Below are positions 1-64,000 of a DNA stretch of 64,000 nucleotides, one piece after another. The stretch's first letter is position 1. The number at the start of each line of letters is the position of its first letter. The position numbers and the translations under genes are program-made. The stretch covers positions 124,001-188,000 of IMG/VR virus record IMGVR_UViG_3300045125_000071; one strand, written 5' to 3'. The notes beneath the pieces are model-generated. The model saw only the letters and a program-made list of their open reading frames with translations. It was not told the origin of the DNA and did no database searches.

Positions 1-422
1 TTTGTTTCAGCTGCAACAGCAAATTGTCTACTTTTAGCTTTGTTTTTTTCTATTATTTTTATTATATCATCACCATTCAATACTGTTTTAGAATCCATTA
101 TTTCCTTAACAGCTAGCATTTTTGACGCTTCTTTTGTTTTTGGACCAACAGAAATACCTTTACCTAAAAATCCTGCTCTAATATCTGCATTAATAGCTGA
201 TTTTAATTCTTTTTCTAACAAAGAGAACTCTTTACCTAATGCTGCATTTATAGCTTTTTCAGTTGTTATGAATTCTCTCGCTAACAATGAAATTTTAGCA
301 TCTCTACTTAATGTTTTTAATTCTCTAGCAACTTTACTAATATCAACCTCACTCACCTCAAATTTTGATTCATTGATAAAATCACTAATTGTTTTTTTTG
401 GAATGGTTATATCTTTTTTCAT
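1..422 (-). CDS. hypothetical protein, 5' part (runs off window start)
   Basis: ATG at 422 (MKKDITIPKKTISDFINESKFEVSEVDISKVARELK...), open to the window edge; missing from the ORF track because it has no stop in the window. Confidence 0.7.
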   Translation of the reverse strand, partial: MKKDITIPKKTISDFINESKFEVSEVDISKVARELKTLSRDAKISLLAREFITTEKAINAALGKEFSLLEKELKSAINADIRAGFLGKGISVGPKTKEASKMLAVKEIMDSKTVLNGDDIIKIIEKNKAKSRQFAVAAET

Positions 423-442
423 ATTAAATTTTTTATTTTTTT

Positions 443-1614
443 TTAATCAAATGGGTCTTTACCACCATAATATTGGCGTATATTACTTAAAGTTTCTAAA
501 TTTTTTCGTTGTGTTTTATTTAATCCTGTTTTGTATGTTGCATATGTATCCACACCTTTTTCAAAACCATACAAAACACCACTAGTTGATGCACCAGCTT
601 TTAAAGCTGCTGGTGATTTCTTGCCTAATAATGATTCCAAAGATGATACAAACCTTTTCATTATTGATGAAAACCAGTCTAATGCTTGTGAAATAAAGCT
701 GGCACCTTTAGGAAAAGTTTTTGCCATTGCTGATTTTGCCTGAGTTAAAAATTTAGGAACTTTACTTGCACCAGAAATCATAGATTTTATTAAACTAGCT
801 AATTTAGGATTTTTACTTACTGCTACCTGTGCTTGTACTGGACTCATTTTTTTAGCGGTAATAAAGACGCTCTAGCGTTTTTTGCTAATACGCCAGTTGT
901 GACTAAACCTAAAATATCAGTACCTAAATCAAAAAAATGCCCTAGCATAGAATCATTTTTTCATTTTCTGGCCAATCATTAGAAGTAATCTGATATATAT
1001 CTAATGCGGTTATTATTGCCCATGGTATCCAATGAAATGCTAAACCAACACCCGTGGCAATTAAAATTGCGTCAGCAATCATAACAACTGTGCTATACAT
1101 AGCTTCTTTTAATTTTCTGAAAACCCAACGTACACCCTTTGCTAAGGAAACTAAAATTTCTTTCCACTCACCTTTTGAGATTACAACACCAAATTCTTTT
1201 AATCCTTCCCAACCTTCTATAAACGCATCTTTTACACCCTTCCCAGCATCAGCTAATTTTTCACCAAACCACGTATCTTGAAAAAATTCCATTCTAATAA
1301 TATATTTCTTAGACCATGTAAATTTTGCTTTTCTTCAAATATTGGTAATTTTAAAATATTTTCTTTAATATTTTGATATTCTTTATTATTTTCTAACGAT
1401 ATGTTATTAAATATTGTTTTGAAGATATCAATTGAATCCCATAAGTTACCCAAACTACGTTGTTCTTTTATATCAAATACATCATCTTGTAGAATGAAAT
1501 ATCTACCATCAACGGTTGTACATAATTCAAAAATGTAATTTCTTTTGTTTTTTAAATTATACAATCCCTTAATTCTATTTTTTCGGATTCGTTTAAGTTA
1601 AACGGTGTATACAT
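443..1614 (-). CDS. hypothetical, probably virion-associated protein (~3 homopolymer frameshifts)
   Basis: Track ORFs 1253-1564, 942-1292 and 443-847 join at homopolymer runs; start MYTPFNLNESEKNRIKGLY preceded by a TATTTAT motif. Confidence 0.6.
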
Positions 1615-1644
1615 TTTTCTAGTTTACAATATATAAATATACAA

Positions 1645-2317
1645 TTATAGTAAAGTGTTCCCCTTTCCTCTTTTAAAGATTGTCCAACAACATCTTTCCA
1701 TTTTGTAACAGCAATTTGATTTGCAGGACCTCTTGTAACACCGCTTTCCCATTTTGTTACTTGTGGGTATCCAGTACCACCGCCTTGTGTTGGTGTTGTT
1801 GATGCAGCAGCTGCGGCATCCTGTTCTTTCATTTCTTTTTTATTATTATAATAATTCAATATAAAATCATTTCCATACCCAGTACTAGATATTTCTTCTA
1901 TTGAAACTTCAATTGGTTCAATATTATTTTTTTCTCTTTATAATCTTCTAATTTTTCGGCACCAAAACCCTCAAAATATACTATAGGTTTACCATTAACC
2001 ATTTTAGATGCAATAATTTTACTTATTTTAGACACCCCCCAACCCTCTTCCTGGGATTCTCTATATGCAGCATCTATTGGTTTTTCATTTTTTTCCACCT
2101 TACCACCAGGTAAACCAATTTTCTTATTTTCAGATTTTTCATAGGGTCTAGTTGTTGCAGCAATTTTATTGTTTGGTAATTTAATAACCACAAACGCAGC
2201 AAACGCATTATCCTCCTCTTCTTCAGATAATTCTCTATAACCTTTACCTTCTTCTATAATTAATTTGTCAATTAATCTGCGTATTTGTTCTTCCTTGACA
2301 ACAACTATTTTATTCAT
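1645..2317 (-). CDS. NUDIX hydrolase fused to a C-terminal KWESGVTRGPANQI domain (frameshifted)
   Basis: Nudix box GLPGGKVEKNEKPIDAAYRESQEEG; reading continues across an A-run into ORF 1593-1859. Confidence 0.75.
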
Positions 2318-2682
2318 CTTCGTCATATATTGAATTATCTTTTTTGGCATACATTTTTATGTATTGTCCCGTTTTGCATTTGCTTCGTCTTCAATTTCAT
2401 ACCCAATATCTGGCGGTCTTACTTTTAATCTACCATCTTCCCATTGTTTATGGTGAACAAGTTCATGTGCAAGACTACGCATAACGTCAACTAACGCCCT
2501 ATTTTTACCGTTTATTTTGATTATCTTATTCTCCTTAGTATAATCGTAATTAGCGGTTGTTTTAAGCTCCTTTCTACCATTCTGTATCGAAATAGTTGGT
2601 ATGTTTTCAATTTGTAATTCTTTTTTTACAAATTTAGCAAAATCATTTAACGTATTTTTCTTTTTTCTGATAAAAAACTCAT
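2310..2682 (-). CDS. HExxH zinc metallopeptidase-like protein (frameshifted)
   Basis: SLAHELVHHKQ followed by EIEDEANAKAG. Confidence 0.6.
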
Positions 2683-2693
2683 AATAATAAATA

Positions 2694-2939
2694 TTATAAA
2701 AATTCTTCTTTTGGCGGTTCATTATGTTTATAAAACTCGATTAATAATTCAGAAACAAAATCTTCATCAATATCCTCCATATCTTTTTTGGTTATTATTG
2801 TTGGAGAATTTAATTCAATGTCTCTAAATAATAATTCATCTAACCTATAAGTATTTTCGGCATCACCCATAAAAGAAAATTCAACCTGGAGCGTTTGGGT
2901 TTTATCGTTGTAATAAAAGTTATGTATAATCATATTCAA
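2694..2939 (-). CDS. hypothetical protein
   Basis: 81-aa acidic ORF co-oriented with neighbours. Confidence 0.6.
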   Translation of the reverse strand: MNMIIHNFYYNDKTQTLQVEFSFMGDAENTYRLDELLFRDIELNSPTIITKKDMEDIDEDFVSELLIEFYKHNEPPKEEFL

Positions 2940-3017
2940 GTACTGATAATTATATTCATTTTTATCAAAATTTTATATTATATATGAAATTGATAAAATT
3001 TATTATAATTAATTAAT

Positions 3018-3224
3018 ATGGACTGGTATATTATTGAATATTTGTATCCCGAATCTTATAAATTGTTTATAAAAACAATGTATCCAAATACTGGATTAAT
3101 TAGTTTATCAGTATTAAAAAATTTTGATTTAAAAAAGTTGTACAGTTTTTTTGATAAACAAGAAATTTATCTTATATTAGAATTAAATAACACAAACCAG
3201 TGGAATTATATAATAAAAAAATGA
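3018..3224 (+). CDS. hypothetical protein (probably extends past a frameshift)
   Basis: ORF track; AT-rich leader. Confidence 0.45.
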   Translation: MDWYIIEYLYPESYKLFIKTMYPNTGLISLSVLKNFDLKKLYSFFDKQEIYLILELNNTNQWNYIIKK

Positions 3225-3641
3225 CACTTTTTTAAGTTCAAATTCATTAACCAGAAGTACAAGAGATGAAATTGAATCTGATGGTTTTATGCAATGTTTT
3301 AAATTTTTAGAAGTTGTTATAAATAATAAACAAAAAGTATGAAAGATTATTACACATTTGATTTTTATTTTGATTATTTATTACAAGCAATAAAAACTAT
3401 TACACACAAATAATAATACCGAATTTGAAATTAACACTGTTTATGAGTGGGTATTAATTATTGAAGATAAAACGCTTTTACGTTATAAAAACAGAAACTC
3501 AATAATATCTTATAGTAATGATTTAGAATTATTTATTGAATTAATTGATTATTTAATATCATTATTTGAAAAATCTGAGGAATATGAAAAATGTGAAAGG
3601 CTGCTAAATAGAAAAATTGAATGTAAACTTATTTAATATTT

Positions 3642-3866
3642 TTACTTAACTGTTTGGTAAAAAATATAAGACAACCAAAAACAACCTGAAATTGAATAAA
3701 AAATAATATCTGCACCCCAGTATGAGCCAGTGATTTCCATCATTAATTTGAACAATGCGTCGTAACCAAATGGGAGAAAAAACATCGCTAACATAAGTGA
3801 TATATCTCTGTAGAATTCCAACCTTTTCGCTTTGTCTTTCAAAGATTTTAATTTGTTTATCGCCAT
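3642..3866 (-). CDS. small membrane protein
   Basis: Two hydrophobic segments (ISLMLAMFFLPFG; IIFYSISGCFWLSYIF). Confidence 0.55.
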   Translation of the reverse strand: MAINKLKSLKDKAKRLEFYRDISLMLAMFFLPFGYDALFKLMMEITGSYWGADIIFYSISGCFWLSYIFYQTVK

Positions 3867-3893
3867 CGTCCATATTAAGGTTAATTATGCCGT

Positions 3894-4106
3894 TTATTGT
3901 TCATTAAAAACATTTCTTACATAATGCATGTCTCCATTGTGCTTAACCCAAATCTTACAATTTTCGTGATTACAATTAATATCACTACATAATTTTGTTA
4001 AATGAATATTGTCACAATATGTTTTTGCATCAATTATTTCATCATCAAATTCCTCCTCAATTAAATTCAAAGGACTACCATTATAATATCTTACTTTTCT
4101 TATCAT
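3894..4106 (-). CDS. hypothetical protein
   Basis: 70-aa ORF with Cys/His cluster. Confidence 0.5.
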   Translation of the reverse strand: MIRKVRYYNGSPLNLIEEEFDDEIIDAKTYCDNIHLTKLCSDINCNHENCKIWVKHNGDMHYVRNVFNEQ

Positions 4107-4224
4107 GATTCTTTTCTTTCTTTTTTCGGGTAAAATTCAAACCTGTTATGTTCTGTTGGTGTCGCTAATAAAATACCAGGTTTAATTTTATCTTTTAAAG
4201 TTTCTTGATAAATATAATGTTTTA

Positions 4225-4510
4225 ACTAAAAAATAATAAAAGTATTAGAACACTTGAATTAATTGGATGCAGTTATGATGAATTAATTAAATTCATTGAA
4301 AATAAATTTATTGATAGTATGAATTGGAATAATTACGGTTATTATGGTTGGCATATTGACCACATCAAACCATTATCTTCAGCAAAAAATGAATTTGAAT
4401 TAATTAAATTATTTCATTATACTAATTTACAACCTTTATGGTGGAAAGATAATCTAAGTAAAAATGGTAAATACATTCCTCAACATTCTTTTCTTAATTC
4501 ATTAGAATAA
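4225..4510 (+). pseudogene. HNH homing endonuclease remnant
   Basis: TLELIGCSYDELIKFIENKF-MNWNNYG-WHIDHIKPL-HYTNLQPLW-NLSK HNH motif; no intact N-terminus; antisense to neighbours. Confidence 0.7.
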
Positions 4511-6849
4511 TGGTCAAATCTATTGTGTTCTGTTGGGGTCATAAGTAATATTCCAGGGTATAATTCATTTTTTTTAACAAGTTGATACATAAAACTCATT
4601 AACGTCTGTTCAAATGGTGATTGGAATTTTGTATTTATAAACATTTTTTTATTACCTATTCTACTAACTATTTGTGGCCAATTACAATAGTACACCTCAC
4701 CCGTAGCGTATGGTACATTTTTATATGATAATATTTTATTAAAATTTGTTTTTTGGGGCGTTTGAGTCTAAACCAAATTTTGGTAAATCATAATTATTTG
4801 GCCAAAAAGTTGTTCTAATATTTTGTGGTACATTATACCATGCCCATTGAGTTCCATTATCACCATAAAATTCGGAATAATTTAATTTTAAAAAATCAAA
4901 ATTTTCTATTTGCATAATCTCCAAAGATATTTTATATAAATTATTAATATATCTTCTAAAACCATTTCTACAAATTGAGTCTTTTTCTGGATAAAAAAAC
5001 ATATCATCCTCAAAGAAATAATAATAATCTAAATTTGTTTCATTTTGAAAATGTTCAGCTATAAATTGTCTACCACCAGATATACCTATATTGTCTTTTT
5101 TTATATGTTCAAATCCATATTGTTCACATAATTCTTCATATTTTGAAGTTGTTGATAAATCTGTTGAATTATTAAGCAAATATTTTTTCGGTTTTTCTAT
5201 ATAATTTTTATCATATTCTAACATCGATTCTATCAACACTTCAAATTGTTTTGGACTATTAAATGTTATTACATATAAACCAACATTATTAATGTCTAAA
5301 TTATTTTGAATTTTTATATTTTCAGATTTTTCCCGTTTTACTGTTAAATTATCGTTTTTTAAATTTTCAAAAAAGGTACCTAATAAACCATTATATTCAA
5401 TTTCATAATATTGAATTAATTCTGGGTATTTATATGTCATGATAGTGAATATACTTTCTTCAGTACCCATATAACCTTCATTTAGGCTATCATATAACAA
5501 AGTATAATAAATGTTATTTATTTCACCTATAACATCTTTTGGTCCACCAAATATCCCACCACGAGCAACTTTATTTACTTCAGCATCCGCATAGTTACAA
5601 ATTGCATTATATTCAAAACCGTGAATTTCTGTTTTACCATCATAAGGAAAACAAACAAATGAAAAATCATCAAAATATTTTTCTAATTTTTGTATAACCC
5701 TATCTTGCCAAAAATAACCTTCATGTACAGTATTCGTCAAACCACCGTCAACCCAAATCAAATGTGTTGAATCAAATTTATCCATTATTTTAGCATCATT
5801 CAATAAAAACATTTTAGACATTACAATCGGATTGTACATTTCCAATTTTGCTTGCGTACTATCTTTTAACCATTCAGCTTGATTATACCATTCAGGTTTA
5901 TTTCTAATTTCTTGTATTTTATTAAAAATATCAAAATTATTTTTGAACCAATCTAATTCTTTTATTATTATTTGCGTGTTTTCAAATTTTCTTCTATTTT
6001 CAACAAAATCTTTATATTTTGATTCTATAAAAATAATCATATTATCTTCTGTTTTTAGAAGTTTTTCTAGATTAATTAGATAATGTTCAAAACCTCTATT
6101 CCATCCTTCAGATAATTCATTTCTTTTTATATCCCATATTCCAGTAACTATTGTTACATTTTTTCTTACGTTATTATTTGATTTTTTAAATAATGTTTCA
6201 TGCAAATCGTTTCTTAATCCAACGATATCTTGACCATTAATTTCATAGATATATTTGTTATCCATGAATATTTTTTTAATGTCTTCTTGCTCTTCAATAT
6301 TTAAATTTATCCATTCGAGTCTTATAACCGATGGTTTATATTTTTCTAAATCAATTTGTTTAAATATTTTATAATCATGACCTTCCGCGTCAATTTTAAC
6401 AACATCAAAGTTTTCAATGTTGTGTTTTTTTAACACGGTTTCAAATCTTAAACAATTAACTTGTACTATTTTACCATACTTGTTAACAGTATCCTTATCA
6501 CCTTCACTTCCTAATCCGTTTTTTGGTGGATATACGGCACTCATACCGTAAAAACAACTATGTACAACTCCATTATCTATAACATCCCTATCAATTGTTA
6601 ACATATCTATCGTACCATCATAATCTGATATTGCACAATTTTCAAAAAATTTGAACCGCCTATGTTATTTTTTAATTTTTCAAAAAGATATGGTATTGGT
6701 TCGACATACAAACCAATAAAATTATACATATTTGTATAGCCAATCATCTCATCAAACATGACACCATCCATAGCGCCGATATTGATAACAAAAACATTCT
6801 TTTGTTTCTTTCCTATATAATGAAGAGCCTTATCAAAAAAATTACTCAT
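4480..6849 (-). CDS. multidomain protein: FkbM-type methyltransferase + HtrL/WlaTC-like glycosyltransferase + GT-A-like domain (frameshifted)
   Basis: INIGAMDG / VVKIDAEGHDY (FkbM); TIVTGIWDIKR...MSKMFLLNDA...WVDGG (HtrL-like); YYYFFEDD DxD-like motif; track ORFs 6607-6849, 4739-6604 and 4480-4695 join. Confidence 0.7.
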
Positions 6850-7460
6850 TTAATTTTTTATTTTACAAACCCAAACAATTTTATCAAAAGAATCTTTTTC
6901 AATTGATTCCAAATTATATTGTTCACAAACATCTTTTATATCATCATCTTTTATTTCACACCAATTCCAGATTTTATCATAGTAGTTATCTTCAAAATTT
7001 TGTAAATCACTACAATAATCATGCGCCATTATAATATCACCTGGTTTTAAATATTCAGACAATTGATTGAATTCTTTTACTTTATTTCCACCATCACAAA
7101 TGATTAATGTTTTACCATCATTTTGTATGTATGGAACAATGTAATCTTTTTTATCAAAATATAATCATTACCTTGACCAAATAAATTCTCACTTGAAATT
7201 TCTAAATTCTGCATTTCATTAAGTTTATCGTGAAATGAATTATGGTTTATATCATAAGATTTAATGATAGTGTCATATAAACCCAATTCATTTAAAGTAT
7301 CTCTTAAAAAATGTGTAAATCCGCCAGCACCAGTACCAATTTCTAGAATTCTATTTGGTTTATATTTTTCTAAAAAATACGTAAATACTTGAACGAAATC
7401 TTCATGTTGTTGTAACATTGTTCCTTTATATACTGATATACCAGTAATTGGTTTTTTCAT
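6850..7460 (-). CDS. class I SAM-dependent methyltransferase (CmcI-like; frameshifted)
   Basis: ILEIGTGAGG motif I; YLKPGDIIMAHDY. Confidence 0.7.
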
Positions 7461-7463
7461 ACT

Positions 7464-8307
7464 TTAATTATTTAGTTTTTCAAAAATATTATAAAAATAA
7501 ATTTCATCTTGAAAGTTATATTTTGCCATATCACTATCTTCATGATGCCATGTTGTAAAAAATTGCGGGTTAAAAATTTCCGTGTGCCTATCGTACAATA
7601 ATGTTAATAAATGTTCTTCTCTATCAAGACCACCAAATTGAACCATTTCATTTATAGCATTTTCATAATTTAGTAAAAAAATTTTTAATAATTCAACATC
7701 GCCACCAAATAAACCGCCAATAACATGTGAAGTTATATTTTTTGGGTTGGTCAAATAAAAATTTGGATTAGGTGATGAATCCATAATATGTTTTTCTTGT
7801 GTTGCAACTATAATCACTATTTTATCTAAACTATTCAACCCACTAACTAATTTAGGATTAAATAATGTACAATTAAAATATGAATTAAATCCTACACCAT
7901 CTATATATTTGTTTGGGAATAAACCACCATATGATAAACCGCAATCAATCCAATATATATAATCATAATTTTCATGTAAATGATTTTTCATCCAGATAAA
8001 TTTTCCATGCATCACTTCATTGCACCTATCTGTTTTAACATTATTCATTTTTTCTTGAAAATAATTATGATACGGGTGTTTAAATAAATCATATTCAATA
8101 AATCTTATTAATTGATTTGAATTTTGTGATATAAATTTTTCTTGTAAATTATTTATTTCACTTGGACTGGTATAAATTACAAAATCGGCTTCGGTTTTCA
8201 ATAATGTTTTTAAGGAATTAAAATAATGGTGGTATCTACCAGTTCTACCACCTAATTTCGTGTTATCTAACCCATCATAAAAACAAGTAACAAATAATGT
8301 TTTTCAT
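7464..8307 (-). CDS. HtrL/WlaTC-like glycosyltransferase (frameshift near start)
   Basis: N-terminus LFVTCFYD; YIYWIDCGL; HVIGGLFGG; resembles the middle domain of 4480-6849. Confidence 0.6.
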
Positions 8308-8949
8308 AATATTATTTTTAAAAAATACATGATTAATTGGTTTATCAAAATTATCTTCTGGCCACAACCACCTACATAATAATCGTTTATCGGTTCAACA
8401 GGAAAACTATTAATATATTTTGAGCAATGTATTAATATTGAATCTTCAAAAATTGGTTTTAATTTGGTTCTTAAAAATTGTTGGTCGGAATCGTACCCCC
8501 ATTTATCCCAACCGTCCATTAATTTTTTTATAACAACCTTATCATTTTTTTAATCCCCACATACCACCCATTATATCAAAGTGTGAAATATTGTCTCTAA
8601 TAGAGTGCAATAACATGTCTGATTCTATAAATAAATCAACACATTTCTTTTCTCTATATGATAACCTAGCATCCGCATCCCTAACAATCATGATTTCCAC
8701 ATCGTCATCATCTATAGCTAAAAACCTCCACATCATTTGAAATATATCTTTACGATTTTCCATATTAATCAATTCAACATTATCATAAGTTTCTAAAATT
8801 GATATAGTATTTGATGATACCGAATCGTCATAATATACCCTACAAATCCAATCTGGGTATATTATTTTTGCCAACTCAATATTACAAATCATTCCTTTGG
8901 AATATCTTAAATCAGAACCATAAAGAGAAAATGATATTATTTTTTTCAT
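8304..8949 (-). CDS. putative glycosyltransferase-associated protein (frameshifted)
   Basis: IISFSLYG...YPDWICRVY...MMWRF...RDADARLSYRE motif set typical of glycan clusters; joins ORF 8304-8519. Confidence 0.6.
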
Positions 8950-9896
8950 AATAAATTTTTATGGTATGTGTCAAAAATTTCTAATAACATATTTTCAGAA
9001 TTATATGGGTCTACAGGTTTATGGTGTATATTATTTAATATACCATATGAAATAAAATTACTAATCCAACAATAATTATTAAATAGATATATTTTTTTAC
9101 TAAATGAAAATAAAATAAATTCTATTAGACAATATTCCCAATAATCATTATCGTTATAGTCTCTATTAACTGTTTTTTTATAATCTTCATCTAATAATAT
9201 AAAATTGTTATACATTTTTTTTAATGTATTTTTTATTTCAATATTATTTGAAAAAACTAAAATTTTATTTTCATTTTTTGCAATTTTTTTGATGTGTGTT
9301 AAAGCATCATCAGTAAATTCAATATAACCTTTAAATATATAATCTCTAACCGCAAAAGGTGTTTTATTGTTATTCAAAATATTATCATTAAAATAATCTG
9401 CAATATCATCCAAATCCCTAAAATGCATGATACTAAAACTATCTAATTCATATTTTATTTTTATATTTTTTACTTTTTCAATTATTGAATTTGAAAATTT
9501 TGGGTAATCATCATATTTTTCTATTGTTTGATTACCAAGTCTAGATAAGTTTATATATGGGAAATCTAAATCATCGTTAAAATTAGTTGGAGCAAAAACA
9601 TCATAACAATGCATACCAGTTATCCATTCATTTATTGGAAAAATTAGTTTATAATCACCTAATGATTCACAAGACTGTGCAACATTTGTAATTATAATAT
9701 CATCAAAATAATTGTAATATTTTTTTCAAATAGATTTATAAAATCAATCTCTCTTTTAGAATTAAAAATTAATATTATATTATAATTTTTTCTTTTAATT
9801 GTTTTGATAAAAAATAAATTTCACAAAAATAGGTATAAAAATCTCCAATACCCGAAGTAAAATTTATTTGTATATAAATCAAATTATTGTTCCCAT
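8946..9896 (-). CDS. putative fucosyltransferase-like glycosyltransferase (frameshifted, start approximate)
   Basis: N-terminal FTSGIGD, IMHFR, LIEFILFS...SNF pattern resembling GT-B fucosyltransferases. Confidence 0.4.
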
Positions 9897-10824
9897 TCAT
9901 CCAAACCTAAAAGTTTATATGTTAAATTTATACTACCATTTAGGGATAGATAATCATCATAATATTTCCTGGCGTTTTTTGATATAAAATTTAAAAAATC
10001 AATATCATCTTTAACTTCCAAAAATTTATCGGTAATCATTTTTGCGTGAGATGCATTACCTAATCTATCTATTATTAAATCCGTAGGTTTTTCTATTGAA
10101 ATGTAATGAAAATTTGGAATTAACGGTATTGCCATTTTGTTGATATATTCAAATCTTATGATTGGAACACCTAAACCAAAATTTTCAACATCCCTATAAC
10201 AAAATTCACCTCTCCCTGATATTGATAATGCTACTTTATATTTTATTAAATCTCTAGCATATGCATCAAAATTACCCATAGGAAGACCGCCTTCAAAAAA
10301 TTCACTATTAAAATATGAAAGTATTTTTCTATCTTCTATGGATGTACCTCTAAAATAAAATTTATCTATAAAATTTGATATGTTATTTCTTTCACTATAG
10401 ATTGAATCTATATCGTATAAATTAGATGGAAAATAAATCCATGGTGAATATTTTGATAAATTATCTTGACCAACATGTCTAATCAATTTATTTTCATCAA
10501 ATTGTGAAAAGATAATTTTTTTGCAAAGCGGATTAGGATGGTGATTTAAAATAGCGCCTGTCAAATCGTCAGAAACAGATAAAACAACAAATTCAGAAGT
10601 CTCTTTATTTTCTATAATCATTTCACACTCTAGCATAAATGACTTAGTAATATCATTCAATAATTCAACAGGATAATATGAAATGTTTGCTTTATCGTAA
10701 TAAACATCTTCTATTACATCAAATTTTTGTTTTAAATGTTCTATAAAATTTTTAAAAAAATATTATAATATCTATAATTCCAGGAATGTTCATTTTGGGG
10801 TGTATGTATTATAATTTTAGTCAT
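9884..10824 (-). CDS. putative glycosyltransferase (GT47/GT90-like C-terminus; frameshifted)
   Basis: FYFRGT...YKVALSISGRGEFCYRDVENFGLGVPII. Confidence 0.5.
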
Positions 10825-10833
10825 CATTTATAA

Positions 10834-12080
10834 TTATAAATTACCAATTATTCTCTCACACCAACCCTTAGTACTACTATATGGCCAAACAACCCAATAT
10901 TTCGGTTTTATATCTGTTTGAAATTCTCTCCATACCTTACAATATCCATCTGGGTCATTTTTCATTCTATTTATCTCATTCCTATCCGCATCTTTTCTGA
11001 AGATTGTTTCGTCATTTTCATCATGAAACGCAACAGCCCAAAATTCATAATCATTTTCTGGAACCTTATCATAACCAATATCAATACAATGTTTAAATAT
11101 TTTTAAAAGGAATTTTCAAAATCTTCACCATATAATGGTGGATTTGGTGCTATGTTGTTATCCAACGTATATTTTTGTATTGCACGTTTTTTAAATGAAA
11201 TACCAGCATATCTTTCATAATCTTCCAAAGTTCTTTCTTTTTCCAAAATCATATGGTCCGAAATCAATATCTTTAACTTCACCATCCATTTCGAAAAGTT
11301 TTCTATTCTTTTTATGTGAGATATTGTTTTTTTCAACCCATTTTTATCATCGTCCCATTGCTTTGTTCTACCTTTTCTAGTATACTCATGCCAAACAACG
11401 ACTTTATGTGGGTGAAATAAATCGTAACCCCAGGTATACGCTCTAACAGCAATTGAAATTTCTTCACCATGAAAATAATAATCTGGGTCATGGGGCACTT
11501 CTAAAACAAATTGACCTAGTGTGAATGCAAAATGTGCAGAATAAAATCTCGCTGGAATTGGTTCATTCAATTCTTGATAATTATCAATGGATGCTGGTAA
11601 AAAGAATATTGCGCCTTCTGGTATGAATCTATCAAAATTCATTTTCCAAGGAATCATTATTCTTGATTCTGAGTCATTATCTGGGTCAAATGAAGATACG
11701 TAACCAGTCAATAACGGTTTTTTATGACCTTTATCTTGTAGTTGCTTAATCATGTTTATACATTCCTCATCCCAATTTTCAACAAATCTGTGATGAGAAT
11801 CTATTTGTAGTGTATAGTCTTCACCATTGTAATTCTGTTGTAATGTATTTCTTGCCCAACAGGCACCTTTTGAATCTAAATAGTTAATGTCAACAATTTT
11901 GAACCTACCATCATCTTTAAATTCGTCTAAATTATCCCATTCATCACTCAATGAATGTTGCCAAGCAATAGAAAATACCAAATTTTCAGGGTATTTTGCG
12001 TTTTTTATACAATCTTTAATTGTTGGAATTAATTGCGGGTCTCTATAAGACGCAATTTGAACAAATATTTTATTATTCAT
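10834..12080 (-). CDS. GlcNAc-transferase family (Skp1-type) glycosyltransferase (frameshifted)
   Basis: IFVQIASYRD, LQIDSHHRF, YFHGEEI, HEYTR motifs. Confidence 0.75.
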
Positions 12081-12189
12081 GATTTTTTAGTGTATTTATA
12101 AAATATAGGTAAAGATGTTGAAAAAATACACCTATAAATTTTTTTACAATAAAAAATCTTTACATTTATTAAAAACATAATTTAATTAT

Positions 12190-12536
12190 ATGGATAAAAT
12201 ATATCAACCAGAAATTGTTTTGAAAAGTAACCAAATTGTTGATTTACTTGTAGATATAAATTTTTTAAAGAGAATGATATTGAAAAAACAGAATTTGCAT
12301 TAAATTACTTTAATGTAAAACTTACAGAAAAATTTATTAATGGTGAATTAAGTGATGATGACGTATTTTCTGAAAATGAAATGGAAACTTGTCTAAAAGA
12401 AATTATTGTTGGTTCAACATTACAACAATTAAAAGAAAAGGGTTACATAAATTCATACGAGGATGAAAATACTGAGGAAGTATTTTTAACAGAAGACAGT
12501 AAAGAGTATATAAAAAATATGAAAGATTTGGATTAA
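12190..12536 (+). CDS. hypothetical acidic protein (frameshifted)
   Basis: MDKIYQPEIVLKSNQ...; joined by eye across T-runs. Confidence 0.45.
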
Positions 12537-12537
12537 T

Positions 12538-13286
12538 CTAATTCGAAAGTGTCTTTAAATTCTTTACCAGATTCTTTATAACTTTTATTTGTTTCATCTT
12601 TATGTTTTCGGTGAATTGCCAATTCCAGCATAACTCATTTTTTACATCAAAACCATAAAAAGTTAACACTTGTTTTTGAACTTTTACAACATCGGAACCC
12701 CGCCAATTTTGTCCAACAGCGATAATACCACAAGAAATATCTTTAATAAGATTAGATTCACCCAAAGTAGAATGTCTATTTTCCAACCAGGTTAATCTTT
12801 CAATCAAATTTTGATAATGTGAATTCATTTGACCCCATCTAATGCTACCAAAAAACAATACACAATCAGATTCGAATAATTCTTTACTTATTTTCCATAA
12901 CTCATCATCGGGATTATTGATGTTTCTCCAACATCTATGGTTCCCAGTTGGATTTTGTCTTTATCTTTTAATGCCGCTTTTTTAATCCACATTCATTACC
13001 TTTCATATGCGAAACATTTGCTTCACATGCATAAATTTTCAATTCTGGTACTTCGATTAACTTACATTTTGATTTTCCTAAGTAAGATTGTATTGCTTCT
13101 GCTAATATTGTTGATTTCGGTTTCTCTTTCAATTCCTTTGCTGCCCATCCGCCGCGATTTGAAGTTGTAAGAAACAATATTTTTCTTTCCTTCTAGAAAC
13201 TTAACTGTCTTAATTAATTTTTTATAATGAGGATTGTCTTTTTTAAGATTTGGGTCAATCTCCTCTAATATTTTGATTAGTTCCAT
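12538..13286 (-). CDS. flavodoxin-like NAD(P)H-dependent FMN reductase / iron-sulfur flavoprotein (frameshifted)
   Basis: FLTTSNR...KS..LAE; IYACEAN..C..C; DDEL..ISKELFESDCIVFFGSIRWG; three track ORFs join. Confidence 0.65.
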
Positions 13287-13615
13287 TATTTTTTCTTTTC
13301 CTCAGTTTGAGTAGTATAAATAGCTTTTTTATGTTCTCTAATCTTATTTTTCAATTGGTTAATCAATGTATGCGCTGATTGTAAATTTGTTGAAATTTTA
13401 GAAACCCTACCATTTGATATGGTTTTTAGACCATCAGGTATACAATCTTCCAATTTTCTTAATTCTTTGAGTGTTTCATTTAATGCGTTTTCCAATTCTT
13501 CGATTTTATACTGAACTCTTGAAAATTCATCGCGTTTCACCTTTGAAGTTTCTTCGGATATGACCTTTAAAAACGCATTTTTTATAATTTCTTCAGATAA
13601 TAGATTCTTGTCCAT
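13286..13615 (-). CDS. hypothetical coiled-coil protein
   Basis: 109-aa ORF with upstream TATTTAT motif. Confidence 0.7.
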   Translation of the reverse strand: MDKNLLSEEIIKNAFLKVISEETSKVKRDEFSRVQYKIEELENALNETLKELRKLEDCIPDGLKTISNGRVSKISTNLQSAHTLINQLKNKIREHKKAIYTTQTEEKKK

Positions 13616-13692
13616 ATGTATATAAATACTTAATCTTTACCATTTTTTTATTTGGATTTTATTTCCTATATTTTATTTATAAAAACAAATTT

Positions 13693-14767
13693 ATGCTTTT
13701 TGATTTTGACGATATTTTAATTACACCTGCAATTACATCCCCAATTAACTCAAGAAAGGAAGTTAATCCTTTTTATGCTGATGGGTTTCTTCCATTAATG
13801 ACCGCCCCAATGGATACTGTTGTTGATGTTGAAAATATGAATATTTTCAAAGAAAATAAAGTACACGTTGTATTACCAAGAAATACCTATTGTGTTGATG
13901 ATGTCTTTTCATCATTTGGTTTGGACCAATTTATTGATTATTTTATCACAACAAAGAGGACATCGGATAAACCATTTAAAGTGTTAATTGATGTTGCAAA
14001 TGGTCATATGGAGAAATTAATCACTACCACAGAAATAGCGAAAAAATGTATGGCGACACCATGATATTGATGGTGGGTAATGTAGCAAACCCAAATACAT
14101 TCCAAAAATTTTGCGAAACAGATGTTGATTATGTTAGAATTGGTATTGGTAATGGTGGCGGGTGTTTAACGACTGTACAGACAGGTATTGGTTATCCTAT
14201 GGCTTCACTCATAACAGAATGTCATAAAAAAAGGTCTAATTTAAATGAATCAATAAATTTAAGTTTATTTTTTGACAAAAAATTAGAAAAAAAACGTATA
14301 AAAACCAAAATCGTTGCTGATGGCGGGTTTAAAAAATACTCAGATATTATTAAAGCATTAGCGTTGGGTGCCGATTATGTGATGTTGGGTTCAATATTCA
14401 ATAAAGCGTTGGAAAGTGCGGGTGAAACAATAAGACATACGCCTGAATTAACCGTAGGTCAAGTTGTTGACCAATATTCACAAGAGGCAAGAGATATGTT
14501 TGAAGCAGAAATCATTTTGAGAAAACTGTTCAGAGGTATGAGTACTAAAGAGGTACAGAAGAAGTGGGGTAAAGATGACCTGGTAACATCTGAAGGTATT
14601 GTTAAATCACACAAAGTAGAATATACATTATCAGGGTGGAGAAAGAATTTTGAGGATTATTTGCGTTCTGCCATGAGTTACACGGGAAAAAAGGACTCCA
14701 CGAATTTATTGGTGGAGTTCAATATGAAATGATTACACAAAATGCTTTTAAAAGGTTTGACAAGTGA
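13693..14767 (+). CDS. IMP dehydrogenase / GMP reductase family protein (frameshifted)
   Basis: FDFDDILI, TAPMDTV, IDVANGHM, catalytic loop RIGIGNGGGCLT, IVADGG, FRGMS. Confidence 0.85.
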
Positions 14768-15016
14768 TTAATCAACCCTAAAATCTCTTTCTTCTGTGCT
14801 TGTGAGTTCCTTATCGCGTTTCATACCTTCTTTAATGTATGTACGAATAAGTTTAGAAACAGTCATTTTTTTATGGTCAGCAACTTTTTCAATTTCTTTA
14901 TAATATGCTGGAACAATTCTGAATGAAAGCATTTGAATTAACTGTTTGTGTTTTGGCATATCAGTTGGATTCTTTGCCCCAGACTCTTTTGCTTGTTTAT
15001 ATGCTTTAGATGCCAT
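14768..15016 (-). CDS. small putative DNA-binding (ribbon-helix-helix-like) protein
   Basis: MLSFRI...EIEKVADHKKMTVSKLIRTYI pattern. Confidence 0.5.
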   Translation of the reverse strand: MASKAYKQAKESGAKNPTDMPKHKQLIQMLSFRIVPAYYKEIEKVADHKKMTVSKLIRTYIKEGMKRDKELTSTEERDFRVD

Positions 15017-15086
15017 GTTAATATATATTTCTCTATAAATATTTCATAATTAAGATTATTTTAATTATCTTTTAAAAACTTAAAAT

Positions 15087-15440
15087 ATGGTAAATAAAAA
15101 TCAAGAAAATAAAATTAACCAAACTTTAGAAGGTCAATTTCCCCAAATGACCGAAGAATTTAAAAAAATTTGTACTGAACAATATGATTTATTTTGCGCC
15201 AAGATGTCAAATTATGGGAAGGGTAATATTATGTTAGGTGGTGACATAAATGATGAAGAAGATAGAAAATTGGCTTTAAAGGGGATTACTATTAGATTAA
15301 ATGATAAAACAAACAGACTTATTAATTTATTACTTAAAAACAAAGAAAACGTTGTAAACGAAACTATTGTTGATACTTTCCAGGATATCATAAACTACAG
15401 TATTATTGCCATGATTATTGAAAGGCAGAAGTGGAAATAG
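15087..15440 (+). CDS. DUF1599 / nucleotide-modification-associated domain 1 protein
   Basis: K..NYG..N...GITIRLNDK.NRL.NL......V.ETIVDTFQDIINYSII. Confidence 0.7.
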   Translation: MVNKNQENKINQTLEGQFPQMTEEFKKICTEQYDLFCAKMSNYGKGNIMLGGDINDEEDRKLALKGITIRLNDKTNRLINLLLKNKENVVNETIVDTFQDIINYSIIAMIIERQKWK

Positions 15441-15600
15441 TTTTATAATAGTATTTATATTAAACTTGGTGTATGAAATTCAATGTGAGTCATCCAACAT
15501 TCGTTACTTTTTAGATAGCGTAAATTCAAGTATTCTTAGCAATATAAAAATTGACAATTATTTTGGGATATCATCTGAAAAAAAATTTGGTATTCAATAT

Positions 15601-15831
15601 ATGGTATTAAAACTTATGAAAAATGCTGTTAAAACAAGAGCAAAATTAACTAATACCGAATTAAAAAGTTTTGTGATTTTACTACAAACAAAAAACGAAG
15701 AATCTGAAAATTATGAATTCGCGGCTATCCTAAAAGATATTATTGTAAATTTTGATACGGTGAATGATTTTGTAAAACCTGTTAAAAAAACTAAAATTAT
15801 CAAAGTCGACGAAAAACAAAATGAAGAATAA
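15601..15831 (+). CDS. hypothetical protein
   Basis: 3' part of track ORF 15418-15831. Confidence 0.5.
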   Translation: MVLKLMKNAVKTRAKLTNTELKSFVILLQTKNEESENYEFAAILKDIIVNFDTVNDFVKPVKKTKIIKVDEKQNEE

Positions 15832-16200
15832 TATAGATTATGCAACAAAGAAAAAATATGCTCTATATGCACTGAAATGGTGTAATACTTATTTTGGAAA
15901 ATGTAAAAGAAAAAAACGGGAACTAATATTTGAAATAAATCCCAGAAAAAATTAAAAAAACGAAGTATATATTTTGGATATTATTGTTTTTATAGAAACA
16001 AACTAACAATATATATAAACAATTGTGAGACCTTACTTGATATTGTTCAAACAGTTATTCATGAATATACGCATTATTTACAATCAAGAACAAAATATGA
16101 ATACTATGAACAAATCTACAACTATTCAACAAATCCTCTAGAAAAAGAAGCGAAAAAAACGAATTGAAATATGGTAAAAAATGTTTAAGAAGTATTAAAA
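15821..16200 (+). CDS. HExxH metallopeptidase-like protein (frameshifted, end approximate)
   Basis: TVIHEYTHYLQ...NPLEKEA read by eye. Confidence 0.5.
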
Positions 16201-16201
16201 A

Positions 16202-16399
16202 TCAGTTCAATATTTCCAAATCTGTAATTTCTTTCAAATAATACAATACAACATTATCTTGTGTTTTTTTCAAAACAATATTACACTCAAGCAAATTCAT
16301 TAATTCATGAATTTTATTTTCCTTAATATGTGATGCATGATATTTTCTATACACAAAATATAGCTTATTATCATATTTTATTAATTCATGATTAATCAT
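16202..16399 (-). CDS. hypothetical protein
   Basis: ORF track; translationally coupled to the upstream gene. Confidence 0.55.
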   Translation of the reverse strand: MINHELIKYDNKLYFVYRKYHASHIKENKIHELMNLLECNIVLKKTQDNVVLYYLKEITDLEILN

Positions 16400-16950
16400 A
16401 ATTTTTGATTTCGAATGTGGTTTAAAACTTCATTAGCAATATTATAATCAACATTAAATTCATTAAAAGGTAAATTATTAACCAATAATAACTCTTTGAT
16501 TTTTTTGTCAATTGACAGAGATTCTTCATAATCCTGATATCTACCAACATTTTCATATGTATTTTCTAACCTCTTTAGGTAAATATTTATATTTTTGTAT
16601 TTTTTAAAAAGTGAAATAATAAAATTATCATAACTTTCATCATAAAATTCACTAGGGTAATTTGAAAAAGAATCGTACATGTTTTTATATACCAGACCAA
16701 GTAGTATTGGTGAATCAACAATAATATAGTCCACCTTACCATATAATCTAGATATATTTCTATGCTGATTTGCTGTGACGTAAAATTGGTCTTTTATTGA
16801 TTCAATATTACCATCCCAAGCAAGAACTTTTGGGAATTCTTGTGTTAATTCAACACTATACGCTCTTTTTTTCATTACAGAAAATAATTCCGAGGCAAGC
16901 GTGGATTTACCAGAACCTGGTCCACCAAATAAATTTATGATAATACTCAT
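16396..16950 (-). CDS. P-loop NTPase/kinase (AAA_28/NadR-like)
   Basis: INLFGGPGSGKST Walker A; YIIVDSPILL. Confidence 0.75.
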   Translation of the reverse strand: MSIIINLFGGPGSGKSTLASELFSVMKKRAYSVELTQEFPKVLAWDGNIESIKDQFYVTANQHRNISRLYGKVDYIIVDSPILLGLVYKNMYDSFSNYPSEFYDESYDNFIISLFKKYKNINIYLKRLENTYENVGRYQDYEESLSIDKKIKELLLVNNLPFNEFNVDYNIANEVLNHIRNQKL

Positions 16951-17037
16951 ATGTAAATTATATAAAAAATATTCCAAAAATAAAACGTATATATAACTAA
17001 TTTTGTTTTTATATAAAATATTTATAGTATCAAGATT

Positions 17038-17362
17038 ATGGAAATGGATAGTAATTCAGTATATACGGTATTAATAACAGCAATAACGGTGCTTGGTTCT
17101 GCAAGAGCATGGAGGTATTATGAGAGGAGGGCACTTTTAAAAGAAAAAGACAGAAAATTACATGAAAGATAATTGCGCAGAACGAATTGCAAAACTTGAA
17201 GCATTGTTGGAAAAAGCTTCCGTAGAAAAAGATGAAATGAGACAAGTAATATTGAAACTAACCGAACAAGTTGCGGAACTTAGAGTTAAAGTTGAATTTC
17301 TTGAAGAAGAAAATGAATATTTGAATAATTTAAGAGGTGGAAAGAGAAAACCAACTCAATAA
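17038..17362 (+). CDS. membrane-anchored coiled-coil protein (frameshifted)
   Basis: N-terminal TM helix (VYTVLITAITVLGS) joins ORF 17162-17362; TATTTAT upstream. Confidence 0.55.
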
Positions 17363-17700
17363 TTTTTAACAATACTATCAAATATTTCAATCACTTGATT
17401 TAAAGAAGAATGGTCAAAACATTCAGAATACCCAGAAAAAGATTCTAATAATGGTCTATATTTTTTTATTACCTTATTTTTTTCAATTTATCAAGAACTT
17501 TCTTTTCAATTTCTTCAGCCATTTCGGTATCAACTCTCCTCAAAATTGTTTCAACAACATATCCATCATAACCAAATAATTTACTAAATCTACTGATAAT
17601 AAATTTTTTTGATGTTATTCCTACCTTCACAAATAAAAGGTTGGTTTTTTCTTCTTTTAGAATAATTAAATACAAAGATTTTGGTGGATTTCTTTTTCTT
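17356..17700 (-). CDS. GIY-YIG/T5orf172-like nuclease domain protein (frameshifted, ends approximate)
   Basis: LYLIIL...FVKVGIT..RF...E.....GYSECF. Confidence 0.45.
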
Positions 17701-17709
17701 TTTTCTTTA

Positions 17710-17916
17710 TTATGTTTTTCTAAATTTTTTTGAGAAAGTAACGGCTTGACTCAATGTTTTAAATTCTTTAATTACCCTATATGGATTTGGTATATATTTT
17801 TTATATTTTTTTACATAAAGCAACTTACCACTATCAACTTCATATAATGTTGAATTATTTTTTTTAATTTCATTAATATCAAAATATCCAATTTTTGTTA
17901 CCAATTTCTTGCTCAT
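17710..17916 (-). CDS. hypothetical protein
   Basis: 68-aa basic ORF. Confidence 0.55.
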   Translation of the reverse strand: MSKKLVTKIGYFDINEIKKNNSTLYEVDSGKLLYVKKYKKYIPNPYRVIKEFKTLSQAVTFSKKFRKT

Positions 17917-17993
17917 ATGTATTTTACAGTTCTAAACATAATTATTGGTATTCTTTATTTAAAATGCGATATTTATAGAATATTTAATATATT

Positions 17994-19729
17994 ATGGATA
18001 TAAATTACTTAACAAACAAGCTATTAAAAGAAGCTGTAGAAAAAAATATCAAAAACAATTTGATAACTTATACGGAACTTGGAAAAACGAAAAACCAAAT
18101 CTTACATTAGAAGATGCTGAGGCAATATATAATGTTTATAGAAGTGTTTTAGGTTCTATTAATATGGATGTAGACGCTGTTAAAAGATTTTTATATATAC
18201 ATGATGGCAAAACACCTAATAAAAGAAAATTAGAATTAAAAGATTTACAAAATATTGAATCTATCACATTTGTTGAGTTGCTTTCATTTTAGAAATTGTG
18301 GAAAAAATTCGAGAAAGATATTGATTCCGATGATTCTGAAGCAAAAAAACAAGACGATTTACAAAAAGAAAATGAAATAAAGGCAATATTTGATGCTGAT
18401 GGTGTGCAACCAACAAAAGAAAAATTGATGAATCTAAGAAAATGTGGTATGATGCCACATCAGCAAAAATATCAGAAGGTTCAGTAAGGTTATATGAAAT
18501 TATGAACCAAACCCAAATCTATAAGAATGGGTTTATTACTATCAAAAAATGTACTTGCTAGGAAAAATACAATCGAGAAAGGAGGTTTTAATTACCCATG
18601 GTGCGTAACCATGAGAGGTCGTAATGTCTATATTAGACGTGTTGATGAAAATGGTAATGAATATGGTGATGGCGTTCAGAATCACATGGAAAACATGTAT
18701 TCCAGCTATAGAAGCGGTCAAGGTTGGACATTTTATTTTGTTATAGATGATAGTAAACCAGAAACCGACAAATATCATATGGCATCAATAGCAGTATCTA
18801 AAAATAAATTATTTTTGTTACATCAATGCTTAATGATGGTGATAGACAAATGGATTGGGATGACATATCAATAATTTATCCAGATTTAGATGATTTGGAA
18901 AATGTTTTAGTACCAAGAGAACATGATACTAAAGAATTAGAAACAAAAAGCATTCTTGATATTGTTAATGAAATACCAGGTAATCAAACGAATTTTCAAG
19001 ACAAGACAATCAAAGACAAATGGATTTTATTGATGCTGGTGGTGTTTTAAGAGTACCACGTTCTTGGGAAATGGCTAGTAAAGATGTAAGAGCAACATAT
19101 ATTAATACAACAATAGTACCAAACGTAAACTCAAAATTCAGTAATTTAGAATTTATTCAAGCGGTACTAAAAACAAGTAAAAACCATTTAGAAAAAAATT
19201 GATAAATTTAGGATTTAAAAATGGTGTAAATTACCTAATTGAATATTATTTAAATCGTTCTTATGAATCAAAAATTGCAAGTAAAACAAATAAAAATCAT
19301 AAATTAATGATAAATAGAGTCACCAAAAAAGTTGGTTTATTCGATTTTGGTAATTTTACTTGGTTAACATTTAACGGTATAACATTCGATGATAACTATT
19401 CTCTTATGAGCGGTAGGGGTGAATTTTATGTAAGCAATAAAAACATAAATTATATTTTAGAAAAATATACAAAAGGCGCTGAAGATTCAACAACGCTTTA
19501 TGCATTATTTGAATTCGGTGGACCATCTAAACTTACTGCCGATGCTTATTTTTTCACCAATACCCAGTGGAACAAATTATTAAAAGATAAGAAAATAACA
19601 CCAAAATCTGCTAAATCACCCATAGCTAAAATTAAAGATTTTGAACCAGAAAGGGACATTGATATAAAAGAATATCTTATGAATTTAAAAGGGGTTTATA
19701 ACCCCCTTTTTTATTTAAGCAATGAATAA
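17994..19729 (+). CDS. large hypothetical protein (several frameshifts)
   Basis: Track ORFs 18296-18487, 18527-18874, 18826-19050, 19020-19202 and 19199-19729 abut in shifting frames; TATTTAT upstream. Confidence 0.55.
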
Positions 19730-20424
19730 TATTTGTTAAAGTGTTTTATTTCATAACCTTTTGCTGTTTTTTGATTACCAGATAAAACATGTTTTACATT
19801 ACTTTCTGAACATTTTAAAAATTCCGCAACTTCTTTAGTCGTTTCAAATTTAGCAATAATTATATTATTTTTTAAAATAATTTTTTCACCGTGGTAATTC
19901 CAAACTTTATCTCTAATTATTTTTTTCCTTTTTCACTTAATTTTTGTTTTGTTTTTTCTGTATGTTTTTTCCCATAAAAAGGATTTTTATTACCAGAATA
20001 TCTACCCTTCATTGTTTCAGATTGTCTTTTTTTTGTTCTTTAGTTAATACTCTTTTATTATTTTTTCCATAACTATTACCTATGTTTGTCAGTCTATATG
20101 CTAATCTAGCTTCTTCATATGCTGATGATGATATGATTCTTTTTGTTTTATTTGACATAGATAACATTTTATGAAAAGCTAATGCCATTTGTCTATCTTT
20201 ATATATTATCCATAATAACCAATGCGCAATAAAATGTTCTCTAGCTGTTAATAATACAATGTTTTCATTATTTTTTGGTCTATTACTATTACCTTTTCCA
20301 CCTTTACATTTTGGTACTATATGATGTCCTTCAAAATATTCACCATTCTTTTTTCTTTTATTCTATCGTTTTTCATTAATAACCTACTAAACATTAAATC
20401 ATCATATATTTTTTTATAATTCAT
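19712..20424 (-). mobile_element. HNH homing endonuclease with NUMOD-like C-terminus (frameshifted)
   Basis: Read by eye: YFEGHHIVPKCKGG...NIVLLTAREHFIAHWLL; C-terminal IAKFETTKEVAEFLK. Confidence 0.7.
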
Positions 20425-20446
20425 AATAATCTTTTAATTAATATGG

Positions 20447-21298
20447 TTATTTTGTTAATAGTGAATAAAATAATTTGAATTCTTTCATTCGTTGTTCTAA
20501 ACCTATTTGCCCACCATTTACACATCTTGTAACAATTTTTACTGTTTGTTCGGATGCGTCAACACACTTATTTAAACAGTTTTTACTAAAAAACCATGCA
20601 GCAGATAATAATGGATATTTAGTCGCAACTAAATCTGGGTTGTTTACTAAATTCACATTTATGGCATCACCAAAAGCGACGTAATTATTTTTACCTGTTA
20701 ATTGTATATATCCCCTACCTCTGAATTTAAAACCCTCCTTAGTTGGTTCTGGACCATTACCCATTCTATCACCGTAAACCCTCGATGCTATTTTTTCTGG
20801 TTTCTTTTCATATGATTCAGCAAGATTACCTGGAAAATATCTTGGAAACACTCTCAGAAGCCCTTGTCTGGAATAATTAAGATTTTCCTGTACAATCCTA
20901 AAGTTACCAGATTCATGTCCACATTGAGCCAGAAAATGGGCTAATTTTATTGGTGTATCTATTTTAAACTTTTCTGTTGTTTCAGGTATTTGGGCAAGAA
21001 CATTATCTGGTATATAGCCCCTTAAATTTTGTAAATTTAGGGGACCAATAGTTTCAGTAATTTCTGTTGCTATTTCATCGGTTTCTTGTTTTTTAATTGG
21101 TTTGCTGTCAAATTTTGTTGTAAATAATTTACCCCAAGTGTTTTGTCCAACAACACCATCCGCAATCAAACCATTTCTAGCTTGCCATTTTTTTACCGCA
21201 GCTTGCGTACCAGCACCAAAAACACCATCAGCACTTAACCCTAATTTTTCTTGTAATTGTTTTACCTGTTCGCCTCTAGACCCTATTTTTAATAACAT
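20447..21298 (-). CDS. endolysin: peptidoglycan-binding domain + GH19 (chitinase-like) muramidase
   Basis: V..LQ.KLG..ADGVFG..T..AVKKWQ...GL.ADG.VG; FLAQCGHES, FRGRGYIQLTGKNNY, VNGG. Confidence 0.9.
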   Translation of the reverse strand: MLLKIGSRGEQVKQLQEKLGLSADGVFGAGTQAAVKKWQARNGLIADGVVGQNTWGKLFTTKFDSKPIKKQETDEIATEITETIGPLNLQNLRGYIPDNVLAQIPETTEKFKIDTPIKLAHFLAQCGHESGNFRIVQENLNYSRQGLLRVFPRYFPGNLAESYEKKPEKIASRVYGDRMGNGPEPTKEGFKFRGRGYIQLTGKNNYVAFGDAINVNLVNNPDLVATKYPLLSAAWFFSKNCLNKCVDASEQTVKIVTRCVNGGQIGLEQRMKEFKLFYSLLTK

Positions 21299-21387
21299 AA
21301 TTTTATAATTTTATAATTTTATTCAATTATATATAAATATTTCATTTTGAAATTATTATGTATTTATAATAATAACAAAATATTAGT

Positions 21388-22575
21388 ATGAGTAAGACTC
21401 TTTTTATATTAAAAGAAAACCAAATAAAAAAACTTATTGGTAATATATTATTGGAACAACAAACTATTACTAATAACTCCACAACAGTTAATATATTTCC
21501 AAAAACACCTTTAGGTAATTTATTTAGCTATGGTGAATTTCAATCTGAAAAGGTCAAAGATTATATTTTAACGAATTTGAAACCAAGAATAGAGGATTTT
21601 ATAGCAAAAAGTGATTCGGCTCAATTTACCATCAAAATATCTGCTGGGGAATCTCTTGTCACAAATCCAAAAGGTTTCGAGACAAGAGGAAGTTTAGCAC
21701 TAGCCAGAGCTAATTCAGTAAATCAATATTTTCAAGAAGCGTTTGGTGATTTAATAAAAAATGGTGTTATAAAAATAGAATCACCAAATAATGTAAGTAA
21801 AGTTCAAATCGGTACAACACCTTATGAAAAAGGTGACCAAAACAACCCAAATTTAGTGGCTAAATATAAAGCCGAGCAGTTTGTAAATTTTGAAATTGTC
21901 GGTTCAGGAACAAAAACTGAAGTTAAAACAACAACATTATGTGAAACAGAACCATTACGGAGTAGCGGTGGTTATATTATGGCAGATAATGATTATACTA
22001 ATATAACAAATTGGAATTTAGGTAAAGGTAGTGGGGATGTATATATTATGTACGATGTTTACCAACAATTAGATATTTTATATTTTGAATATAATGGTCA
22101 AATATATGGGGACACATTATTTCATGGAAGTACTGGGGATACACAAAGAATATTTTTAGGCACAAGTTTAAGAGCGAAATACGGTAACGGTACTCTACCT
22201 AATCAAATGGCGAACAACACATTTATACCATTAAATCAAAGTGATAGTAGAATATTTAAAAGTTTAGATGATATGGGTGAATGGGGTTTGGTTAAAAGTT
22301 TTCAAAACACATTTGGTCCAAATTCTTCATTACATAACCCACAATACATGGCAGCATTCCAGGAATTTGATGAGACTAAAAACAAGAGTAGGTTAATTAA
22401 AAATTTAGGCGTTGATTTCCCTTGGGGTTATTTGGATAGTAAAATAGGTAAAAAAGAAGTAACCATTGGTCCGTTTAAAAAAGTTGATGGGATTGACACT
22501 ATTAAGGTTATTAATGTTGCCCCAGTCGGAACTACTGGGTGGGTAATATCGTTGGTCTGTACAAATAATCCTTAA
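21388..22575 (+). CDS. putative virion protein with shared N-terminal leader and OmpA-C-like domain
   Basis: ILKENQIKKLI leader; SAGES...SLALARANSV motif; TATTTAT upstream. Confidence 0.6.
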   Translation: MSKTLFILKENQIKKLIGNILLEQQTITNNSTTVNIFPKTPLGNLFSYGEFQSEKVKDYILTNLKPRIEDFIAKSDSAQFTIKISAGESLVTNPKGFETRGSLALARANSVNQYFQEAFGDLIKNGVIKIESPNNVSKVQIGTTPYEKGDQNNPNLVAKYKAEQFVNFEIVGSGTKTEVKTTTLCETEPLRSSGGYIMADNDYTNITNWNLGKGSGDVYIMYDVYQQLDILYFEYNGQIYGDTLFHGSTGDTQRIFLGTSLRAKYGNGTLPNQMANNTFIPLNQSDSRIFKSLDDMGEWGLVKSFQNTFGPNSSLHNPQYMAAFQEFDETKNKSRLIKNLGVDFPWGYLDSKIGKKEVTIGPFKKVDGIDTIKVINVAPVGTTGWVISLVCTNNP

Positions 22576-22860
22576 TATATTTGGGTATTTGATTTTTATA
22601 TCATTTTCATCCAATTTGATATACGTTTTTGTTTTGAAATCATACAAAGATAATTGTCTAACAAAGACAGTGTCTTTTATATTACTCCAACTGATAAATG
22701 CTATATGTTTGTTTGTCAATTTTTCTACATGCGAAATAATAAAACTATTTAACTTTTTATCAATCTTCATTGTTTGCCACAAACTATCGGAATTTATACC
22801 ATTTTGGGCATAAGATGATACCGAATAAAGACAAAATACAAGAATTGTTAGGTATCTCAT
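22405..22860 (-). CDS. putative secreted protein (true 3' end uncertain)
   Basis: Signal peptide MRYLTILVFCLYSVSSYAQ. Confidence 0.5.
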   Translation of the reverse strand: MRYLTILVFCLYSVSSYAQNGINSDSLWQTMKIDKKLNSFIISHVEKLTNKHIAFISWSNIKDTVFVRQLSLYDFKTKTYIKLDENDIKIKYPNILRIICTDQRYYPPSSSDWGNINNLNSVNPINFFKRTNGYFFFTYFTIQITPREINA

Positions 22861-23032
22861 AAAATTTGTTTTAACAAACGTATAACAATTATACACATTT
22901 TCCAAATTTTTTTTATATTGTATTTATAAATGACCTTGTGCTTGATTTTCAAGTGTTTATATATAACATTTGAGTTGGATTTAACACCCAACAAATTGAA
23001 AATCAAATAATTAGAGAATAAAAAATAAGGAA

Positions 23033-24028
23033 ATGAAAAAAAAAGTATCAATTAACAGTGGCGTTGCTGTGCCACAATCCTTCATTACAAAGAACAAACA
23101 GAGGGTAAAACAGTATGCAGACACCGTTTATCTTGAAAACGGGGACGAGTTCGAATTAGAACTCTTTAATCCAACACAAAATAAGGTTTTGGCTAAAATT
23201 GAACTGAACGGAACAAGTATCGGTAGTGGTGTTGTTCTCCGACCAGGGGAAAGGGTATTCTTGGAAAGGTATCTGAATGAACCTAAAAAATTCAAATACG
23301 ATACCTATTTTGTGGATGATAATAATCCAAGCGTTGATGCTGCAATCAAACAAAATGGGGATGTTATGGTATCGTTCTATGATGAAGAGAAACCTGACTA
23401 TTTGTATAATGGTACTTGTTGATATCAGGTAATTATTTGTCATCAGGCACAACATACCACAAATTACCCAACATTTACAACTTTTAATGATAACTTCACA
23501 TACACAACAAATGGGTTGAATATGTATAGAGATACATTATCATTCAGTTCTTCAGAGGTAAAAAGCGCATCAATAAGTTCACGAAGTTTTGCCAAGACAA
23601 AAGAAACTGGCAGAATTGAGAAGGGTGGTGACTCATCACAAAAATTAACATATGATTCAACAAGATTTAAAACCACAAAAATCGCAACAAACTGGTGGAA
23701 AATTTTGCCAATGTCAGAAAAGGTAAAAACGATTGATGAGGTTCAGACATTCTATTGTTCAAGTTGTGGAACAAAAAGAAAAAAGGATAATTATAAATTT
23801 TGTCCAAACTGCGGAACAAAATTTGTTGAAGAAAAAGAACCTAAAATCATATTCACCGAAGATGTTAGATATATTCATTATATTAATGGTGAATTTAGAA
23901 CTTTAATGATGTCATCGTATAATGATACCTTAGATAAATTTTTGGAAAGACATAAACACAAATCCAAAATTATCATAAAAAGAGATAGTCTGACAGAAAA
24001 TAGTTTGAGGGCGATTTTAATAGATTAA
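23033..24028 (+). CDS. hypothetical phage protein with C-terminal zinc ribbons (frameshifted)
   Basis: ENGDEFELELFNP...VLRPGERVFL; CSSCG...CPNCG; ORFs 23033-23422 and 23516-24028 join. Confidence 0.6.
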
Positions 24029-24373
24029 AATAAAATAACACAAGGTCACAAAAAAGGGGGGTTTAAACCCCTTTTTTATTTCATGTATTTCTTTTTCTTT
24101 TGATATCATTTTATCGACCGCATTTGTAAATTTAAAACATTTGTCTGTAATGTCATTTGCTTCGTGGTCGAACATTGTTAATTTTACACTATTATGTTTA
24201 ACTAACATATCTGGATGATGGTTTTGTTTTTTTGCAATATTGGCAACTTTGTTTACAAAATCGATAACATCGTCATATGATTCAAATTTATATGTTTTAA
24301 CCAATTTTCCACCAGTTTCTTTCCAATCAGATTTTATTTTATCAAGTTGTTTTTCGGTTATAATAATTTTCAT
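24017..24373 (-). CDS. phhB: pterin-4-alpha-carbinolamine dehydratase
   Basis: LVKTYKFESY...FVNKVANIA...NHHPDM.V...V.L...H....IT.K. Confidence 0.85.
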   Translation of the reverse strand: MKIIITEKQLDKIKSDWKETGGKLVKTYKFESYDDVIDFVNKVANIAKKQNHHPDMLVKHNSVKLTMFDHEANDITDKCFKFTNAVDKMISKEKEIHEIKKGFKPPFFVTLCYFILIY

Positions 24374-24376
24374 ATA

Positions 24377-24986
24377 TTATGATTTATATAATAATCTCAA
24401 TAATTTTTTAGTTAAATCTGGATTGTTTCTATTTGCGTGAATATATTTGTATAACGGTATTCTGAATGATTCGATATTTTTACCAGGGAAATTACTTTTA
24501 AAATTTTCTTTATCTGCCAATAAATCTGGCGATTCAATATTCGGTGTTTTTTTTACTTCTTCCTTTTTTTGTTGTGGTGGTGCTGGGTATGTTTTATTTA
24601 TTTGTTGCATTGTTTTGCTTGGTTCATTTGGTGCGTTTGCGCTGGTTGTTCATTTAATTGTGGTCTATCAACATTCAACATTTCAGCATCATAATCCCTT
24701 CTTTTCAAACCACCAGCCTCAACTTCATCAACTAACATATTTGTAATCGCATCCAGAAAAGCATACATTTTTTCTCTATCTTCATAATATGCTGGATGTA
24801 ATTTAATATTGTTTATAACAATTTTAGCCATTTTATATGGTGATGGTTCCATAGATTGCCCAGGCATAAGTTTACCACCTTCATAAGAATAATCTTCTTT
24901 ACCAAGCTCATCCATTTGCGCATATTCTTCTTGCAATCTTTTTTGTAATTTCTTTAATTGCAATTCCGTCAACTTAATTTTTTCAT
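24377..24986 (-). CDS. hypothetical protein with shared leader (frameshifted)
   Basis: MKKLKLTELQLKKLQKRLQEE; ORFs 24598-24972 and 24377-24610 join. Confidence 0.55.
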
Positions 24987-24987
24987 A

Positions 24988-25101
24988 TTATTTGATGTTA
25001 ATATTTTTTAAAACAGAGATATTATCGTTGATTCTTTTTGTTGTTTTTTTACCTGACTTGATACTTTTTGTTGGTCTATGTTTTTTTTGTTTTTTTGCCA
25101 T
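24988..25101 (-). CDS. small basic peptide (37 aa)
   Basis: MAKKQKKHRPTKSIKSGKKTTKRINDNISVLKNINIK; TATTTAT upstream. Confidence 0.5.
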   Translation of the reverse strand: MAKKQKKHRPTKSIKSGKKTTKRINDNISVLKNINIK

Positions 25102-25155
25102 TTTAGTATTATTGTTTCAAACGATATCTCTTTATTTTATATATAAATATCAATT

Positions 25156-25355
25156 TTAATTTTTATCCATATCTTTATTATCATCTGATTTTCCAGAGAA
25201 TGTCTTATATTGTCTTAATCTCTTAGCTTTAAAAGCGGGAGAATCACTGCTCTCATAATCTGCTAATGCTTTTTTCGCTGCGCGTTTTTAAGTTCTGGAG
25301 ATAATTCAACGATTAGATTTTTTAATTGTGTTTCTGTTAAAATAATTTTTCTCAT
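25156..25355 (-). CDS. small protein with shared leader (one frameshift)
   Basis: MRKIILTETQLKNLIVE...; TATTTAT upstream. Confidence 0.55.
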
Positions 25356-25371
25356 ATATCAATAAATATGT

Positions 25372-26279
25372 TCAATAATATCTATTATTAACTAAAAAAT
25401 AAATCAAGTTCTTCCATTCTTCTTTTTGTAAACCCCGCATGAATTTACCGTTATCATAAACATATTGCAACCAGTATGTTTTGATTGCTTTTGGGTCTTC
25501 ACTATTAATTGCGTTTTTCAATCCATCGCCAAGACTCCCAACATTGTATAGAAAAATTGCTAAAGCATCGAACTCATTTTGACTAAGAGGAACTGAAATA
25601 TCTTTTTTAATTTCTGGCAAAACTTTTTCATTCATATGGCTCATTAGATATTTTGCAGCCATTGCTTTAGATATGTGGAATTTGGTTCCTTTTTGATATT
25701 TCTTTAATTCTGGATGGTTTTTAACCAATGTACCATAGCCAATGGTCAATGCTCCGCCACACGGTTTTGATGTTGGTGCGTCAGGACAATGGTCATCATA
25801 AACCTGGCTTCTGAAATCTTCCGTTTTTTGTGATTGCAATATTTGAATCGCAAGTCTTGAATATGTTTTAGCTGCTGGTTTACCAACAGGTAACGCATAT
25901 ACATGAAATATTCTGTTTTTTCCAAACTTGCCAATTTTTATCAATTTTGCTTTCGGATTCTTTGTTTTTACCATATCACAAGAAGGACATTTTCCATTAT
26001 CAATCTCTTCAGAAAAAGGAATCAACAAAATGACAGGCTTTTCATTTTCAGCCGTCTCAAATTTCAAAATAGATTTTCCCATATCTGATAATGTTATTTG
26101 GATGGATTTTAAAACAATTTTTTTCCTTTTGTAAGTGTTTTCACTTTTTTATAAAAATTATTTAATGTCACATCCTGTATGGTATAATTTTGTGGTTTTA
26201 TAGATAATTCGTTTTCATTTATTAATGTTTTTATAACAATCGATAATTGAGATTCTGTCAGTTTAATAAAATTTGGCAT
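25372..26279 (-). CDS. GH24 phage lysozyme with N-terminal extension and shared leader (frameshifted)
   Basis: VYDD...LTIGYGT; LSQNEFDAL..FLYNVG; W..YVY.NGK..RGL; start MPNFIKLTESQL. Confidence 0.8.
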
Positions 26280-26327
26280 TATGTAACTATTTTCTGATAG
26301 ATAAATATTTATATAATAAAATAATCA

Positions 26328-27068
26328 TGAAGAATAACATTATATTAACGGAATCACAATTGAAAAGAATAATTGAGAAAGTAATTGCTGAGCAAGATAA
26401 ATCATACACTGTTGGCGATTTAAAAAATATGGGCTTGCTTGGTGGTAAACCACCAACACAACAATGGACACCGCCAGCACGTGGTGAAAAATATGGTGAA
26501 AGTAGAGGTCCTGGTAGAATTGCAAAAGAAGGAAATATAAGACCTTCCATAACATTGCCGAGTGGTTTATTCAAAAATGGAATTGATAGAATTGATACAA
26601 GTTCTGTTGAATTTAAAAATGGTATAAACGCAATTGCTGATGCGGTCAAAAAAAGGGACAAAATATAACGGTATTCGTTGAGGGTGGAGCATCGGCTGTC
26701 GGTCAAGTAGAAGGATATGATAATAATGCATTAGCAAGTAGAAGAGCGCGCAATTTTATTGCACAAGCACAAAAAATGTTCCCATCTATAAATTTCAAAA
26801 CATCAACAAAAGTGGGTGTATCGACACGAAAAAATTCACCAGAAGCGGAAAGTGAGCAATATGTTAAATTGATGTTTCCTGGCGAAATGTCACCAGAAAA
26901 AAATATCAAGCGGTTGATAATACACAACTGGTAATGAATTATCGTAAACCAAAGAAACCAGTAGAAACCAAAAAATAGATTATAAAACATATTATAAGGT
27001 ATGTTATTGGATACCAGAAGAGTATTATAGCCAAGTAATGTCTTTAATTCAAAAAGTTGGGGGTCTAG
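26328..27068 (+). CDS. putative virion protein with shared leader, OmpA-C-like (frameshifted, end approximate)
   Basis: MKNNIILTESQLKRIIEKVIAEQ; VEGGASAVG...NNALASRRARNF after the frameshift. Confidence 0.55.
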
Positions 27069-27086
27069 AAGTATAATAAAATAATC

Positions 27087-27161
27087 ATGAAGAATTACAT
27101 TATATTGACAGAATCTCAATTAATACAAGTTATAAAGACTATTATAGCTGAAGGCAAATAA
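27087..27161 (+). CDS. 24-aa peptide consisting only of the shared leader
   Basis: MKNYIILTESQLIQVIKTIIAEGK*; 5' region duplicates that of the 26328 gene. Confidence 0.5.
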   Translation: MKNYIILTESQLIQVIKTIIAEGK

Positions 27162-27193
27162 TTATTTCCATTCTCTTTTAATTAAATGGATAT

Positions 27194-27658
27194 ATGAGAA
27201 TAAAGAAGGGAAAACACGGGAACATTCATTTACCAAGAATCGTATCACCAAAGAAGGAATTGAAACGTCAAGCAACGTTCACCGATTCATGCAGATATGA
27301 TATTGGTGATGACCAAAGCGATATCAATAAGTTATATGGAATCGGGTTTTTACCATGGCACAGAAAGAATTCAATAAGATTTGGTTGGAGATATGTGAAG
27401 GAAACCGATAAGATTGAAATCCTGGCGTATTGGTATATAAACAGCACCAGATACAATGAAAGCATATGTTTTGTGGATATCAATCAGAAATGTGCATACA
27501 GCATCAAATGGATTGGCAATGGTTATGAATTGAAGGTGGATGACATATCAAAGACAATCAATATGGGTAGCCATAATTTTGGTTTATATGTTATATCCAT
27601 ACTTCGGCGGGAATATGAAAGCCCCACATGATATTGTTATTGAAATTTCATCCCACTA
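27194..27658 (+). CDS. hypothetical protein (frameshift near 3' end)
   Basis: ORF 27194-27631. Confidence 0.6.
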
Positions 27659-27853
27659 ATCCTTAAGTTTTATATTAGTTATGAATATTAAATAAAATAC
27701 CCCAAAAATTTTTTTCACTTTGGGCATTATTTTCTAAGTTTTCAGTTTTTTACCAAAAATTTTTTCACATTTACCAATAAAATCCAATTTCCCAGAAAAA
27801 ATTTGGAATATATAGTATATTTGTGTAAATTTCATTTATTAAAAAGTTTAAAC

Positions 27854-28406
27854 ATGGAAAAAACAAAAATCGTTAAAAATAACGAAATGACCGCAGAAAT
27901 TCTCAAGGAAATGTCAGAAGAAGGGTTTTGGATTTTATTCGAAAGACTTTCATTGAAAAACAATTATCCTGAAATATTTCAGCATATTAATTGTACAACC
28001 TGGTGAAGAATCTTTTCTTAGAGAAAGAATTGAAGATGAAATTGAATATTTACAAAATTACCTTAATGATAAAGAAAAAAATTGGAGTAAACACAAACGT
28101 ACTTACCAATTATTAGATAAAGAACATATGAGGTTTGACCAAAGTGGCTACGAGTCAGTAACGGGTGAGGTAACAATACACAATACGGGAATATTAAATA
28201 AATTCGCTGATTTGGGAATATATGATTATACAAGTTTCCTATTCTTGGATTTCTATAAAGGCAGTGGAACCATATATTTGAAATATTGGGACAATGACGA
28301 GTATCTTGAAGAAGATGATTTAGGTGGTCTTACTACATCTGAAATAATATATAGGATTTTTGAATTGACGATTTTTACAAATAAAGTAAAAGAAAGAAGA
28401 TGGTGA
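27854..28406 (+). CDS. hypothetical protein (frameshifted)
   Basis: Frame of ORF 28128-28406 is open upstream (NWSKHKRTYQLLDKEHMRFDQ) and joins MEKTKIVKNNE at 27854. Confidence 0.5.
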
Positions 28407-28507
28407 AATGACAAAAAATTTTTTTTCAATTTTACTATATTTTTCCAAAAAAAATTTTTGTTACGGGATTGACCCCTGTTTAGACCCCCTAAAAATGCCT
28501 ATATAGA

Positions 28508-28561
28508 GGGGGGATACCATGGGGGAGGGGGTAGGTAGGGTGCATATAGGTAGGTAGGGGG
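28508..28561 (+). other. G-run tract (G-quadruplex-like) at the array boundary
   Basis: Several G3-G6 runs and GGTAGG repeats, preceded by C-runs at 28472-28489. Confidence 0.6.
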
Positions 28562-28562
28562 T

Positions 28563-28577
28563 AAACTAGACAAAATC
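28563..28577. repeat. cassette palindrome 1 (right arm only)
   Basis: AAACTAGACAAAATC; left arm replaced by the G-tract. Confidence 0.85.
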
Positions 28578-28698
28578 CAGCCGCCCCCCGTACCTGCTGA
28601 ACTTCAGCATGGCTTTAACAAATGATTAACCTATTGTGTGTTCGTATATGGATATGTTTCGTATATTTGCTTATTCAATCACCTAAACCTTTTACGCC

Positions 28699-28989
28699 AT
28701 GCAAATCAAGACTTCTTACGCGCACCCAGTGAACTTCAGTGTTGATGTGAACATCGAAGACGGTTTCATCAGTTATAATGTTAAGGTATCCGAAACCGAG
28801 TTGGAGATTACCTACTCATATGCCGATACTCGCACGGGTGTAACCAAGGCGCAGATTAATGCGGGTGCAGACTTCATCCGCGAGAGCCTCAAAAATCGCA
28901 CCCTGCACCTGCCCACCTTCATTCCCATTGCAGACATCGCAGATGTTGACCAATGGGATGGTGTTGCGGAGCAAGTGTATCCCGAATAG
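28699..28989 (+). CDS. cassette 1 hypothetical protein (paralog of 31820)
   Basis: Lies between promoter and terminator; LHLPTFIP...QWDG shared with 31820. Confidence 0.85.
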   Translation: MQIKTSYAHPVNFSVDVNIEDGFISYNVKVSETELEITYSYADTRTGVTKAQINAGADFIRESLKNRTLHLPTFIPIADIADVDQWDGVAEQVYPE

Positions 28990-29068
28990 GCTCACCACAC
29001 ACATTCAATGCCCACCGATTGGTGGGCATTTTTTTTGCCCCAACCCGACGGGGACTCGACCGCCGTTA

Positions 29069-29113
29069 GATTTTCTCTAGTTTCAAAGTGCTATGATAAA
29101 ACTAGAGAAAATC
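29069..29113. repeat. cassette palindrome 2
   Basis: GATTTTCTCTAGTTT-N15-AAACTAGAGAAAATC (compensatory change in both arms). Confidence 0.95.
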
Positions 29114-29255
29114 TCGGAAGCCCCAGATTCCTCCTCGGTTGGTTTAACAATACATTAGCGATGTATTAACATGATATTAGCAAAAGGTGAGCGTATCTTT
29201 GTGGCTCACCTAAACCACCGCATGAGTCGAGCGGTTCACCAAACGACACCACACC

Positions 29256-29699
29256 ATGGCAAACCCAATGCCCGCTGCTTCTCTCCTGCACCTGATTTCC
29301 GAAGAAACCAAAGAACTGAAGGGCGCACCCTTCACCGTGCGTTCCAAGCGCACGGGCGTAGACTTCACCTACAAGGTGACCCAGTCCGTTTTCAAGGACG
29401 TGCGCTACTTTCACGTCAAGGTCGAGAAGATGCTTGATGGCATCCTCGGCTTTTACTACCTCGGCTACTTCCGTGCCGATGAGGGGAAGATTTTTGCCAA
29501 AGGTCGTGTGCCCGTGGAAACCCCTTCTGCCCTCGCCATTGGCTGGGTGCTGCGCAAGGCATTCGCAAAGGATGCTGCTGCGCTTGATGAGGGCGTGGAA
29601 GCGTTCAACCTCGGTTCGTGCTGCGTGTGTGGTAAGCGTCTGTCCGATGCTCGTAGCATCGAGTTGGGTATTGGTCCCGTCTGCCGTGGTGAGCGTTAA
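29256..29699 (+). CDS. DUF6011-like zinc-finger domain protein
   Basis: C-terminal CCVCGKRLSDARSIELGIGPVC. Confidence 0.7.
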   Translation: MANPMPAASLLHLISEETKELKGAPFTVRSKRTGVDFTYKVTQSVFKDVRYFHVKVEKMLDGILGFYYLGYFRADEGKIFAKGRVPVETPSALAIGWVLRKAFAKDAAALDEGVEAFNLGSCCVCGKRLSDARSIELGIGPVCRGER

Positions 29700-29935
29700 T
29701 CGCTTTCATCCCCGATATTGAAACCCCGTCCATGTGACGGGGTTTTTTGTTTCTATCCCTAAACGAATTTAAAGCCTTTTACGGGCGTTTCTTGTTCCAA
29801 TAGTATCCTACTATTGTTTTCTGATTATCGTCTATTGTAGGGGGTTCTAAAACGATTAAGCAAAACGGACAACCAAAACGTGGGAACAGACATTCTTGCT
29901 GTGAGGCTGAAGCGACGGGACGCTTCCCCAGTTCG

Positions 29936-29980
29936 GATTTTGTCTAGTTTTATGTTATTGTTGTGAAACTAGACAAAATC
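29936..29980. repeat. cassette palindrome 3
   Basis: Consensus arms, N15. Confidence 0.95.
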
Positions 29981-30123
29981 TTGCCGCCCGTACCTGCTGA
30001 GCGATGGGGTTTGTCTTTAACAATACATTAGCAATGTATTAACATTTTATTTGGAAATTGTGTGCGTATCTTTGTGGCTCACCTAAACCACCGCATGAGC
30101 CGAGCGGACAAACGGCACACACC

Positions 30124-30495
30124 ATGGGTCTTGATATGTACATTCAGCGCCGAGTTAATGGCGGTCAGTCCGAGCAGGTTGGCTACTTTCGGAAATTCTA
30201 CGCCCTCCATGATTGGATTGGCATTCATGTGGGTGAGGTTGAGAACCTTGCCCCCGTTGTCCTGTCCGAGGAAGTCCTTCAGAACTTGTCCATGACGTTG
30301 GAAAATGTCATGGATTGTCCCGAATTGGCTCGCCTGACCTTTCCACCCGAAAAGAACTACGGGGATATTGACCCGTGGTATTTCCATCGGGTCGGAACTG
30401 CCTTGGAGTTGGTGTGGAAACTCCGTATGGAGGCTTCCGTTGCCCTTCAAGAGCGTGGCGAAGTCCACGAACTTGAATATGTGGCGTGGTGGTGA
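30124..30495 (+). CDS. MGLDMY-family phage protein (paralog of 53013)
   Basis: MGLDMY...VGYFRKFYALHDWI...YVAWW. Confidence 0.8.
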   Translation: MGLDMYIQRRVNGGQSEQVGYFRKFYALHDWIGIHVGEVENLAPVVLSEEVLQNLSMTLENVMDCPELARLTFPPEKNYGDIDPWYFHRVGTALELVWKLRMEASVALQERGEVHELEYVAWW

Positions 30496-30717
30496 CCTTG
30501 CCCGTATCCCACAAAGCCCGTCCGATGTGACGGGCTTTTTTATTTTCATCCCTTACCCAATTTCAAGCCCATTACGGGCTTTTTTCATTACTGATGGTAT
30601 CTACATATCACCCGAAGATTATCGTTCAATTTTGGGCGTTATAATGCGTTTAAGCAAATGGTCATCCAAAACGTGGGAACAACGATTTCCCTGGCGACGG
30701 GACGCTTCCCCAGTTCG

Positions 30718-30765
30718 GATTTTGTCTAGTTTTAGATTTTAATAGTTTCAAAACTAAACAAAATC
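30718..30765. repeat. cassette palindrome 4
   Basis: N18, right arm AAACTAAACAAAATC. Confidence 0.95.
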
Positions 30766-30959
30766 TGCCCGTCCAAAGCCAGGTCGCAGACTGCCAAAAT
30801 CCTTTAACAATACATTAGCACATCATTAACATTATATTTGCATATTGCACCCTATCTTTGTTGCAGTTCTTTGATAGACGGACTATCTTACATAGCCTTG
30901 CAGGTGCAAGGTGGGTAGATGATATTTTAACTTTTTTTCACCTAAAAAAACCTAAACAC

Positions 30960-31556
30960 ATGGCACAGAAAGTTCAAATGAGCGTACTTGATTTCGTATT
31001 ATTTATGCTCCGTTTCACGCACCGCCACATGGCAGGATTGACCGCTGAAACCTGCCTTGATAATGCCCAAATGAAGGGTGGTAAAGCCACCGCTGCAAAG
31101 TATGGTGGTTATGTCACGAAGTTGTCACGGATAACGTGGAATCACTCCGTGGACTACGAAAACGCAGTCAAAAACAAACTTGTAAAGTTTGGTCTTGACC
31201 CCGAAGCGTTTATCGCAGGTGAGCATAGGTTTGCAAAACGTGCGCTTTGTGACGGAAAGTTGACCACTATGGCTTATCACAAAGATGATGAACATCTACC
31301 TATATCCGAGCGTAGGTGGTATCTTGTGGCTTACATCATGGACGGCATCGTAAAAAGCAAATATGCTTACACGGATGCCAACGGCAACGAAGTTGATGCT
31401 GATACGCTCCATGCCGACCTTTATGATAAGCGTTCACGCAAACAAGCGGATGCAGGTCTAACGGAAATTGAGCAGCAGGTAATCTATCGGAATTATTCGG
31501 TGGAAAATTTGCGGAACATTCGCTTTGAAGGCTACGATATTGACATCGTGCAGTAA
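30960..31556 (+). CDS. hypothetical phage protein
   Basis: Start MAQKVQMSV after a CCTAAACAC leader; terminator follows. Confidence 0.8.
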   Translation: MAQKVQMSVLDFVLFMLRFTHRHMAGLTAETCLDNAQMKGGKATAAKYGGYVTKLSRITWNHSVDYENAVKNKLVKFGLDPEAFIAGEHRFAKRALCDGKLTTMAYHKDDEHLPISERRWYLVAYIMDGIVKSKYAYTDANGNEVDADTLHADLYDKRSRKQADAGLTEIEQQVIYRNYSVENLRNIRFEGYDIDIVQ

Positions 31557-31648
31557 TACAATGCCACCCGAAAGGGTGGCATTTTTTTTGGCTAAAATTT
31601 AACGTTAACAAACCCTTAACAATCGGAAAATCTGGCTGCCACCGTTCG

Positions 31649-31693
31649 GATTTTGTTTAGTTTTAGATTGGTATTACAAAACTAGACAAAATC
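31649..31693. repeat. cassette palindrome 5
   Basis: Left arm GATTTTGTTTAGTTT, N15. Confidence 0.95.
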
Positions 31694-31819
31694 TGCGCTG
31701 GGGACGCTGGCTGAGGCACGGGTGGGTTGCGCTTTAACATATGATTAACCCCAAGTATTATGTGGGGATGAATATGCGATGTATATTTGCTTATTCAATC
31801 ACCCCTAAATCTTTAAGTC

Positions 31820-32109
31820 ATGCAAATTAATGGTTCTTACGCCCTCCCAAGCATCTTCAATGTTTCAGTTGAATTCAGTGACAACAGGAACATCACCTAC
31901 AAGGTAGAAGCCGACATCGAAAAAAGGAAGTCGCTATTTCCGTGGATTTGGCTGATGGCACTTTCACGGATGCGGAACGTGAGGAAGGTGCGAATTTCAT
32001 CTGTGCGAGTCTTGTGGATGGCTCTTTACATCTGCCCTCGTTCATCCCTCTGTCCGATGTGGAGGACATTGAGCAGTGGGATGGCATCCATGAGGCTCTC
32101 CAAGCCTGA
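31820..32109 (+). CDS. paralog of 28699 protein (frameshift in A-run at ~31920)
   Basis: Shifted frame gives EEGANFICASLVDGSLHLPSFIPLSDVEDIEQWDGIHEALQA*, which aligns to 28699. Confidence 0.8.
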
Positions 32110-32206
32110 CAATCCTCGAAACGGATTCGATGCCCGACCGAAAGGTTGGGCATTTTTTGCGCTTGAGTGGCGGAAGTTCTGGATACCTGCTGGTTCCCAG
32201 TCAGAG

Positions 32207-32251
32207 GATTTTGTTTAGTTTTAGAAGGGTATTACAAAACTAGACGAAATC
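32207..32251. repeat. cassette palindrome 6
   Basis: N15, right arm AAACTAGACGAAATC. Confidence 0.95.
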
Positions 32252-32384
32252 CAACAGGTGACAGCCAGGAAGTGTGCAACGTATTTGCGGTGGATATGTT
32301 GTGAAAACATTAACATTATATTTTTGGTTATGGTCATGTTCTTTGTATATTTGATTATTATTACACCTTAAACCTTTAATCGTT

Positions 32385-32711
32385 ATGAACAACTACATCA
32401 TCATCAGTCGCACCTTTGTTGAGGTTACCCCCGATAGCGCAGAGGACGGGGAATTTTCCGACCACGGCTTCATTGACGAGCGTGTTGAGGTCACCTTCCC
32501 CGAATTGGTAGACCTCATGTACGAACACTGCCACCCCTCATGTTCCCCCAATGACGGAGGAACGGATGTATGGTACTCAACCGAGATGTACACTTCCGAT
32601 TTTGGGGATGGAACGAACCGCCAAGAAAGCATCCACTTCCATAAGGATAACACCCCGAACATCGCCAAATATTGGAAAATGGCGGCAAGGGCGGCAGGAC
32701 TTGTGGAGTAG
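32385..32711 (+). CDS. hypothetical phage protein
   Basis: 108 aa between promoter and terminator. Confidence 0.8.
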   Translation: MNNYIIISRTFVEVTPDSAEDGEFSDHGFIDERVEVTFPELVDLMYEHCHPSCSPNDGGTDVWYSTEMYTSDFGDGTNRQESIHFHKDNTPNIAKYWKMAARAAGLVE

Positions 32712-32789
32712 TCGCCCACCACCCCCGAACATCCCAGCAGAGATGCTGGGATTTTTTTGCTCTAATAGAACTTCAGGCCCACAGCTCCA

Positions 32790-32838
32790 GATTTTATCTA
32801 GTTTTAAAACTAATCGTATTACAAAACTAGACGAAATC
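32790..32838. repeat. cassette palindrome 7
   Basis: N19. Confidence 0.95.
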
Positions 32839-32967
32839 TACCCGTCCCGCGTGCCTCAAGTGCCTGAAGTACCACTTGTTCCCCTTTGTGATAACATTAA
32901 CAATCAATTTGATTGTTTTTAGTTTATGTGGTGTATATTTGCTTATTCAATCACCTAAACCAATTTT

Positions 32968-33084
32968 ATGAAGCACTTTATTTTTCTTCTCATTCTTACG
33001 GCTATTTATTTCATTTTGTTTCTCACAATTTTTCTGCCATATTTCTTGTGGCATTTCAAAAACACCCCCAACTCGCTCATGTGA
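32968..33084 (+). CDS. small membrane peptide (38 aa)
   Basis: MKHFIFLLILTAIYFILFLTIFLPYFLWHFKNTPNSLM, directly after promoter. Confidence 0.6.
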   Translation: MKHFIFLLILTAIYFILFLTIFLPYFLWHFKNTPNSLM

Positions 33085-33154
33085 ATAAGGGTTACATTCA
33101 GAAAGTAAGAAAAGTTTTCATAAACGATTCAAAACGCCCCCAAACTTTCTGAAC

Positions 33155-33286
33155 ATGAAAAAAATCATCTTCCTTCTGTTCGTATCCATTTTTTTTGCAT
33201 CTTGCATGACCACTCGCACAAAAGTCGGTGGGTGCTACTACTACTATCGACCGAGCATGAAAAACGCCAAATGGCGTTATCTATAA
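33155..33286 (+). CDS. small lipoprotein (43 aa)
   Basis: MKKIIFLLFVSIFFAS-C signal peptidase II lipobox; terminator follows. Confidence 0.7.
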   Translation: MKKIIFLLFVSIFFASCMTTRTKVGGCYYYYRPSMKNAKWRYL

Positions 33287-33372
33287 TTTTCATATGGCAA
33301 GCATCGTTCCCCCTGACATTTCCATGTCGGGGGTTTTTTTGTCCACCAGCATAACCTGGCTGGATGAATCTG

Positions 33373-33417
33373 GATTTTGTCTAGTTTTACAACAGTATTG
33401 CCAAACTAGACGAAATC
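33373..33417. repeat. cassette palindrome 8
   Basis: N15. Confidence 0.95.
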
Positions 33418-33531
33418 TGGAGCTGTTCGAGTCGTCCCTCAACAGTTCGAGACGTTATGAGAACATTAACACTCGATTTGTTTGTGTTTCGGTATTTATC
33501 AGTATATTTGTATAACAAAACACAATACGCC

Positions 33532-33693
33532 ATGAAAAAAGATTATCTACTACGGATTTCCATGTTGCTTCTGCACACCATCTATGTGCTGACCGCTTTT
33601 CCCATCTTGGTATTACAATCCATATGGAAATGGAAGGTGGAATTATTGGATAACCTTTTTACAATTACTTCAGACATTGGCGCATCCTTCTAA
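33532..33693 (+). CDS. small membrane protein (53 aa)
   Basis: One TM helix; lies between promoter and terminator. Confidence 0.65.
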   Translation: MKKDYLLRISMLLLHTIYVLTAFPILVLQSIWKWKVELLDNLFTITSDIGASF

Positions 33694-33839
33694 AAATGTT
33701 CTTCAAGGAGCGTGAACCCAATAGTTACGCAAACTATTATCAGCACATCAGTTTAAAATAGTTCAAGGGTTATAGGTGAAACCCCGTCCGAAAGGGCGGG
33801 GATTTTTTGCCCTGAAGAATACGGCGGCTTCCCTGGTGA

Positions 33840-33884
33840 GATTTTGTCTAGTTTCAAAGTGTTATGATAAAACTAGACGAAATC
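33840..33884. repeat. cassette palindrome 9
   Basis: N15. Confidence 0.95.
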
Positions 33885-33993
33885 TGACCTGATGCGGGCT
33901 GGACCTGCTGGTGGTGGGTATCTTGTGAAAACATTAACATTTGAAAACATCGTATTACCGATATGGGGTGTATATTTGCATAAACAATAAGAC

Positions 33994-34179
33994 ATGAAAC
34001 TGAATATCGCAACAAAACTGAACGAACTTCAAGAGGAGGTTCTGAAAATTGAAAACGAGGATGCCCGTCACTTTGAAATCAAAGAAATTGCCGAGATGGT
34101 AACGGCATGGTATGATGGAAATGTCGAGAGGCGCAGAAGGATTGCAGAAGAAAAAAACTTCACCAAACAACACCAGTAA
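33994..34179 (+). CDS. hypothetical protein
   Basis: Follows promoter. Confidence 0.7.
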   Translation: MKLNIATKLNELQEEVLKIENEDARHFEIKEIAEMVTAWYDGNVERRRRIAEEKNFTKQHQ

Positions 34180-34180
34180 T

Positions 34181-34339
34181 ATGCACATCACAAGACATCG
34201 CACGAAACTCGCATGGAGGTGCTTCAAAAAGTATCTTCAAGACAAAAGCATCCCAAATGTGTTCGCTCGTGTTTATTGGGCGTTCATGTCCGCACGTTGG
34301 TATTTCCTTTATCCCAAATGTAGTTTCCAAAAAGATTAG
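34181..34339 (+). CDS. small basic protein (52 aa)
   Basis: MHITRHRTKLAWRCF...; coupled to upstream stop. Confidence 0.55.
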   Translation: MHITRHRTKLAWRCFKKYLQDKSIPNVFARVYWAFMSARWYFLYPKCSFQKD

Positions 34340-34437
34340 GGTTTAGGTGTTTTTTCATAGGTTAGCAATCATCCCCCGACATTTCCATGTCGGGGATTTT
34401 TTTGCTCAGCCAATGAAGTCCTGGTTTCCCCGTGTAA

Positions 34438-34482
34438 GATTTTGTCTAGTTTTAAAAACGTATTACAAAACTAGACAAAATC
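34438..34482. repeat. cassette palindrome 10
   Basis: Consensus arms, N15. Confidence 0.95.
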
Positions 34483-34592
34483 TGACCTGATGCTGTGCAG
34501 GTAGGTTGCACAGCAAAACGGTTTAACAACGTGTTAACAACATCATTCGGATATGGGGTGTATATTTGCATAAACATTAAAACCTAAACACT

Positions 34593-34918
34593 ATGCCCTA
34601 CATCAGCGAGAAAAAACATGGATTAAGACAGACGGTTGGAGAGGTTACGTTCAACCCGTCAATGCGGTGGGATGCTGCAACTGCACAGGGGATTGGAGTG
34701 ATTCACCCTGCCCCACAAGTGTGGTCTTGGAGGAAATCAACGGTTTCAAAAAACTGTTGAAGGCAAACGGCATCCAACACAAAAGAGTGGTAACACAATC
34801 GAGCAACGTGTTCATGGTGAAGGTGAACATATTGGTTCACCCGAACGACAGGGAACGCGCCTTGGAATTGGCAAAAGAGCATGAGCAAAACACCCGACTA
34901 TTCTATCGGGTGTCATAA
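34593..34918 (+). CDS. hypothetical Cys-rich protein (frameshift in A-run)
   Basis: MPYISEKK joins TWIKTDGWRGYVQPVNAVGCCNCTGDWSD... Confidence 0.7.
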
Positions 34919-35021
34919 GATGGTGTTTTTTCATAGGTTAGCAACCCCCCGATGTTTCCACATTGGGGGTTTTTTTGTCCGTCTGGAGGAGGTTCTGGTA
35001 CCTGCTGGTTTCCAGTCAGAG

Positions 35022-35069
35022 GATTTTGTTTAGTTTTGAAACTAGTGGAATATAAAACTAGACAAAATC
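35022..35069. repeat. cassette palindrome 11
   Basis: N18. Confidence 0.95.
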
Positions 35070-35186
35070 TTACCAGAAGCGGGCTGGCTCCTCCTGAACA
35101 CGGGCTTTAACATAACATTAGCAATCGGAATGTTCGGTATTACGTTATCCGTTGTATATTTACATATCACCAAAAACAAAAAACAC

Positions 35187-35522
35187 ATGACAACTGCAAT
35201 CGCTCAAACCTGCAACCAACTCGGCAAAAGGGAATTTGACCCTGCCGAAACTTTGGCGTACTTCAAGGCTCACGGCTTTCTCTTTTGGTCGTGGGGTGCT
35301 TCAAAATTCACCAACTTCAATAACTTGGGGTTGTGCTTCAAAGTGAATGGGCATCACCACAAGGGGTACGTTTTCGTGGCTCTTGATTGGTCGGACACCT
35401 TCGATGTCCATATCATCAACACGCAAGGTCGGGTGCTTGACACCTACAATGAGGTTTACATTGACGAACTTTTCAACGTCATTGACAACCGAATTGAGAA
35501 GATAAAGGACTACGTGCGATAA
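35187..35522 (+). CDS. hypothetical phage protein
   Basis: WSWG...GL.FKVNG..HKG.V...DTFDV...VYIDEL...ID..IE. Confidence 0.8.
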   Translation: MTTAIAQTCNQLGKREFDPAETLAYFKAHGFLFWSWGASKFTNFNNLGLCFKVNGHHHKGYVFVALDWSDTFDVHIINTQGRVLDTYNEVYIDELFNVIDNRIEKIKDYVR

Positions 35523-35585
35523 CTCAAACCGCCCCCGATGTAATGTCGGGGGTTTTTTCTATTTTTGTTAAATAAATCTAATATC

Positions 35586-35855
35586 ATGGAACTTGTAGCA
35601 ATTATCATATCATTGTTGTTAGTAATCCTTTATTTATATGCTCGTTATGTTGAATTAAAACATGTGAAAAATTTAAAAGATGAATATATTCTTTCGTTAG
35701 AGGATTTTGTCGATAAACAAAAGATTCATATTAACACATTAGAGGAACTGGTTAGTGTGTATAGACAAAAAGATAAATATAATGAAGATGTCATACAGGC
35801 AAAAGATGGTATAATTAAAGCGTATGAAACACAGGATAAATATTATTTGAATTAA
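35586..35855 (+). CDS. membrane-anchored coiled-coil protein
   Basis: MELVAIIISLLLVILYLY TM helix; AT-rich compared with neighbours. Confidence 0.65.
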   Translation: MELVAIIISLLLVILYLYARYVELKHVKNLKDEYILSLEDFVDKQKIHINTLEELVSVYRQKDKYNEDVIQAKDGIIKAYETQDKYYLN

Positions 35856-35920
35856 ATTTGGTTTGTAAATATAAACGTATTACCTTTGCAACATATTAAT
35901 AACAATTAAAAATAAAAAGT

Positions 35921-36298
35921 ATGACAAAGATTTTCAATGGTACTCCCCACGCCATCAATGTAGTTGATAACGGCACTTTTGATTCTGCTCTGCGTAAGTA
36001 TGTGACAGACACCCCCAACGTGGTTGCCTCAATCCCTTCCAATGGGGTGTTGAGCGCAAAAATAGTTACGAAGGATGGTGACCCTATCAATGGCATCCCG
36101 ACCTTTTTCAAAGGTACCAACGGCTTTGACCCCATCCCTGACGGGTATGACGTGGTAATCGTTTCCGCTCTTTACGCTTCTGCCGTTCGGTCGAATGGCT
36201 TGACAGATACGTCGAAACTCTTTACCGTGGCTGACCCCGTTTATTCCACGGACGGCAAGACAATCCACGGATGTAGGGGCATCTGCCCTTTCATTTAA
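35921..36298 (+). CDS. hypothetical phage protein
   Basis: N.TPH.IN...IVSAL...L.TV...V......I.GC motif set. Confidence 0.75.
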   Translation: MTKIFNGTPHAINVVDNGTFDSALRKYVTDTPNVVASIPSNGVLSAKIVTKDGDPINGIPTFFKGTNGFDPIPDGYDVVIVSALYASAVRSNGLTDTSKLFTVADPVYSTDGKTIHGCRGICPFI

Positions 36299-36393
36299 GA
36301 CATAGTGTTTTTCATAGGTTAGCAATCACCCCCTGACATTTCCATGTCGGGGGTTTTTTTGCTCAGTACTCTTGGCTCGTGCGTCCCAGTCGG

Positions 36394-36442
36394 GATTTTG
36401 TCTAGTTTTAAAACTAATCGTATGACAAAACTAGACAAAATC
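36394..36442. repeat. cassette palindrome 12
   Basis: Consensus arms, N19. Confidence 0.95.
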
Positions 36443-36551
36443 CTTTCAGGCGGGGCCAGGCGGATTCCAAAACAGACCATTAACAGAAAATTAACGGGTG
36501 GGATGTCGGGTAATACAGAATAAAGTGTATTTTTGCTGAAAATAATTTAAT

Positions 36552-37090
36552 ATGAAAAAGACATTGATAATTCACCCAAAGGACAGAAGCACGGATTTTC
36601 TCAAACCGATATATGAGGATATAACCTATAAGACAATCATTTCGGGTGACTTAACAAGATTGCACGTTTTATCTGAAATTAATAGCCATGACAGGATAAT
36701 AATGATGGGGCATGGTTCACCGATGGGATTGTTCGGGGTGAATTTTAATTGTGGTTTCATTATTGACGAACTTGCGGTGGAATTATTGAGAAAAAAGAAA
36801 ACTATTTCATTTGGTGTTATGCCAGTGAATTTGTTAAAAGGCATAAGCTGAATGGTTTTTCCACTGGAATGTTCATAAGCGAAACCTATGAAGCAATGAG
36901 TTGTGGTGTTACTGCAACGAAGGAAGATGTTGTGAATAGCAATTCTGTGTTTGCTGAAATGATGCGTAAAACTATAATGAAAGAACAAAGCGAGGTGTTT
37001 AATAGCGTTTCAAAAGCGTATGACAAGTACGCAAAAGAAGCCAATAACAATGTGGCAAGGTATAACCATGAAAGGTTGATATTGATATAA
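36552..37090 (+). CDS. hypothetical protein (frameshifted)
   Basis: LIIHPKD.STDFL...MMGHGSP.GL; WC.A..F...GMFISE after the shift. Confidence 0.7.
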
Positions 37091-37172
37091 TGTCTTTTGA
37101 AAACTTTAACAAATAATATTTGGTTTTTATTTTCAGGTAATGTAAATTGCATCAAACCTTAAATCAAAAGTT

Positions 37173-37610
37173 ATGAGAAACTTCAATGAATTTTATTCGT
37201 ACATTCTGAATCTTATGAAGGATGAAATCTCTATCACGGGAACGTATCAAGGAAAATTGTTTTGTCTGGTTGATGACGCAAATAATATTTGTACTGCGGA
37301 AATCCCCAACAAGAATTTGGATGATATGGGTGATTTGTTTTTGAAAGTCATGCAAACCCAACATCTTATTGATGAGTTTCCCGTTCGACTGCGAAACGAT
37401 GGTATGACACCTTTGGCGTTTGCCCACACGGAATTGTTTTATTCCGAAACATCATCAAGGATTGCTTTCATCAAGATTGCCATAGATGATGATGGTGATA
37501 ATGTTGTTTTGGAACATAAAAAATATGAAATCAAAAACAATGAAATCATTGTGGATGAAAAGGGTAATCTGAAAAAACAAAAAGTGAAACTGGTCGAAAT
37601 CGAAGAATAA
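37173..37610 (+). CDS. hypothetical protein
   Basis: 145-aa ORF with upstream TAAATTG box. Confidence 0.7.
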   Translation: MRNFNEFYSYILNLMKDEISITGTYQGKLFCLVDDANNICTAEIPNKNLDDMGDLFLKVMQTQHLIDEFPVRLRNDGMTPLAFAHTELFYSETSSRIAFIKIAIDDDGDNVVLEHKKYEIKNNEIIVDEKGNLKKQKVKLVEIEE

Positions 37611-37671
37611 AAATATAAAAGTTTTTTTTGGTGAATTAAAAATTATTCATAACTTTATCAAAACTTAAAAC

Positions 37672-38136
37672 ATGGAACAAGAAAAAATGGTAAAATGTCT
37701 TTTCTTCTTTGATGAGATGAAGAATAAGGCGATGAAAGAAATCCGTGAAACGGGTACGTTGCACGCTGCGATTTTTGCTCTTACCGAAAAGGAAGATAAT
37801 GGTAAGAAATGCGTTGCTGCTGCGATGATACCGAACTTCATGGGAAAAAACGGAATTGAACTTCTGACTTCGGTGATTCGCCTTACAATAGGGTTGAGGA
37901 TGTTCGTGGACAAGGTTGAAGAACAAGAGGAAACAAAAGTCATCGCTGTTTTTCATTGCGAATTGTTAGATGATGAGAACGGACAAAAGTTGTACACGAT
38001 GCGGAAATTTTGTGATAATGGGAATGATAGTGATGACAATATCAAGGTGTACAATCTTGTTCATGGCGATAGCACCGTTGATGAGAACGGCAACATCGTA
38101 GCACCCGAACTTGAATTTGTGGAGGATGAGGAATGA
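37672..38136 (+). CDS. hypothetical protein
   Basis: 154-aa ORF followed by terminator. Confidence 0.7.
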   Translation: MEQEKMVKCLFFFDEMKNKAMKEIRETGTLHAAIFALTEKEDNGKKCVAAAMIPNFMGKNGIELLTSVIRLTIGLRMFVDKVEEQEETKVIAVFHCELLDDENGQKLYTMRKFCDNGNDSDDNIKVYNLVHGDSTVDENGNIVAPELEFVEDEE

Positions 38137-38222
38137 TTTGATTTAAGGTTTAGGGTAGTCCCCGTCCGAAAGGATGGGGATTTTTTTGCTCAGCCTGGCC
38201 GTCGCCTGGTTATTACCTGTCG

Positions 38223-38264
38223 GATTTTGTCTAGTTTTGTGTTGTTTTAAAACTAGACAAAATC
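38223..38264. repeat. cassette palindrome 13
   Basis: Consensus arms, N12. Confidence 0.95.
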
Positions 38265-38353
38265 TCTACTGTTGGGCCTGGATGCTCCAAAAAAACTTCA
38301 AATATTTTTTGGTTATTCCAAAATACATTGTATCTTTGCTGAAACAATAAACA

Positions 38354-38542
38354 ATGAATAATAACAAAATGAAAGGAAAAAGAATTCGGTTGATTAAAAT
38401 GGTAGACCCGCAAGCCGTTCCGAACGAAACCACGGGAACAATCACCCATGTGGATGGTATAGGTCAGATTCACGTTAAATGGGATAATGGTAGGAGCCTT
38501 GCCATCATTCCCGAAGAGGATGAGTACGAGATAATCGATTAG
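38354..38542 (+). CDS. DUF4314 domain protein
   Basis: GKRIRLIKMVDP..P....GTI..VD.IGQIHVKWDNG.SLAII...D. Confidence 0.8.
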   Translation: MNNNKMKGKRIRLIKMVDPQAVPNETTGTITHVDGIGQIHVKWDNGRSLAIIPEEDEYEIID

Positions 38543-38607
38543 GAACTAAAGAAACTTTGTAATAACTTTGCGCAAGATTTGTTAAACAATAATTAAAACT
38601 TAAAAAA

Positions 38608-38952
38608 ATGCGTTATTTGAAATTGACTTATGCAGGAAAGAATTCCCCCACATTGGTGAACATGGATGATGTTCGGACGATGTACATGGTATCTGACCCG
38701 AATGGTCGATACGAGCCGTCAACAAAGGTTGTTTTCAAAAATGGTGAATACATAAACGTGTCGGAGGACTTGCAGACAATATTGAAACTGACCCAGGATT
38801 TCAATTCGGGCAAGTATCAAGAAACCGATTGGGAAACCCCGCCAATCGTTCCTAGCGTCCAACAAAGGATGGAAAATTCCTTCACACGTAGGAGATACAA
38901 TCGCGAACGCAATTTCAATCACGAAAGCGCGTACAACGATAATCAATGGTAG
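38608..38952 (+). CDS. hypothetical protein (FlbD-like N-terminal fold)
   Basis: YLKLT......LVNMD.V......TKVVF.NG....V.E. Confidence 0.55.
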   Translation: MRYLKLTYAGKNSPTLVNMDDVRTMYMVSDPNGRYEPSTKVVFKNGEYINVSEDLQTILKLTQDFNSGKYQETDWETPPIVPSVQQRMENSFTRRRYNRERNFNHESAYNDNQW

Positions 38953-39043
38953 TTGTTCATGGTGTTTTATGTTTTGCCCCCGTCATACAAATGGCGGGGG
39001 TTTTTTATTGTCGCTACTGGAACTGTTCAGGCCCACCAGTCGG

Positions 39044-39088
39044 GATTTTGTCTAGTTTAAGACAGGTATTACAAAACTAGATAAAATC
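39044..39088. repeat. cassette palindrome 14
   Basis: N15. Confidence 0.95.
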
Positions 39089-39213
39089 TTCCCTGTCGTG
39101 GGCTGGCGTGTTGTAACCTATTTACAATCCAAGTGTTAGGATAATTTTAACAATTAAAAATTGGATAGATTTTGAACATGATTTAGTTTTGTGTCAGAAT
39201 AAAATTAAACCAT

Positions 39214-39681
39214 ATGAATTTGAATGTCGCACAAAAGTTGGCAAACGACCTATTGATTGAACATGGTCTTGTTCAGAAAGGTTGGTACTTTCAATTTGAT
39301 AATAGCAAAAGGCGTTTCGGTGTTTGCAAATATGGTAAAAAGGTTATTGGTCTTTCACGGGAATTGACGTTGCTCAACGACGTTGTAAATGTTAAAGATA
39401 CTATCCTGCACGAAATAGCCCACGCCATTGCAGGACGAGGTGCTGGACATGGTTGGTTGTGGAAACAAGTTTGCATCCGCATCGGGGCAAAGCCTGAAAG
39501 GTGTTATTCAAGCAATGAGGTCAATACGCCACTACTGAAATATCAAGCAACGTGTGGTGCTTGTGGTGCGCTGCATCAGAAAGCAAAAATGCACAAAAAG
39601 GGTGTGAGAAGGTCTTGCAAATGTCAAAGCGGAAAAGATTGGGATAGTAGGGTATTACTTGAATATAAGGCATATTATTGA
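39214..39681 (+). CDS. SprT-like zinc metalloprotease
   Basis: RRFGVC...IGLS...DTILHEIAHA...GHG..WK.V...IG. Confidence 0.85.
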   Translation: MNLNVAQKLANDLLIEHGLVQKGWYFQFDNSKRRFGVCKYGKKVIGLSRELTLLNDVVNVKDTILHEIAHAIAGRGAGHGWLWKQVCIRIGAKPERCYSSNEVNTPLLKYQATCGACGALHQKAKMHKKGVRRSCKCQSGKDWDSRVLLEYKAYY

Positions 39682-39938
39682 AAAAAACTTATTATCTTTA
39701 CATTCTAAAAACACAATCACCATATATTATGAAATACATATTTAGAGGAAATGTTATATTTGAATACATTCCTGAAAAACAGGAAGTGATTCAGAATAAA
39801 ATACATCAAGTTATACCTGCATTTGATTATTGTAGAATGATACCTGAAGATTACAAATTGTTGGGTGAGTTTTTTGATAAAGCATATAGACACACCAAAG
39901 GAGAAGAAATTGTTTTAAATGATATTATAGTAAGTTAA
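39678..39938 (+). CDS. hypothetical protein
   Basis: ORF track; TTG start overlaps upstream stop. Confidence 0.5.
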   Translation: MKKTYYLYILKTQSPYIMKYIFRGNVIFEYIPEKQEVIQNKIHQVIPAFDYCRMIPEDYKLLGEFFDKAYRHTKGEEIVLNDIIVS

Positions 39939-39944
39939 AAGTAC

Positions 39945-40056
39945 AGTCAGGTGGCGAAACGGTAGACGCACGGAAGGCATTCCGATTCTCCCTTGTTAGG
40001 AGGCATCCAAAAGCAAGGGCATAGCATGAATACAGGTTCGAATCCTGTCCTGACTA
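39945..40056 (+). ncRNA. tRNA-like RNA lacking a canonical anticodon loop
   Basis: Acceptor AGTCAGG/CCTGACT; D-arm GCG-AAACGGTAGA-CGC; T-arm ACAGG-TTCGAAT-CCTGT; CGGAA-GGCA-TTCCG (4-nt loop) plus a long extra arm. Confidence 0.75.
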
Positions 40057-40215
40057 CTTAAAAAATAAACTTATGATACTTGTTAAAGAAAATAAGGGAT
40101 TTGCTGTTTACTTTGATACCAATACCCAAACGTATTTGGTTTTCAAAGATGGCGGATTCTTAATAGGAAACAAATACAAGTTCAGTGATGTAAAATCTTA
40201 TTTGGATTGATATTC

Positions 40216-40294
40216 AGTCAGGTGGTGTAATGGTAGCACACGGAGAAGAACTCACCAAAAGGTAGAGCCGACACGGAGTATAGGTTCGATTCCT
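40216..40294 (+). ncRNA. 5' part of a second tRNA-like element, interrupted in the T-arm
   Basis: AGTCAGG-TG-GTG-TAATGGTAG-CAC ... ATAGG-TTCGATT-CCT; matching 3' part at 41401-41423. Confidence 0.75.
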
Positions 40295-40323
40295 CGCGCA
40301 GGCCCTCATCAAAACACACGCAA

Positions 40324-40467
40324 ATGAACACGCACACGATTGAGGTATCCATCCCATCTAATGTTGACCTTGAGCATACATTTTATGCGGTGTTGGATGC
40401 GCTTTGCGCTTCCGACAATGTTACACAGGGGAGGTTGAATTGGTTTTACAAACCATTCGAAAACTAA
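40324..40467 (+). CDS. small hypothetical protein (47 aa)
   Basis: MNTHTIEVSIPSNVDLEHTFYAVLDALCASDNVTQGRLNWFYKPFEN after an AAAACACAC leader. Confidence 0.55.
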   Translation: MNTHTIEVSIPSNVDLEHTFYAVLDALCASDNVTQGRLNWFYKPFEN

Positions 40468-40537
40468 ATTTACAAACCATTCGAAAAAAGAAAAGAGAAA
40501 AGTTCGGTTTAGACCTATAATGTGCAATGACCTCCGC

Positions 40538-40577
40538 GCCCTGCAGTGGTTGAGCGGTTCGATTCCGCAGTGGGGCC
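40538..40577 (+). ncRNA. armless tRNA-like minihelix (acceptor stem + T-arm)
   Basis: GCCCTGC/GTGGGGC 7-bp stem, AGTGGTTG linker, GCGG-TTCGATT-CCGC. Confidence 0.5.
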
Positions 40578-40610
40578 TAAACTGCGCTGCACAGGACAAA
40601 GCAGCAACAC

Positions 40611-40711
40611 ATTATGAACGTTTCGGGGCTTTGCGTAGTAGCCCTTAGTATAAACTTAAAATTAACCACGACACTTGATAGGGCTATTACGCAAAACCCT
40701 TGTTATGTGCC
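40611..40711 (+). other. integron attC-like recombination site
   Basis: ...AAC-GTTTC-GGGGCTTTGCGTAGTAGCCCT-N34-AGGGCTATTACGCAAAACCC-TT-GTTATGTGCC: long imperfect stem with unpaired bases ending in a GTT core. Confidence 0.65.
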
Positions 40712-40728
40712 GTTAAATTTTTAAAACG

Positions 40729-41169
40729 ATGTCAAAATTAAAAACAGCTCAAGATTTAATTAAAACAAATAACAGTTCAGTTATGGCTGGGTTCAATATG
40801 TTTATTCACGGACACCCACCTATTACATTTGCAGATGGTTACCACGATGCTTATGACAGAATGCAAGGTTATGAATTTGCTCAAAAAATGGCAAAAGAAG
40901 ATGGTATTGCTTTTACAAAAATATTCAAATGTAAAGAAGGGGATTGCCACCCGTTTCAGTATGGCGGTTTCTTCGTGTGTAATAATTGCGGCAGGAAAGG
41001 TGTAGATAAAGAATGGTGGAAAATTCAAGTTGAAAAAGACGGAAATGAATTTTGTTGTCACGGATTGGATTTTGTCAACTTGCAGGAAAGTTCAAACTAC
41101 GCTTTCGGTAAAACGTTTGAAGAAGCAATTTCTAATTACGAAAAGGTTATGTTAGGGTTGTCCGCTTAA
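40729..41169 (+). CDS. hypothetical Cys/zinc-binding protein in an integron-cassette-like unit
   Basis: C..CG motif; flanked by GTTATGTGCC (40702) and its inverse GGCACATAAC (41171). Confidence 0.75.
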   Translation: MSKLKTAQDLIKTNNSSVMAGFNMFIHGHPPITFADGYHDAYDRMQGYEFAQKMAKEDGIAFTKIFKCKEGDCHPFQYGGFFVCNNCGRKGVDKEWWKIQVEKDGNEFCCHGLDFVNLQESSNYAFGKTFEEAISNYEKVMLGLSA

Positions 41170-41369
41170 TGGCACATAACACTCAAATATTCGCATTCGA
41201 GACGTGGAGCAATGGAGGAATCCAAACGTCAGCATTTTATGAGGGGGATGAAGCAATGAATTTCATTGCTCGCCACGAGCAAAGTGGCACATTCGCTACA
41301 TTGCACGTCTTCAAAAATGAGAAAGAGGCCCTACAGGCTTACGAAGATTTTCGTAGCGAGGGGAACTGA
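41169..41369 (+). CDS. hypothetical protein
   Basis: 66 aa, coupled start overlapping the inverse core site. Confidence 0.55.
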   Translation: MAHNTQIFAFETWSNGGIQTSAFYEGDEAMNFIARHEQSGTFATLHVFKNEKEALQAYEDFRSEGN

Positions 41370-41510
41370 CCCCTCCCCCCGACCTGCAATGGTTTCAGCG
41401 AGGTTCGATTCCTATCTTGGCTACTCGTTCCGTCTAATCAACGGATAATATGCCCCAACCGAAAGGTTGGGGTTTTTTGTTTCTGGCGCTTCCTGCTGTT
41501 CTTCTGGAAA

Positions 41511-41550
41511 GATTTTGTCTAGTTTTGAAATGGTAAAACTAGACGAAATC
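41511..41550. repeat. cassette palindrome 15
   Basis: N10. Confidence 0.95.
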
Positions 41551-41677
41551 CAACAGGTACCAGCCAGGCGACGGGCTTGGGCAACCTGTTAACGGGCTTT
41601 AACATACAATTAACAACAATTATTTTGATAGCGATTATACGCAACATATCTTTGCATAAACAATTAAATCATAAGCC

Positions 41678-41986
41678 ATGAACGCACAAGAGATTCTGAA
41701 AAAACTGACTGAAATTCAAGAAGAAGTCAACACGCTAAAATCGAATGTCGAAAACGCGACCGCCAATTTCAAACTGACCGATGAGCAGATTAATAAAATC
41801 GCAAGGTCGGTTGCCAAAAGTATCTCATATGCTGGCGAGAACATCGTTGATGACTACGATTTGTCCATGACCCATCGGGAGGTGGAGTTGAGTGACATCA
41901 CCTTCAGTGAGCGCAAGTTGATGGAATTCATCGAAGATGCGTTGAAAGAAACCATTGAAGAATTGGTGGAGACCGAGGCGAACTAA
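41678..41986 (+). CDS. hypothetical coiled-coil protein
   Basis: Between promoter and terminator. Confidence 0.8.
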   Translation: MNAQEILKKLTEIQEEVNTLKSNVENATANFKLTDEQINKIARSVAKSISYAGENIVDDYDLSMTHREVELSDITFSERKLMEFIEDALKETIEELVETEAN

Positions 41987-42075
41987 CCATTCGCCATCGA
42001 ACGAGCAAACCCCGACCGAAAGGTTGGGGTTTTTTGTTTAACCCCTTCCGACGCTCAGGTAAACAAAACCGTTCG

Positions 42076-42117
42076 GATTTTGTCTAGTTTTGAATTGTTT
42101 TTAAACTAGACAAAATC
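42076..42117. repeat. cassette palindrome 16
   Basis: Consensus arms, N12. Confidence 0.95.
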
Positions 42118-42241
42118 TTGACCGTCGAGGCCAGGCCGATTGCAATCTATTTGCAATCCAAGTGTTAGGATAATTTTAACAGTTTTTATTTGGTGAACAT
42201 ATAATACCGTTATACTTTTGCTGAAACAAAACACATACGCC

Positions 42242-42847
42242 ATGAATGAAGCAGTTGACAGCAAAAGAATCGGGGACTACCTTATTGAAATCTTCCCCGA
42301 TAGCAGCCCCGAAAGCCCAAGAGAATGGGATAATTTGGGAACAATGATATGTTTCCACAAAAGGTACAATCTGGGCGACAAGCACGACTACGACCACAAC
42401 GACTATGACGGGTGGGATGAAATGGAAGCCGCCATTGTCAAGAACGAAAATGCGGGAGTTATATTGCCCTTGTACCTTTACGACCACGGAGGAATAACAA
42501 TATCCACAAGCCCGTTCAGTTGCCCGTGGGATAGCGGAAGGATAGGTTTTATCTTTGTTTCAAAAGAGAAGATGCTGAAAGAGTACGGGGGAAAAATTGT
42601 CACCATGAAACTGAAAGAACGGGTGGAAAAGTATTTGGAAGGGGAAGTTGAAACTTATGACCAGTACCTTCGGGGTGACGTTTATGGCTACAAAATATCC
42701 AAGGTGACGACCTGCAATGAAGGACATGAACACAAGAAGTTCCAAGATAGTTGTTGGGGGTATTACGGGGAGGAGGGTGGTTGCATGGAGCAAGCGGAAA
42801 GTGTTGTTAATCACTATGTCAAGAAGGACAAAGAAAAGATGGTATAA
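42242..42847 (+). CDS. conserved hypothetical phage protein
   Basis: SPREWDNLGTMICFH.RY.LGD; LPLYLYDHGG; WDSG..G; Y..GDVYG. Confidence 0.8.
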   Translation: MNEAVDSKRIGDYLIEIFPDSSPESPREWDNLGTMICFHKRYNLGDKHDYDHNDYDGWDEMEAAIVKNENAGVILPLYLYDHGGITISTSPFSCPWDSGRIGFIFVSKEKMLKEYGGKIVTMKLKERVEKYLEGEVETYDQYLRGDVYGYKISKVTTCNEGHEHKKFQDSCWGYYGEEGGCMEQAESVVNHYVKKDKEKMV

Positions 42848-42955
42848 GGGTAATGCCCCCGACTGAAAATGTTGGGGGTTTTTCTCTTTTTTTTAACATT
42901 TGAAATTGGGTATAACAATATAAAAAAATATCTTTGTAGTATAAACATACACACC

Positions 42956-43189
42956 ATGAGAATAGCAGAAGTTAGAATCACCGAAATGAATGTTGGAGAA
43001 ACGAAAACTTTCAGTATTGAGTTTTCGAGCGCACCAGACCTTATTGTTAAAATTGACAACGCCATTAATGGGGCTAAATGGGAAAAAGAAGGTAGCCTTA
43101 ATCTTGAGGTTGTGGTGGTGGACGAGGAGCAGTTCCACGATGAAGAATACGAAATGTTGGAGGATGAAAACATCATATTAGGATATTGA
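42956..43189 (+). CDS. hypothetical acidic protein
   Basis: Own promoter (TATCTTTG at ~42929) and terminator, no palindrome. Confidence 0.7.
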   Translation: MRIAEVRITEMNVGETKTFSIEFSSAPDLIVKIDNAINGAKWEKEGSLNLEVVVVDEEQFHDEEYEMLEDENIILGY

Positions 43190-43271
43190 AACCACACGCC
43201 CTCGAAGAAGCCCCGACCGAAAGGTTGGGGTTTTTTATTGTCTACTGGCGGAACGGCGCTACCGACGGTGA

Positions 43272-43311
43272 GATTTTGTCTAGTTTTGGAATGATAAAAC
43301 TAGACAAAATC
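43272..43311. repeat. cassette palindrome 17
   Basis: Consensus arms, N10. Confidence 0.95.
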
Positions 43312-43409
43312 CAGCCAGCGGGCGAGCTGGGAGCGTGTTGTGAAAACTTTAACATTTCAAATTTGCACATAACCAATATGCAAAGTATTTTTGCTGAAAC
43401 TTAAATCAC

Positions 43410-43910
43410 ATGAAACAAATCGAACTGACCGAAAACGTTATGGTATCCGACCCTTGCTATGAGAAGGGTACATGGTGTCAAGAAGAAATTGTGGTAAAAC
43501 CAGGGGTGTATTGTGTTATGACCCAAAAGAAAGATGGAAGGGTTGACAAATTGCTCGCCATGCACATTGACCACACGGATGCGAAATTGAAAAAGAAGCC
43601 ATATTGCACCATTGGTGTTGATAGCGGACAAGCAGGGATTTTCTCTCTTGATACGTTCCGAAACGACAAGGTGTTTGAGGGGGAAGAAAGTGATTTTGCA
43701 AAAAGAATGGGGTTGGATGAAGGTGATGGTGAAAAGTGGTATTCCCATATTTGTGACCTAACATTGGGTGAAGATAGTTGGGGAACATACGCCAATGGTG
43801 TGGCATCGTCAAGCGGTTGGGGTGATGGTAGTTATGATGTATTCGTTGCCGAAGCCAAGTCGGGCGAAATCGTCGGCATCTTGATTGATTTTGAAGTCGG
43901 TGACTATTAA
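43410..43910 (+). CDS. DUF4241-like protein
   Basis: V.DPCY; IGVDSGQAGIF; SSGWGDGSY.V. Confidence 0.6.
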   Translation: MKQIELTENVMVSDPCYEKGTWCQEEIVVKPGVYCVMTQKKDGRVDKLLAMHIDHTDAKLKKKPYCTIGVDSGQAGIFSLDTFRNDKVFEGEESDFAKRMGLDEGDGEKWYSHICDLTLGEDSWGTYANGVASSSGWGDGSYDVFVAEAKSGEIVGILIDFEVGDY

Positions 43911-43955
43911 CACCACATTAACAAAATAAAATATAAATTGCATAAAAATTGAAAC

Positions 43956-44171
43956 ATGAAAGTTATTGCAGCACGTATTACCGAAATGCCGAAAGATTTT
44001 TTTGACCCGATGCCCCAAGTCTATGTGACATTGGAGAACGGAAAGGAACAATATCTTTTTGAGTATTACCCCGATGAAATCAGTTTCACCCCGAATGAAT
44101 TTGTGGGGTTGACAATCGAAGAATGTCGGCATCTCAAATTTCAGAAGGATAAAAGATTTTTAACCACATAA
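43956..44171 (+). CDS. hypothetical phage protein
   Basis: MPQVYV...LF.YYPDEISF...EFVGLT.EE...D. Confidence 0.75.
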   Translation: MKVIAARITEMPKDFFDPMPQVYVTLENGKEQYLFEYYPDEISFTPNEFVGLTIEECRHLKFQKDKRFLTT

Positions 44172-44182
44172 AACAAATCCAA

Positions 44183-44359
44183 ATGTTTGAAACTAAAATT
44201 AAACTGAAACAAGGTTGTTCCCTTGACTTAATGAACGGAATTGTCATATGGGATAGAGATAGGTTGGAAACGCTGAGATGCGCCCTGCTACGAAAAGAGT
44301 TCGTGGATAGGCTTACGGACGAGGAAGTGATTTTAATCAATGAAAAATGTTTAATATGA
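44183..44359 (+). CDS. small hypothetical protein (58 aa)
   Basis: MFETKIKLKQGCSLDL... read by eye, in operon. Confidence 0.55.
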   Translation: MFETKIKLKQGCSLDLMNGIVIWDRDRLETLRCALLRKEFVDRLTDEEVILINEKCLI

Positions 44360-44505
44360 TGGTAGCAATCTTTGGAATTGTTTGTGGAGTGGCAGGGTTC
44401 GCCATAGGGTGGAACTTTTGCAGGAAGGAAACGCTAATTCATCTGCTCGAAAAAGGAGCATTGGACAAAGACGTTTTTAAGGCTGAAATTGAAAAGGATT
44501 TTTAA
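44356..44505 (+). CDS. small membrane protein (49 aa)
   Basis: MMVAIFGIVCGVAGFAIGWNFC; ATGA coupling. Confidence 0.55.
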   Translation: MMVAIFGIVCGVAGFAIGWNFCRKETLIHLLEKGALDKDVFKAEIEKDF

Positions 44506-44523
44506 TCAACAAACAAATAAACA

Positions 44524-44820
44524 ATGTTAAGTCACACACGCAAGAGCGCAGGTGGAACATCGTTCCACGGCTCGGAGATTCGCACAACGGCAGGCAAACT
44601 CAAAGCGTTGTTCCCCGATTCGTATGACGAGAGCAATGATGGGAGGGACAAGACCAACTACGACTTCACCCTTCAAGACGATGATGGGAACATCGTGACA
44701 ATCTACGATTGGAAGGAGTACCGACCGATTGGTGACAATGAAATGATTAACTTCCACATCGGAGGTATGAGCCAAGACATCACCGAAAGGGCGAGGATGT
44801 ACCTTGAAAGCGTCGTATGA
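44524..44820 (+). CDS. hypothetical phage protein
   Basis: GTSFHG...DKT..F...TIYDWK...HIGG. Confidence 0.75.
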   Translation: MLSHTRKSAGGTSFHGSEIRTTAGKLKALFPDSYDESNDGRDKTNYDFTLQDDDGNIVTIYDWKEYRPIGDNEMINFHIGGMSQDITERARMYLESVV

Positions 44821-44909
44821 CATTTATTCGGATGGTTCAGAGAACCCGCCCCGACCGAAAGGTTGGGGCTTTTTTGTGTCCACAGATTCTTCCAGCTCCC
44901 ACAGCTCAA

Positions 44910-44956
44910 GATTTTGTCTAGTTTTGAATCCGCTGTTTACCAAACTAGACAAAATC
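44910..44956. repeat. cassette palindrome 18
   Basis: Consensus arms, N17. Confidence 0.95.
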
Positions 44957-45082
44957 CCGAATCGCCCAGCCAGGTGGTGCTGGTAAAATGTTAATGGTTT
45001 CATAAAAAGAAAATAAGACTGAAAATAAATTTGGTGCATATGAAATTTCAGACTAAATTTGCATCATAAAACTTTTATCACC

Positions 45083-45919
45083 ATGAGTAACAAACTCGCA
45101 ACCACGCCCCTGAACTGGGGTGTCCGCACGGAGAGCCTGACAACGGAGTCGGGCATCGTTCTGAACGACTATGTGTCCCTTGTACGGGATGACACGAACG
45201 TTCCCTTGTCGGTGGTGTCCAGCACCTATCATCCGTTTCAGAACGAGCAGTTAATCGAATTGCTTGAGAAGGTGTCCAAACAAACGGGTGTGGGCATCCA
45301 CAAGAGCGGATATTTCGGGGATGGACAGAAGGTGTATATCCAATTAAAAACGGATGACCTTGCCATGCCCAACGACAGGGTGGAAGGCTTCGTGACGGGT
45401 ATCAACTCTTTCGATGGAAGCACATCCCTTGCTTTCGGGAATAGCACCATCACGATTTCTTGTCAGAACACCTTCTTTGCTGCCATGCGGGAACTGAAGT
45501 CCAAAATTCGTCATACAAAAAATATGATGATAAAGGTGGATGAAGTTGCAGCATCCCTTGACAAGGCACTTATCGAAGAGAAGAAGATGTTCGAGCGTAT
45601 CAAACGCATGAGCGAAGTCCGCATGACCCCGCAGGTGAAAGACCTTGTAATGAGGGCTCTTTTCGACCTTGACAGCACCCTTGACCTGTCGAAGGAGGAT
45701 GCCGTTTCCACGGTGACGCGGAACAAGATTATCAAGTACGAAATTGACCACCAAACGGAAGTCACGCAGAAGGGTGACAACCTGTGGGGTCTCTTTTCGG
45801 GTGTGACCCGTTACACCACCCACACCGCCACCAAGAATGACACGGAGTCCAAACTCTTCGGGGTCTATGCGGGAAGGGAACGCAAGATTTTCAATGAACT
45901 GGCAGCGTTCGCCAACTGA
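45083..45919 (+). CDS. DUF932/DUF945 family protein (phage/plasmid TIGR03299-like)
   Basis: L.VVS..Y..FQN; G.F..G.KVYIQL; NSFDGS.S.....T....CQNT; RHT; NLWGLF.GVT.Y..H. Confidence 0.85.
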   Translation: MSNKLATTPLNWGVRTESLTTESGIVLNDYVSLVRDDTNVPLSVVSSTYHPFQNEQLIELLEKVSKQTGVGIHKSGYFGDGQKVYIQLKTDDLAMPNDRVEGFVTGINSFDGSTSLAFGNSTITISCQNTFFAAMRELKSKIRHTKNMMIKVDEVAASLDKALIEEKKMFERIKRMSEVRMTPQVKDLVMRALFDLDSTLDLSKEDAVSTVTRNKIIKYEIDHQTEVTQKGDNLWGLFSGVTRYTTHTATKNDTESKLFGVYAGRERKIFNELAAFAN

Positions 45920-46032
45920 CCTGAAACAAACCCCCATCGTTTCCACGATGGGGGTTTTTAACTTTTTTTGTATTACGTTTAATTTGATTATTTTTGCGTC
46001 GGAAATATATTTATCATTAAAACAGAAAGAAC

Positions 46033-46705
46033 ATGAATAAGAATGAATATAGCGTTCGAGCCAACAAGGTTGAACAAGAAATGAACAGGATTGCAGAATT
46101 GATGAACACGCCGAGAATTGAATTAAACGAATCCAGCCTATCCCGTGTGTGGAGGCATACAGAGGAGTATGACATCGCCACAATATCGGCGTTCAGGAAC
46201 ATGAATGTAAATTGTCTGAATTACAGCGAGAATGTCGAGGAAGGACATGAATTCACATACAAAGAGAACAAAAGAGAGGAACAGGGATTTATTGTCTGTA
46301 TTGTTGCAGAAGGGTTATGGGGTGACGAAAATCATGGGCAATTATATCGAGAACTTCAATACCGAAAGTGCGGTTGAAGTCGGTGAAGAATCTTTCTTTG
46401 TTGTGAACAAAAATTCGGATGAAGATTTCTTCCCCACGCTGATAAAACTGGCGAAGTATTTTTGTCAAGACAGCGTATTACTTAAACCAAAGGGCGAGGA
46501 TGCTTATTTGTATGGAACAAACAATTCCGAATTCCCAGGTCTGGGTAATACAATCAATTTGGGTTCGTTCAAAGGTGGTGAAGAAGCGGAATTCCATTCC
46601 CGTGTTGGCAAATCAAAAAGACCATTTTTCTTTGCGGAAGATTTCAATGTCGCAAGTCGCCATCTGATTTCAACAAAAGCAAAAAAGGTTCTATCGCAAA
46701 TCTGA
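46033..46705 (+). CDS. hypothetical protein with T4-like leader (frameshifted)
   Basis: LNESSLSRVWRH...ATISAFR...N..RN..L...L...GYG.TK..G.YIE...EES.FV; two track ORFs join. Confidence 0.7.
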
Positions 46706-46790
46706 TATAAAATCATATCAATCAAAAACCCCGCAAATATGTGGGGTTTTTTTATGCTCAGTCTGGTGGAAGCCTGGCTGGCATCGATAG

Positions 46791-46838
46791 GATTTTGTCT
46801 AGTTTTGAAACTATTAAAATCTAAAACTAGACAAAATC
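46791..46838. repeat. cassette palindrome 19
   Basis: Consensus arms, N18. Confidence 0.95.
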
Positions 46839-46938
46839 TTTCCAGCGGCGGGGGCTGGGAAAAAAAACTTCAAAAAACTTTGAAAAAAATTTGGTTAATA
46901 CATATTGATTGTATAATTTTGCATTAAAACGTAAACAC

Positions 46939-47196
46939 ATGGAAAAGAAAACCAAGCACACCCTTTTGAAGGGAGAAGGCATCAACCAACACACCTTGTA
47001 TGGTGATTTCAAGGTTGAAGAGAAGGAATCGTTCAGCCGTCTGGTCGTAACCAAAAACAGCGTTCTGCGACATGAAACACCCACAGGCGAGTTCGCTGAA
47101 CACAAGCCCCTTTCGGTGGACAAAGGAAAGTGGAGCATGGGAAGGCAGGTCGAGTACAATCCCTTTGAAAACAGAATTAGTGCAGTATTTGATTAA
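46939..47196 (+). CDS. hypothetical protein of the type found beside DUF6745 genes
   Basis: L..GE...H.L...L.HE...EH..L....G.W..GRQ.EY.P......V.D. Confidence 0.7.
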   Translation: MEKKTKHTLLKGEGINQHTLYGDFKVEEKESFSRLVVTKNSVLRHETPTGEFAEHKPLSVDKGKWSMGRQVEYNPFENRISAVFD

Positions 47197-48133
47197 TGTC
47201 AAATTTTGCGTAACATTCATACCTACCATTAAATTCTTTTTTTGGTAGGTATGAATTATTCTTATTGTTGTTTTTTATCGTTACTTCAATTTCACTAATA
47301 TATTTAGCATCGCCATTAATAATTTTTAATATTTCAAAATTGTACGGCATTTTATTTTTCCCCCTAAATCTCTGTGAAATTGAATTGAAAGTTTTACCTA
47401 CTTTGAAAAATCTCTCATCATTATCCCAACATTCTAATATGTATAATTTGAATGAATCAAATTTATTTGATTTTAGACCTTTCTGTTCCCATAATCGGTA
47501 ACTCCAAACACCATAATTCATACCACATTTTTTACAACCTTTTCCATTCAAATGATTATTAGGTCGTTGGTTAAATTCCCCATGAACAGAACAAATTATT
47601 TTAACATCAGTTTTTGTATTTACATATTTTGATAATGAATAATCGTAGGTATTACCATGAACACTAATTGCTTTATCTACAAAATCTTGTGTTGTCAATT
47701 TCCCTGTTTTTCCACATTTTGGGCAACCATATCCATTTAGATGGTCGTTAGGTCGTTGGTTAAATTCCCCATGAATATGACATAATATTGTGACTTTTGT
47801 TGTTGAATTAATTATAACACATTTTGAGTAATCATATTTATCACCATGAACTTTTTTAGCTTTTTCAATAAAAATATCAGAGTATTTCGGTTTGATAGAT
47901 TTTTTTACTATTTCTTTCTTAATTTTCTCTTTTACCTTTCTTTTACTTTTATTGTATTGTTTCAATTTTTCTTTTCTTTCTGGTGATAGATTTTTATAAT
48001 AATTTTTATCATATTCCAATCTCTGTTTTTTTATTTTCTCTATATTGTTTTTCTTGTACTCCCTGGCTCTTGCCTTATATCTTTCTCTTTGTTCTTCCGT
48101 TAAGTCTAACCATTTCATATTGCTATTTATCAA
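47177..48133 (-). mobile_element. free-standing homing endonuclease (DUF723 repeats + GIY-YIG-like C-terminus)
   Basis: Two F..KA..VHG..YDYS...C..HG.F.QRPN.HL.G.GC..C repeats; LYIL...FFKVGKT; AT-rich and antisense to the array. Confidence 0.8.
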
Positions 48134-48236
48134 TAAGTATTATCTCATAACCCAAAAATATAGTCCACAAAAAATTTTTTTGGGATTATTTTGTTGTATC
48201 AAACTATTTTTGTTATATTTGCATAAACAACACGCA

Positions 48237-48458
48237 ATGTATAATATTAAAAGAGAATGTTGGAATGAAAAAACATATAATGGATATGTTGATGCCCCAT
48301 ATTGGCGTATTACCTTTTCATACTATATAATTGGATTAAAAGACAATGGAGAGTTTTGGGCTATTAATGGAAAAGGTATTGATGTGAACACGCATTATGT
48401 TAAGGATATGCTAAACAGAATTATTACAGAATGTAATTTGAATATAACACTTTCTTAA
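48237..48458 (+). CDS. hypothetical protein
   Basis: MYNIKRECW after a TATATTTG promoter box. Confidence 0.6.
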   Translation: MYNIKRECWNEKTYNGYVDAPYWRITFSYYIIGLKDNGEFWAINGKGIDVNTHYVKDMLNRIITECNLNITLS

Positions 48459-48470
48459 AAACAAAACACG

Positions 48471-48704
48471 ATGGTAAAACTTGCACAAAGAACTATCTGT
48501 CCCAATGGACATGACATATCTATTGGACTAACTGGTAACATTGGTTACGTTTCAATCACAGATACTAATTTATATCCAGATGATGATAGTAGAAGTGAGA
48601 GAAGGGATTTAAATTATCATATAATGATGATACCCTTATTGACCAGGAAAGACTTGATAGCTTTAAGAACTGCGATTGATGAAGTTTTAGAAAATTCAAA
48701 ATAA
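48471..48704 (+). CDS. hypothetical protein
   Basis: ORF track, in operon. Confidence 0.65.
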   Translation: MVKLAQRTICPNGHDISIGLTGNIGYVSITDTNLYPDDDSRSERRDLNYHIMMIPLLTRKDLIALRTAIDEVLENSK

Positions 48705-48775
48705 TATATCACCATATTTTTGATAAAGTATAACAATTTTTTTCTTATATTTGTAAAACTAAAACAATAACAATC

Positions 48776-49150
48776 ATGGCTAATCCGTTAGTACATTCAA
48801 AGAGTTCAGTTAAACGCTGGGGTGGGCAAATATCCGATTACCTTCCGCTTCACGAGCTTATTGATTCACCAAAAGCTACGATGAACAACAATTCGGTAAG
48901 ATTGCTTACGCATAACACATGGTTTGCGTATCACATCATGCCCAAGATTTTCGGCTACAACATCACCAATTCGGATGGCAAGTCCGTTGATGTGGTGGAC
49001 ATCGCCATGTTGCATATTGCCGAGGATTTTCGTATGAAATTCGTTCCAACCCCCAGGATTATTTGCAGCACCTACAAGTTCAGCCGTGGATGAACAATGG
49101 GGTAAAAGTATTAGAGAGTGAAGAAGCACAAAACATTGTTAAACAATTAA
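48776..49150 (+). CDS. DUF6915-like protein (frameshift near 3' end)
   Basis: MANP..HS.SSVKRWGG...DYL..H..ID.PK...H...FG..I.NSDG..V.V.......H..ED. Confidence 0.65.
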
Positions 49151-49834
49151 ATGATAAATTACATGAGCAAGAAAACTAAAACAATCGAGTTCAGAATTGA
49201 AACGGAAGAACAAGCCATCCAAGAATGGAAGAAGTTAGGTATTACATCATGCGAAATGCAATTCAGTTGCGGTGGCGACAGCATGAACGACTATTCCTTT
49301 GAATTTTTCAAAAATGGTGTTGGTGTCATTGAAAGCAAAGAGTTGGATAATTTTTTCGACAACGAAGTTTTCAAAAGGGTGGAGTTTTATGAGGCTTCTG
49401 ATGGACATTACATCGGTGAGGCTGGTTCGGTTGAAATCACGTTGGTAGAAGAAGATGATGAAGAACCTTTCTTAAATTATTCCAAATCATCACAATCCGA
49501 ATGGAACGAAAGTTTCACAGAAACGATTGATGTGGAATTGACAGAAGAAGAAACCAATTTTCTGAATAGCAAGGTTCGGAGGGTTTCTGCTGATGAAAGT
49601 AACGAACCTTTTTATATCTACAAAAAGGACTGCATATTGTCCAAACGTGAAATGGAAATAAGAAATAAATTGGGTAGAAGATTGGATGAAATTGCCCAAG
49701 ACCATGACATCGAAACCGCAGTAGGTGATAAGCAAGAGTATTACCAATGGGAAATCAATACCGATGATACAGAGGTAAACAAATTGCGTGTTTCAAGGTC
49801 ATACGTTGTTTACAAGGATGATGACACTTTTTAA
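49151..49834 (+). CDS. DUF6878-like acidic protein
   Basis: GI......FSCGGDS...; GE.G.VEI. Confidence 0.5.
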   Translation: MINYMSKKTKTIEFRIETEEQAIQEWKKLGITSCEMQFSCGGDSMNDYSFEFFKNGVGVIESKELDNFFDNEVFKRVEFYEASDGHYIGEAGSVEITLVEEDDEEPFLNYSKSSQSEWNESFTETIDVELTEEETNFLNSKVRRVSADESNEPFYIYKKDCILSKREMEIRNKLGRRLDEIAQDHDIETAVGDKQEYYQWEINTDDTEVNKLRVSRSYVVYKDDDTF

Positions 49835-49854
49835 TTCAAATAAAAACAAACAGA

Positions 49855-50541
49855 ATGGAAATTATTATTGACAACGCATCGTTTCCGTATGACATTGGTT
49901 GCCGTCTTATCAAGACGAAATACTCCGAATGTCCATTTGATGAACTCAAAGAAGTATGGGATGATATTCAACCCATAACATTCAAGGAAATCACAAAGCA
50001 TTTGGATAACATCGAGAAAAGAAGGGTCGCCATAAATTGTTTGGGCATCAACCGACTTGTGAAGGAAGTTGAACCGAAACTGCTGGACACCCAGACAATC
50101 AAGAAAACAACGGCATGGGTGAATGACGATGGCAAGTTGGAAGCGTTCAATTTTGAGGACACCTACGAACTTTACCAAGTCGAAGCCAAAAAATTGGGTC
50201 TTGAAACAACCCAAGAGAGTAGGAACTATTTTCACTATGTCCGATGCAAGGACACATCAACGGACAGGGAATATCTTTTGTGGGTGGATGCCATAGACGT
50301 TTACAGGCATAACAACAATTCACACGGATGGGTTTCAAGTAATGTGAACTATGGAACGAAAATAAACGCCATCCAAGCCATCGCATGGACAATCCAAACG
50401 GACATCAAAGAGGGTGGTATTGAGAAGATTGTTCGGCAGGGAGATTGCATCCTTATCAAAGAGAAAAGGAAGGTTGAAAGGGGGTCGGAAAGGCATCTGA
50501 CAGAGGAAGAATACAGGGAACTGCTGGTTGCTGAAAGTTGA
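49855..50541 (+). CDS. DUF6745-associated type hypothetical protein
   Basis: NIEKRRVAI..LG; VRC.DTST.R.Y.LWV; A..AIAWT; RQGD. Confidence 0.6.
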   Translation: MEIIIDNASFPYDIGCRLIKTKYSECPFDELKEVWDDIQPITFKEITKHLDNIEKRRVAINCLGINRLVKEVEPKLLDTQTIKKTTAWVNDDGKLEAFNFEDTYELYQVEAKKLGLETTQESRNYFHYVRCKDTSTDREYLLWVDAIDVYRHNNNSHGWVSSNVNYGTKINAIQAIAWTIQTDIKEGGIEKIVRQGDCILIKEKRKVERGSERHLTEEEYRELLVAES

Positions 50542-50624
50542 TGTTGTTGTGTGTTTTGTTTATCCCCATCCGAAAGGGTGGGGATTTTTTGTCCTTCAGG
50601 TTTCTCCTGGCTAATTAGCGGCTG

Positions 50625-50667
50625 GATTTTGTCTAGTTTTGTGTGTGATATAAAACTAAACAAAATC
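50625..50667. repeat. cassette palindrome 20
   Basis: N13. Confidence 0.95.
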
Positions 50668-50759
50668 TTTCCAGGTTGGTTGGCTAATTCTTCAGATAAA
50701 AAAAATTTTTGGTTATGTAAATAAAAGTTGTATATTTGCTGAAACAAAAACCAAACACA

Positions 50760-51275
50760 ATGAAAATCGAATTAAAAAACGTCAAGTTCTCCGAGTTCGC
50801 ATCCGAGGAAACCAACTGCTTCGCTGCCGACCTTTATGTGGATGGTAAGAAGGTTGGATTCTGCAAGAATGATGGTCATGGTGGTAACACCTGGGTTTAC
50901 AATTCCGATGCAAATACGCTGACCAAATTCCGTGAGGTTGAAGAATATTGCAAGACGCTTCCGCCAATTGAATTCGGTGATTTTTCAATTCCATCCAATT
51001 TGGAAAATGTTGTCGATGGTTTGTTCGAAGAGTGGTTGAAAGAGAAAGACAAAAAACGGATGCAAAAGAAGTTGGAGAAGTCCATGCTCAAAGGCATCTG
51101 CATTGAAACCGAGAATGGTTTCACGTTGGCAACATTCAAGATGGTTGGCAAGGTTGTCCCATTGGCTGATGCGTTAAAGGTTCAGCCAGTCCTCGAACAC
51201 ATCAAACAATTCTGTATTACAGAGAAGCAAAAAGGGAATAAAATTCTGAATACAAATTTGCCTTTTGAAATATAA
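50760..51275 (+). CDS. hypothetical phage protein
   Basis: LKNVK..EF.SEET.CF.A.LY.DGKK.G...NDG.GG. Confidence 0.8.
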   Translation: MKIELKNVKFSEFASEETNCFAADLYVDGKKVGFCKNDGHGGNTWVYNSDANTLTKFREVEEYCKTLPPIEFGDFSIPSNLENVVDGLFEEWLKEKDKKRMQKKLEKSMLKGICIETENGFTLATFKMVGKVVPLADALKVQPVLEHIKQFCITEKQKGNKILNTNLPFEI

Positions 51276-51304
51276 TTGTATTACCTTTACATAAACAATA
51301 CACT

Positions 51305-51559
51305 ATGTCATTGAAAGATGCTTTTACAACGGAATTAATTCGCGAACTCAGGAACAGGGGTGTAATCAACATCCTGTGGACGAATGAAGATATTATCGAA
51401 ACGGCAAAAAATCTTGAAGTCGAATTGACGGATGAAGAGATTGATGATGTTACCACATTGATGGAAGAAAAACATGATGCCAATTATGGTGTCAACTGGT
51501 CATTCATTGAGGAATGTATTTGGCAAGTTATTGATAACCGAAAAAAATCAAAAACATGA
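51305..51559 (+). CDS. hypothetical protein
   Basis: W..EDI......LTDEE...V......HDA..GV.W. Confidence 0.75.
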   Translation: MSLKDAFTTELIRELRNRGVINILWTNEDIIETAKNLEVELTDEEIDDVTTLMEEKHDANYGVNWSFIEECIWQVIDNRKKSKT

Positions 51560-51760
51560 GCAAAAAAACATACGAAGTTTCTTTTGCAACTCTCCGTTCA
51601 GGCAGAGAATCCGCTTGAGGCAGCGAAAGAGGCCAATAGATTAGCCTTCAATGAAGGTGACACATTCATCTACGATGTTGAAGACGAAGAGACGGGCGAG
51701 AAGTTCACCGTAGATTTGTCCGAAAACGATGAGGATGCAGTTTTACCCAACAACGATTAA
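51556..51760 (+). CDS. small acidic protein (frameshifted)
   Basis: MSKKTYEV...VQAENPLEAAKEA... read by eye. Confidence 0.55.
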
Positions 51761-51767
51761 ATTTCAT

Positions 51768-52166
51768 ATGAAAACAAAAATCGTAACAACACAAGCAATT
51801 CGTGAAACCGCATACGACATCGCGGAAGAAATGACTGAAATGTTGGGAACGGAATTCACGGTCACCCTTGTCGAGGGTATGCCACTTGGTGACTATTACC
51901 GCATCGAAGGAGAGATAACTGCGGAACAGTTCGAGGAAATGCCTGACATCGAGAACGAATGGCTTTTCGAGAACCCGACCAACGAATGGGTGTCGAAGTT
52001 CGGGAAACTTAGCGATACCGAATATTCCAAGACAATCAAGGATACTGTTTTCTACTACAACACCTATTTGTTTGGTGGGAGTCATTATCAGATACTAGTA
52101 AGTGGTGAAATGGGTGGCAAGTACGATGTGGAAGAACCCGAAGATATTGCGAGAATATCAAGATAA
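51768..52166 (+). CDS. hypothetical acidic protein
   Basis: Start MKTKIVTT; terminator follows. Confidence 0.7.
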   Translation: MKTKIVTTQAIRETAYDIAEEMTEMLGTEFTVTLVEGMPLGDYYRIEGEITAEQFEEMPDIENEWLFENPTNEWVSKFGKLSDTEYSKTIKDTVFYYNTYLFGGSHYQILVSGEMGGKYDVEEPEDIARISR

Positions 52167-52251
52167 TTTGTGTTTTGTGTTTTGTGCTCCCCCGCTGTTT
52201 TTACGGCGGGGGTTTTTGTTCCCGCTGTACGCCCGCCGAGCCAACTGTTCG

Positions 52252-52298
52252 GATTTTGTCTAGTTTTAAAATCGCGTATGACAAAACTAGACAAAATC
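52252..52298. repeat. cassette palindrome 21
   Basis: Consensus arms, N17. Confidence 0.95.
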
Positions 52299-52378
52299 TT
52301 TTCAGGGACACCAGGCCCAAAAATTTTTTGGTATATCAGAAATAATGTATTACCTTTGTGTTCTAAAACACACACATC

Positions 52379-52681
52379 ATGCAAGACGAAAAAACAGTTG
52401 AAATCGTTAATCAGATTACCAATTATGTGAATACCTTTTCCAGAAGGGATGATTTCAATAAGGTAATGTCCACGGAACATCGCACTCTGCAACAATCTTT
52501 CACACGTTTGTGCCTGAAATGGTTGGAACACGTTGCTCAAGATGAATATAAGACAGACCCACGGAATGAAGCCAGCAAGAGTACTGCAAAAGAATTGATA
52601 TCAAAGTTCAGAGAAGAGAAAGGATTTTTACCGTCAGAATTTTTACCTTTGTGTAAAAAATATTTGGTGAACAAAAAATAA
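52379..52681 (+). CDS. hypothetical protein
   Basis: HRTLQQSFTRLC motif; follows promoter. Confidence 0.75.
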   Translation: MQDEKTVEIVNQITNYVNTFSRRDDFNKVMSTEHRTLQQSFTRLCLKWLEHVAQDEYKTDPRNEASKSTAKELISKFREEKGFLPSEFLPLCKKYLVNKK

Positions 52682-52712
52682 CTTTATACTTTTACATTCT
52701 AAAACATACACA

Positions 52713-52988
52713 ATGACAAATTTGGAAAATTACGATTTTGAAATGTTTTCCCCTGCTGGGAACAAAGCCTGTCAAAGTCTTGTAAAGAAGGTATTCAGGA
52801 AGATTGAAGGCAAGACAAGGCTTACCGAAGATGATGTCTATAAACACATCAGAGAAGGTATTAAGAAGGTTAAGGAAAAACATTCTGAAGTGTATGACAG
52901 CGAACCAGGTTGGCACATCCAAGAATGGGTGAATAAGAAACTGAAAGAGGTTGGCTATGGCTTCGAGGTATCAAGGTACGATTTCTAA
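52713..52988 (+). CDS. hypothetical protein
   Basis: ORF track, in operon. Confidence 0.7.
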   Translation: MTNLENYDFEMFSPAGNKACQSLVKKVFRKIEGKTRLTEDDVYKHIREGIKKVKEKHSEVYDSEPGWHIQEWVNKKLKEVGYGFEVSRYDF

Positions 52989-53012
52989 TAAACAAAACAA
53001 AAACCTACAACT

Positions 53013-53585
53013 ATGGGATTGGATATGTATCTGAACAAGCGCACCTACGTTAAGAACTGGTCGCACATGGATAAGAGTGAATTGCACACGGTGACCATCA
53101 AAATGGGTGGTAAGAAAAGGGCTGACATTAAGCCCGAACGCGTGTCTTACATTATCGAGGAGGTCGCCTATTGGCGCAAATTCAACGCTCTGCATGGGTG
53201 GTTTGTCACCAATGTTGCCGATGGTGTTGACGACTGCAAGGAGGTCTATGTTTCTCATGAAAATTTGATGGAGTTACATGAGACCCTTCTGAAAGTTCAG
53301 GAAATCCTGAACGCTGCGCCCACCGTACAAAGGGAGGTCTCAAACGGGTGGCAAACGGATGGAAATGGCGGGATAAAGGAAACCACGGCTATGATACTTG
53401 TTTACGATTGTGAGGAAGAAATCAATGAGGTGTTACCGCCGACCCCAGGTTTTTTCTTTGGAAGCCAAGAAATCGATGGATGGTTCAAACAGAATGTTGA
53501 CGAAACGGTTACCGTAATCGGTGACATTCTGAAAGAAATCGAATTCGGTTATTCATCAGATTATTATTACGAGGCATCGTGGTAA
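53013..53585 (+). CDS. MGLDMY-family phage protein (paralog of 30124)
   Basis: MGLDMYL...EVAYWRKFNALHGWFV...LP...GFFFGS...YYEASW. Confidence 0.85.
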   Translation: MGLDMYLNKRTYVKNWSHMDKSELHTVTIKMGGKKRADIKPERVSYIIEEVAYWRKFNALHGWFVTNVADGVDDCKEVYVSHENLMELHETLLKVQEILNAAPTVQREVSNGWQTDGNGGIKETTAMILVYDCEEEINEVLPPTPGFFFGSQEIDGWFKQNVDETVTVIGDILKEIEFGYSSDYYYEASW

Positions 53586-53635
53586 ACGGTGGGGAGCAAT
53601 CCCCACCTTTTTTCATTTCATAAAACTTAAAACAC

Positions 53636-53983
53636 ATGAAAACATTGAACGAACTGAAAGAACAATTGCAAGAGGATATTATCACCTATCTTGATGACAT
53701 CGTGGCTGAAGATGAGGTAACCGAATTGTGTCAAAAAGTGGTAAACAGGGTTAACGAACTAAAACATAATATTCAAACAGAATACAGAGTATATTGTATT
53801 GACATGGATGATGATGAATTATATGCCGAAGATTTCGACGGTGTATGGGATTTGTCAGACGAAAAATTCATTGAACACGCTGAAAGGCAAGGTCTTGTAT
53901 GGTCTCTGGAAGGTTTCCAAGAAGCGTTCAATCAGGACGGTGTATCCGATACATGGATTATGCGTATTATCAAACATTCATAA
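53636..53983 (+). CDS. hypothetical acidic protein
   Basis: F...AE.QG.VWSL.GF. Confidence 0.7.
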   Translation: MKTLNELKEQLQEDIITYLDDIVAEDEVTELCQKVVNRVNELKHNIQTEYRVYCIDMDDDELYAEDFDGVWDLSDEKFIEHAERQGLVWSLEGFQEAFNQDGVSDTWIMRIIKHS

Positions 53984-53995
53984 ATTCAAACAAAT

Positions 53996-54193
53996 ATGGC
54001 CAAAAGATACCAGGTCATTTCGCCAGACGGGTTCACCATCGAATTCGATGTGTGGGCATATCCATCAAAGAAAAAGGCAAAAGAGGCTTTTGAGAAGTGG
54101 AAGGAAAGATATACCAGACAAGGATATTATTCATCCGTGAAGTATGGTAGAATTCCTTTAGCCGAATTGGAAAATTATTGTCAAATTGGATAA
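53996..54193 (+). CDS. hypothetical protein
   Basis: V.SPDG..I...; R...QGYYSS...IPL. Confidence 0.7.
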   Translation: MAKRYQVISPDGFTIEFDVWAYPSKKKAKEAFEKWKERYTRQGYYSSVKYGRIPLAELENYCQIG

Positions 54194-54205
54194 AATTAAA
54201 ACAAA

Positions 54206-54391
54206 ATGAAACTTCGTAACTACATCCTGACTCTGGACGCAAAAGTTCAAAACCTTTACAAGAATACGATTGAGACAATGCATATGCAAGCATATAATTT
54301 GCGTGATGCAAAGGTGAAATCTTCAAGAATTGCACGTGATTACAACATGAAAGTTGTAAGTGTAAAACTGAACAGAGCGATTCATTTTTAA
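54206..54391 (+). CDS. hypothetical protein
   Basis: ORF track, in operon. Confidence 0.65.
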   Translation: MKLRNYILTLDAKVQNLYKNTIETMHMQAYNLRDAKVKSSRIARDYNMKVVSVKLNRAIHF

Positions 54392-54403
54392 ATTATAAAC
54401 ACA

Positions 54404-54778
54404 ATGAAAAAGATTCTTGAAAAAATCAGAAAAGCTTACGAGAAACACGGACAGGCTGCGGCTTTCGATGTCGCCAACGAACATGGGTTGAAGTACGAGT
54501 ACTGTTGGACTTGTGAAACGTCAAGCCCCGCTGTTGACCATCAATGTGCTATCTGTGGATGCGACACAACAACGCGTATGACACATACCGAGTTTTTCGA
54601 AAGAACGGATTACATTACTCTGGGACAGCAGAAGCTAACGCTGTTGGCTATTCTGGATAAAGGTGGATTGCACTCAACCCAGGTCGAAGACATTGAAGGA
54701 TTAATAAATTTCATCGACAGCTTTCAAGACACAGCCATTGATAATGGTATGAAAGAAGAAGATGTTTTTATAAATTAA
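54404..54778 (+). CDS. hypothetical protein with CxxC...CxxC
   Basis: YEYCWTCE...CAICG. Confidence 0.7.
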   Translation: MKKILEKIRKAYEKHGQAAAFDVANEHGLKYEYCWTCETSSPAVDHQCAICGCDTTTRMTHTEFFERTDYITLGQQKLTLLAILDKGGLHSTQVEDIEGLINFIDSFQDTAIDNGMKEEDVFIN

Positions 54779-54828
54779 ATTTGCGTAATTGATATAAACG
54801 TATTACCTTTATACCAAAATTCAGAAAC

Positions 54829-55029
54829 ATGGCACTCAAAAAACACATTCCAACAATCGAAGACAGAATCCAAGAAAGGAAAGATGTTCATGCAATGTTG
54901 AAGACATCGATGAAAGAAGTAAAAAGTCTTATCAATTGCCTGGATAAAATCGACGAGCAAATAAAAAAATTGGAAAAAAGAAAACGAAAAAAAGAAAGTG
55001 TGAACCAAAGTTCAAAAAGATTGTTCTAA
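54829..55029 (+). CDS. small coiled-coil protein
   Basis: ORF track. Confidence 0.6.
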   Translation: MALKKHIPTIEDRIQERKDVHAMLKTSMKEVKSLINCLDKIDEQIKKLEKRKRKKESVNQSSKRLF

Positions 55030-55056
55030 ATAAGTAACCAACAAAAACCAGATAAA

Positions 55057-55329
55057 ATGAAAGTACAAGTAGTTTGCAAAGTTCCGAGCGGACATCAGCC
55101 AAAACCAGTCAAAATTCTTTGCGGTGGCTGCAAGAAAAACCCCGATGGTTCGTTTTCATTTGAAATGGAATTCGATACCAAGGTTGATGCAACCCAATGG
55201 TTGTATGATAGGGCATATGAAATCGCAAAAGATGATAAGGAACTCAAGCGGCTCAATTCGCAAATCAGGGTTCACAAGAAACTGAGCTATGATGTTGCGA
55301 CAGCAAAAATCATGCGTGTCAAAAACTAA
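55057..55329 (+). CDS. hypothetical protein
   Basis: ORF track. Confidence 0.65.
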   Translation: MKVQVVCKVPSGHQPKPVKILCGGCKKNPDGSFSFEMEFDTKVDATQWLYDRAYEIAKDDKELKRLNSQIRVHKKLSYDVATAKIMRVKN

Positions 55330-55331
55330 TC

Positions 55332-55514
55332 ATGTCAAAAAGAGTTATCAAGTACGAAGTAATCGTCTGTGGTGAGGTCATCAAGGTCGAAAACCTAAAA
55401 GAGGCTGAGGACAGGTTGAAGAGGCACGAACTATCGGACTTCGCACCATCCTACATCCTCCGAAAGGAGTTCTCCCAGAAAGGGAATTTGCTGGATGTGA
55501 TAATGGTGGGTTAA
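55332..55514 (+). CDS. hypothetical protein
   Basis: ORF track; terminator follows. Confidence 0.6.
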   Translation: MSKRVIKYEVIVCGEVIKVENLKEAEDRLKRHELSDFAPSYILRKEFSQKGNLLDVIMVG

Positions 55515-55674
55515 CTCATTGCGGATGGGTTCATGAGGACAAGGAGATGCCGAAAGGTGTCTCCTTTTTTATGAAATTATTATCAAATATTTTGTTAATG
55601 TGGAAAAGATTATATATTTTTGCACGTACAATACACAATATGTTGATATTTTTGCACAAGTAAATCAAATCAAA

Positions 55675-55905
55675 ATGAGTAAAGCCGAAACCGTAAACCT
55701 AACAGACAAGTTGAACAGAAAACACATACGACTTGTCCTGTCCGATGACGGAAAGGGCGTATGGGAACGATGGGAGTCAAAGGACAAACATAAGTGGGTT
55801 AAAACCCATGAATCTCTTTCTGTTCAAAATGTTATCAAGGAACAGGAGGAAGTTAAAACCCGAAACTATTTCAATCTATTCAGAATAATCTTTTCCAAAC
55901 GATAG
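55675..55905 (+). CDS. hypothetical protein
   Basis: Start MSKAETV; terminator follows. Confidence 0.6.
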   Translation: MSKAETVNLTDKLNRKHIRLVLSDDGKGVWERWESKDKHKWVKTHESLSVQNVIKEQEEVKTRNYFNLFRIIFSKR

Positions 55906-56001
55906 TTCTGTGAGATAGCTATTGTTGGTTTTAGTTCGAAAGCCCCGCAGTTTTGTGGGGCTTTTTTATTTGTTCGAGAGTCGTCCTGGTTAACAGCTCC
56001 A

Positions 56002-56043
56002 GATTTTGTCTAGTTTTGGAACGATTTAAAACTAGACAAAATC
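56002..56043. repeat. cassette palindrome 22
   Basis: Consensus arms, N12. Confidence 0.95.
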
Positions 56044-56111
56044 CATCCAGGGAAAAAATTTTGCATATCAAAGTATTATTTGTATATTTGTGTAAACAAA
56101 ACATATCACAT

Positions 56112-56872
56112 ATGAAGTTTAAATCAATTGCGGAAGCCAAGAGACAAACGGGCTTATCTTACCTGGGCAATGTTAACCACAGCGCAAAGCATGAAAAGAA
56201 CGCGAAGTACAATGAGCTTGTATATGCATTATATCTGGCTCCAGCTAAGCTGTCTGGTTACAATGTTTGTCCAAAGTCGAACGCCGAATGTCGGTTATTA
56301 TGTCTGAATGAAAGCGGACAAAATAAGATGGACAAGGGGAATATCAATAATGCCCGAATCAAAAAAACAAAACTGTTTTTCGAGGACAGACAGTTTTTCA
56401 TGGAATGGCTGGTGGCTGAAATCAAACGCTACAAAACCAAAGCCAAAACGATGGGGTATCATTTCAGCATTCAGATTGAATAATACGTCGGATATCAGTC
56501 CCGAACAATTTCATATGGAAATCGATGGGGAACGGAAAAATATACTACAGCTGTTTCCCAGATGTACAGTTTTACGATTATACCAAAGTGGACAATCGAA
56601 TTGACATTGTCAACAAACATACCAACTATGACCTTACCTTCTCGTATGACGGGTACAATTGGGAGGTCTGTGAAAAGATGCTGAAGAACAATGTTCGGGT
56701 GGCGGTTGTCTTCGCAAAGCAACTTCCTGAACAATGGCGGGGACATAACGTCATCAGCGGGGACGACTACGATGTGCGCTTCCGTGACGACAGGAACGTC
56801 ATTGTCGGCCTGAAGTTCAAGCAGGTACGGAACAAGTATACCAAGGACATGAAGTTCGTGGTGCAGGACTAA
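56112..56872 (+). CDS. GP88-like protein (mycobacteriophage gene product 88 family; frameshifted)
   Basis: LYLAPA..SG.NVCP....C...CL..SG; RLN.TSDI; FYDYTK; YDLTFS; D..D.RF.D...VGLK.K. Confidence 0.7.
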
Positions 56873-56939
56873 CGGTTCAGGGATAATGGTCCATCCCCCA
56901 GGAAAAACCTGGGGGATTTTTTTATCTCAGCACGAGCAA

Positions 56940-56986
56940 GATTTTGTCTAGTTTTAAAACCGCGTATGACAAAACTAGACAAAATC
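56940..56986. repeat. cassette palindrome 23
   Basis: Consensus arms, N17. Confidence 0.95.
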
Positions 56987-57157
56987 CAATCTGGTGCCAG
57001 CAGGTCATAAAAAATTGTTAAAAAAATATTTGTTAAAAGGTATTAATGTTTTAGCTTTGTGTTTGAATATGTCAAATTTGACATCTTTGAAATCAGAACA
57101 AAAACATTATGTTTTGTTTATGTTGGTTCTCGTGTTATATTTGTATGTGTGGGGTAT

Positions 57158-57727
57158 ATGGAGAGTCGTATTTTAATTACAGGTGATTCCAAATCACTGC
57201 GCAATCTGGCTGGGGACTTCGGCAACTTGTACGATGACCCTGAAAGGTTATTCATGTCTTCCATGGTTGGGATAGCAGCTGACGGTTGTTCGAATCTGGT
57301 GCATTTTGGTAGTCCATATGATGAAGTTGTTGATTCATTTGACTACTCTTATTTTGCTGGTGAAATCAAAGCGTCCTTTACTTCTGATTATCCCTGCAAA
57401 GAATTCTTCATTAAGCTTTCAAGGAAGTACGGTGTATCTATCCGTGTGGTATACATCGATTTTGGGTTACCATATAATTCAGGTTCTTATACTATAGTTG
57501 ATGGTAGATTATGGGTACCAATAACGTATGAAACGGCGTATGAATGTCTGTACCAGAACTTTACAAAAGAATTCTGGACCTATTTAAAACACGGGACACA
57601 TTTGAAACATCTTAAACCAAGCGAATCAATTGACCAATTCATCGACAGGTTTTTTGGTTACGTATTACACCAGGACCTAGAAGAGATTCGCAGGTTGCAC
57701 CAGGAAATAGTAACGAGCATTTCTTAA
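57158..57727 (+). CDS. hypothetical protein (possibly YubB/DUF1281-like ferredoxin fold)
   Basis: I.ITGD...L..L; F.S.YP..EF...LS.KY.V.....Y...G...SG; weak resemblance. Confidence 0.55.
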   Translation: MESRILITGDSKSLRNLAGDFGNLYDDPERLFMSSMVGIAADGCSNLVHFGSPYDEVVDSFDYSYFAGEIKASFTSDYPCKEFFIKLSRKYGVSIRVVYIDFGLPYNSGSYTIVDGRLWVPITYETAYECLYQNFTKEFWTYLKHGTHLKHLKPSESIDQFIDRFFGYVLHQDLEEIRRLHQEIVTSIS

Positions 57728-57741
57728 AAAAACAAACAAAA

Positions 57742-58251
57742 ATGGGAAGAGTTAACAAACGGACTAAGTCAGCATTCGCAGATTTAACTGGAAACGAGAG
57801 GGAAGTAAGCGCGTATGACATATTCCTTAACTTGAACAATCCAACGGAACCGTCGAGTACTCTGCTGGGCCTAATCTCCAATTATAGGGTGTATATCGAA
57901 TCAAACAGGTTGGTCATCGAGCGAATCGGATTGGTGGAAGAATTAATCATGCAACTCAGGACGTATGAAAACATGGATGACATTAAGATATCCAACATCA
58001 GGAACTACATCTACGCTCGTGCGCCTTTCTACAGGAAGGACATCAAGACCAAGGATGTTCGTGTCATCGTGGACAGCACCGATATTTGGAATGTACCTCT
58101 GGATGAGCTAAATTCGAACGAGGAATTCATGAACAAAGCCAAGGAGGCCCTGAGGGAAAAGATGAAAGCTGTCATCGATAAGAACCTGGAACGACTTCAG
58201 GAACTGAATGAAAAGATTTCATCTGAAATGAAAGTTGGGGTGGATGATTAA
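57742..58251 (+). CDS. hypothetical protein (ARAPF motif)
   Basis: YIYARAPFYRKD; similar to 58537. Confidence 0.75.
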   Translation: MGRVNKRTKSAFADLTGNEREVSAYDIFLNLNNPTEPSSTLLGLISNYRVYIESNRLVIERIGLVEELIMQLRTYENMDDIKISNIRNYIYARAPFYRKDIKTKDVRVIVDSTDIWNVPLDELNSNEEFMNKAKEALREKMKAVIDKNLERLQELNEKISSEMKVGVDD

Positions 58252-58277
58252 TCACGTATTACATAAATCTAACAAAT

Positions 58278-58547
58278 ATGGAAAACAGTGTTTACACTCA
58301 GGAGACGTATGACAAGTATTTTAAAGCGGCTGAGGATTACGCCAGGATGTGGGGAATCACTGATGTTCATGTAATAGAAATCATGACATCGGTAATGTTG
58401 CACAGGGATAATCTGAGACCTGGTGGTGGCTTTGTACAGTCAGTTGTCGCCAACGACCTGTATCAGGCTATCAATAGAGCTGATGATACCTGCATTAAGT
58501 ACTTGAAACAAATTGTTGCGGCTAAATACAATTGTCATGTCAGATAA
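58278..58547 (+). CDS. hypothetical phage protein
   Basis: PGGGFVQSV..NDL..A..RAD. Confidence 0.75.
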   Translation: MENSVYTQETYDKYFKAAEDYARMWGITDVHVIEIMTSVMLHRDNLRPGGGFVQSVVANDLYQAINRADDTCIKYLKQIVAAKYNCHVR

Positions 58548-59073
58548 GAAGATAAAGGTTAATGGTGTCTTCACCAAGATTTCAGGTGATGATAAAAAAC
58601 TGTCTGAATGGGAAGTGTTTAAATCAAACACCGCCCGCGCCGCAGCTAAGATTGGTAATAATACCAAAAAAGCTCGCATACAGGCTAAGCTTAAGCGTTA
58701 CAGTGAAATCATCCAGAGCGAACAGTTCATCAGCATGATTGCAGAACTGACTCAGCTGGAACATGAAATCATACAGAATCAGTGCTCGGTAAACCCAAAG
58801 ATTACCATGGGCACCCTGAAACAAACCAGGAACGGCAACGTCGTGGAACATCTGATTGCGCGTGCACCATTCCCATTCAAGGATAAGAACAGAAATGAAT
58901 TTCGCATGTATCTGGGGAAAATGGGCGAACTTCCATATGCGACGGTGGAGGATGTGTGCAAGGATTCCAGGTTCATGGTCGAAGTGGAGAAAAAGGTCGT
59001 TTCAGCAATGAACGATATCATCGCTGGAAAAACCAATTCAAAAGTATATATGGGTAACAATCCAGAGACATGA
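58537..59073 (+). CDS. hypothetical protein (ARAPF motif)
   Basis: HLIARAPFPFKD; similar to 57742. Confidence 0.7.
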   Translation: MSDKKIKVNGVFTKISGDDKKLSEWEVFKSNTARAAAKIGNNTKKARIQAKLKRYSEIIQSEQFISMIAELTQLEHEIIQNQCSVNPKITMGTLKQTRNGNVVEHLIARAPFPFKDKNRNEFRMYLGKMGELPYATVEDVCKDSRFMVEVEKKVVSAMNDIIAGKTNSKVYMGNNPET

Positions 59074-59206
59074 GAAAAATATTGAAGTGGGCGGAATGGA
59101 AAATTGATTTATATATCGCCTATTTTATGTACAATCCAGGTAAACGGTACCACTATCATCGCTACATGATTAAAAAGTGGGGTGATAAATATTTAAATAC
59201 GTTTCA

Positions 59207-59644
59207 ATGAATCGACCAAATGAGCAATTGGGGTCCGCAGCCCCATCGCCATGGACAATCGCACCAATGGCATTGCTGGCTCTTTTCCTTTCCTTCTTCG
59301 GATTCCCATTTCTATTCCTAGTTGTAATTTACCAGTTCTTCGAACTCTGGTTCTGGGACTATGAATTGTATGACCGAACCATCGTGGAAAAGAAAGGAAT
59401 ATTCTCCGTGTCATACAGGGAGGTTCATTACGCCCGAATCAAATCAATCATGGTGGACCAACCATTCCTGCTCCGCATAGTGGGTCTGTCGAACATCACC
59501 ATCAAATCAAGTGACCCTTACATGCCCATCCTGGAAATAAAAGCGGTTTCAGATGGTTTGCAATTAAAGGAGTTCATCAGCCAGAAAATGTACGAATGGC
59601 GAAAAGCCGAAGGCATTAAGGAATTCGATATGTACAATCTGTAA
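59207..59644 (+). CDS. membrane protein with bacterial PH domain (bPH_2/YdbS-like)
   Basis: TM helix, then YEL....I..K.GIF......VHY.RI.SI...QP.L.RI.GL..I.I. Confidence 0.8.
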   Translation: MNRPNEQLGSAAPSPWTIAPMALLALFLSFFGFPFLFLVVIYQFFELWFWDYELYDRTIVEKKGIFSVSYREVHYARIKSIMVDQPFLLRIVGLSNITIKSSDPYMPILEIKAVSDGLQLKEFISQKMYEWRKAEGIKEFDMYNL

Positions 59645-59735
59645 TTCCCGCGTATTACATTTTCAAAAAAAAGTTGCCCTGAAATTTTTTTATTCGGCCA
59701 GAATTTGTTATATTTTATATATAAACAAATGTAAA

Positions 59736-59942
59736 ATGAATAACAAAAAAATGAAAAGGGTCGGCACCCAAAAGAACGCCAGCAATTACACCCGCACAGG
59801 GAATAACATCTACTTCGACGGCTACTCGTACCGTGTACGCGTGAGCGTAGATGGTGTCAGGTACAGCAGGAACTTTACAACAAAGAAAGCAGCAATGCAG
59901 TACCGTAAACAATTGCTCTCCGAGCAACTAGAAGTCGCGTAA
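59736..59942 (+). CDS. small AP2/Arm-type DNA-binding protein
   Basis: NIYF...SYRVRV...G...S..F.TKK.A..YR. Confidence 0.6.
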   Translation: MNNKKMKRVGTQKNASNYTRTGNNIYFDGYSYRVRVSVDGVRYSRNFTTKKAAMQYRKQLLSEQLEVA

Positions 59943-60039
59943 TACAATAATCTTGCATGCCGTGCAATGCCAGTGCTTTATGTACTGGCATTTTTTTTGC
60001 ACAACATATTACAAAAATTTATATATGTATTACTACCGC

Positions 60040-60057
60040 ATGTTCCACGTGGAACAT
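60040..60057. promoter_or_regulatory. parS: parS-like centromere palindrome
   Basis: ATGTTCCACGTGGAACAT, an 18-bp perfect palindrome whose core fits the consensus TGTTNCACGTGNAACA. Confidence 0.75.
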
Positions 60058-60106
60058 ATCCTGGCGGCTCCGCGTATGACAATGTGTATGTATGACACAT
60101 TATTAG

Positions 60107-60115
60107 TTATCCACA
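60107..60115 (+). promoter_or_regulatory. DnaA box
   Basis: TTATCCACA exact consensus, single copy. Confidence 0.35.
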
Positions 60116-60389
60116 ATATATGCACTGACATTATGACATGCCAGGGCCAGAAATTTTGTCAGTAGGTCGAGATTGGGACGTAGGACAATCCCCAAATGTA
60201 TTACAACTATTTTACATATTATCTACTTATTTATATTCAATATATTAGAACTGAATTTTTGTGGGTTTGTAATACTTAAAACGCCAATAAATTAATTACG
60301 ACAAAATGACCTGACTAAATAACCCTTTTAGATTACAAACAACTGACATTATGTTAGTAACATTTCTTTGCACAATAACATAAATTATA

Positions 60390-60725
60390 TTAGTGTGCAT
60401 CCCATATTAGGGGTTCATCGCAGTTCGGACATTCATTAAGAACCAGTAAATTATTCTTTCGGAAGCTCCATTTTTCTACTATCTCTTTATCGTTTTCAGT
60501 TAGTTTTCGGTATCCATCAAGACAACCTATCTCGCCATTTATGTCATAGTATTTTCCTTTGTACCTTGTAATGACATGGTTCATTTCCTGGTTTATGTAT
60601 GGTATACAATTCTTATACATTCTACTTAGTAATACATGGAACCTATAACATCCTCCCCTTGTAAAAATATATTCCATGTATCCATCGGTGTTCCTTAGTT
60701 CATCTATGAATTTTTCCAAAGTCAT
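60390..60725 (-). CDS. hypothetical phage protein
   Basis: YIFTRGGCYRFH..L...Y...H.......YYDI.G. Confidence 0.75.
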   Translation of the reverse strand: MTLEKFIDELRNTDGYMEYIFTRGGCYRFHVLLSRMYKNCIPYINQEMNHVITRYKGKYYDINGEIGCLDGYRKLTENDKEIVEKWSFRKNNLLVLNECPNCDEPLIWDAH

Positions 60726-61326
60726 AGTTCTTCCTTTCCTATTTGCAGGGTCTTCAGGTGTTTGATTAGTTCTTCTAGGTTATAGGGTTCAAAGTCTGGG
60801 TTTCCGTCAATACCTATATCCATTCTCCTACCTTTTGAAATCTTCATTATGGTTAGGAAGATGACAATGACCGTGTAGGTGTATGCGACCTTTACGGAGG
60901 TTGTTCCATGTTTCCAAAGGGTAGTGCATACATTCTATGGTTTCTTCTTTGTATTCGAATTGTTCGAACCAATTTACGGATAGGAATAATTTTTCTTATG
61001 TTATTATGATTCTTATCAATGTGATGGTCATGGTTACCGAGAATGAGGTGTATGTTTTTACATATGATTCTATTACGGAATTCTTCGATGTTTTCAAATC
61101 CACCGAAACTCCAATCTCCCAGGTGTATTAGAATATCGTCTTCTTTAACAAGGTTGTTTATATTGTTGACGATTGCATCATTCATCTCTTCAAGGGTATT
61201 GAAGTTCCTTGTTCTTTCTGTGGGTATTTCTCCTTCTGGTGTTCTCCAATTTGTTGTTCCTCTACAGATATTTTTCTGTGAGTAATGGGTATCGGAGGTT
61301 AACCATATGGTTTTATTGTTATCCAA
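60722..61326 (-). CDS. calcineurin-like metallophosphoesterase (frameshifted)
   Basis: TSDTH, HLGD, GNHD, C-terminal HLHGH.H. Confidence 0.85.
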
Positions 61327-61347
61327 TTTTTATCATTCTCCAACATT

Positions 61348-62214
61348 TTAAAAATAATCCTTAATAAATAATGAATCCCAGTTTGTTTTATTGTTGCTTC
61401 TGCTTGATGGTGCAAAGTATTCTTCCACCGCATTTATATAAAACGAGTGTTCCCCTTGATTGAAGACATTCCAGTTATCATCGCTGAAGAATCGTTTCAT
61501 ATTCAATTGTTCCAATGCCAGGTTGTCAAATGATGTTACATCGAATATATTAAACATCTTTCTTACCCACCAAAACCATTGCCGATGGTTCTTTGTGGTT
61601 AAATCAACCTTTCCCTCATTGAAACCGAAATTCTTTTCTCCCAATATTAATATCTTCCTAACACCTTTATTCCTTAGATTGATTACATCCATAATGCTGT
61701 CAATCCCCGCGATTACATGGATAACCGTGTGCTCGTAAGCCAATATGGATTCTGGCACCTTCCAATTTAAATGATGACCGATATGATATCCCCAAACCCT
61801 TAATCAACCCATTGTGGATTAGAGATTTTAATATCTTCTCATCCCTGTTTATATGACCCTGATTTATGGTTAAATTGACAATATATCCCTTGCCAATTGC
61901 TCCAGCGAATAAAATCAAATAAATCCATTGTGATTTCATTTGCCCCAATTGCAAGTTCAACCCCCTTTGGAAGACCCGTTAACCTATCCTTTAACTTATG
62001 ATAATCACATTCATCCCCATCGGTTCTTGCGGATTCATGACAAAATTTGCAAAATGCCGAATTGGTCTTTGGATTATATCCATATGCGCATTTTGTGCTT
62101 AACCCTTATGTCGATGTTCAAAGGATAATCCAATTCAAGCGTGTTCTCAAATTGAATTACCCTTGTCCCATCTCCATGCAATTCAATCATTGCATTTCCG
62201 TTATTGTATATCAT
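61348..62214 (-). CDS. radical SAM protein (frameshifted)
   Basis: Read by eye: MIYNNGN...DGT...DIRV.TKC.YG...FCKFCHESA...ELAIG. Confidence 0.6.
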
Positions 62215-62239
62215 TGTTTGTCCCGCGAAATTATAAATC

Positions 62240-63118
62240 TTATATCTCCGTTATGGTGAACCTGATAACCTTGACCAAACCTGGAACCTTTCTCATCTCA
62301 TCCGTTATCAACTTATAACGTTTCCCCCAATCATTGTCATTTTTATTAATCAAACCCTTCCGCTCCAATTCCTTCTGAATCTCATAATAACGATTATCAT
62401 CCTCCCTTTCCAAAAGGATTTCGCCATTTGAAAAATCCTGATGCAAATGGTGTCCAAGTTCATAGAAAACTCCGCGATGTCTGGTGATTTTCCATAAAAT
62501 CGAATCATCGCTATTAAAACGACCATCCTCGCTTACCAACACGCCCCCCAAAAGCGAATGAATCGCATCACTTATCTCTTCATCCGTTGGCTTGGTCAAA
62601 AACTTTGCGGTTGTCTTGAAATTATCAATGGTTAACTCAAACTTGAATTGCGGACGAATCATCTTCCCCATCCCTGTACTCAGGAACATGATAAAATTCG
62701 GGAGCAGCCGTGCTGTTGTCATTGCCACCAAATAACCATGAATTCTTGTTGAATATGAAATTCCTCAAATCATGCTTGCCATTCGGAACAATGCCATATG
62801 ATTCATGGTCAATGTAGCCATCATCCAACCCATTAAATCGAACATCCGTCGCCCCAGTCTGCTCCATGATTACCTCTTTCAACATTTCCAACTTTTCATC
62901 ATTATTGGCGAACGATTGGGCGGCATAACTCGCCTTGGTCGGAGCATCATTATTTTTGAACCAATCCCAACCATATTCCCCACCAAATATTTCCACAACA
63001 CCATATTGGTCTGGATATAAGGTGTCAAGAACAAATTGCTTATCCTCCGATGCAAGCGAAATGGAATGTGACGATGAGCTGTTTGTCTCAAAACCCCCTT
63101 TCTGATTAATTTCTTCAT
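62240..63118 (-). CDS. conserved phage protein, RxGVFETNSSSxHS family (frameshifted)
   Basis: MKKLIRKG(V)FETNSSSSHS; GYIDHES; F....GNDN. Confidence 0.65.
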
Positions 63119-63135
63119 GATTCCGTTTGTTTGTA

Positions 63136-63700
63136 TTAATAGATATTTGATTTGACCTGGTCCATCTCAACGCTTCTCTTCTGCATCAATATTTCATTCT
63201 CATATGTTATCTTCACCTGTTTGTATTTGGATATCTCAACCTGAACATTTGTGTTATCCTTATATAACCATGTTGTGGAATATTGGCAATTTTCAGATTG
63301 AACCGCAACCATTTCATAACCATCATTCAATTCATATGGTGCGGTGAATTTTTCCGATATATAATCTGGTTGACCATATTTCTTTGTCAAAGTTTCAACC
63401 ATCTCTTCGTATTTTTCATTTAACATATCCCAGGTTTCCTGCTTTTCCAAATATACGGTTAATCTACAGAACTGTTTTGATTTTGGTGTCAAAATCAAAT
63501 ACAATTCAACATCCTGCAACATGATTTTTCCGCTCATGTAGATTGCAAGGTCGTCGGTTTTCATTACTTTGAACCCCTTCTGTTTGAACCTCTCAACTGC
63601 CACCGAAGCATTGCCAGAAATGTTAACCCCATAAAATTGTTGGGAATAAGATTGAAAGCGAGAATAAAACGAAAGCCAGGATTGAAATAACTGTTCTCAT
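63136..63700 (-). CDS. putative secreted protein (frameshift after signal peptide)
   Basis: MRTVISILAFVLFSLSIFSQQF...G.N.SG joins ORF 63136-63603. Confidence 0.65.
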
Positions 63701-63848
63701 GATATATTTTTTGTAAAAATATGCAATTCTTTTTCTATTTACCAAATATTTTTATTTATTTGGAAAATTTTTGTTTCCCGCGAAATCAAAAAACGGCACC
63801 GTTTCATGGGTGCCGCCTTTGGTGTGGTTTTATTTAATTTAAAACCCT

Positions 63849-64000
63849 TAACACATGTTGGTCGTTATGGCTGAATAATCCTTAAACCCATCAGATGGCA
63901 TGTCCTTATATTCCCACCCTTTCTTCCCATAAAAACATCTCCTAAAATCAAGAAACTCACTGCATTCTCATATTCCTCCTTCGCCAAGAGCATCATCAAA
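63849..64000 (-). CDS. hypothetical protein, 3' end (partial)
   Basis: Open frame from the window end toward a hairpin at ~63790-63825. Confidence 0.45.

What the first reader, a model, noticed from the sequence alone, without database searches (positions are those of the whole stretch)
29069..56986. Left flank, spacer and right flank assort independently between copies, placing crossovers at the palindrome
Seen in sequence: copies 6 and 11 share the left flank and arm (TACCTGCTGGTT(C/T)CCAGTCAGAGGATTTTGTTTAG), but copy 6 shares its right side with copy 15 (AAACTAGACGAAATCCAACAGGT..CAGCCAGG). Copies 3 and 4 share ~40 bp of left flank but differ on the right, and copy 3's right flank matches copy 1 (GCCGCCC..GTACCTGCTGA). 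Spacers pair differently again: 2/9 (CAAAGTG(C/T)TATGATA), 7/12 (TAAAACTAATCGTAT(T/G)ACA), 21/23 (TAAAA(T/C)CGCGTATGACA). Left flanks pair 7/22 and 12/14; right flanks pair 9/10. Promoter blocks pair 1/5/7, 2/3, 9/10 and 14/16. Inference: this mosaic is the pattern expected if exchanges happen at the arms.
Basis: partly seen in the sequence, partly recalled or inferred. Interest (0 to 1): 0.85.

Follow-up and report, generated by a model that had tools for sequence, protein, structure and literature searches.

The report
Phage gene cassettes swapped at palindromes
A 30-kb stretch of an uncultured giant phage genome is a row of small self-contained gene cassettes joined by one conserved palindrome, and comparison within the genome and with related phages shows that cassettes are gained, lost, replaced and flipped exactly at those palindromes.

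Summary
There are 22 full palindromes (16-nt arms GATTTTGTCTAGTTTT / AAAACTAGACAAAATC, spacer 8-17 nt) plus one right-arm-only site at 28563. Each sits between a rho-independent terminator and a Bacteroidota-type promoter.

No unit pair that shares a left flank shares the adjoining spacer (0 of 9). For right flanks it is 2 of 14, below chance, and no pair shares both flanks. Linkage survives across another conserved block, the -7 promoter box (OR 7.6, p=0.007), and across whole cassettes (Mantel r=0.41, p=0.0002).

The window is part of a 251-kb viral contig. Four same-lineage relatives (L113-L116) show single-cassette indels, replacements and an inverted cassette, with a palindrome or solo arm at the junctions resolved. 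Their arms differ by compensatory double changes.

The closest known kind is the PeSL "mobile regulatory cassette" of T4-type phages, here in a new three-part form. The best mechanism is homology-driven exchange funnelled to the arms, the longest identity shared by modules. A dedicated hairpin-specific enzyme is not excluded. No recombinase was found in the window.

Unexplained extra: the motif GTAT(T/G)AC, present in many loops, is about 10-fold enriched on the coding strand of the array.

The parts
28413..28562 (+). Left boundary of the array: A/T-rich then G-rich stretch with two AGGTAGGTAGGG repeats. GC rises here from about 0.27 to about 0.42.
   Evidence: This stretch is 78-90% identical in relatives L113 (reverse-complemented, 192-315), L114 (8151-8306) and L115 (1248-1353). 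In L114 it follows the same lysozyme-containing backbone.
28563..28577 (.). Unit 1: right arm only (half-site) at the array start
   Evidence: L114 also starts with a solo right arm; L113 and L115 go from the boundary straight to a promoter.
29069..29113 (.). Unit 2 palindrome. It carries the compensated pair C7:G7' and shares its spacer with unit 9.
29936..29980 (.). Unit 3 palindrome. 41 nt of left flank plus left arm are identical to unit 4; the spacer is roughly the reverse complement of the unit 8 type.
   Evidence: (D2, I15)
30718..30765 (.). Unit 4 palindrome. The spacer is the reverse complement of the unit 19 spacer and holds a degenerate extra arm. The right arm has the A9' allele, giving a C.A hybrid.
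   Evidence: (I2, 98%)
31649..31693 (.). Unit 5 palindrome. Left arm has the T9 allele (T.G hybrid); the loop ends in GTATTAC.
32207..32251 (.). Unit 6 palindrome. Left flank plus arm are shared with unit 11; right arm plus flank are shared with unit 15.
32790..32838 (.). Unit 7 palindrome. The spacer is shared with unit 12 (18 of 19 nt). The loop string AATCGTATTACA is identical to a loop in L030.
33373..33417 (.). Unit 8 palindrome
33840..33884 (.). Unit 9 palindrome (spacer shared with unit 2)
34438..34482 (.). Unit 10 palindrome
35022..35069 (.). Unit 11 palindrome (three-arm type; left arm has the T9 allele)
   Evidence: (I6)
36394..36442 (.). Unit 12 palindrome
38223..38264 (.). Unit 13 palindrome. 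Its left flank is the reverse complement of the right flank of unit 15 (88% over 40 nt).
   Evidence: (I22)
39044..39088 (.). Unit 14 palindrome
41511..41550 (.). Unit 15 palindrome (8-nt spacer)
42076..42117 (.). Unit 16 palindrome
43272..43311 (.). Unit 17 palindrome (8-nt spacer)
44910..44956 (.). Unit 18 palindrome
46791..46838 (.). Unit 19 palindrome (three-arm type, the inverse of unit 4)
   Evidence: I2
50625..50667 (.). Unit 20 palindrome (right arm has the A9' allele)
52252..52298 (.). Unit 21 palindrome. It is 46/47 identical to unit 23, with unrelated flanks on both sides.
   Evidence: (D1)
56002..56043 (.). Unit 22 palindrome
56940..56986 (.). Unit 23 palindrome, the last one
28578..60200 (+). 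Cassette array, all genes on the + strand. Each cassette runs right arm, variable flank, TTTAACA..ATTAAC block, promoter (TTTG / TAnnTTTG), 1-10 small genes, GC-rich terminator, variable flank, left arm. Genes with a family hit: DUF6011 29256-29699, SprT-like 39214-39681, DUF4241 43410-43910, DUF932 45083-45919, SAM lyase 46232-46705, DUF6915 48776-49093, GP88 in two ORFs 56112-56872, bPH_2 59207-59644. Most have no hit.
   Evidence: TAnnTTTG 56 on + against 25 on -; 40 terminator-like sites against 20.1 expected, the strong ones on + just upstream of the palindromes
47177..48118 (-). Endonuclease gene of HNH / zinc-finger type on the opposite strand, GC 0.27, inside cassette 19. It lies in a segment (about 47197-48775) that relatives lack. 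It is probably a free-standing homing endonuclease and is not shown to be part of the mechanism.
   Evidence: DUF4379; phrog_681 3e-47, phrog_559 HNH; flanking genes are adjacent in L030; no homologue in 80 loci

Best explanation
This region is the hyperplastic accessory-gene region, presumably early-expressed, of an uncultured jumbo phage whose promoters have the Bacteroidota consensus. It is built from self-contained cassettes (own promoter, one or a few small genes, own terminator). Neighbouring cassettes are joined by one conserved palindrome, so each cassette ends in the same 16-bp sequence in inverted orientation. Cassettes are exchanged, deleted, duplicated, moved and inverted by recombination whose junctions fall in these arms and, less often, in the promoter or terminator blocks.

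The most likely mechanism is homology-dependent recombination or template switching, by phage or host machinery, during replication or co-infection. It would be funnelled to the arms because they are the longest stretch of identity that any two modules share. Arms in direct orientation would give deletion or insertion, and arms in inverted orientation would give inversion.

The arms are kept identical within a genome and complementary to each other, through compensatory changes between lineages. This points to some DNA-level function (a hairpin or cruciform, or a symmetric binding protein) that is not identified.

Shown: the anatomy, the loss of linkage across the arms, cassette-level differences from relatives, and covariation of the arms. 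Inferred: the homology-driven mechanism, early expression, and the host phylum.
For: Anatomy.

Modules: the whole terminator-palindrome-promoter module (about 250 bp) is homologous among units at about 65% identity.

Linkage: lost across each arm (0/9 and 2/14; no pair shares both flanks). Kept across the -7 box (OR 7.6, p=0.007) and across cassettes (Mantel r=0.41, p=0.0002, against 0.17 across the palindrome; controls at i+2 and i-1 not significant).

Identity: arms are the longest shared exact identity. The median longest common run is 16 nt (left arm) and 11 nt (right arm), against 8 nt in either flanking module. Runs of at least 15 nt occur in 62% and 41% of unit pairs at the arms, against 9% and 5% in the modules.

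Same-lineage relatives (67-78% nt identity): c5 and c8 are exact one-cassette indels. c1 and c3 are replaced. One cassette is inverted with solo arms at its ends (L113), and another is moved and inverted (L116). One protein family (c1, c5, cY, cZ, L116 864-1154) sits in different slots.

Second lineage (L035 against L048, 92% identity): about ten indels are all flanked by module repeats. One extra cassette is inserted exactly at the junction of left arm and loop. One reciprocal right-flank swap has its junction in the right arm.

Family level: gene order is shuffled around a conserved 4-gene core in 80 loci.

Arm covariation: position 13 is T:A (26) or G:C (14); position 15 is T:A (36) or C:G (4); neither has a mismatch. 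Position 9 is C:G or T:A between lineages, and the five hybrids all lie in the window.

Precedent: PeSL elements recombine in this way in T4-type phages, with crossovers mapped in the loop, the AT-rich part and the promoter (PMC2839356; PMC4122927).
Against: Sixteen nucleotides is a short substrate for homologous recombination.

Passive homology does not explain why the junction element is a palindrome, why its arms covary, why each lineage has its own stem, or why loops share GTAT(T/G)AC across lineages with unrelated stems.

The array is markedly GC-richer than the 28 kb to its left (0.42 against 0.27), which fits an open cassette pool better than purely internal shuffling.

The Mantel contrast is clear with Pearson correlation but not with rank correlation (0.25 for both).

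Only 64 of the contig's 251 kb could be read, so a trans-acting enzyme cannot be excluded.

No experiment exists. Expression timing and host are inferred from sequence consensus only.
Confidence: 0.55

Rival explanations
1. A dedicated structure- or site-specific system works like an integron but is not one. A phage-encoded enzyme, for example an HUH-type nickase or another hairpin-binding recombinase, would recognise the palindrome as a hairpin or cruciform with a lineage-specific stem and a conserved GTAT(T/G)AC loop. It would excise and insert cassettes there, perhaps as single-stranded circles.
For: Arms stay strictly complementary through compensatory changes and are lineage-specific, while the loop motif is conserved across unrelated stems. 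Spacer length varies from 8 to 17 nt (up to 30 in relatives), which suits a loop and not a rigid dimer site on B-DNA. The motif abuts the 3' side of the loop, as the nonanucleotide does in CRESS-DNA virus origins (own knowledge; resemblance only). The array starts with a half-site at a conserved boundary. The spacer correlates weakly with the upstream cassette and not with the downstream one (r=0.13-0.16, p=0.02-0.05, against r=0.00). The cassettes are GC-richer than the neighbouring backbone.
Against: No integrase, HUH, transposase or resolvase family was hit in about 85 ORFs of the window. Only 8 of 22 loops carry the exact motif, and 39 of its 47 coding-strand copies lie outside hairpins. 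In the run-length test the spacer is unlinked from both flanks. Junctions in relatives also fall at promoter and terminator repeats. Flanks of one unit, or of one cassette, are not complementary, unlike attC. There are no target-site duplications.
Confidence: 0.2
2. The palindrome is only a regulatory or insulating element, such as an operator for a phage regulator of the cassette promoters or a barrier to read-through. The mosaic would then reflect strong selection on the arms with fast divergence and gene conversion elsewhere, not crossovers at the arms.
For: The position is constant, between terminator and promoter. The arms are conserved as sequence, not just as pairing. More distant relatives have the promoter repeats without any conserved hairpin, so the hairpin is an add-on.
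Against: The distance from right arm to the -7 box varies from 40 to 97 nt, and the spacer varies by 9 nt, which is poor for a phased operator. Blocks of 24-41 identical nucleotides stop abruptly at an arm (units 3/4, 6/11, 21/23), which divergence cannot produce. Relatives differ by whole cassettes and inversions bounded by arms. A regulatory role and a junction role are not mutually exclusive.
Confidence: 0.12
3. The palindrome (arms plus spacer) is itself a small mobile element, like a REP or MITE, that inserted repeatedly into terminator-promoter gaps. Spacer families would then be element subfamilies and the flanks just target sites.
For: Arm-plus-spacer units 21/23, 7/12 and 2/9 are near-identical with unrelated flanks on both sides. 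Spacers occur in both orientations (unit 4 against unit 19, unit 3 against unit 8).
Against: There are no target-site duplications around the palindrome. Orthologous junctions in other lineages carry a different stem at the same place, for example window u19-u20 against L030 10914-13156, which indicates concerted change rather than independent insertion. Solo arms and half-sites occur at cassette ends. Left-flank-plus-left-arm and right-arm-plus-right-flank blocks also travel without the spacer. The element is confined to this array within the 251-kb contig.
Confidence: 0.06

Closest known systems
PeSL (promoter-early stem-loop) mobile regulatory cassettes of T4-type phages (Arbiol et al. 2010, PMC2839356; Comeau et al. 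2014, PMC4122927)
   Same: Both are repeated composite terminator/promoter modules between small ORFan genes in a hyperplastic region of a large phage. Each gene is transcriptionally insulated. Indels, replacements and displacements between related phages are bounded by the modules. Stem-loop consensus differs between phage lineages. Crossovers are mapped in the loop and in the promoter parts.
   Different: Here the module has three parts: a canonical terminator, a separate perfect palindrome with 16-bp arms and an 8-17 nt spacer, and then a promoter 40-97 nt further on. In a PeSL the stem-loop is the terminator. The promoter consensus is TTTG / TAnnTTTG, not sigma-70. The arms show compensatory covariation. 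Loops carry a motif that is also polar and enriched across the array. No T4 core genes were seen in the window. Mini-circles are untested.
Integron cassette arrays (IntI, attI, attC)
   Same: Both are one-directional arrays of short cassettes separated by imperfectly conserved palindromic sites. Both have a hybrid or half site at the array start, variable cassette content between relatives, and a composition unlike the backbone.
   Different: No integrase is present in the window. The sites lack the R''/L''-L'/R' layout, extrahelical bases and GTTRRRY core. The stems are perfect and the same for all cassettes rather than cassette-specific. Every cassette has its own promoter and terminator. 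The element is on a phage genome.
rAID-1 recombinase-associated arrays of Bacteroidales (Ross et al., bioRxiv 10.1101/471110)
   Same: Both use Bacteroidota-type promoters, repetitive intergenic sequences between many small genes, and skewed GC, and both have been described as reminiscent of integrons.
   Different: rAID-1 is chromosomal, starts with a conserved XerD-family recombinase and holds immunity genes. Here there is no recombinase, no immunity family was hit, and the context is viral.
Stem-loop origins of rolling-circle (HUH Rep) replicons, e.g. the nanovirus/circovirus nonanucleotide TAGTATTAC (own knowledge)
   Same: Both have a hairpin with a lineage-specific stem and a conserved loop motif containing GTATTAC at the 3' edge of the loop. 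Nanovirus components are also roughly 1-kb one-gene units that share a common stem-loop.
   Different: No Rep/HUH gene was found. Only about a third of the loops carry the motif. Most copies of the motif lie outside hairpins. This is a resemblance only.

Membership tests
PeSL-type mobile regulatory cassettes | Repeated composite terminator + promoter module between small genes in a plastic region of a large phage genome | tested here: met
   the source is a 251-kb viral contig.
PeSL-type mobile regulatory cassettes | Insertions, deletions and replacements between related phages are bounded by the modules | tested here: met
   L035 against L048 and L054; window against L113-L116.
PeSL-type mobile regulatory cassettes | Sigma-70-like early promoter, with the stem-loop serving as the terminator | tested here: not met
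   Sigma-70-like sites are not enriched (50 found, 47.3 expected). The consensus is TTTG/TAnnTTTG. The palindrome is separate from the terminator and has no T-run.
PeSL-type mobile regulatory cassettes | Circular cassette molecules formed during infection | not testable with these tools
   This needs inverse PCR or reads from infected cells.
Integron | IntI-type tyrosine recombinase next to the array | tested here: not met
   No integrase family hit in the ORFs flanking or inside the array. The rest of the contig was not readable.
Integron | attC architecture: cassette-specific imperfect hairpin with R''/L''-L'/R' boxes and extrahelical bases | tested here: not met
   Arms are identical and perfect in all units. 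Flanks of one unit or one cassette are not complementary.
Integron | Promoterless cassettes read from a common promoter | tested here: not met
   Each cassette has its own promoter-like block and terminator.
rAID-1 | XerD-family recombinase at the head of the array, on a Bacteroidales chromosome | tested here: not met
   (no recombinase upstream of 28563). The context is viral.
Classical double-strand core site of a tyrosine or serine recombinase | Two inverted binding arms around a spacer of fixed length (6-8 bp or 2 bp) that matches between partner sites | tested here: not met
   Spacers are 8-17 nt, differ in sequence, and reach 30 nt in L113.
HUH nick-site hairpin (rolling-circle origin, IS200/IS605, REP/RAYT) | Hairpin presenting a conserved cleavage motif, together with an HUH enzyme gene | tested here: inconclusive
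   The motif is conserved in loops across lineages, but only in 8/22 loops here. It is mostly outside hairpins. No HUH family hit in the window.
TIR transposon / MITE | Target-site duplication flanking the element | tested here: not met
   No duplication beyond chance, treating either the cassette or the palindrome as the element.

The most novel reading that the evidence does not exclude
The palindromes, with lineage-specific stems and the shared polar motif GTAT(T/G)AC, are the cis sites of a dedicated gene-cassette exchange platform. This platform would be integrase-less and carried by a clade of uncultured jumbo phages. It would act on folded DNA, and would amount to a phage counterpart of the integron using a different enzyme, possibly a nickase.
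Probability: 0.18. Interest if true: 0.85.

Novelty: new variant of a known kind. Interest (0 to 1): 0.62.

Why it matters
It gives an unusually clean natural record of how large phages trade accessory genes. Insulated one-gene units are joined by a standard connector, with gain, loss, replacement, relocation and inversion all visible among relatives.

It extends the PeSL idea from T4-type coliphages to an uncultured clade, seen here in 80 metagenomic loci on contigs up to 333 kb, with Bacteroidota-type promoters.

It also adds features that PeSLs do not have: a separate perfect palindrome with compensatory arm evolution, and a strand-polar heptamer. These make the question "passive homology or dedicated machinery?" directly testable in metagenome reads.

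The cassettes include likely counter-defence genes (SAM lyase, DUF932, SprT-like), so the array is probably where these phages adapt to host defences.

Tried and rejected
Stop-codon recoding as the reason for short ORFs: no code gave clearly longer ORFs.

Nucleotide similarity to sequenced phages: none. No close cultured relative by protein either.

Pattern scans: the exact palindrome matched only the source contig in IMG/VR and nothing in species genomes or JGI metagenomes. The L113-type pattern gave nothing in genomes and one isolated site in IMG/VR.

attC-like extended hairpins: the flanks of a unit, or of a cassette, are no more complementary than non-cognate pairs.

Known RNA families: none.

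Recombinase hunt: about 85 ORFs were scanned against Pfam or PHROGs. The only nuclease is an HNH-type gene that relatives lack.

Conserved core proteins: PDB sequence search and the ESM Atlas gave only phage hypotheticals.

Target-site duplications: none.

Peptide-coding explanation for GTAT(T/G)AC: rejected, since all three frames are used (13/8/4) and 22 of 47 copies are intergenic.

G.T wobble bias as evidence for a folded coding strand: by my own tally of the listing, 9 against 3 in the window, but the events are not independent, so no weight was given.

Cassette c4 carrying T:A-type arms at both ends as proof that arms travel with cassettes: by a rough estimate of mine this would occur by chance about one time in four, so it is only noted.

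Mantel and run-length tests were used instead.

Full report
**What is there.**

The window is contig positions 124001-188000 of a 251-kb IMG/VR viral contig. The first 28 kb have GC of about 0.27 and carry phage-like genes: a lysozyme, a peptidoglycan-binding chitinase-like lysin, a GlcNAc transferase, a NUDIX protein and a kinase.

At 28.5 kb GC jumps to about 0.42. From there to about 60.2 kb all genes lie on the + strand. In this stretch the 15-nt arm pattern occurs 54 times at up to 3 mismatches, against 6.0 expected. These matches form 22 full palindromes, GATTTTGTCTAGTTTT / spacer of 8-17 nt / AAAACTAGACAAAATC, plus a right arm alone at 28563. Within the contig the palindrome is confined to this array.

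Every palindrome lies 25-45 nt after a strong GC-rich terminator on the + strand. It lies 40-97 nt before a promoter-like block with TTTG and TAnnTTTG boxes. That consensus is the one known from Bacteroidota (own knowledge). Sigma-70-type sites are not enriched.

The whole module of about 250 bp is homologous among units at about 65% identity. The flanks next to the arms are highly variable. They carry loose CCTGG / CCAGG motifs, and some occur in both orientations: the left flank of unit 13 is the reverse complement of the right flank of unit 15.

Cassettes hold 1-10 small genes. The few with family hits are DUF6011, SprT-like, DUF4241, DUF932, a SAM lyase, DUF6915, GP88 (two ORFs) and a bPH_2 protein. 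This is the kind of set seen in early or counter-defence regions.

**Check of the observation.**

Against shuffled sequences (99.9th percentile), the significant pairs are:

| Segment | Pairs |
|---|---|
| Left flank | 6/11, 3/4, 7/14, 7/18 |
| Spacer | 7/12, 21/23, 2/9, and a 5/6/10/14 group |
| Right flank | 6/15, 1/3, 9/11, 12/16, 14/16 |
| Promoter block | 2/3, 9/10, 1/5/7, 13/20; 14/16 in the adjoining block |

The pairs 7/22, 12/14 and 9/10 are short runs of 8-11 nt that abut the arm.

**Is the assortment independent, and are the arms special?**

I measured, for every pair of units, how far identity runs outward and inward from each arm.
- Of 9 pairs that share at least 6 nt of left flank, none shares at least 5 nt of spacer on the other side of the same arm.
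- Of 14 pairs that share right flank, 2 share spacer, where chance predicts 3.3.
- No pair shares both flanks.

As a control I used another conserved block, the 8-nt -7 box. There, 4 of 14 pairs that share upstream sequence also share downstream sequence (OR 7.6, p=0.007). Linkage therefore survives a conserved block in general, but not the arms.

Mantel tests on 100-nt left and 130-nt right modules give r=0.41 (p=0.0002) between the two ends of one cassette, which are 0.5-3.8 kb apart. They give only r=0.17 (p=0.016) across the 45-nt palindrome. Shifted controls are not significant. The rank correlations are equal at 0.25, so the contrast rests on the strongly similar pairs.

Long identical blocks stop at an arm. 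Units 3 and 4 share 41 nt ending one base into the spacer. Units 6 and 11 share 39 nt ending at the junction of arm and spacer. Units 21 and 23 are 46/47 identical in the palindrome, with unrelated flanks on both sides. Spacers also occur flipped: unit 4 against unit 19 at 98%, and unit 3 against unit 8.

**Relatives.**

A DUF932 homologue led to a 333-kb contig (L030). Its array shares 14 genes with the window, largely in the same order, at 33-89% amino-acid identity. It has the same module plan but a different palindrome, with AATGAAYGGCC-type arms. The window cassette u19-u20 matches the L030 cassette between two of its palindromes.

The DUF6915 gene recovered 80 loci on contigs up to 333 kb. 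A 4-gene core is present in more than 70 of them. Other window genes are present in 1-46 loci and in different orders.

Stems differ by lineage: TTCTGTGGC, TTGGTTGGC, TTGTTTGGCAA and TTAGTGGGGCAA. More distant members have the promoter repeats but no conserved hairpin.

L035 and L048 are 92% identical, and about ten indels between them are all flanked by module repeats. One extra cassette sits exactly at a left-arm/loop junction and leaves a solo left arm. The right flanks of two hairpins are swapped between the two phages, with the junction in the right arm. Four indels lie between promoter-block repeats (also 67).

**Same-lineage relatives.**

Homologues of the DUF6011 protein led to four contigs that are 67-78% identical in DNA to the start of the window's array. 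In the maps below, B is the conserved boundary, R and L are solo right and left arms, P is a full palindrome, and rc marks an inverted cassette.

| Source | Order |
|---|---|
| Window | B-R, c1, P, c2, P, c3, P, c4, P, c5, P, c6, P, c7, P, c8, P, c9 ... |
| L114 (same backbone to the left) | B-R, c2, P, cZ, P, c4 |
| L115 | B, cX, P, c2, P, cY, P, c4 |
| L116 | c2, rc(c5-like), P, c4, P, c6 |
| L113 (reverse-complemented) | B, ..., R, R, rc(c2), L, ..., P, P, P, c4, P, c6, P, c7, P, c9, P, c10 ... |

Cassettes c5 and c8 are exact one-cassette differences. One palindrome in L113 joins the tail of c4 to the head of c6, and another joins c7 to c9. Cassette c2 is inverted in L113 and bounded by a solo right arm and a solo left arm, as expected if the arms are the ends of the cassette. 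The products of c1, cY, cZ and L116 864-1154 belong to one protein family placed in different slots. The window's c5 is a frameshifted copy of the same family.

**Arm covariation.**

Over 40 palindromes from the five sources, position 13 is T:A (26) or G:C (14), and position 15 is T:A (36) or C:G (4). Neither position has a single mismatch. Position 9 is C:G or T:A between lineages. Its five mixed cases (C.A in units 4 and 20; T.G in units 5, 6 and 11) all lie in the window, as expected for palindromes whose two arms have different origins. Unit 2 has a compensated C7:G7' pair. Complementarity of the arms is therefore maintained.

The flanks do not take part. Cognate left and right flanks are no more complementary than non-cognate ones. 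Single strands fold into the expected hairpin, with z-scores of -3.4 to -5.8. No Rfam family matches.

**Mechanism.**

Fixed-spacer double-strand core sites of tyrosine or serine recombinases are excluded by the spacer variation. Integron and rAID-1 membership fail on the recombinase, the site architecture and the promoters (10.1101/471110). There are no target-site duplications.

The arms are the longest exact identity that arbitrary modules share: a median of 16 and 11 nt, against 8 nt in the flanking modules. In the lineage where promoter blocks are long and well conserved, several junctions fall there instead. This dependence on local homology, together with the PeSL precedent (PMC2839356, PMC4122927), makes homology-driven exchange the best-supported mechanism.

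It does not explain the palindromic form, the covariation or the shared loop motif. An unidentified DNA-level function, or a dedicated hairpin-directed enzyme, therefore remains open.

**A second signal.**

GTAT(T/G)AC occurs 60 times in the window, against 12.6 expected. In the array (28.5-60.7 kb) there are 47 copies on the + strand and 11 on the - strand. In the first 28 kb there are 2, where I estimate about 9 from base composition. It appears in all three reading frames and in intergenic DNA.

It abuts the right arm in 8 loops, with near-variants in 3-4 more. The same polar enrichment, and the same loop motif, occur in relatives whose stems are unrelated. Some loops carry two copies, and in L076 the motif is flipped. 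A 12-nt loop string, AATCGTATTACA, is shared by unit 7 and an L030 loop. I could not assign it a function.

**Verdict.**

The feature is a new, three-part variant of the PeSL kind of phage regulatory cassette, with the palindrome arms as the main exchange points.

Noticed in passing
window 28500-60700 (+ strand); also L030, L033-L059, L076, L102, L107, L113: The heptamer GTAT(T/G)AC is about 10-fold enriched and strand-polar in the array (47 copies on + against 11 on -). It is scarce in the 28 kb of backbone (2 copies). It occurs in all reading frames, in promoters and in hairpin loops. The same enrichment is seen in relatives whose hairpin stems are unrelated. Its function is unknown; possibilities include a Chi-like signal, a nick site, or a pause or processing signal.
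   Followed up: partly
window 47177-48118 (-), inside segment 47197-48775: A low-GC (0.27) HNH/zinc-finger endonuclease gene lies on the opposite strand, with two small ORFs beside it. It sits between genes that are adjacent in L030 and has no homologue in 80 related loci. It looks like a free-standing homing endonuclease insertion. It contains an internal 162-nt tandem repeat (47523-47684 and 47712-47873).
   Followed up: partly
window 56112-56483 and 56525-56872: The two halves of a GP88-family protein (Pfam profile positions 11-98 and 126-219) lie in two ORFs 41 nt apart. Relatives also hit both halves side by side. This is either a split or broken gene, or a conserved two-ORF arrangement.
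   Followed up: no
window 31820-32218: Cassette c5 is a degraded copy of the c1 gene family. The first 35 or so residues match, then the frame is lost and the ORF runs through its own terminator into palindrome 6. Intact family members sit in other slots in L114, L115 and L116.
   Followed up: partly
window 28530-28562: Two AGGTAGGTAGGG repeats in a G-rich stretch lie directly before the first (solo) arm. This boundary is conserved (78-90% identity) in three relatives, although the first cassette differs. It may mark a fixed array start.
   Followed up: partly
window 30718-30765, 35022-35069, 46791-46838, 32790-32838, 36394-36442: Several spacers contain a degenerate third copy of an arm (three-arm units). 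These could be scars of collapsed neighbouring palindromes.
   Followed up: no
window 48776-49093 and 80 related loci: The DUF6915 protein is 70-90% identical across phages whose neighbouring genes are only 40-58% identical. Such unusually strong conservation suggests a conserved host target.
   Followed up: no
L035, L030 (relatives): In these relatives the left-arm sequence also occurs many times alone and is strand-polar: GTTTGGC is 24 on + against 4 on - in L035, and GACTGGC is 13 against 2 in L030. Some copies appear to lie within genes.
   Followed up: no
window 4739-6604 (-), 11103-12080 (-): The backbone carries glycosylation-type genes: a 621-aa protein with FkbM methyltransferase and HtrL_YibB domains, and a PF11397 GlcNAc transferase (PHROG 24687, E 9e-141).
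   Followed up: no

What the first reader, a model, noticed from the sequence alone, without database searches (positions are those of the whole stretch)
39945..40056. Family of tRNA-shaped RNAs with no anticodon loop
Seen: intact acceptor, D and T arms. The anticodon position holds a 5-bp stem with only a 4-nt loop (CGGAA-GGCA-TTCCG), followed by a ~47-nt extra arm (CCCTTGT...GCAAGGG). The sister element at 40216 has the same AGTCAGGTGG start and a different hairpin there, also without an anticodon loop. No encoded CCA. Inference: non-decoding tRNA mimics, possibly RNase P/Z processing signals, decoys for tRNA-sensing or anticodon-nuclease defences, or integration targets.
Basis: partly seen in the sequence, partly recalled or inferred. 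Interest (0 to 1): 0.6.

Follow-up and report, generated by a model that had tools for sequence, protein, structure and literature searches.

The report
Anticodon-less tRNA-shaped phage RNA family
The flagged 112-nt element is a real tRNA-shaped gene with no anticodon loop, one of at least 16 in this T4-like giant phage and about 200 in freshwater phage metagenomes that keep a nearly invariant tRNA-Leu-like frame while the middle is swapped like a cassette; its function is unknown.

Summary
Window 39945-40056 folds as described: a 7-bp acceptor, a 3-bp D stem, a T arm, a 5-bp stem capped by a GGCA tetraloop where the anticodon arm should be, and a 30-nt extra arm.

It belongs to a large family. 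About 16 complete copies lie in this 251-kb T4-like phage. About 200 distinct copies lie in at least 120 IMG/VR contigs and 18 MAG contigs.

All copies share one frame: AGUCAGG/CCUGACU, A73, a tRNA-Leu-type D arm and a T arm. Their middles are unrelated and vary in length.

Only 7 of 201 hold any canonical anticodon loop. An intron reading fails its controls.

The elements carry the same flanking signals as the true tRNAs of these phages (U-1, encoded C74, no CCA). The phage encodes a CCA-adding enzyme.

Helices covary. An ortholog in an unrelated phage keeps both hairpins of the element through compensatory changes.

Two phages with 98% identical terminases differ only in the middle of their element. 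This is a clean cassette swap.

Best reading: tRNA-processed, non-decoding RNAs whose frame is a scaffold and whose middle is a variable payload. Expression and function are not shown. The closest known relative in kind is T4 species 1 RNA, whose function is also unknown.

The parts
39945..40056 (+). Element A: complete anticodon-less tRNA-shaped gene (112 nt to discriminator A73; C74 at 40057)
   Evidence: Fold. Part of the family. Ortholog L301 is 87.5% identical.
39945..39951 (+). Acceptor 5' strand AGTCAGG (pairs with 40049-40055)
   Evidence: 100% paired, with 6 of 7 pairs changed on both sides among 10 relatives.
39954..39969 (+). D arm of tRNA-Leu type (3-bp stem; U8, A14 and G18G19 kept)
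   Evidence: Position-wise conservation in 201 elements: T8 95%, A14 86%, GG in the loop 90%.
39971..39984 (+). Hairpin at the anticodon position: 5-bp stem plus GGCA tetraloop
   Evidence: The loop is GGCA in 9 of 10 relatives and GACA in 1. Stems covary. G-C changes to A-U in ortholog L301.
39990..40019 (+). Extra arm (8-bp outer stem) enclosing a second GGCA-capped hairpin (39999-40008) within the invariant motif AGGAGGCATCC
   Evidence: The motif is invariant in 10 relatives. The outer stem changes C-G to U-A in L301.
40032..40048 (+). T arm (ACAGG TTCGAAT CCTGT)
   Evidence: 3 of 5 pairs changed on both sides among relatives.
40049..40057 (+). Acceptor 3' strand CCTGACT, discriminator A73, encoded C74 (no CCA)
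   Evidence: A73 87%, C74 98% in 170 elements. The same signature is seen in 189 true tRNAs.
40216..40306 (+). Element B: degenerate copy (5' frame, D arm and T-loop word; no matching 3' acceptor strand)
   Evidence: (z +1.62).
40531..40577 (+). Element C: T-loop-bearing fragment, not tRNA-shaped
41370..41425 (+). Element D: T-loop-bearing fragment related to C
38976..39010 (+). Strong intrinsic terminator that closes the preceding unit
41452..41481 (+). Strong intrinsic terminator that ends the unit holding A-D and six small ORFs
39678..39938 (+). 86-aa ORF ending 6 nt before A. Its homologs in other phages are also flanked by family members
40073..40210 (+). 45-aa ORF starting 17 nt after A (tight packing, same strand)

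Best explanation
Element A is a gene for a non-decoding, tRNA-shaped small RNA. It belongs to a phage family built on one tRNA-Leu-like frame.

Proposed mechanism:
1. The element is transcribed inside an operon of small ORFs.
2. It is cut out and finished by the tRNA maturation machinery. RNase P cuts at the U/C-1 | A+1 junction, the 3' end is trimmed to the encoded C74, and a CCA-adding enzyme completes the CCA. The phage encodes such an enzyme.
3. The product is a stable L-shaped RNA whose acceptor, D and T parts form an invariant handle for processing, stability and elbow/acceptor recognition.
4. The region that in a tRNA forms the anticodon and variable arms is replaced by a structured payload. 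In A this payload is two GGCA-capped hairpins.
5. Payloads differ between copies. Each is conserved as its own 'species'. They are exchanged between phages by recombination within the constant frame.

Shown here: the shape, the family, the absence of anticodon loops, helix covariation, tRNA-like flanking signals and the cassette swap.

Inferred: transcription, processing, CCA addition, and that the payload is the working part. What the payload binds is unknown.
For: Shape:
- One search gives the fold of A.

Family:
- 17 matches in the phage.
- About 16 complete copies, mostly at genome 102-108 kb beside true tRNAs.

Frame and middle:
- The middles share no word; no 8-mer occurs in more than 6 of 201. 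They form 173 clusters.
- The D arm was not part of the search pattern, yet it is conserved.
- In 1.49 Mb of phage loci, ARAGORN-canonical tRNAs have diverse acceptors. Of 285 non-canonical tRNA-shaped hits, 164 carry AGTCAGG.

No anticodon:
- 7 of 201 elements hold a canonical anticodon loop, against 3.2 +/- 1.8 in shuffles.
- The Rfam tRNA model matches members only by skipping the anticodon arm.

Processing signals:
- The elements have U-1 in 81%, A73 in 87% and C74 in 98%.
- 189 true tRNAs of the same loci have U-1 in 71% and C74 in 100%.
- A CCA-adding enzyme with an HD domain lies at genome 118043-119515.

Structure under selection:
- Acceptor and T helices are 100% paired, 9 pairs change on both sides, and 0 of 500 shuffles reach this.
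- The stems of the GGCA hairpin covary.
- L301 shows compensatory changes in both of A's hairpins.
- Middles fold better than shuffles (mean z -0.56, p 2e-11).

Cassette behaviour:
- L042 and L067 have terminases 98% identical. Their flanks align, and only the middle, about 72 versus 59 nt, is unrelated.
- A's ortholog L301 sits in a locus with no other similarity to this 251-kb phage.

Operon setting:
- Terminators lie at 38976 and 41452, and none lies between the ORFs and A.
Against: - No RNA evidence for A. A metatranscriptome holds small contigs over neighbouring parts (39440-39591, 40171-40576, 41306-41564), but only the shared 3' frame of A matched, and DNA carry-over cannot be excluded.
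- One RNA contig runs unbroken across element B and both flanking ORFs.
- The structure signal of the middles is modest; 30% have z above 0.
- No target, partner protein or shared motif was found for the payloads. There is no antisense match to the phage's own genome beyond chance, and no protein family accompanies the elements in more than 16 of 148 loci.
- A scaffold used only by generic tRNA enzymes would not need an invariant acceptor sequence, so the sequence-level constancy of the frame is not explained by this reading alone.
- The family was collected with the 3' 21-mer, so the invariance of that part is by construction.
Confidence: 0.5

Rival explanations
1. Decoy or sponge. The working part is the constant frame (acceptor end, elbow), which soaks up a host factor that recognises tRNAs. 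Candidates are a defence toxin acting on the acceptor or CCA end or on the T arm, or a tRNA-binding sensor. Loss of the anticodon loop keeps the decoy out of translation and away from anticodon nucleases, and the middle is free to vary.
For: - The frame is constant at the sequence level across phages whose terminases are only 31-47% identical.
- Many copies occur per genome.
- Turnover is rapid, as is typical of arms-race loci.
- Phage tRNAs are known to counter tRNA-targeting defences (PMC10264068, found).
Against: - The frame is not a copy of any tRNA in 185,579 species genomes; only 18 MAG contigs match, and they carry the same odd elements. It therefore does not mimic a particular host tRNA.
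- Middles are kept within 'species' by compensatory changes. A free-to-vary spacer would not show this.
Confidence: 0.2
2. Leucine-accepting non-ribosomal tRNA-like RNAs. The frame keeps what bacterial LeuRS needs, so the RNAs are charged with leucine. They then serve as aminoacyl donors for a transferase, or they titrate LeuRS or EF-Tu.
For: - The frame keeps A73 (87%), U8, A14, G18G19, an intact T loop and a regular acceptor helix.
- In bacterial LeuRS these are the identity elements, and the anticodon arm is dispensable for charging (PMC2377443).
- The variable parts of the family are the anticodon and variable arms.
- Canonical tRNA-Leu(UAA) genes with this or a near-identical frame exist.
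Against: [quoted passage not shown]
- Some members with the same frame look like tRNA-Lys(UUU) or tRNA-Ile.
- No aminoacyl-transferase gene was seen among the neighbours scanned (only a few proteins were scanned).
- This reading does not explain why payloads are conserved and diverse.
Confidence: 0.1
3. Punctuation marks. The tRNA shape serves only as an RNase P / 3'-processing site that cuts polycistronic phage transcripts and sets the stability of the flanking mRNAs. The excised RNA is a by-product.
For: - The elements are packed tightly between co-oriented small ORFs (6 nt after one stop, 17 nt before the next start) inside a terminator-bounded unit.
- A copy lies 28 nt upstream of terL in several phages.
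Against: - A minimal acceptor-T hairpin would suffice for this role.
- Conserved D arms, conserved payload species and compensatory changes in payload helices are not needed for it.
- Arrays of elements lie back to back with little coding sequence between them.
Confidence: 0.1
4. Decaying tRNA genes or selfish DNA: pseudogenes derived from a duplicated phage tRNA-Leu gene, or small mobile DNA that spreads through tRNA-gene-directed recombination or homing, with no role for the RNA.
For: - Partial and chimeric copies exist. Element B is one. Genome 101816 is a 5' duplicate of the 105040 element. A 3'-only piece lies at 102396.
- A homing endonuclease gene lies in the tRNA cluster.
- There is horizontal spread into unrelated contexts.
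Against: - Decay would erode the frame and the middle alike. Here the frame, the D arm and the flanking processing signals are kept at 80-100%, and payload helices evolve by compensatory change.
Confidence: 0.08
5. Ordinary tRNAs interrupted by short introns that are spliced out to give a normal anticodon arm.
For: ARAGORN with the intron option calls A tRNA-Ser(GGA) with a 20-nt intron.
Against: - The same option of 300 controls with shuffled middles an intron tRNA.
- A split-anticodon model fits 17 of 201 elements against 13.8 +/- 3.5 in shuffles.
- The proposed intron would destroy the hairpin whose stem covaries in 10 relatives.
- From general knowledge, bacterial and phage tRNA introns are group I introns of about 200 nt or more.
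Confidence: 0.02

Closest known systems
Phage T4 species 1 RNA (rnaC; with rnaD, the two small stable RNAs of the T4 tRNA region)
   Same: - Encoded by a T4-type phage next to tRNA genes and co-transcribed with them.
- About 140 nt, with a T arm carrying the universal T-loop word next to a terminal helix.
- No anticodon loop.
- Function unknown after 50 years (PMC3014915; PMC12685909).
   Different: - No sequence similarity beyond the 11-14-nt T-loop word.
- T4 has one such RNA, without a tRNA-Leu-type D arm.
- Here one frame is reused by dozens of payloads, in many unrelated phages, with cassette exchange.
Engineered 'tRNA scaffold' for expressing recombinant RNAs (anticodon arm replaced by a cargo RNA; from memory: Ponchon and Dardel 2007)
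   Same: Same architecture: acceptor, D and T parts kept, cargo inserted in place of the anticodon arm. The tRNA enzymes process and stabilise the chimera.
   Different: That scaffold is man-made. Here the design occurs naturally, in arrays, with conserved payload species. The insertion region also takes in the variable arm and sometimes the D loop (genome 102095 element).
Bacterial Y RNA-like YrlA (Rfam RF02553)
   Same: A non-decoding RNA with a tRNA-like module (T arm, D-like arm, acceptor-like stem). It is also found in some phages.
   Different: In YrlA the ends of the RNA form the Ro-binding stem and the tRNA-like part is internal. Here the ends form the acceptor stem. The Rfam score is 13 bits against a threshold of 69 on a close relative.
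Gammaherpesvirus MHV68 TMERs (viral tRNA-like RNA fused to pre-miRNA hairpins; from memory)
   Same: A viral tRNA-like module, not used in decoding, serves as a promoter and processing handle for attached functional hairpins. There are several copies per genome.
   Different: TMERs belong to a eukaryotic virus. Their payload hangs off the 3' end and is released by tRNase Z. Here the payload sits inside the cloverleaf.
tmRNA
   Same: A tRNA-like acceptor and T domain, with the anticodon arm replaced by other structure.
   Different: The elements have no tag reading frame, no pseudoknot ring and no G3:U70. ARAGORN finds no tmRNA. Rfam tmRNA matches only the T loop at about 7 bits. The elements are 70-150 nt rather than 250-400 nt.

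Membership tests
Canonical tRNA (Rfam RF00005) | 7-bp acceptor stem, D arm with G18G19, T arm with the TTCGA loop | tested here: met
   Fold. Conservation. Covariation.
Canonical tRNA (Rfam RF00005) | 5-bp anticodon stem with a 7-nt loop (Y32 U33 NNN R37) | tested here: not met
   A has a 4-nt GGCA loop. Only 7 of 201 family members hold such a loop anywhere.
Canonical tRNA (Rfam RF00005) | Detected by ARAGORN default or by Rfam at gathering score | tested here: not met
   No call for A. Eight array members pass 29 bits only through local alignment that skips 17-57 nt at the anticodon arm.
Intron-containing tRNA | Removal of one contiguous insert restores a canonical anticodon arm more often than chance | tested here: not met
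   17 of 201 against 13.8 +/- 3.5 in shuffles. ARAGORN -i% of shuffled-middle controls.
Intron-containing tRNA | Spliced RNA observed | not testable with these tools
   Only contigs of one metatranscriptome were at hand, and none covers A's middle.
tmRNA | Tag reading frame, pseudoknots, alanine identity pair G3:U70 | tested here: not met
   ARAGORN finds none. Pair 3:70 is U-A. Rfam tmRNA scores 6.8 bits against 47.
T4 species 1 RNA (rnaC) homologs | Sequence homology to T4 rnaC | tested here: not met
   blastn-short finds only the T-loop word, 11-14 nt.
T4 species 1 RNA (rnaC) homologs | tRNA-like stable RNA without an anticodon, encoded with tRNA genes of a T4-type phage | tested here: met
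   Gp23 and Gp20 hits. The array lies beside tRNA-Val, -Met, -Arg and -Pro. Stability of the RNA was not tested.
YrlA / Y RNA-like | Ro-binding stem formed by the RNA ends, with an internal tRNA-like module; Rfam RF02553 | tested here: not met
   13 bits against 69 on relative L233. No hit on A. The ends form the acceptor stem.
Substrate of bacterial LeuRS (tRNA-Leu identity set) | A73, U8-A14, G18-U55, G19-C56, regular acceptor helix | tested here: met
   for the nucleotides. The identity set is taken from PMC2377443.
Substrate of bacterial LeuRS (tRNA-Leu identity set) | Proper orientation of the long variable arm; actual leucylation | not testable with these tools
   Needs an aminoacylation assay or a charge-sensitive tRNA-seq.

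The most novel reading that the evidence does not exclude
Freshwater phages run a natural 'tRNA-scaffold' system. One invariant tRNA-Leu-derived frame acts as a universal expression, processing and recombination adaptor. A community-wide pool of hundreds of structured RNA payloads is shuffled between unrelated phages by recombination within the frame. The payloads would be protein-binding or RNA-binding effectors, for instance inhibitors of host defence or of host translation. This would be an RNA counterpart of gene-cassette systems, and it would finally give a function to the T4 species 1 class of RNAs.
Probability: 0.3. Interest if true: 0.9.

Novelty: new variant of a known kind. Interest (0 to 1): 0.75.

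Why it matters
Phage tRNA-like RNAs that cannot decode have been known since T4 species 1 RNA and have never been explained. This family offers what T4 could not:
- hundreds of natural variants on one frame;
- clear orthologous 'species' with covariation;
- natural swap experiments between near-identical phages.

That makes the question testable. One can compare payloads, pull down their partners, and relate payload species to hosts and defence systems.

There is also a practical point for annotation. Standard tRNA finders either miss these genes (ARAGORN default, Rfam at threshold) or mislabel them as intron-containing or odd-anticodon tRNAs. tRNA counts and codon-usage arguments for such phages are therefore unreliable.

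The invariant 25-nt frame ends may be a recombination hot spot that shapes mosaicism in these genomes.

Tried and rejected
- Other genetic code: stop-free frame statistics under TGA, TAG or TAA read-through give no sign of recoding. The longest frame is unchanged for TGA and TAG. Table 11 was kept throughout.
- Known RNA family: Rfam gives nothing for A and only local tRNA matches for relatives.
- Cultured phages: no record of 50,697 holds the frame; only 24-of-25 chance matches to T arms of unrelated tRNAs were found.
- Host tRNA mimicry or attachment site: no isolate genome holds the frame.
- Guide or antisense RNA against the phage's own genome: only 11-14-nt chance matches.
- Shared motif in the payloads: none.
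- Constant protein partner encoded nearby: none. The most frequent neighbours are a Terminase_3 large subunit (16 loci) and DUF932 (14 loci).
- Orthologs of A by short patterns: searches gave only chance or ribosome-binding-site-like matches. One search gave the true ortholog L301 and the GGCA subfamily.
- Expression: reads were laid once. The result shows presence in an RNA library of parts of the operon, but not of A, and it cannot separate RNA from DNA carry-over.
- Not used: the large protein searches, structure prediction and complex prediction. No claim here rests on a protein.

Full report
**The element itself**

- a 7-bp acceptor stem (AGUCAGG with CCUGACU);
- a 3-bp D stem with a 10-nt loop, as in type II tRNAs;
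- one unpaired base;
- a 5-bp stem closed by the four bases GGCA, starting at tRNA position 27;
- five unpaired bases;
- a 30-nt arm that encloses a second small GGCA-capped hairpin;
- twelve unpaired bases;
- a perfect T arm;
- discriminator A.

ARAGORN with default settings finds no tRNA or tmRNA in the whole window. Rfam finds nothing at gathering score, and nothing but a 7-bit T-loop match at E up to 10.

**The genome**

The window is bases 124001-188000 of a 251-kb IMG/VR virus record, judged 75% complete.
- It is a T4-type phage, with a Gp23 capsid protein and a Gp20 portal.
- Its G+C content is 31%.
- It shows no sign of stop-codon recoding.
- It encodes a CCA-adding enzyme with an HD domain at genome 118043-119515.

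**A family within the phage**

The last 25 bases of the element recur 16 more times, all on the same strand, mostly at genome 102-108 kb.

Pairing 5' and 3' frame words gives about 16 complete elements of 76-147 nt. Several broken copies also occur:
- a 5' duplicate at 101816;
- a 3'-only piece at 102396;
- elements B, C and D of the window.

The array lies just upstream of the phage's true tRNA genes (Val, Met, Arg, Pro). A homing endonuclease gene lies among those tRNA genes.

The Rfam tRNA model reaches its threshold on eight array members. It does so only by local alignment that jumps over 17-57 nt where the anticodon arm should be.

The 'sister' at window 40216 has the 5' strand, a D arm and a T-loop word. 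It has no complementary 3' strand and no stable fold, so it is a degenerate copy.

**A family across phages**

It also occurs in 18 contigs of metagenome-assembled genomes, many of them binned as freshwater Bacteroidota. It occurs in no isolate genome and in none of 50,697 deposited phage genomes.

Upstream of 140 of 163 matches lies an exact AGTCAGG at 50-270 nt. In all I collected 201 distinct elements, with a median length of about 106 nt.

The 3' word is invariant by construction of the search. Three other features are independent observations:
- The D arm was not searched for, yet it is conserved: T8 95%, G10 87%, A14 86%, GG in the D loop 90%.
- The discriminator is A in 87%.
- The middles share nothing. 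No 8-mer occurs in more than 6 elements, and there are 173 sequence clusters among 201 elements.

I ran a crude scan for tRNA shapes over 1.49 Mb of these phage loci:
- 233 ARAGORN-canonical tRNAs have all kinds of acceptor stems.
- Of 285 non-canonical hits, 164 carry AGTCAGG and about 20 carry one-base variants.

The anticodon-less state is therefore tied to this frame. A few members with the frame do look like working tRNAs: Lys-UUU in three phages and Leu-UAA. The D arm is that of bacterial tRNA-Leu. The family probably derives from a phage tRNA-Leu gene.

**No anticodon, no intron**

Only 7 of 201 elements hold a 5-bp stem with a Y-U-NNN-R-N loop anywhere in the middle, against 3.2 +/- 1.8 in dinucleotide shuffles.

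A model with an intron after position 37 fits 17 elements, against 13.8 +/- 3.5 in shuffles.

ARAGORN's intron option does call A 'tRNA-Ser(GGA) with a 20-nt intron'. It also of 300 copies of A with a shuffled middle, so the call carries no weight.

**The structure is under selection**

A search with the motif inside A's extra arm gave two results.

First, it gave one true ortholog, L301, 87.5% identical over 128 nt. Relative to A:
- the stem at the anticodon position has changed G-C to A-U;
- the outer stem of the extra arm has changed C-G to U-A;
- the loops are kept.

Second, it gave a wider subfamily of eight further distinct sequences. They share the GGCA-capped hairpin at positions 25-27 onward and the invariant motif AGGAGGCAUCC. 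Most also have an extra T-arm-like hairpin between the two.

In these ten sequences:
- The acceptor and T helices are paired in all 150 cells. Nine pairs change on both sides. No shuffle of 500 and no slid register comes near this.
- The stem under the GGCA loop uses many different pair types at each position, while the loop is GGCA in nine sequences and GACA in one.

Other payload 'species' of two to four members show the same pattern of conservative change. As a set, the middles fold somewhat better than shuffles (mean z -0.56, n = 164, p 2e-11).

**Cassette behaviour**

Three small phages, L040, L042 and L067, have large terminase subunits 98-99% identical. Each has a family member just upstream of that gene.

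L042 and L067 align through the upstream region, the first 26 nt of the element, the T arm, the acceptor strand, a second tRNA-shaped gene and the terminase gene. The roughly 72 and 59 nt between the D arm and the T arm are unrelated. L040 differs again.

The converse also occurs. A's ortholog L301 lies in a 15-kb locus that has no other similarity, even at protein level, to the whole 251-kb phage.

Homologs of the 86-aa ORF that precedes A are flanked by family members in other phages too, but with different middles.

So the same payload occurs in unrelated contexts, and different payloads occur at the same place. Exchange by recombination within the two constant frame segments is the simplest account. 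This is an inference; no breakpoint mapping was done.

**Setting and processing signals**

A lies in a unit bounded by two strong intrinsic terminators at 38976 and 41452. The unit holds six small co-oriented ORFs. A begins 6 nt after one stop codon and ends 17 nt before the next start codon. It must therefore be cut out of a longer transcript if it is to exist as a small RNA.

The flanks of 170 elements show T at -1 (81%), A at -2 (72%), C at position 74 (98%), then A/T-A-A, and never CCA. The 189 canonical tRNAs with other acceptor stems in the same loci show the same signature: T-1 71%, C74 100%. The anticodon-less genes thus keep the signals that the true tRNA genes of these phages keep.

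That is the main argument that they pass through RNase P, 3' trimming and CCA completion. A itself has C at -1 and C74.

**Expression**

One metatranscriptome of an aquatic sample holds short contigs over 39440-39591, 40171-40576 and 41306-41564. Over A, only the shared 3' frame matched, in contigs that continue into other family members. DNA carry-over cannot be excluded. Transcription of A is therefore not shown.

A freshwater DNA run piles up on the frame (summed depth 416). This reflects the many family members in that sample.

**What it most likely does**

The frame keeps the acceptor helix, the elbow and the end signals. These are the parts read by RNase P, the CCA-adding enzyme and, for tRNA-Leu, the synthetase. 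The parts that vary are the anticodon and variable arms.

For bacterial LeuRS, A73 and the U8-A14, G18-U55 and G19-C56 core are the identity set, and the anticodon arm is dispensable for charging (PMC2377443). Leucylation is therefore possible but untested.

Three observations point to the payload as the working part:
- Payloads are individually conserved.
- They are numerous within one genome.
- They turn over between close relatives.

I rank 'tRNA-framed payload RNAs' first (0.5). The other readings follow:
- a frame-based decoy (0.2);
- a leucyl donor or sponge (0.1);
- pure mRNA punctuation (0.1);
- decay or selfish DNA (0.08);
- intron-bearing tRNAs (0.02).

These readings are not all exclusive.

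The sequence-level invariance of the acceptor stem is not explained by scaffold use alone. It may reflect a sequence-specific partner, or homogenisation by the same recombination that moves the payloads.

**Comparison with what is known**

The nearest thing in kind is T4 species 1 RNA (rnaC). It is a 139-nt stable RNA with a T arm and a terminal helix, encoded next to the T4 tRNAs. Its role is still unknown (PMC3014915, PMC12685909). It shares only the universal T-loop word with this family.

The architecture equals the engineered tRNA scaffold (from memory). YrlA, tmRNA and herpesvirus TMERs resemble it in part and fail the membership tests listed.

Seven full-text searches of the paper library (one search failed) found no description of this family. 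A survey of candidate structured RNAs in IMG/VR mentions 'tRNA-like' candidates only in general terms (PMC10690425). That library is incomplete, so prior description elsewhere cannot be excluded.

**Limits**

- Counts are lower bounds, because the scans were capped.
- The collection was seeded with the 3' frame word.
- The crude tRNA-shape scan has false positives.
- The host is inferred only from MAG bins.
- No wet evidence exists for transcription, processing, charging or function.

Noticed in passing
G000 genome 111703-112383 (+), outside the window (locus L129:11703-12383): A homing endonuclease gene (phrog_314, E 5e-37) lies between tRNA-Arg and tRNA-Pro. This mirrors segB in the T4 tRNA cluster and could help move tRNA-region DNA between phages.
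   Followed up: partly
G000 genome 118043-119515 (-), locus L133: A phage-encoded CCA-adding enzyme (PolyA_pol head, RNA-binding domain and HD domain) lies 10 kb from the array. It fits genes that encode C74 but not CCA.
   Followed up: partly
window 39997-40008 and nine related loci (alignment A1): The motif UAGGAGGCAUCC is invariant in ten relatives. It contains a perfect AGGAGG and resembles the complement of the 16S rRNA 3' tail, and it folds as GGA-GGCA-UCC. Whether it binds the ribosome or a protein is open.
   Followed up: no
window 40531-40577 and 41370-41425: Two T-loop-bearing fragments share CCTGCA(R)TGGTT...AGCG(A)GGTTCGATTCC. They are the only two copies in the genome and do not fold as tRNAs. 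They may be remnants of another tRNA-like gene type.
   Followed up: partly
L042:13390-13460 and L067 (alignment A2, columns about 190-270): A second kind of anticodon-less tRNA-shaped gene with another frame (GGCTATG...CATGGCC). Both the D arm and the anticodon arm are simple stems capped by 4-nt loops. It lies directly after the AGTCAGG-type element.
   Followed up: no
window 38157, 38976, 41452, 42007 (+): Four strong intrinsic terminators share one design: a CCCC-rich stem, a CGAAAGG loop region and a T run. They look like a repeated terminator module that bounds small operons.
   Followed up: no
G000 genome 14384-17656 (-), locus L130: A 1090-aa protein has weak ribonucleotide-reductase insertion-domain, intein-splicing and LAGLIDADG matches. 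It is probably an intein-bearing RNR.
   Followed up: no
G000 genome 102095-102223; locus L036: Some family members carry their extra sequence inside the D loop rather than at the anticodon position, so the frame tolerates inserts at more than one site.
   Followed up: partly
window 39214-39681 (+): A 155-aa ORF at the head of the operon matches SprT-like phage proteins (phrog_1006; 91% nucleotide identity over 44 nt to Pseudomonas PAK_P1-like phages).
   Followed up: no
all phage loci fetched: Every one of 189 canonical tRNA genes in these phages encodes C74 followed by A/T-rich sequence, and none encodes CCA. This is an unusually uniform 3' signature that may mark a shared host group or processing route.
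   Followed up: partly

Follow-up and report, generated by a model that had tools for sequence, protein, structure and literature searches.

Integron gene cassettes carry one promoter-poor ORF per unit and an attC site, an imperfect palindrome of about 60-140 nt that folds as a single strand, with one strand favoured, and displays conserved AAC (R'') and GTT (R') triplets whose adjoining bases are variable but complementary between the two ends of a cassette, giving a perfect R box in the circle. In the classical layout attC lies 3' of its ORF and the crossover is at G|TT on the 3' side of the site. A complete integron has an intI gene with attI and Pc next to a head-to-tail array, while at least two attC sites lying close together without an integrase define a CALIN. 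Integrons, attC sites and CALINs were reported in phages by Qi et al. 2023 (PMC9892861), including the virulent Polaribacter phage P12002L whose CALIN encodes two methylases, with the remark that phage-borne cassettes often encode orphan methylases. P12002L_attC1 was predicted by HattCI only and was the one site that gave no verified IntI1 recombination, whereas attC2 did recombine. Other systems bear some resemblance. Xer-dependent elements comprise the integration of a folded single-stranded attP of the CTX-phi type, in which the folded site mimics an arm/6-nt centre/arm target, and the pdif modules of Acinetobacter plasmids, flanked by inverted recombinase-binding boxes in 28-bp duplex sites, the enzyme being supplied by the host. 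PeSL mobile regulatory cassettes of T4-type phages, a looser analogue, are composites of an early promoter and a terminator stem-loop that flank small accessory ORFs on both sides in plastic regions of large phages and mediate gene shuffling through homology (PMC2839356, PMC4122927). IS200/IS605 and REP/RAYT elements transpose as single strands guided by subterminal hairpins present at both ends, without terminal inverted boxes.

The window, the whole stretch of 64,000 nucleotides analysed here, covers bases 124001-188000 of a 251,358-bp virus record with 31% G+C that IMG/VR lists as linear and CheckV estimates as about 75% complete; it looks like a jumbo phage. Its repeated promoter-like boxes read TTG...TAtaTTTG, which fits the Bacteroidota promoter type. 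Part of the window is built of small operons separated by a repeated module of terminator, palindrome and promoter, and one of these operons contains the gene of interest (Table 1). A sequence-only reading had noticed here a long imperfect hairpin ending in the box GTTATGTGCC, an ATG 18 nt later and the exact inverse box GGCACATAAC right after the stop of a 146-aa ORF, and had proposed an integron-type gene cassette with a truncated distal attC and a degenerate upstream inverse core (ATGAAC), captured from a host or phage integron/CALIN pool. Every feature of this observation was found in place. The interpretation holds only in part, as detailed below.

Table 1. Positions in the window of the cassette, its parts and neighbouring features.
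Feature	Positions	Strand	Description
Region of small operons	28.5-57 kb		Operons separated by the terminator, palindrome and promoter module
Module upstream of the operon	about 38976-39120		
Left junction	40610-40619	+	Target-side sequence CATTATGAAC; crossover inferred within or next to AA|C
Shared AAC	40617-40619	+	Common to target and cassette
Cassette	40617-41180	+	560-base unit
attC-like hairpin site, type W	40617-40713	+	AAC, 5-6 nt spacer (GTTTC/G), GGG, C.A mismatch, stem, loop, CCC, TT, box R'
Stem	40630-40645 with 40680-40695	+	Perfect, 16 bp, extended by GGG/CCC across one C.A mismatch
Loop	40646-40679	+	34 nt
Covariance model match	40610-40711	+	60.6 bits, E 5e-11
GTT triplet	40702-40704	+	Start of box R'
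10-nt box	40702-40711	+	GTTATGTGCC
Box R'	40702-40713	+	GTTATGTGCCGT
Leader	40714-40728	+	Short and cargo-specific
Cargo gene	40729-41169	+	146-aa Cys-rich protein; ATG at 40729, stop TAA at 41167-41169
Right end box R''	41169-41180	+	ATGGCACATAAC, complement of R'
10-nt inverse box	41171-41180	+	GGCACATAAC
Right AAC	41178-41180	+	Crossover inferred within or next to AA|C
Resident ORF	41169-41369	+	66 aa
Terminator of the operon	41452-41481		

The + strand of the hairpin folds at -36.2 kcal/mol with z = -3.6 as RNA, while the - strand is weaker with z = -2.2 as DNA. Pairing between the two boxes is in fact 12 bp, ATGGCACATAAC with GTTATGTGCCGT, including one T.G pair. Both 10-mers occur only once in the whole record. 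The 10-bp inverted repeat by itself is not beyond chance, since about 200 exact 10-mer inverted pairs at 100-1000 nt spacing are expected in this AT-rich window and the 1-mismatch count is 4 against 2.6 expected. Its significance comes from comparison with other sequences.

The 146-aa protein belongs to a highly conserved phage family with 193 homologs, mostly metagenomic, that are 61-91% identical among the 120 listed; the named ones come from Leptospira phage LE3, Pedobacter and Terrimonas, the nearest named relatives being those from Pedobacter and Terrimonas. Many relatives sit in ordinary tightly packed phage or prophage gene rows without any hairpin, as in phage LE3 and a Pedobacter prophage. 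The closest ones keep the flanking boxes and more distant ones keep them with compensatory changes: the window and L008, L009 and L010 (L numbers designate the sequences compared with the window) have GTTATGTGCC/GGCACATAAC, L007 has GTTAGCTGCC/GGCAGCTAAC and L015 has GTTAGGGCAA/TTGCCCTAAC. Among near-identical copies, homology to the window ends exactly after GGCACATAAC, with a different continuation in each. Homologs of the ORF do occur in cassette arrays, their absence from such arrays, together with the lack of an attC model hit, having been set beforehand as a ground for rejecting the cassette reading; an example is L018, with 6 hairpins in about 5 kb including a copy of the 146-aa gene.

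The 5' arm of the commoner hairpin type (GCTTTGCGWWGGCAGGG) matches 81 IMG/VR contigs exactly, and about 50 of these carry the full element, composed of AAC, a spacer, a stem of about 19 bp, a loop of 71-74 nt, the return stem, a spacer and GTTR. Among hairpins with enough sequence downstream, 26 of 33 have a perfect 10/10 reverse complement of the 10-mer following the hairpin, lying 260-2950 nt further on, against none of 37 upstream controls. The stretch between the boxes holds one ORF, or two in a few cassettes, always on the same strand as here, which starts about 26-58 nt after GTT in most cassettes and ends at or inside the end box, so that the TAA of ...TAAC often serves as the stop codon. 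A covariance model built on 37 sites finds 368 matches in 87 sources, including arrays of co-oriented sites such as 13 in 7.5 kb in L062, 9 in 6.5 kb in L076, 10 in L045 and the 6 of L018. It finds exactly one site in the window, and a separate scan finds one cassette and no other copy in the whole record, which is therefore not a CALIN by definition, although L018, L062 and L076 satisfy that criterion. Of ten cargo proteins scanned, six are DNA methyltransferases (one N6_N4_Mtase, two MethyltransfD12, one MT-A70 and two C-5 methylases), one is DUF4417 and three gave no family match.

Several lines of comparison show which hairpin belongs to which gene. Hairpin type W has its own stem sequence and is near-identical in L031, L042, L068, L078, L084 and L090, and occurs partly in L008 and L010. 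It is always followed by GTTATGTGCCGT, with the cargo ending in ATGGCACATAAC, but it is preceded by seven different sequences and homology among copies starts at the AAC. This shell encloses seven different cargos (63, 68, 181, 105, 84, 76 or 146 aa), the copies diverging from the leader on, and the 12 nt of the end box are invariant in ten cassettes with seven different cargos while the sequence after the AAC is unrelated in each. Conversely, the 146-aa gene is followed after its end box by at least six different sequences, some being hairpins of other types and some plain phage DNA. L007, L077 and L158 share hairpin and ORF variant but have three different upstream flanks, and loop identity is 0.89 for the same cargo with a different upstream flank against 0.70 background. 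Independent contigs of soil, wastewater and other metagenomes match the window only from 40617 to 41180, with at least 5 different loose ends before 40617, loose ends behind 41180 and further breaks at 40714/40720 where other cargos begin. The unit thus consists of C, hairpin, box R', ORF and box R'' up to ...AA, with recombination joints at the AAC on the 5' side of each hairpin. The upstream hairpin is the cassette's own site and not the attC of a previous cassette, there is no truncated distal attC because GGCACATAAC is simply the cassette end, and the ATGAAC taken for a degenerate inverse core is target DNA.

In the alignment of 37 sites AAC and GTT are invariant in all 37, 98.8% of cells are paired, six pairs show changes on both sides and no shuffle reaches the observed values. 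Three pairs are G.T in 36 of 36-37 sequences on the + strand and would be A.C mismatches on the other strand; the same sites score 130-150 bits on the + strand and 40-50 bits on the - strand, a difference of about 90 bits, leading us to infer that the + strand, which is also the sense strand of the cargo, is the one that folds. The unpaired spacer has 5-6 nt on the 5' arm, where the crossover maps, and 2-3 nt on the 3' arm; in classical attC bottom strands the extra bases lie on the arm that is not cut. The larger loops carry three repeats of about 19 nt of the type TAC-AAATGTT-AA, which hairpin W lacks, so they are not essential.

We searched for a recombinase without success. Tyrosine recombinases (PF00589, including intI) are absent from the window, where the sequence-only reading had noted the lack of intI, from the rest of the record and from five other records; the family is present in only 2 of 32 array-bearing virus records and in 1 of the 11 that are at least 90% complete. 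No serine recombinase (PF00239) and no Y1 transposase (PF01797) was found in the five records tested, which include isolate phage P12002L. A scan of bacterial genomes with a 17-mer returned at least 120 loci, mostly by chance, and only 7 of 120 held a genuine hairpin; these include Flavobacterium, Chitinophagaceae and Sediminibacterium MAGs and one Woesearchaeota-labelled MAG contig, all with single sites and no chromosomal array. In five bacterial genomes holding a hairpin, the integron-integrase model TIGR02249 gave only split Xer-like matches, all far below its cut-off.

We favour, with reasonably good confidence, the hypothesis that positions 40617-41180 are one copy of a mobile gene cassette composed of a folded-hairpin recombination site, one cargo ORF and a terminal box that is the reverse complement of the box next to the hairpin. 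In a circular form the end box ...ATGGCACATAA would be joined to CGTTTCGGGG of the hairpin, so that the two boxes would flank the hairpin and extend its stem into a perfect 12-bp R box, following the logic of an integron attC site. Read 5' to 3', this site would present an 11-12 nt arm (ATGGCACATAA), about 6 unpaired bases (CGTTTC) and a second paired arm (GGGGCTTTGCG...). The cassette probably moves as a circle by site-specific recombination at the conserved AAC, with an inferred cut after ...ATAA at the border of arm and spacer, which is the geometry used by IntI at attC and by XerC at dif. The enzyme would have to act in trans, from the host or an unrecognised phage gene. The comparisons establish the boundaries, the shell with variable cargo, the covariation of boxes and stem, the arrays, the methylase-rich cargo and the lack of a detectable recombinase in cis, whereas the circular intermediate, the single-strand substrate, the enzyme class and the state before insertion are inferred. 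Left of the AAC the window reads ...CATT ATG AAC and right of the end box ACT CAA ATA TTC...; joining 40619 to 41181 restores ATG AAC ACT CAA in frame with the resident ORF, whose first codons (ATG GCA CAT AA) now come from the cassette end. The simplest reading is an insertion at an AAC directly behind the start codon of this small gene, which stays translatable and is now coupled to the stop of the cargo (TAATG). This history rests on sequence reading alone, since the 66-aa ORF has no homolog and no empty site was found, neither with a 24-nt exact pattern in IMG/VR nor in reads, the one aquatic metatranscriptome containing the phage flanks covering them only 2-3 fold, too thinly to judge. 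In this view the element works like an integron cassette and shares with integron cassettes and CALINs the single promoter-poor ORF per unit, the imperfect palindrome of about 60-140 nt that folds as a single strand, the complementary AAC/GTT boxes, the strand asymmetry, the head-to-tail arrays of its relatives, the methylase cargo in phages and the absence of a nearby integrase. It differs in a mirrored geometry, the site being 5' of its ORF, the crossover on the 5' side of the site and the ORF on the folding strand, as well as in the 12-bp R box, in what appears to be a longer spacer on the cut arm and, in most relatives, in loops of 71-74 nt with three repeats. Membership in the integron system proper, meaning an IntI-dependent attC, could not be shown, and the position of site relative to ORF and crossover does not fit it.

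In phage P12002L, small hairpins lie in front of the methylase genes with the same AAC-hairpin-GTT architecture and a 3' box complementary to the far end of the gene, for example GTTAGGCAC ... GTGCCTAAC. P12002L_attC1, the most similar published element, is one of these hairpins, while attC2 is the sequence just after an end box. The general idea of attC-like sites with methylase cassettes in lytic phages is thus published, but we found no description in the searchable literature of this large hairpin family, its mirrored geometry, its shell with many cargos or its arrays in well over 50 viral contigs. As in Xer-dependent elements, a folded single-strand site would mimic an arm/6-nt centre/arm target and the inferred cut after ...CATAA resembles XerC cleavage at dif, although no similarity of the second arm to a known XerD arm was shown, and pdif sites are not hairpins. 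It is possible, though tentative, that these hairpin-first cassettes form a phage-borne system distinct from classical integrons, a shared bank of anti-restriction and other accessory genes for phages that, judging from relatives, infect Bacteroidota, exchanged as small circles through a mirrored attC-like site by a host Xer-type or unrecognised recombinase, with no integrase or attI platform in the phage. Phage genomes are mosaics, but few precise mechanisms are known for how single accessory genes hop between unrelated phages, and this family provides a base-exact, testable unit of site, boxes and cargo that preferentially carries DNA methyltransferases, which are anti-restriction genes. It extends the 2023 report by its size and coherence and by its mirrored geometry with no integrase in sight, raising the question of which enzyme moves it, and the many cargos inside one identical shell also bear on how new cassettes are made, an old question in integron biology.

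Among alternative explanations, a non-autonomous transposon bounded by the 12-bp terminal inverted repeats GTTATGTGCCGT/ATGGCACATAAC with a subterminal hairpin, moved in trans by an unrecognised transposase with AAC as a 3-bp target duplication, would give the same junctions and is compatible with the constant shell, the AAC at both ends and the lack of a site-specific recombinase in cis. We consider it unlikely because the three central bases of the boxes vary freely between cassette types yet stay complementary, which fits a requirement for pairing rather than for protein recognition of two ends, because the hairpin stands next to one box only, because neighbouring units in arrays share a single AAC head to tail, and because no transposase was seen in the records tested. 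An IS200/IS605-type element, with which the locus shares a hairpin on one strand and strand-specific features, does not fit either, the hairpin being at one end only, inverted boxes being present and no Y1 transposase being found.

Still less likely is a regulatory stem-loop of the PeSL kind with shuffling by homologous recombination only. The hairpins are conserved repeats of about 100-140 nt in front of small accessory genes, the larger loops carry internal repeats and PeSL-mediated shuffling is documented, but singletons such as this one have no second repeat at the right end to recombine with and yet end to the base at the box, there is no T-run after the stem, and the perfect complementarity between the box and the far end of the cargo is not predicted by homology-driven exchange. 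A purely RNA-level feature, in which a 5'-UTR hairpin and pairing between the ends of each cistron serve mRNA stability, processing or translation, could account for the folding of the sense strand, the three conserved G.U-type pairs, boxes flanking each ORF and the presence of hairpin W in metatranscriptome contigs. This is also very unlikely as a full account since it does not explain why the same unit sits in many unrelated contexts with base-exact breaks; RNA libraries may also contain DNA, and an RNA role could coexist with mobility. A chance inverted repeat next to an ordinary intergenic hairpin, although 10-bp inverted pairs are common in the window, is refuted by the comparative evidence.

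The cargo protein is modelled confidently by AlphaFold2 (pLDDT 88), and its only recurrent structural match is to the N-terminal domain of HicB antitoxins over residues 99-146, the predicted fold of the C-terminal approximately 48 residues. Several matches have probability about 1.0 and rmsd of 1.5-3 Å over 44-49 residues, but E-values are 0.009 or weaker. Conserved Cys and His residues suggest a zinc site. Pfam, PHROGs and a PDB profile search gave no hit, Foldseek against PDB gave nothing apart from the HicB-N-like match, and an Atlas lead to Lar restriction alleviation with a score of 0.75 was not supported by Pfam. Given the company it keeps in these cassettes, an anti-defence role is a reasonable guess and nothing more; for annotation, cargo of undetermined function in this family, such as this protein, becomes a candidate anti-defence gene.

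Rfam, which holds no attC family, gave no meaningful hit to the region in gathering and E-value scans. ARAGORN at low stringency proposed a tRNA with a 1120-nt intron spanning the cassette, which we rejected because the flanking tRNA-like pieces at 40216-40300, about 40540-40575 and about 41383-41425 are degenerate and do not fold, and because the cassette ends are explained to the base by the family comparison. Base composition does not set the cassette apart from its surroundings. A 9/10 match, TGCACATAAC at 43364, lies in a standard promoter module and is at chance level.

Sixteen or so tRNA-like genes form a family whose main cluster lies outside the window, with one intact member, one degenerate member and two further pieces inside it (see table). 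All share the same acceptor stem (AGTCAGG/CCTGACT), D arm and T arm, whereas the anticodon arm is replaced by variable inserts of 17-57 nt or more, giving total lengths of 77-147 nt. The Rfam tRNA model hits them above its gathering score with the insert in place of the anticodon arm, while ARAGORN misses most of them or reports 2- or 4-nt anticodons. The 3' module occurs in more than 120 IMG/VR contigs, often in phage tRNA clusters. They could act as an RNA scaffold or as a decoy, or provide a processing signal between small ORFs.

The region 28500-57000 of the window carries more than 15 copies of a repeated intergenic module composed of an intrinsic terminator (CCCCGACCGAAAGGTTGGGGTTTTTT type), a palindrome GATTTTGTCTAGTTTT ... 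AAAACTAGACAAAATC, and a promoter-like TTG...GTATATTTGC box. The module resembles the promoter-terminator cassettes of T4-type phages and may be an operator for a phage regulator. A direct repeat, ACAAACCATTCGAAAA, occurs twice, 24 nt apart, at the end of and just after the 47-aa ORF, and is found only here in the genome.

Loci of the hairpin cassette family in other contigs and phages gave additional information on cassette organization. In L007, a locus with a homolog of the 146-aa cargo gene, a 31-nt "empty cassette" (GTTAGAAAA, 13 nt, TTTTCTAAC) together with its own different hairpin is present on both sides of the 146-aa cassette. It looks like a cassette shell without cargo, duplicated. 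In Polaribacter phage P12002L (L221), both methylase cassette rows end in the same sequence of about 65 nt, directly after an end box. This is the published attC2, which IntI1 recombined, and it may be the entry site of the array. Many cargo ORFs, as seen at the cassette ends in the family loci L068, L090, L020, L064 and L076, run into the end box and use the TAA of ...TAAC as their stop codon, so that their products end in NGT or NGI. The box thus doubles as coding sequence and terminator of translation.

Coordinates of the tRNA-like genes, repeats and other features observed in the window and in related loci
Feature	Sequence	Position
tRNA-like gene, intact	window	39945-40056
tRNA-like gene, degenerate	window	40216-40300
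tRNA-like piece	window	about 40540-40575
tRNA-like piece	window	about 41383-41425
Main cluster of tRNA-like genes	genome, outside the window (locus L344, about 300-5900)	101.8-107.4 kb
Region with the repeated intergenic module	window	28500-57000
Intergenic module, example copies	window	41445-41552, 42002-42125, 43203-43313
"Empty cassette" with its hairpin, two copies	L007	about 1010-1062, about 1715-1765
Shared end of the two methylase cassette rows (attC2)	L221 (phage P12002L)	about 29150-29235, about 37185-37270
Direct repeat at the 47-aa ORF	window	40448-40487
Two 98-nt copies	window	47523-47809
ORF containing the 98-nt copies (reverse strand)	window	47177-48133
Region with sugar and LPS-type enzymes	window	4739-12080

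Elsewhere in the window, the two 98-nt copies, which are 78% identical and 189 nt apart, lie inside a reverse-strand ORF with a treble-clef zinc-finger match (DUF4379). This arrangement looks like an internal domain duplication. The phage also codes for sugar and LPS-type enzymes, namely an FkbM methyltransferase fused to an HtrL_YibB domain, which is 44% identical to proteins of Xanthomonas and Stenotrophomonas jumbo phages, and a GlcNAc-type glycosyltransferase.

What the first reader, a model, noticed from the sequence alone, without database searches (positions are those of the whole stretch)
59943..60389. Perfect parS palindrome plus a DnaA box in a non-coding region where transcription converges
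Seen: ATGTTCCACGTGGAACAT (60040-60057) and TTATCCACA (60107-60115) in ~450 bp of non-coding DNA between + and - gene blocks. Established: TGTTNCACGTGNAACA is the chromosomal ParB-binding consensus. Inference: the phage may recruit host or its own ParB/SMC to position or segregate its DNA (carrier state or replication factory), or titrate host ParB; the region could be near an origin. A single DnaA box alone is weak evidence.
Basis: partly seen in the sequence, partly recalled or inferred. Interest (0 to 1): 0.72.

Follow-up and report, generated by a model that had tools for sequence, protein, structure and literature searches.

The report
Bacterial-type parS centromere site in jumbo phage
A freshwater T4-like jumbo phage carries an exact copy of the bacterial chromosome-segregation site parS in a gene-free gap. 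Related phages keep the same motif, one of them around a phage ParB-like gene, so it is probably a real ParB-family docking site; the nearby DnaA box is chance.

Summary
ATGTTCCACGTGGAACAT (60040-60057) is a perfect 18-bp palindrome and an exact parS. It is the only one in the 251-kb virus record, where about 0.0001-0.0002 are expected. It lies 40 nt after an intrinsic terminator in a 447-bp gap between convergent gene blocks.

The phage is a freshwater T4-like jumbo phage. The motif recurs in relatives:
- A 324-kb relative (97% complete) has five copies of the 14-bp core, one of them in the same gap.
- About 44 of 76 relatives carry the element right after the tail-sheath terminator.
- One relative (capsid protein 75% identical) has five canonical parS within 4.5 kb around a divergent ParB-like gene.

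The window's genome and the 324-kb relative encode no detectable ParB, ParB-like protein or ParA.

Best reading (confidence 0.55): a functional loading site for a ParB-family protein. Here that is most likely the host's chromosomal ParB, or a phage ParB-like protein encoded in the missing 25% of the genome.

Rivals are a local operator, a relic, or a hairpin. The DnaA box and the origin idea are not supported. The closest precedent is phi29, which carries host-type parS bound by Spo0J. I rate this a new variant of a known kind. The host is unknown and binding is untested.

The parts
60040..60057 (.). Perfect 18-bp palindrome. The inner 16 bp (60041-60056) are an exact canonical parS, and the inner 14 bp (GTTCCACGTGGAAC) are the core conserved in relatives.
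   Evidence: The syntenic copy in G001/G002 is shown.
59943..60389 (.). 447-bp non-coding gap between convergent gene blocks. It is AT-richer than its flanks.
   Evidence: Apart from the palindrome and a short flank, nothing aligns with the relative's gap.
59966..59999 (+). Intrinsic terminator of the + gene block: an 11-pair stem followed by a T-run. It ends 40 nt upstream of the palindrome.
   Evidence: The same terminator-then-palindrome order is seen in relatives.
59736..59942 (+). Last gene of the + block, a 68-aa ORF. Its homologue flanks the syntenic gap in G001.
60390..60725 (-). Last gene of the - block, a YunG-like phage protein (PF24591). It was used as the anchor to find syntenic relatives.
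60107..60115 (+). Exact DnaA-box string TTATCCACA, judged a chance match. It is not part of the feature.
60124..60135 (+). First copy of ACTGACATTATG. The second copy is at 60342-60353, and these are the only two in the genome. It is also the right arm of an inverted repeat with 59966-59976 that brackets the palindrome almost symmetrically. Its significance is unclear.
54187..55550 (+). Slot syntenic to the ParB-like gene of relatives G032/G033. Here it holds unrelated small ORFs and no ParB-like gene. It lies about 4.5 kb upstream of the palindrome.

Best explanation
The palindrome is a functional, centromere-like loading site for a ParB-family protein, with the exact sequence of bacterial chromosomal parS.

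Proposed mechanism (inferred, not shown). A ParB dimer nucleates on the 16-bp site and, as in chromosomal ParABS systems, closes as a CTP clamp and spreads onto the flanking phage DNA. The site sits just behind an intrinsic terminator in a convergent, transcription-poor gap, so RNA polymerase seldom dislodges the complex.

Which protein binds. This genome (251 kb, about 75% complete) and its 97%-complete relative encode no ParB, ParB-like protein or ParA. The most likely binder here is therefore the host's chromosomal ParB. A divergent phage ParB-like protein of the kind some clade members encode could be the binder if it lies in the unassembled 25%.

Likely consequence (inferred). Either the phage DNA is positioned or partitioned, for example in a persistent or carrier-state infection, or neighbouring DNA is organised or silenced in the manner of ParB or KorB. 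Soaking up host ParB is a third possibility.
For: Shown:
- The site is an exact parS and the only one in 251 kb, where about 1e-4 are expected. It persists in a genome that otherwise avoids CACGTG.
- The same 18-mer is a chromosomal site in at least 120 bacterial contigs from many phyla, often in clusters.
- Relative G001 keeps the 14-bp core in the syntenic gap, while the rest of the gap does not align.
- G001 has five perfect cores. The reversed-pattern control finds 0-1.
- About 44 of 76 relatives carry the element 0-12 nt after the tail-sheath terminator. Across them G2, T4 and A13 are invariant, and free C/T and G/A variation occurs at the two N positions of the parS consensus.
- G000 lacks the sheath-tube copy but has a perfect copy elsewhere, which argues for a role that does not depend on position.
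- In G039/G040 (capsid protein 75% identical to G000's) five canonical parS lie in successive intergenic gaps around a ParB-like gene. That gene matches phrog_12305 at E 6e-22, and its predicted fold matches ParB, Noc and KorB best.
- That cluster is syntenic with the G001 region that holds two of its sites.
- No ParB, ParB-like protein or ParA was found in G000 or G001.

Precedent: phi29 carries five host-type parS sites used by Spo0J (PMC2731898).
Against: - No binding data exist and the host is unknown.
- Large relatives G006-G009 have no perfect site.
- Many sheath-tube copies are degenerate at the central CG/GT (CACATG, CACAAG, CACGAG, CACGCG), which should weaken canonical ParB binding.
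- In the sheath-tube context a TATAAT/TATAAA box follows the palindrome by 5-7 nt, which suggests a local operator role there.
- The phage ParB-like protein has DGQHR instead of the GERRxR box and no recognisable HTH_ParB domain, so its specificity for canonical parS is unproven.
- G000 has a single site.
- The G000 assembly carries frameshifts.
Confidence: 0.55

Rival explanations
1. The palindrome is an operator for a phage-encoded transcription regulator that is not a ParB. It would act locally on a promoter or terminator, and its identity with parS would be coincidental.
For: - In the sheath-tube gap the palindrome is followed at a fixed 5-7 nt by a TATAAT/TATAAA box and lies about 250-300 nt upstream of the tail-tube gene.
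- The left half TGTTCCAC is more conserved than the centre or the right half.
- G001 site 156263 lies about 25 nt upstream of a gene start.
Against: - In the window there is no downstream gene on either strand and no good -10 box next to the site.
- G000 lost the sheath-tube copy yet keeps a perfect copy elsewhere.
- A chance 14-16-bp identity with parS is about 1 in 16,000 for an arbitrary palindromic operator.
- The motif clusters around a ParB-like gene in G039/G040.
Confidence: 0.17
2. The site is a relic. An ancestral phage parS/ParB-like module lost its ParB-like gene in the G000/G001 lineage, and the window site is a not-yet-decayed leftover with no present function.
For: - The ParB-like gene is absent from G000 and G001, including its syntenic slot at window 54187-55550.
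- Many relatives show CpG-type decay of the centre, and several large relatives have lost perfect sites.
- The palindrome TGTTTCATATGAAACA, at position 16565 of the full genome record G000 (outside the window), looks like a parS in which both CpG cytosines have deaminated.
Against: - The window site is a perfect 18-bp palindrome in a genome that is depleted of CACGTG.
- G001, which also lacks the gene, keeps five perfect 14-bp cores.
- The syntenic site is the only conserved block in otherwise unalignable gaps.
Confidence: 0.13
3. The element acts as a nucleic-acid hairpin or cruciform, a GTTCC/GGAAC stem with an ACGT loop, linked to transcription termination or RNA processing rather than protein binding.
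For: - It follows intrinsic terminators directly.
- The changes in degenerate copies fall mostly in the central four bases.
- In G039 each parS is nested inside an 11-bp inverted repeat, GTTTTGGCAGT...ACTGCCAAAAC.
- G001 site 162656 is flanked by TTTACTGGA...TCCAGTAAA.
Against: - A 5-bp stem is weak, and the gap shows no excess folding energy.
- The arms are conserved in sequence rather than by covariation, and C..A combinations occur (L389/L390).
- A hairpin does not explain the exact match to parS or the association with a ParB-like gene.
Confidence: 0.06
4. The gap is a replication origin marked by a DnaA box and a parS.
For: - One exact DnaA-box string is present.
- The gap is AT-richer than its flanks.
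- Cumulative GC skew turns here.
Against: - There is a single box at chance frequency and no cluster of boxes.
- The skew turn coincides with the switch in gene orientation.
- The box is not at the syntenic position in G001.
- No iteron array beyond one 12-mer pair was found.
Confidence: 0.03

Closest known systems
phi29-family parS sites bound by host Spo0J (ParB) (PMC2731898, citing Meijer et al. 2005)
   Same: A virulent phage carries several copies of the host chromosomal parS sequence without encoding ParA or ParB. The host ParB is thought to act on the phage DNA.
   Different: phi29 is a 19-kb protein-primed podovirus of a spore-former, and the function there is entrapment in the spore. 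Here the phage is a roughly 300-kb T4-like freshwater phage with a Gram-negative-type endolysin (PG_binding_1 + GH19). Its host is unknown, it has one site rather than five, and some clade members have their own ParB-like gene.
Chromosomal ParABS (Spo0J/ParB with TGTTNCACGTGNAACA)
   Same: The 16-bp sequence is identical, including G2 and A7, the positions that distinguish parS from the Noc-binding site (from my own knowledge of the ParB/Noc literature). The exact 18-mer occurs in many bacterial chromosomes.
   Different: The site is on a virus. There is no adjacent parAB operon and no origin-proximal cluster in this genome.
Phage-plasmid and actinobacteriophage parABS cassettes (P1, P7, N15, mycobacteriophage RedRock type; from my own knowledge)
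   Same: A phage-borne centromere-like site. In relative G039/G040 the sites cluster around a ParB-family gene.
   Different: Those cassettes have parA and parB adjacent to element-specific parS sequences and belong to temperate, episomal prophages. Here there is no ParA, the parS is the chromosomal consensus, and the phage is T4-like with no integrase in G000 or G001.
RK2 KorB and its OB operator network
   Same: A ParB-family protein with palindromic sites scattered in intergenic and promoter regions. KorB is among the best fold matches of the clade's ParB-like protein. In G039 a site sits in each of five consecutive intergenic gaps.
   Different: The OB sequence differs from parS. No regulatory effect is shown here, and the window site has no promoter beside it.

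Membership tests
Chromosomal-type parS (ParB nucleation site) | Match to the 16-bp consensus TGTTNCACGTGNAACA, including G2/A7 and their symmetric partners. | tested here: met
   0 mismatches at 60041-60056. The identical 18-mer is present in at least 120 bacterial contigs.
Chromosomal-type parS (ParB nucleation site) | Conserved in related genomes beyond neutral expectation. | tested here: met
   The syntenic core is kept in G001/G002. G001 has five cores. The element is present in about 44 of 76 sheath-tube gaps. The distribution is patchy, and G006-G009 lack perfect sites.
Chromosomal-type parS (ParB nucleation site) | A cognate ParB is available. | tested here: inconclusive
   No ParB_N, HTH_ParB, TIGR00180 or phrog_12305 match in G000 or G001. 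The host, and therefore its ParB, is unknown. 25% of G000 is unassembled.
Chromosomal-type parS (ParB nucleation site) | Specific binding and CTP-dependent loading of ParB. | not testable with these tools
   Needs EMSA, BLI or ChIP with the host ParB or the phage ParB-like protein.
Mobile-element parABS partition cassette (P1/N15 type) | parA and parB genes adjacent to the centromere site. | tested here: not met
   No ParA: AAA_31 gives no hit and CbiA gives only P-loop-level hits. No ParB is encoded in G000. Only relatives G039/G040 have a ParB-like gene among the sites, and no ParA was seen there either.
phi29-type hijack of host ParB | Host-consensus parS on a virulent phage that lacks its own ParB. 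| tested here: met
   Sequence criterion met, and no phage ParB was found. There is no integrase in G000 or G001.
phi29-type hijack of host ParB | Host ParB-dependent segregation of phage DNA (into spores, for phi29). | not testable with these tools
   The host is unknown. The endolysin type suggests a Gram-negative host rather than a spore-former.
oriC-like origin | A cluster of DnaA boxes beside an AT-rich unwinding element. | tested here: not met
   One box at chance frequency and no other within one mismatch in the gap.

The most novel reading that the evidence does not exclude
A widespread clade of freshwater T4-like jumbo phages plants exact copies of the host chromosome's centromere (parS) on its own DNA. 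Members that have lost the phage ParB-like gene, including this genome, would rely entirely on host ParB-CTP clamps. These could partition or position the phage DNA during slow or persistent infections. Alternatively, once the genome has replicated to hundreds of copies, the sites could soak up ParB and derail host chromosome segregation and division.
Probability: 0.3. Interest if true: 0.8.

Novelty: new variant of a known kind. Interest (0 to 1): 0.6.

Why it matters
Jumbo phages are increasingly found persisting in growing host populations without integrating (bioRxiv 10.1101/2024.12.31.630880), and the mechanism of their inheritance is open. A chromosomal-type parS on a T4-like jumbo phage, with or without a phage ParB-like protein, offers a concrete and testable handle on that question. 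Tests could ask whether host ParB forms foci on phage DNA, whether the site affects inheritance, SMC loading or host division, and whether the divergent DGQHR ParB-like protein recognises the canonical centromere. It would extend the phi29/Spo0J precedent beyond spore-formers and beyond small phages.

Tried and rejected
- Alternative genetic code. ORF coverage under TGA, TAG or TAA read as sense, and table-4 ORF lists, did not give coherent genes near the site. The short ORFs are explained by frameshifts instead. Table 11 was kept.
- Megablast of the locus against named phages found no match.
- Rfam, tRNA and RNA-folding scans of the gap found nothing.
- Reads: three aquatic or freshwater runs hold only short low-depth contigs, and none covers 60005-61006. 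There is therefore no information on transcription of the gap.
- Host identification from the endolysin and the CCA-adding enzyme in the protein atlas gave only viral clusters.
- Half-site enrichment in G000 is only about 2-fold for TGTTCCAC/GTGGAACA and was not used as evidence.
- The small acidic 130-aa gene that carries two G001 sites has no homologue in G000, and nothing suggests it binds DNA.
- Relatives found through the YunG-like gene at 58-60% identity (G003-G005, L007) lack the convergent gap, so they say nothing about conservation of this site.
- No complex prediction was run, because jobs with DNA receive no verdict.

Full report
OBSERVATION. The window is bases 124001-188000 of a 251,358-bp linear IMG/VR virus record, estimated about 75% complete.

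The palindrome matches the parS consensus TGTTNCACGTGNAACA without a mismatch. It is the only hit at up to one mismatch in the whole record. First- and third-order Markov expectations for the 14-bp core are 0.0002 and 0.0001 per genome. CACGTG is under-represented in this genome, with 3 copies against 7-16 expected, and one of the three is this site.

The + gene block ends at 59942 and is followed by an intrinsic terminator, a hairpin at 59966-59992 plus a T-run. The - block ends at 60390 with a YunG-like gene. The 447-bp gap has no Rfam hit, no tRNA and no excess RNA folding energy.

The DnaA box is a chance event. There is one exact copy where about 0.5 per strand are expected, and 28 one-mismatch hits where 27.3 are expected. 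No second box lies in the gap.

WHAT THE GENOME IS. The major capsid protein is gp23-like. Its nearest named relatives are Rhodothermus phage RM378, Flavobacterium phage immuto, Microcystis phage Mel-JY01 and uncultured huge phages. A glycosyltransferase matches the XacN1 group of jumbo phages. More than 590 IMG/VR contigs carry close capsid or tail-tube homologues. Runs that hold pieces of the locus come from freshwater or aquatic metagenomes. The endolysin is PG_binding_1 + GH19. The host is not identified.

The assembly carries frameshifts. A phosphoesterase at 60722-61326 is spread over three frames, and a GP88 homologue is split in two. Another genetic code does not explain this.

CONSERVATION. 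Using the YunG-like gene as an anchor, relative G001 (323,865 bp, 97% complete) and the fragment G002 have CGTTCCACGTGGAACC in the corresponding gap between convergent blocks. The gaps are otherwise unalignable, apart from the neighbouring 60-68-aa gene and a short flank of the palindrome.

G001 holds five sites with the perfect 14-bp core, at 47756, 156103, 156263, 162656 and 173901. The reversed-pattern control gives at most one hit.

The 47756 site lies between the tail-sheath and tail-tube genes, a few bases after the sheath terminator. That position is ancestral in the clade. In 80 tail-tube loci, about 44 of the 76 with enough upstream sequence carry TGTTCCAC-NN-GGAAC(C/A) 0-12 nt after the terminator T-run and 243-316 nt before the tube start codon.

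Across unique variants, G2, T4 and A13 never change. Positions 5 and 12, the N positions of the consensus, vary freely (C/T and G/A in all combinations). The central dinucleotide is the least conserved (GT, AT, AA, GA, GC). CACATG and CATGTG are what CpG deamination would produce. Ten of the 76 loci keep the perfect 14-bp core (GTTNCACGTGNAAC); five of these (L395, L398, L399, L400, L418) match the full 16-bp consensus without a mismatch.

Most large genomes have a single site. G034, which is complete and has terminal repeats, has one perfect site; G032, G033, G037 and G038 also have one. G006-G009 have only centre-degenerate copies or none.

G000 has lost the sheath-tube copy but has its perfect copy in the convergent gap. 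A role tied to the tail-tube promoter would not predict this. A role that does not depend on position would.

WHO BINDS. Six-frame searches for ParB_N, HTH_ParB, TIGR00180, AAA_31 and CbiA find no ParB or ParA in G000 or G001.

Some relatives (G032, G033, G034, G006, G045) encode a 247-254-aa protein that matches the PHROG 'ParB-like partition protein' phrog_12305 at E 6e-22. It matches Pfam ParB_N only weakly and has a DGQHR motif in place of GERRxR. A moderate-confidence model (pLDDT 67) finds ParB, Noc and KorB as its best PDB matches, but with low TM-scores of 0.25-0.31.

The decisive link is in G039/G040. G040's capsid protein is 75% identical to G000's. There this gene is surrounded by five canonical parS within 4.5 kb, one in each successive intergenic gap: TGTTCCACGTGGAACA, TGTTTCACGTGGAACA (twice) and CGTTTCACGTGGAACA (twice). 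Each is nested in an 11-bp inverted repeat.

This cluster is collinear with the G001 region that holds sites 156103 and 156263, but G001 lacks the gene. A profile of nine ParB-like proteins finds nothing in G001. An exhaustive hmmsearch of all six-frame ORFs of G000 also finds nothing, with a best E-value of 0.46. The slot syntenic to the G033 gene is window 54187-55550, about 4.5 kb from the palindrome. It holds unrelated small ORFs.

INTERPRETATION. The motif is a real, selected element of this phage clade. Three things make a ParB-family binding site the best-supported reading:
- its exact identity with the chromosomal centromere sequence;
- a variation pattern that spares the specificity positions;
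- its clustering around a ParB-family gene in one member.

The same 18-mer is a chromosomal site in at least 120 bacterial contigs from many phyla, Bacteroidota among them.

For the window's genome the binder is either host ParB or a phage ParB-like protein encoded in the missing quarter. I favour host ParB, because G001 keeps five perfect cores without the gene. Loading of ParB clamps and spreading onto flanking DNA is inferred from the known chromosomal mechanism. So is the idea that placement behind terminators shields the site from RNA polymerase.

The downstream purpose is also inference. It could be partition or positioning in persistent infection, KorB-like silencing, SMC recruitment, or ParB titration. 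The phi29/Spo0J precedent (PMC2731898) and reports of persistent jumbo-phage infections make the first option plausible.

RIVALS. There are four rival readings:
- A non-ParB operator. This is supported by the fixed TATAAT box after the sheath-tube copies. It is contradicted by the window site, which has no promoter and no gene downstream.
- A relic of a lost ParB-like module. This is supported by the gene loss and the frequent decay of the centre. It is contradicted by the perfection of the site in a genome depleted of CACGTG and by G001's five perfect cores.
- A hairpin element. This is supported by the terminator context and the nested inverted repeats. It is contradicted by the weak stem, the lack of covariation and the lack of folding signal.
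- An origin. There is no support beyond one chance DnaA box.

LIMITS.
- There is no binding or expression evidence. The read-laying step was uninformative.
- The host is unknown.
- G000 is incomplete and error-prone.
- Many IMG/VR loci are near-duplicates, so counts of loci are not independent events.
- What I state about parS/NBS specificity positions, half-site binding in Pseudomonas and partition cassettes of phage-plasmids comes from my own knowledge of the literature, not from tools used here.

Noticed in passing
window 28000-64000 (genome about 152-210 kb): There is a sharp composition step from 25-30% GC to 38-45% GC. The richer block is packed with short, mostly same-strand ORFs without family matches. 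It is the same variable small-gene region that holds the parS sites and ParB-like gene in relatives.
   Followed up: partly
window 60722-61326 and 55953-56872: Genes are broken by frameshifts. A calcineurin-like phosphoesterase runs through three frames and a GP88 homologue is split in two. Only 15 ORFs of 350 aa or more exist in 251 kb. This points to indel errors in the assembly, or to pseudogenes.
   Followed up: partly
genome position 16565-16580 (outside the window, inside the ribonucleotide-reductase-like ORF): The perfect 16-bp palindrome TGTTTCATATGAAACA has parS arms, and its centre is what CACGTG becomes after both CpG cytosines deaminate. It may be a decayed second site.
   Followed up: no
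window 59966-59976, 60124-60135, 60342-60353: ACTGACATTATG occurs exactly twice in the genome, both times in this gap. The first copy pairs with the terminator's 5' arm as an inverted repeat that brackets the palindrome at 63 and 64 nt. This could be chance.
   Followed up: partly
L348-L427 and L220-L225 (sheath-tube intergenic region of relatives): This is a conserved, complex non-coding region of 300-400 bp. In order it contains a terminator, the palindrome, a TATAAT/TATAAA box, a CCCAGTAT box about 32 nt further on, a CTAG-rich repeat stretch (CTAGTAT, CTAGAAC, CTGGAAC), TTGAYAWAATCAAG, and ATATTTATAA before the tube start codon. Its function is unknown.
   Followed up: partly
L456:100-4800 (G039): Each of the five parS is the centre of a roughly 58-bp near-palindrome, GTTTTGGCAGT-N10-14-parS-N8-20-ACTGCCAAAAC. 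The unit repeats in successive intergenic gaps around the ParB-like gene.
   Followed up: partly
L002:4330-5790 (G001): An HNH-type endonuclease gene is inserted next to the YunG-like gene. The gap here is 1 kb, full of GC-rich hairpins (GGGGACTC...GAGTCCCC followed by GTAAT) and holds seven or more GTAATAC/GTATTAC motifs. The window gap has three such motifs.
   Followed up: no
G006:159525-159538; G034:187797-188246: In G006 a parS-like GTTCCACACGGAAC lies inside the ParB-like gene itself. The complete relative G034 encodes a 273-aa tyrosine recombinase, which is unusual for a T4-like phage.
   Followed up: no
window 44552-44568: Two parS half-sites occur in everted orientation, GTGGAAC-ATC-GTTCCAC.
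   Followed up: no
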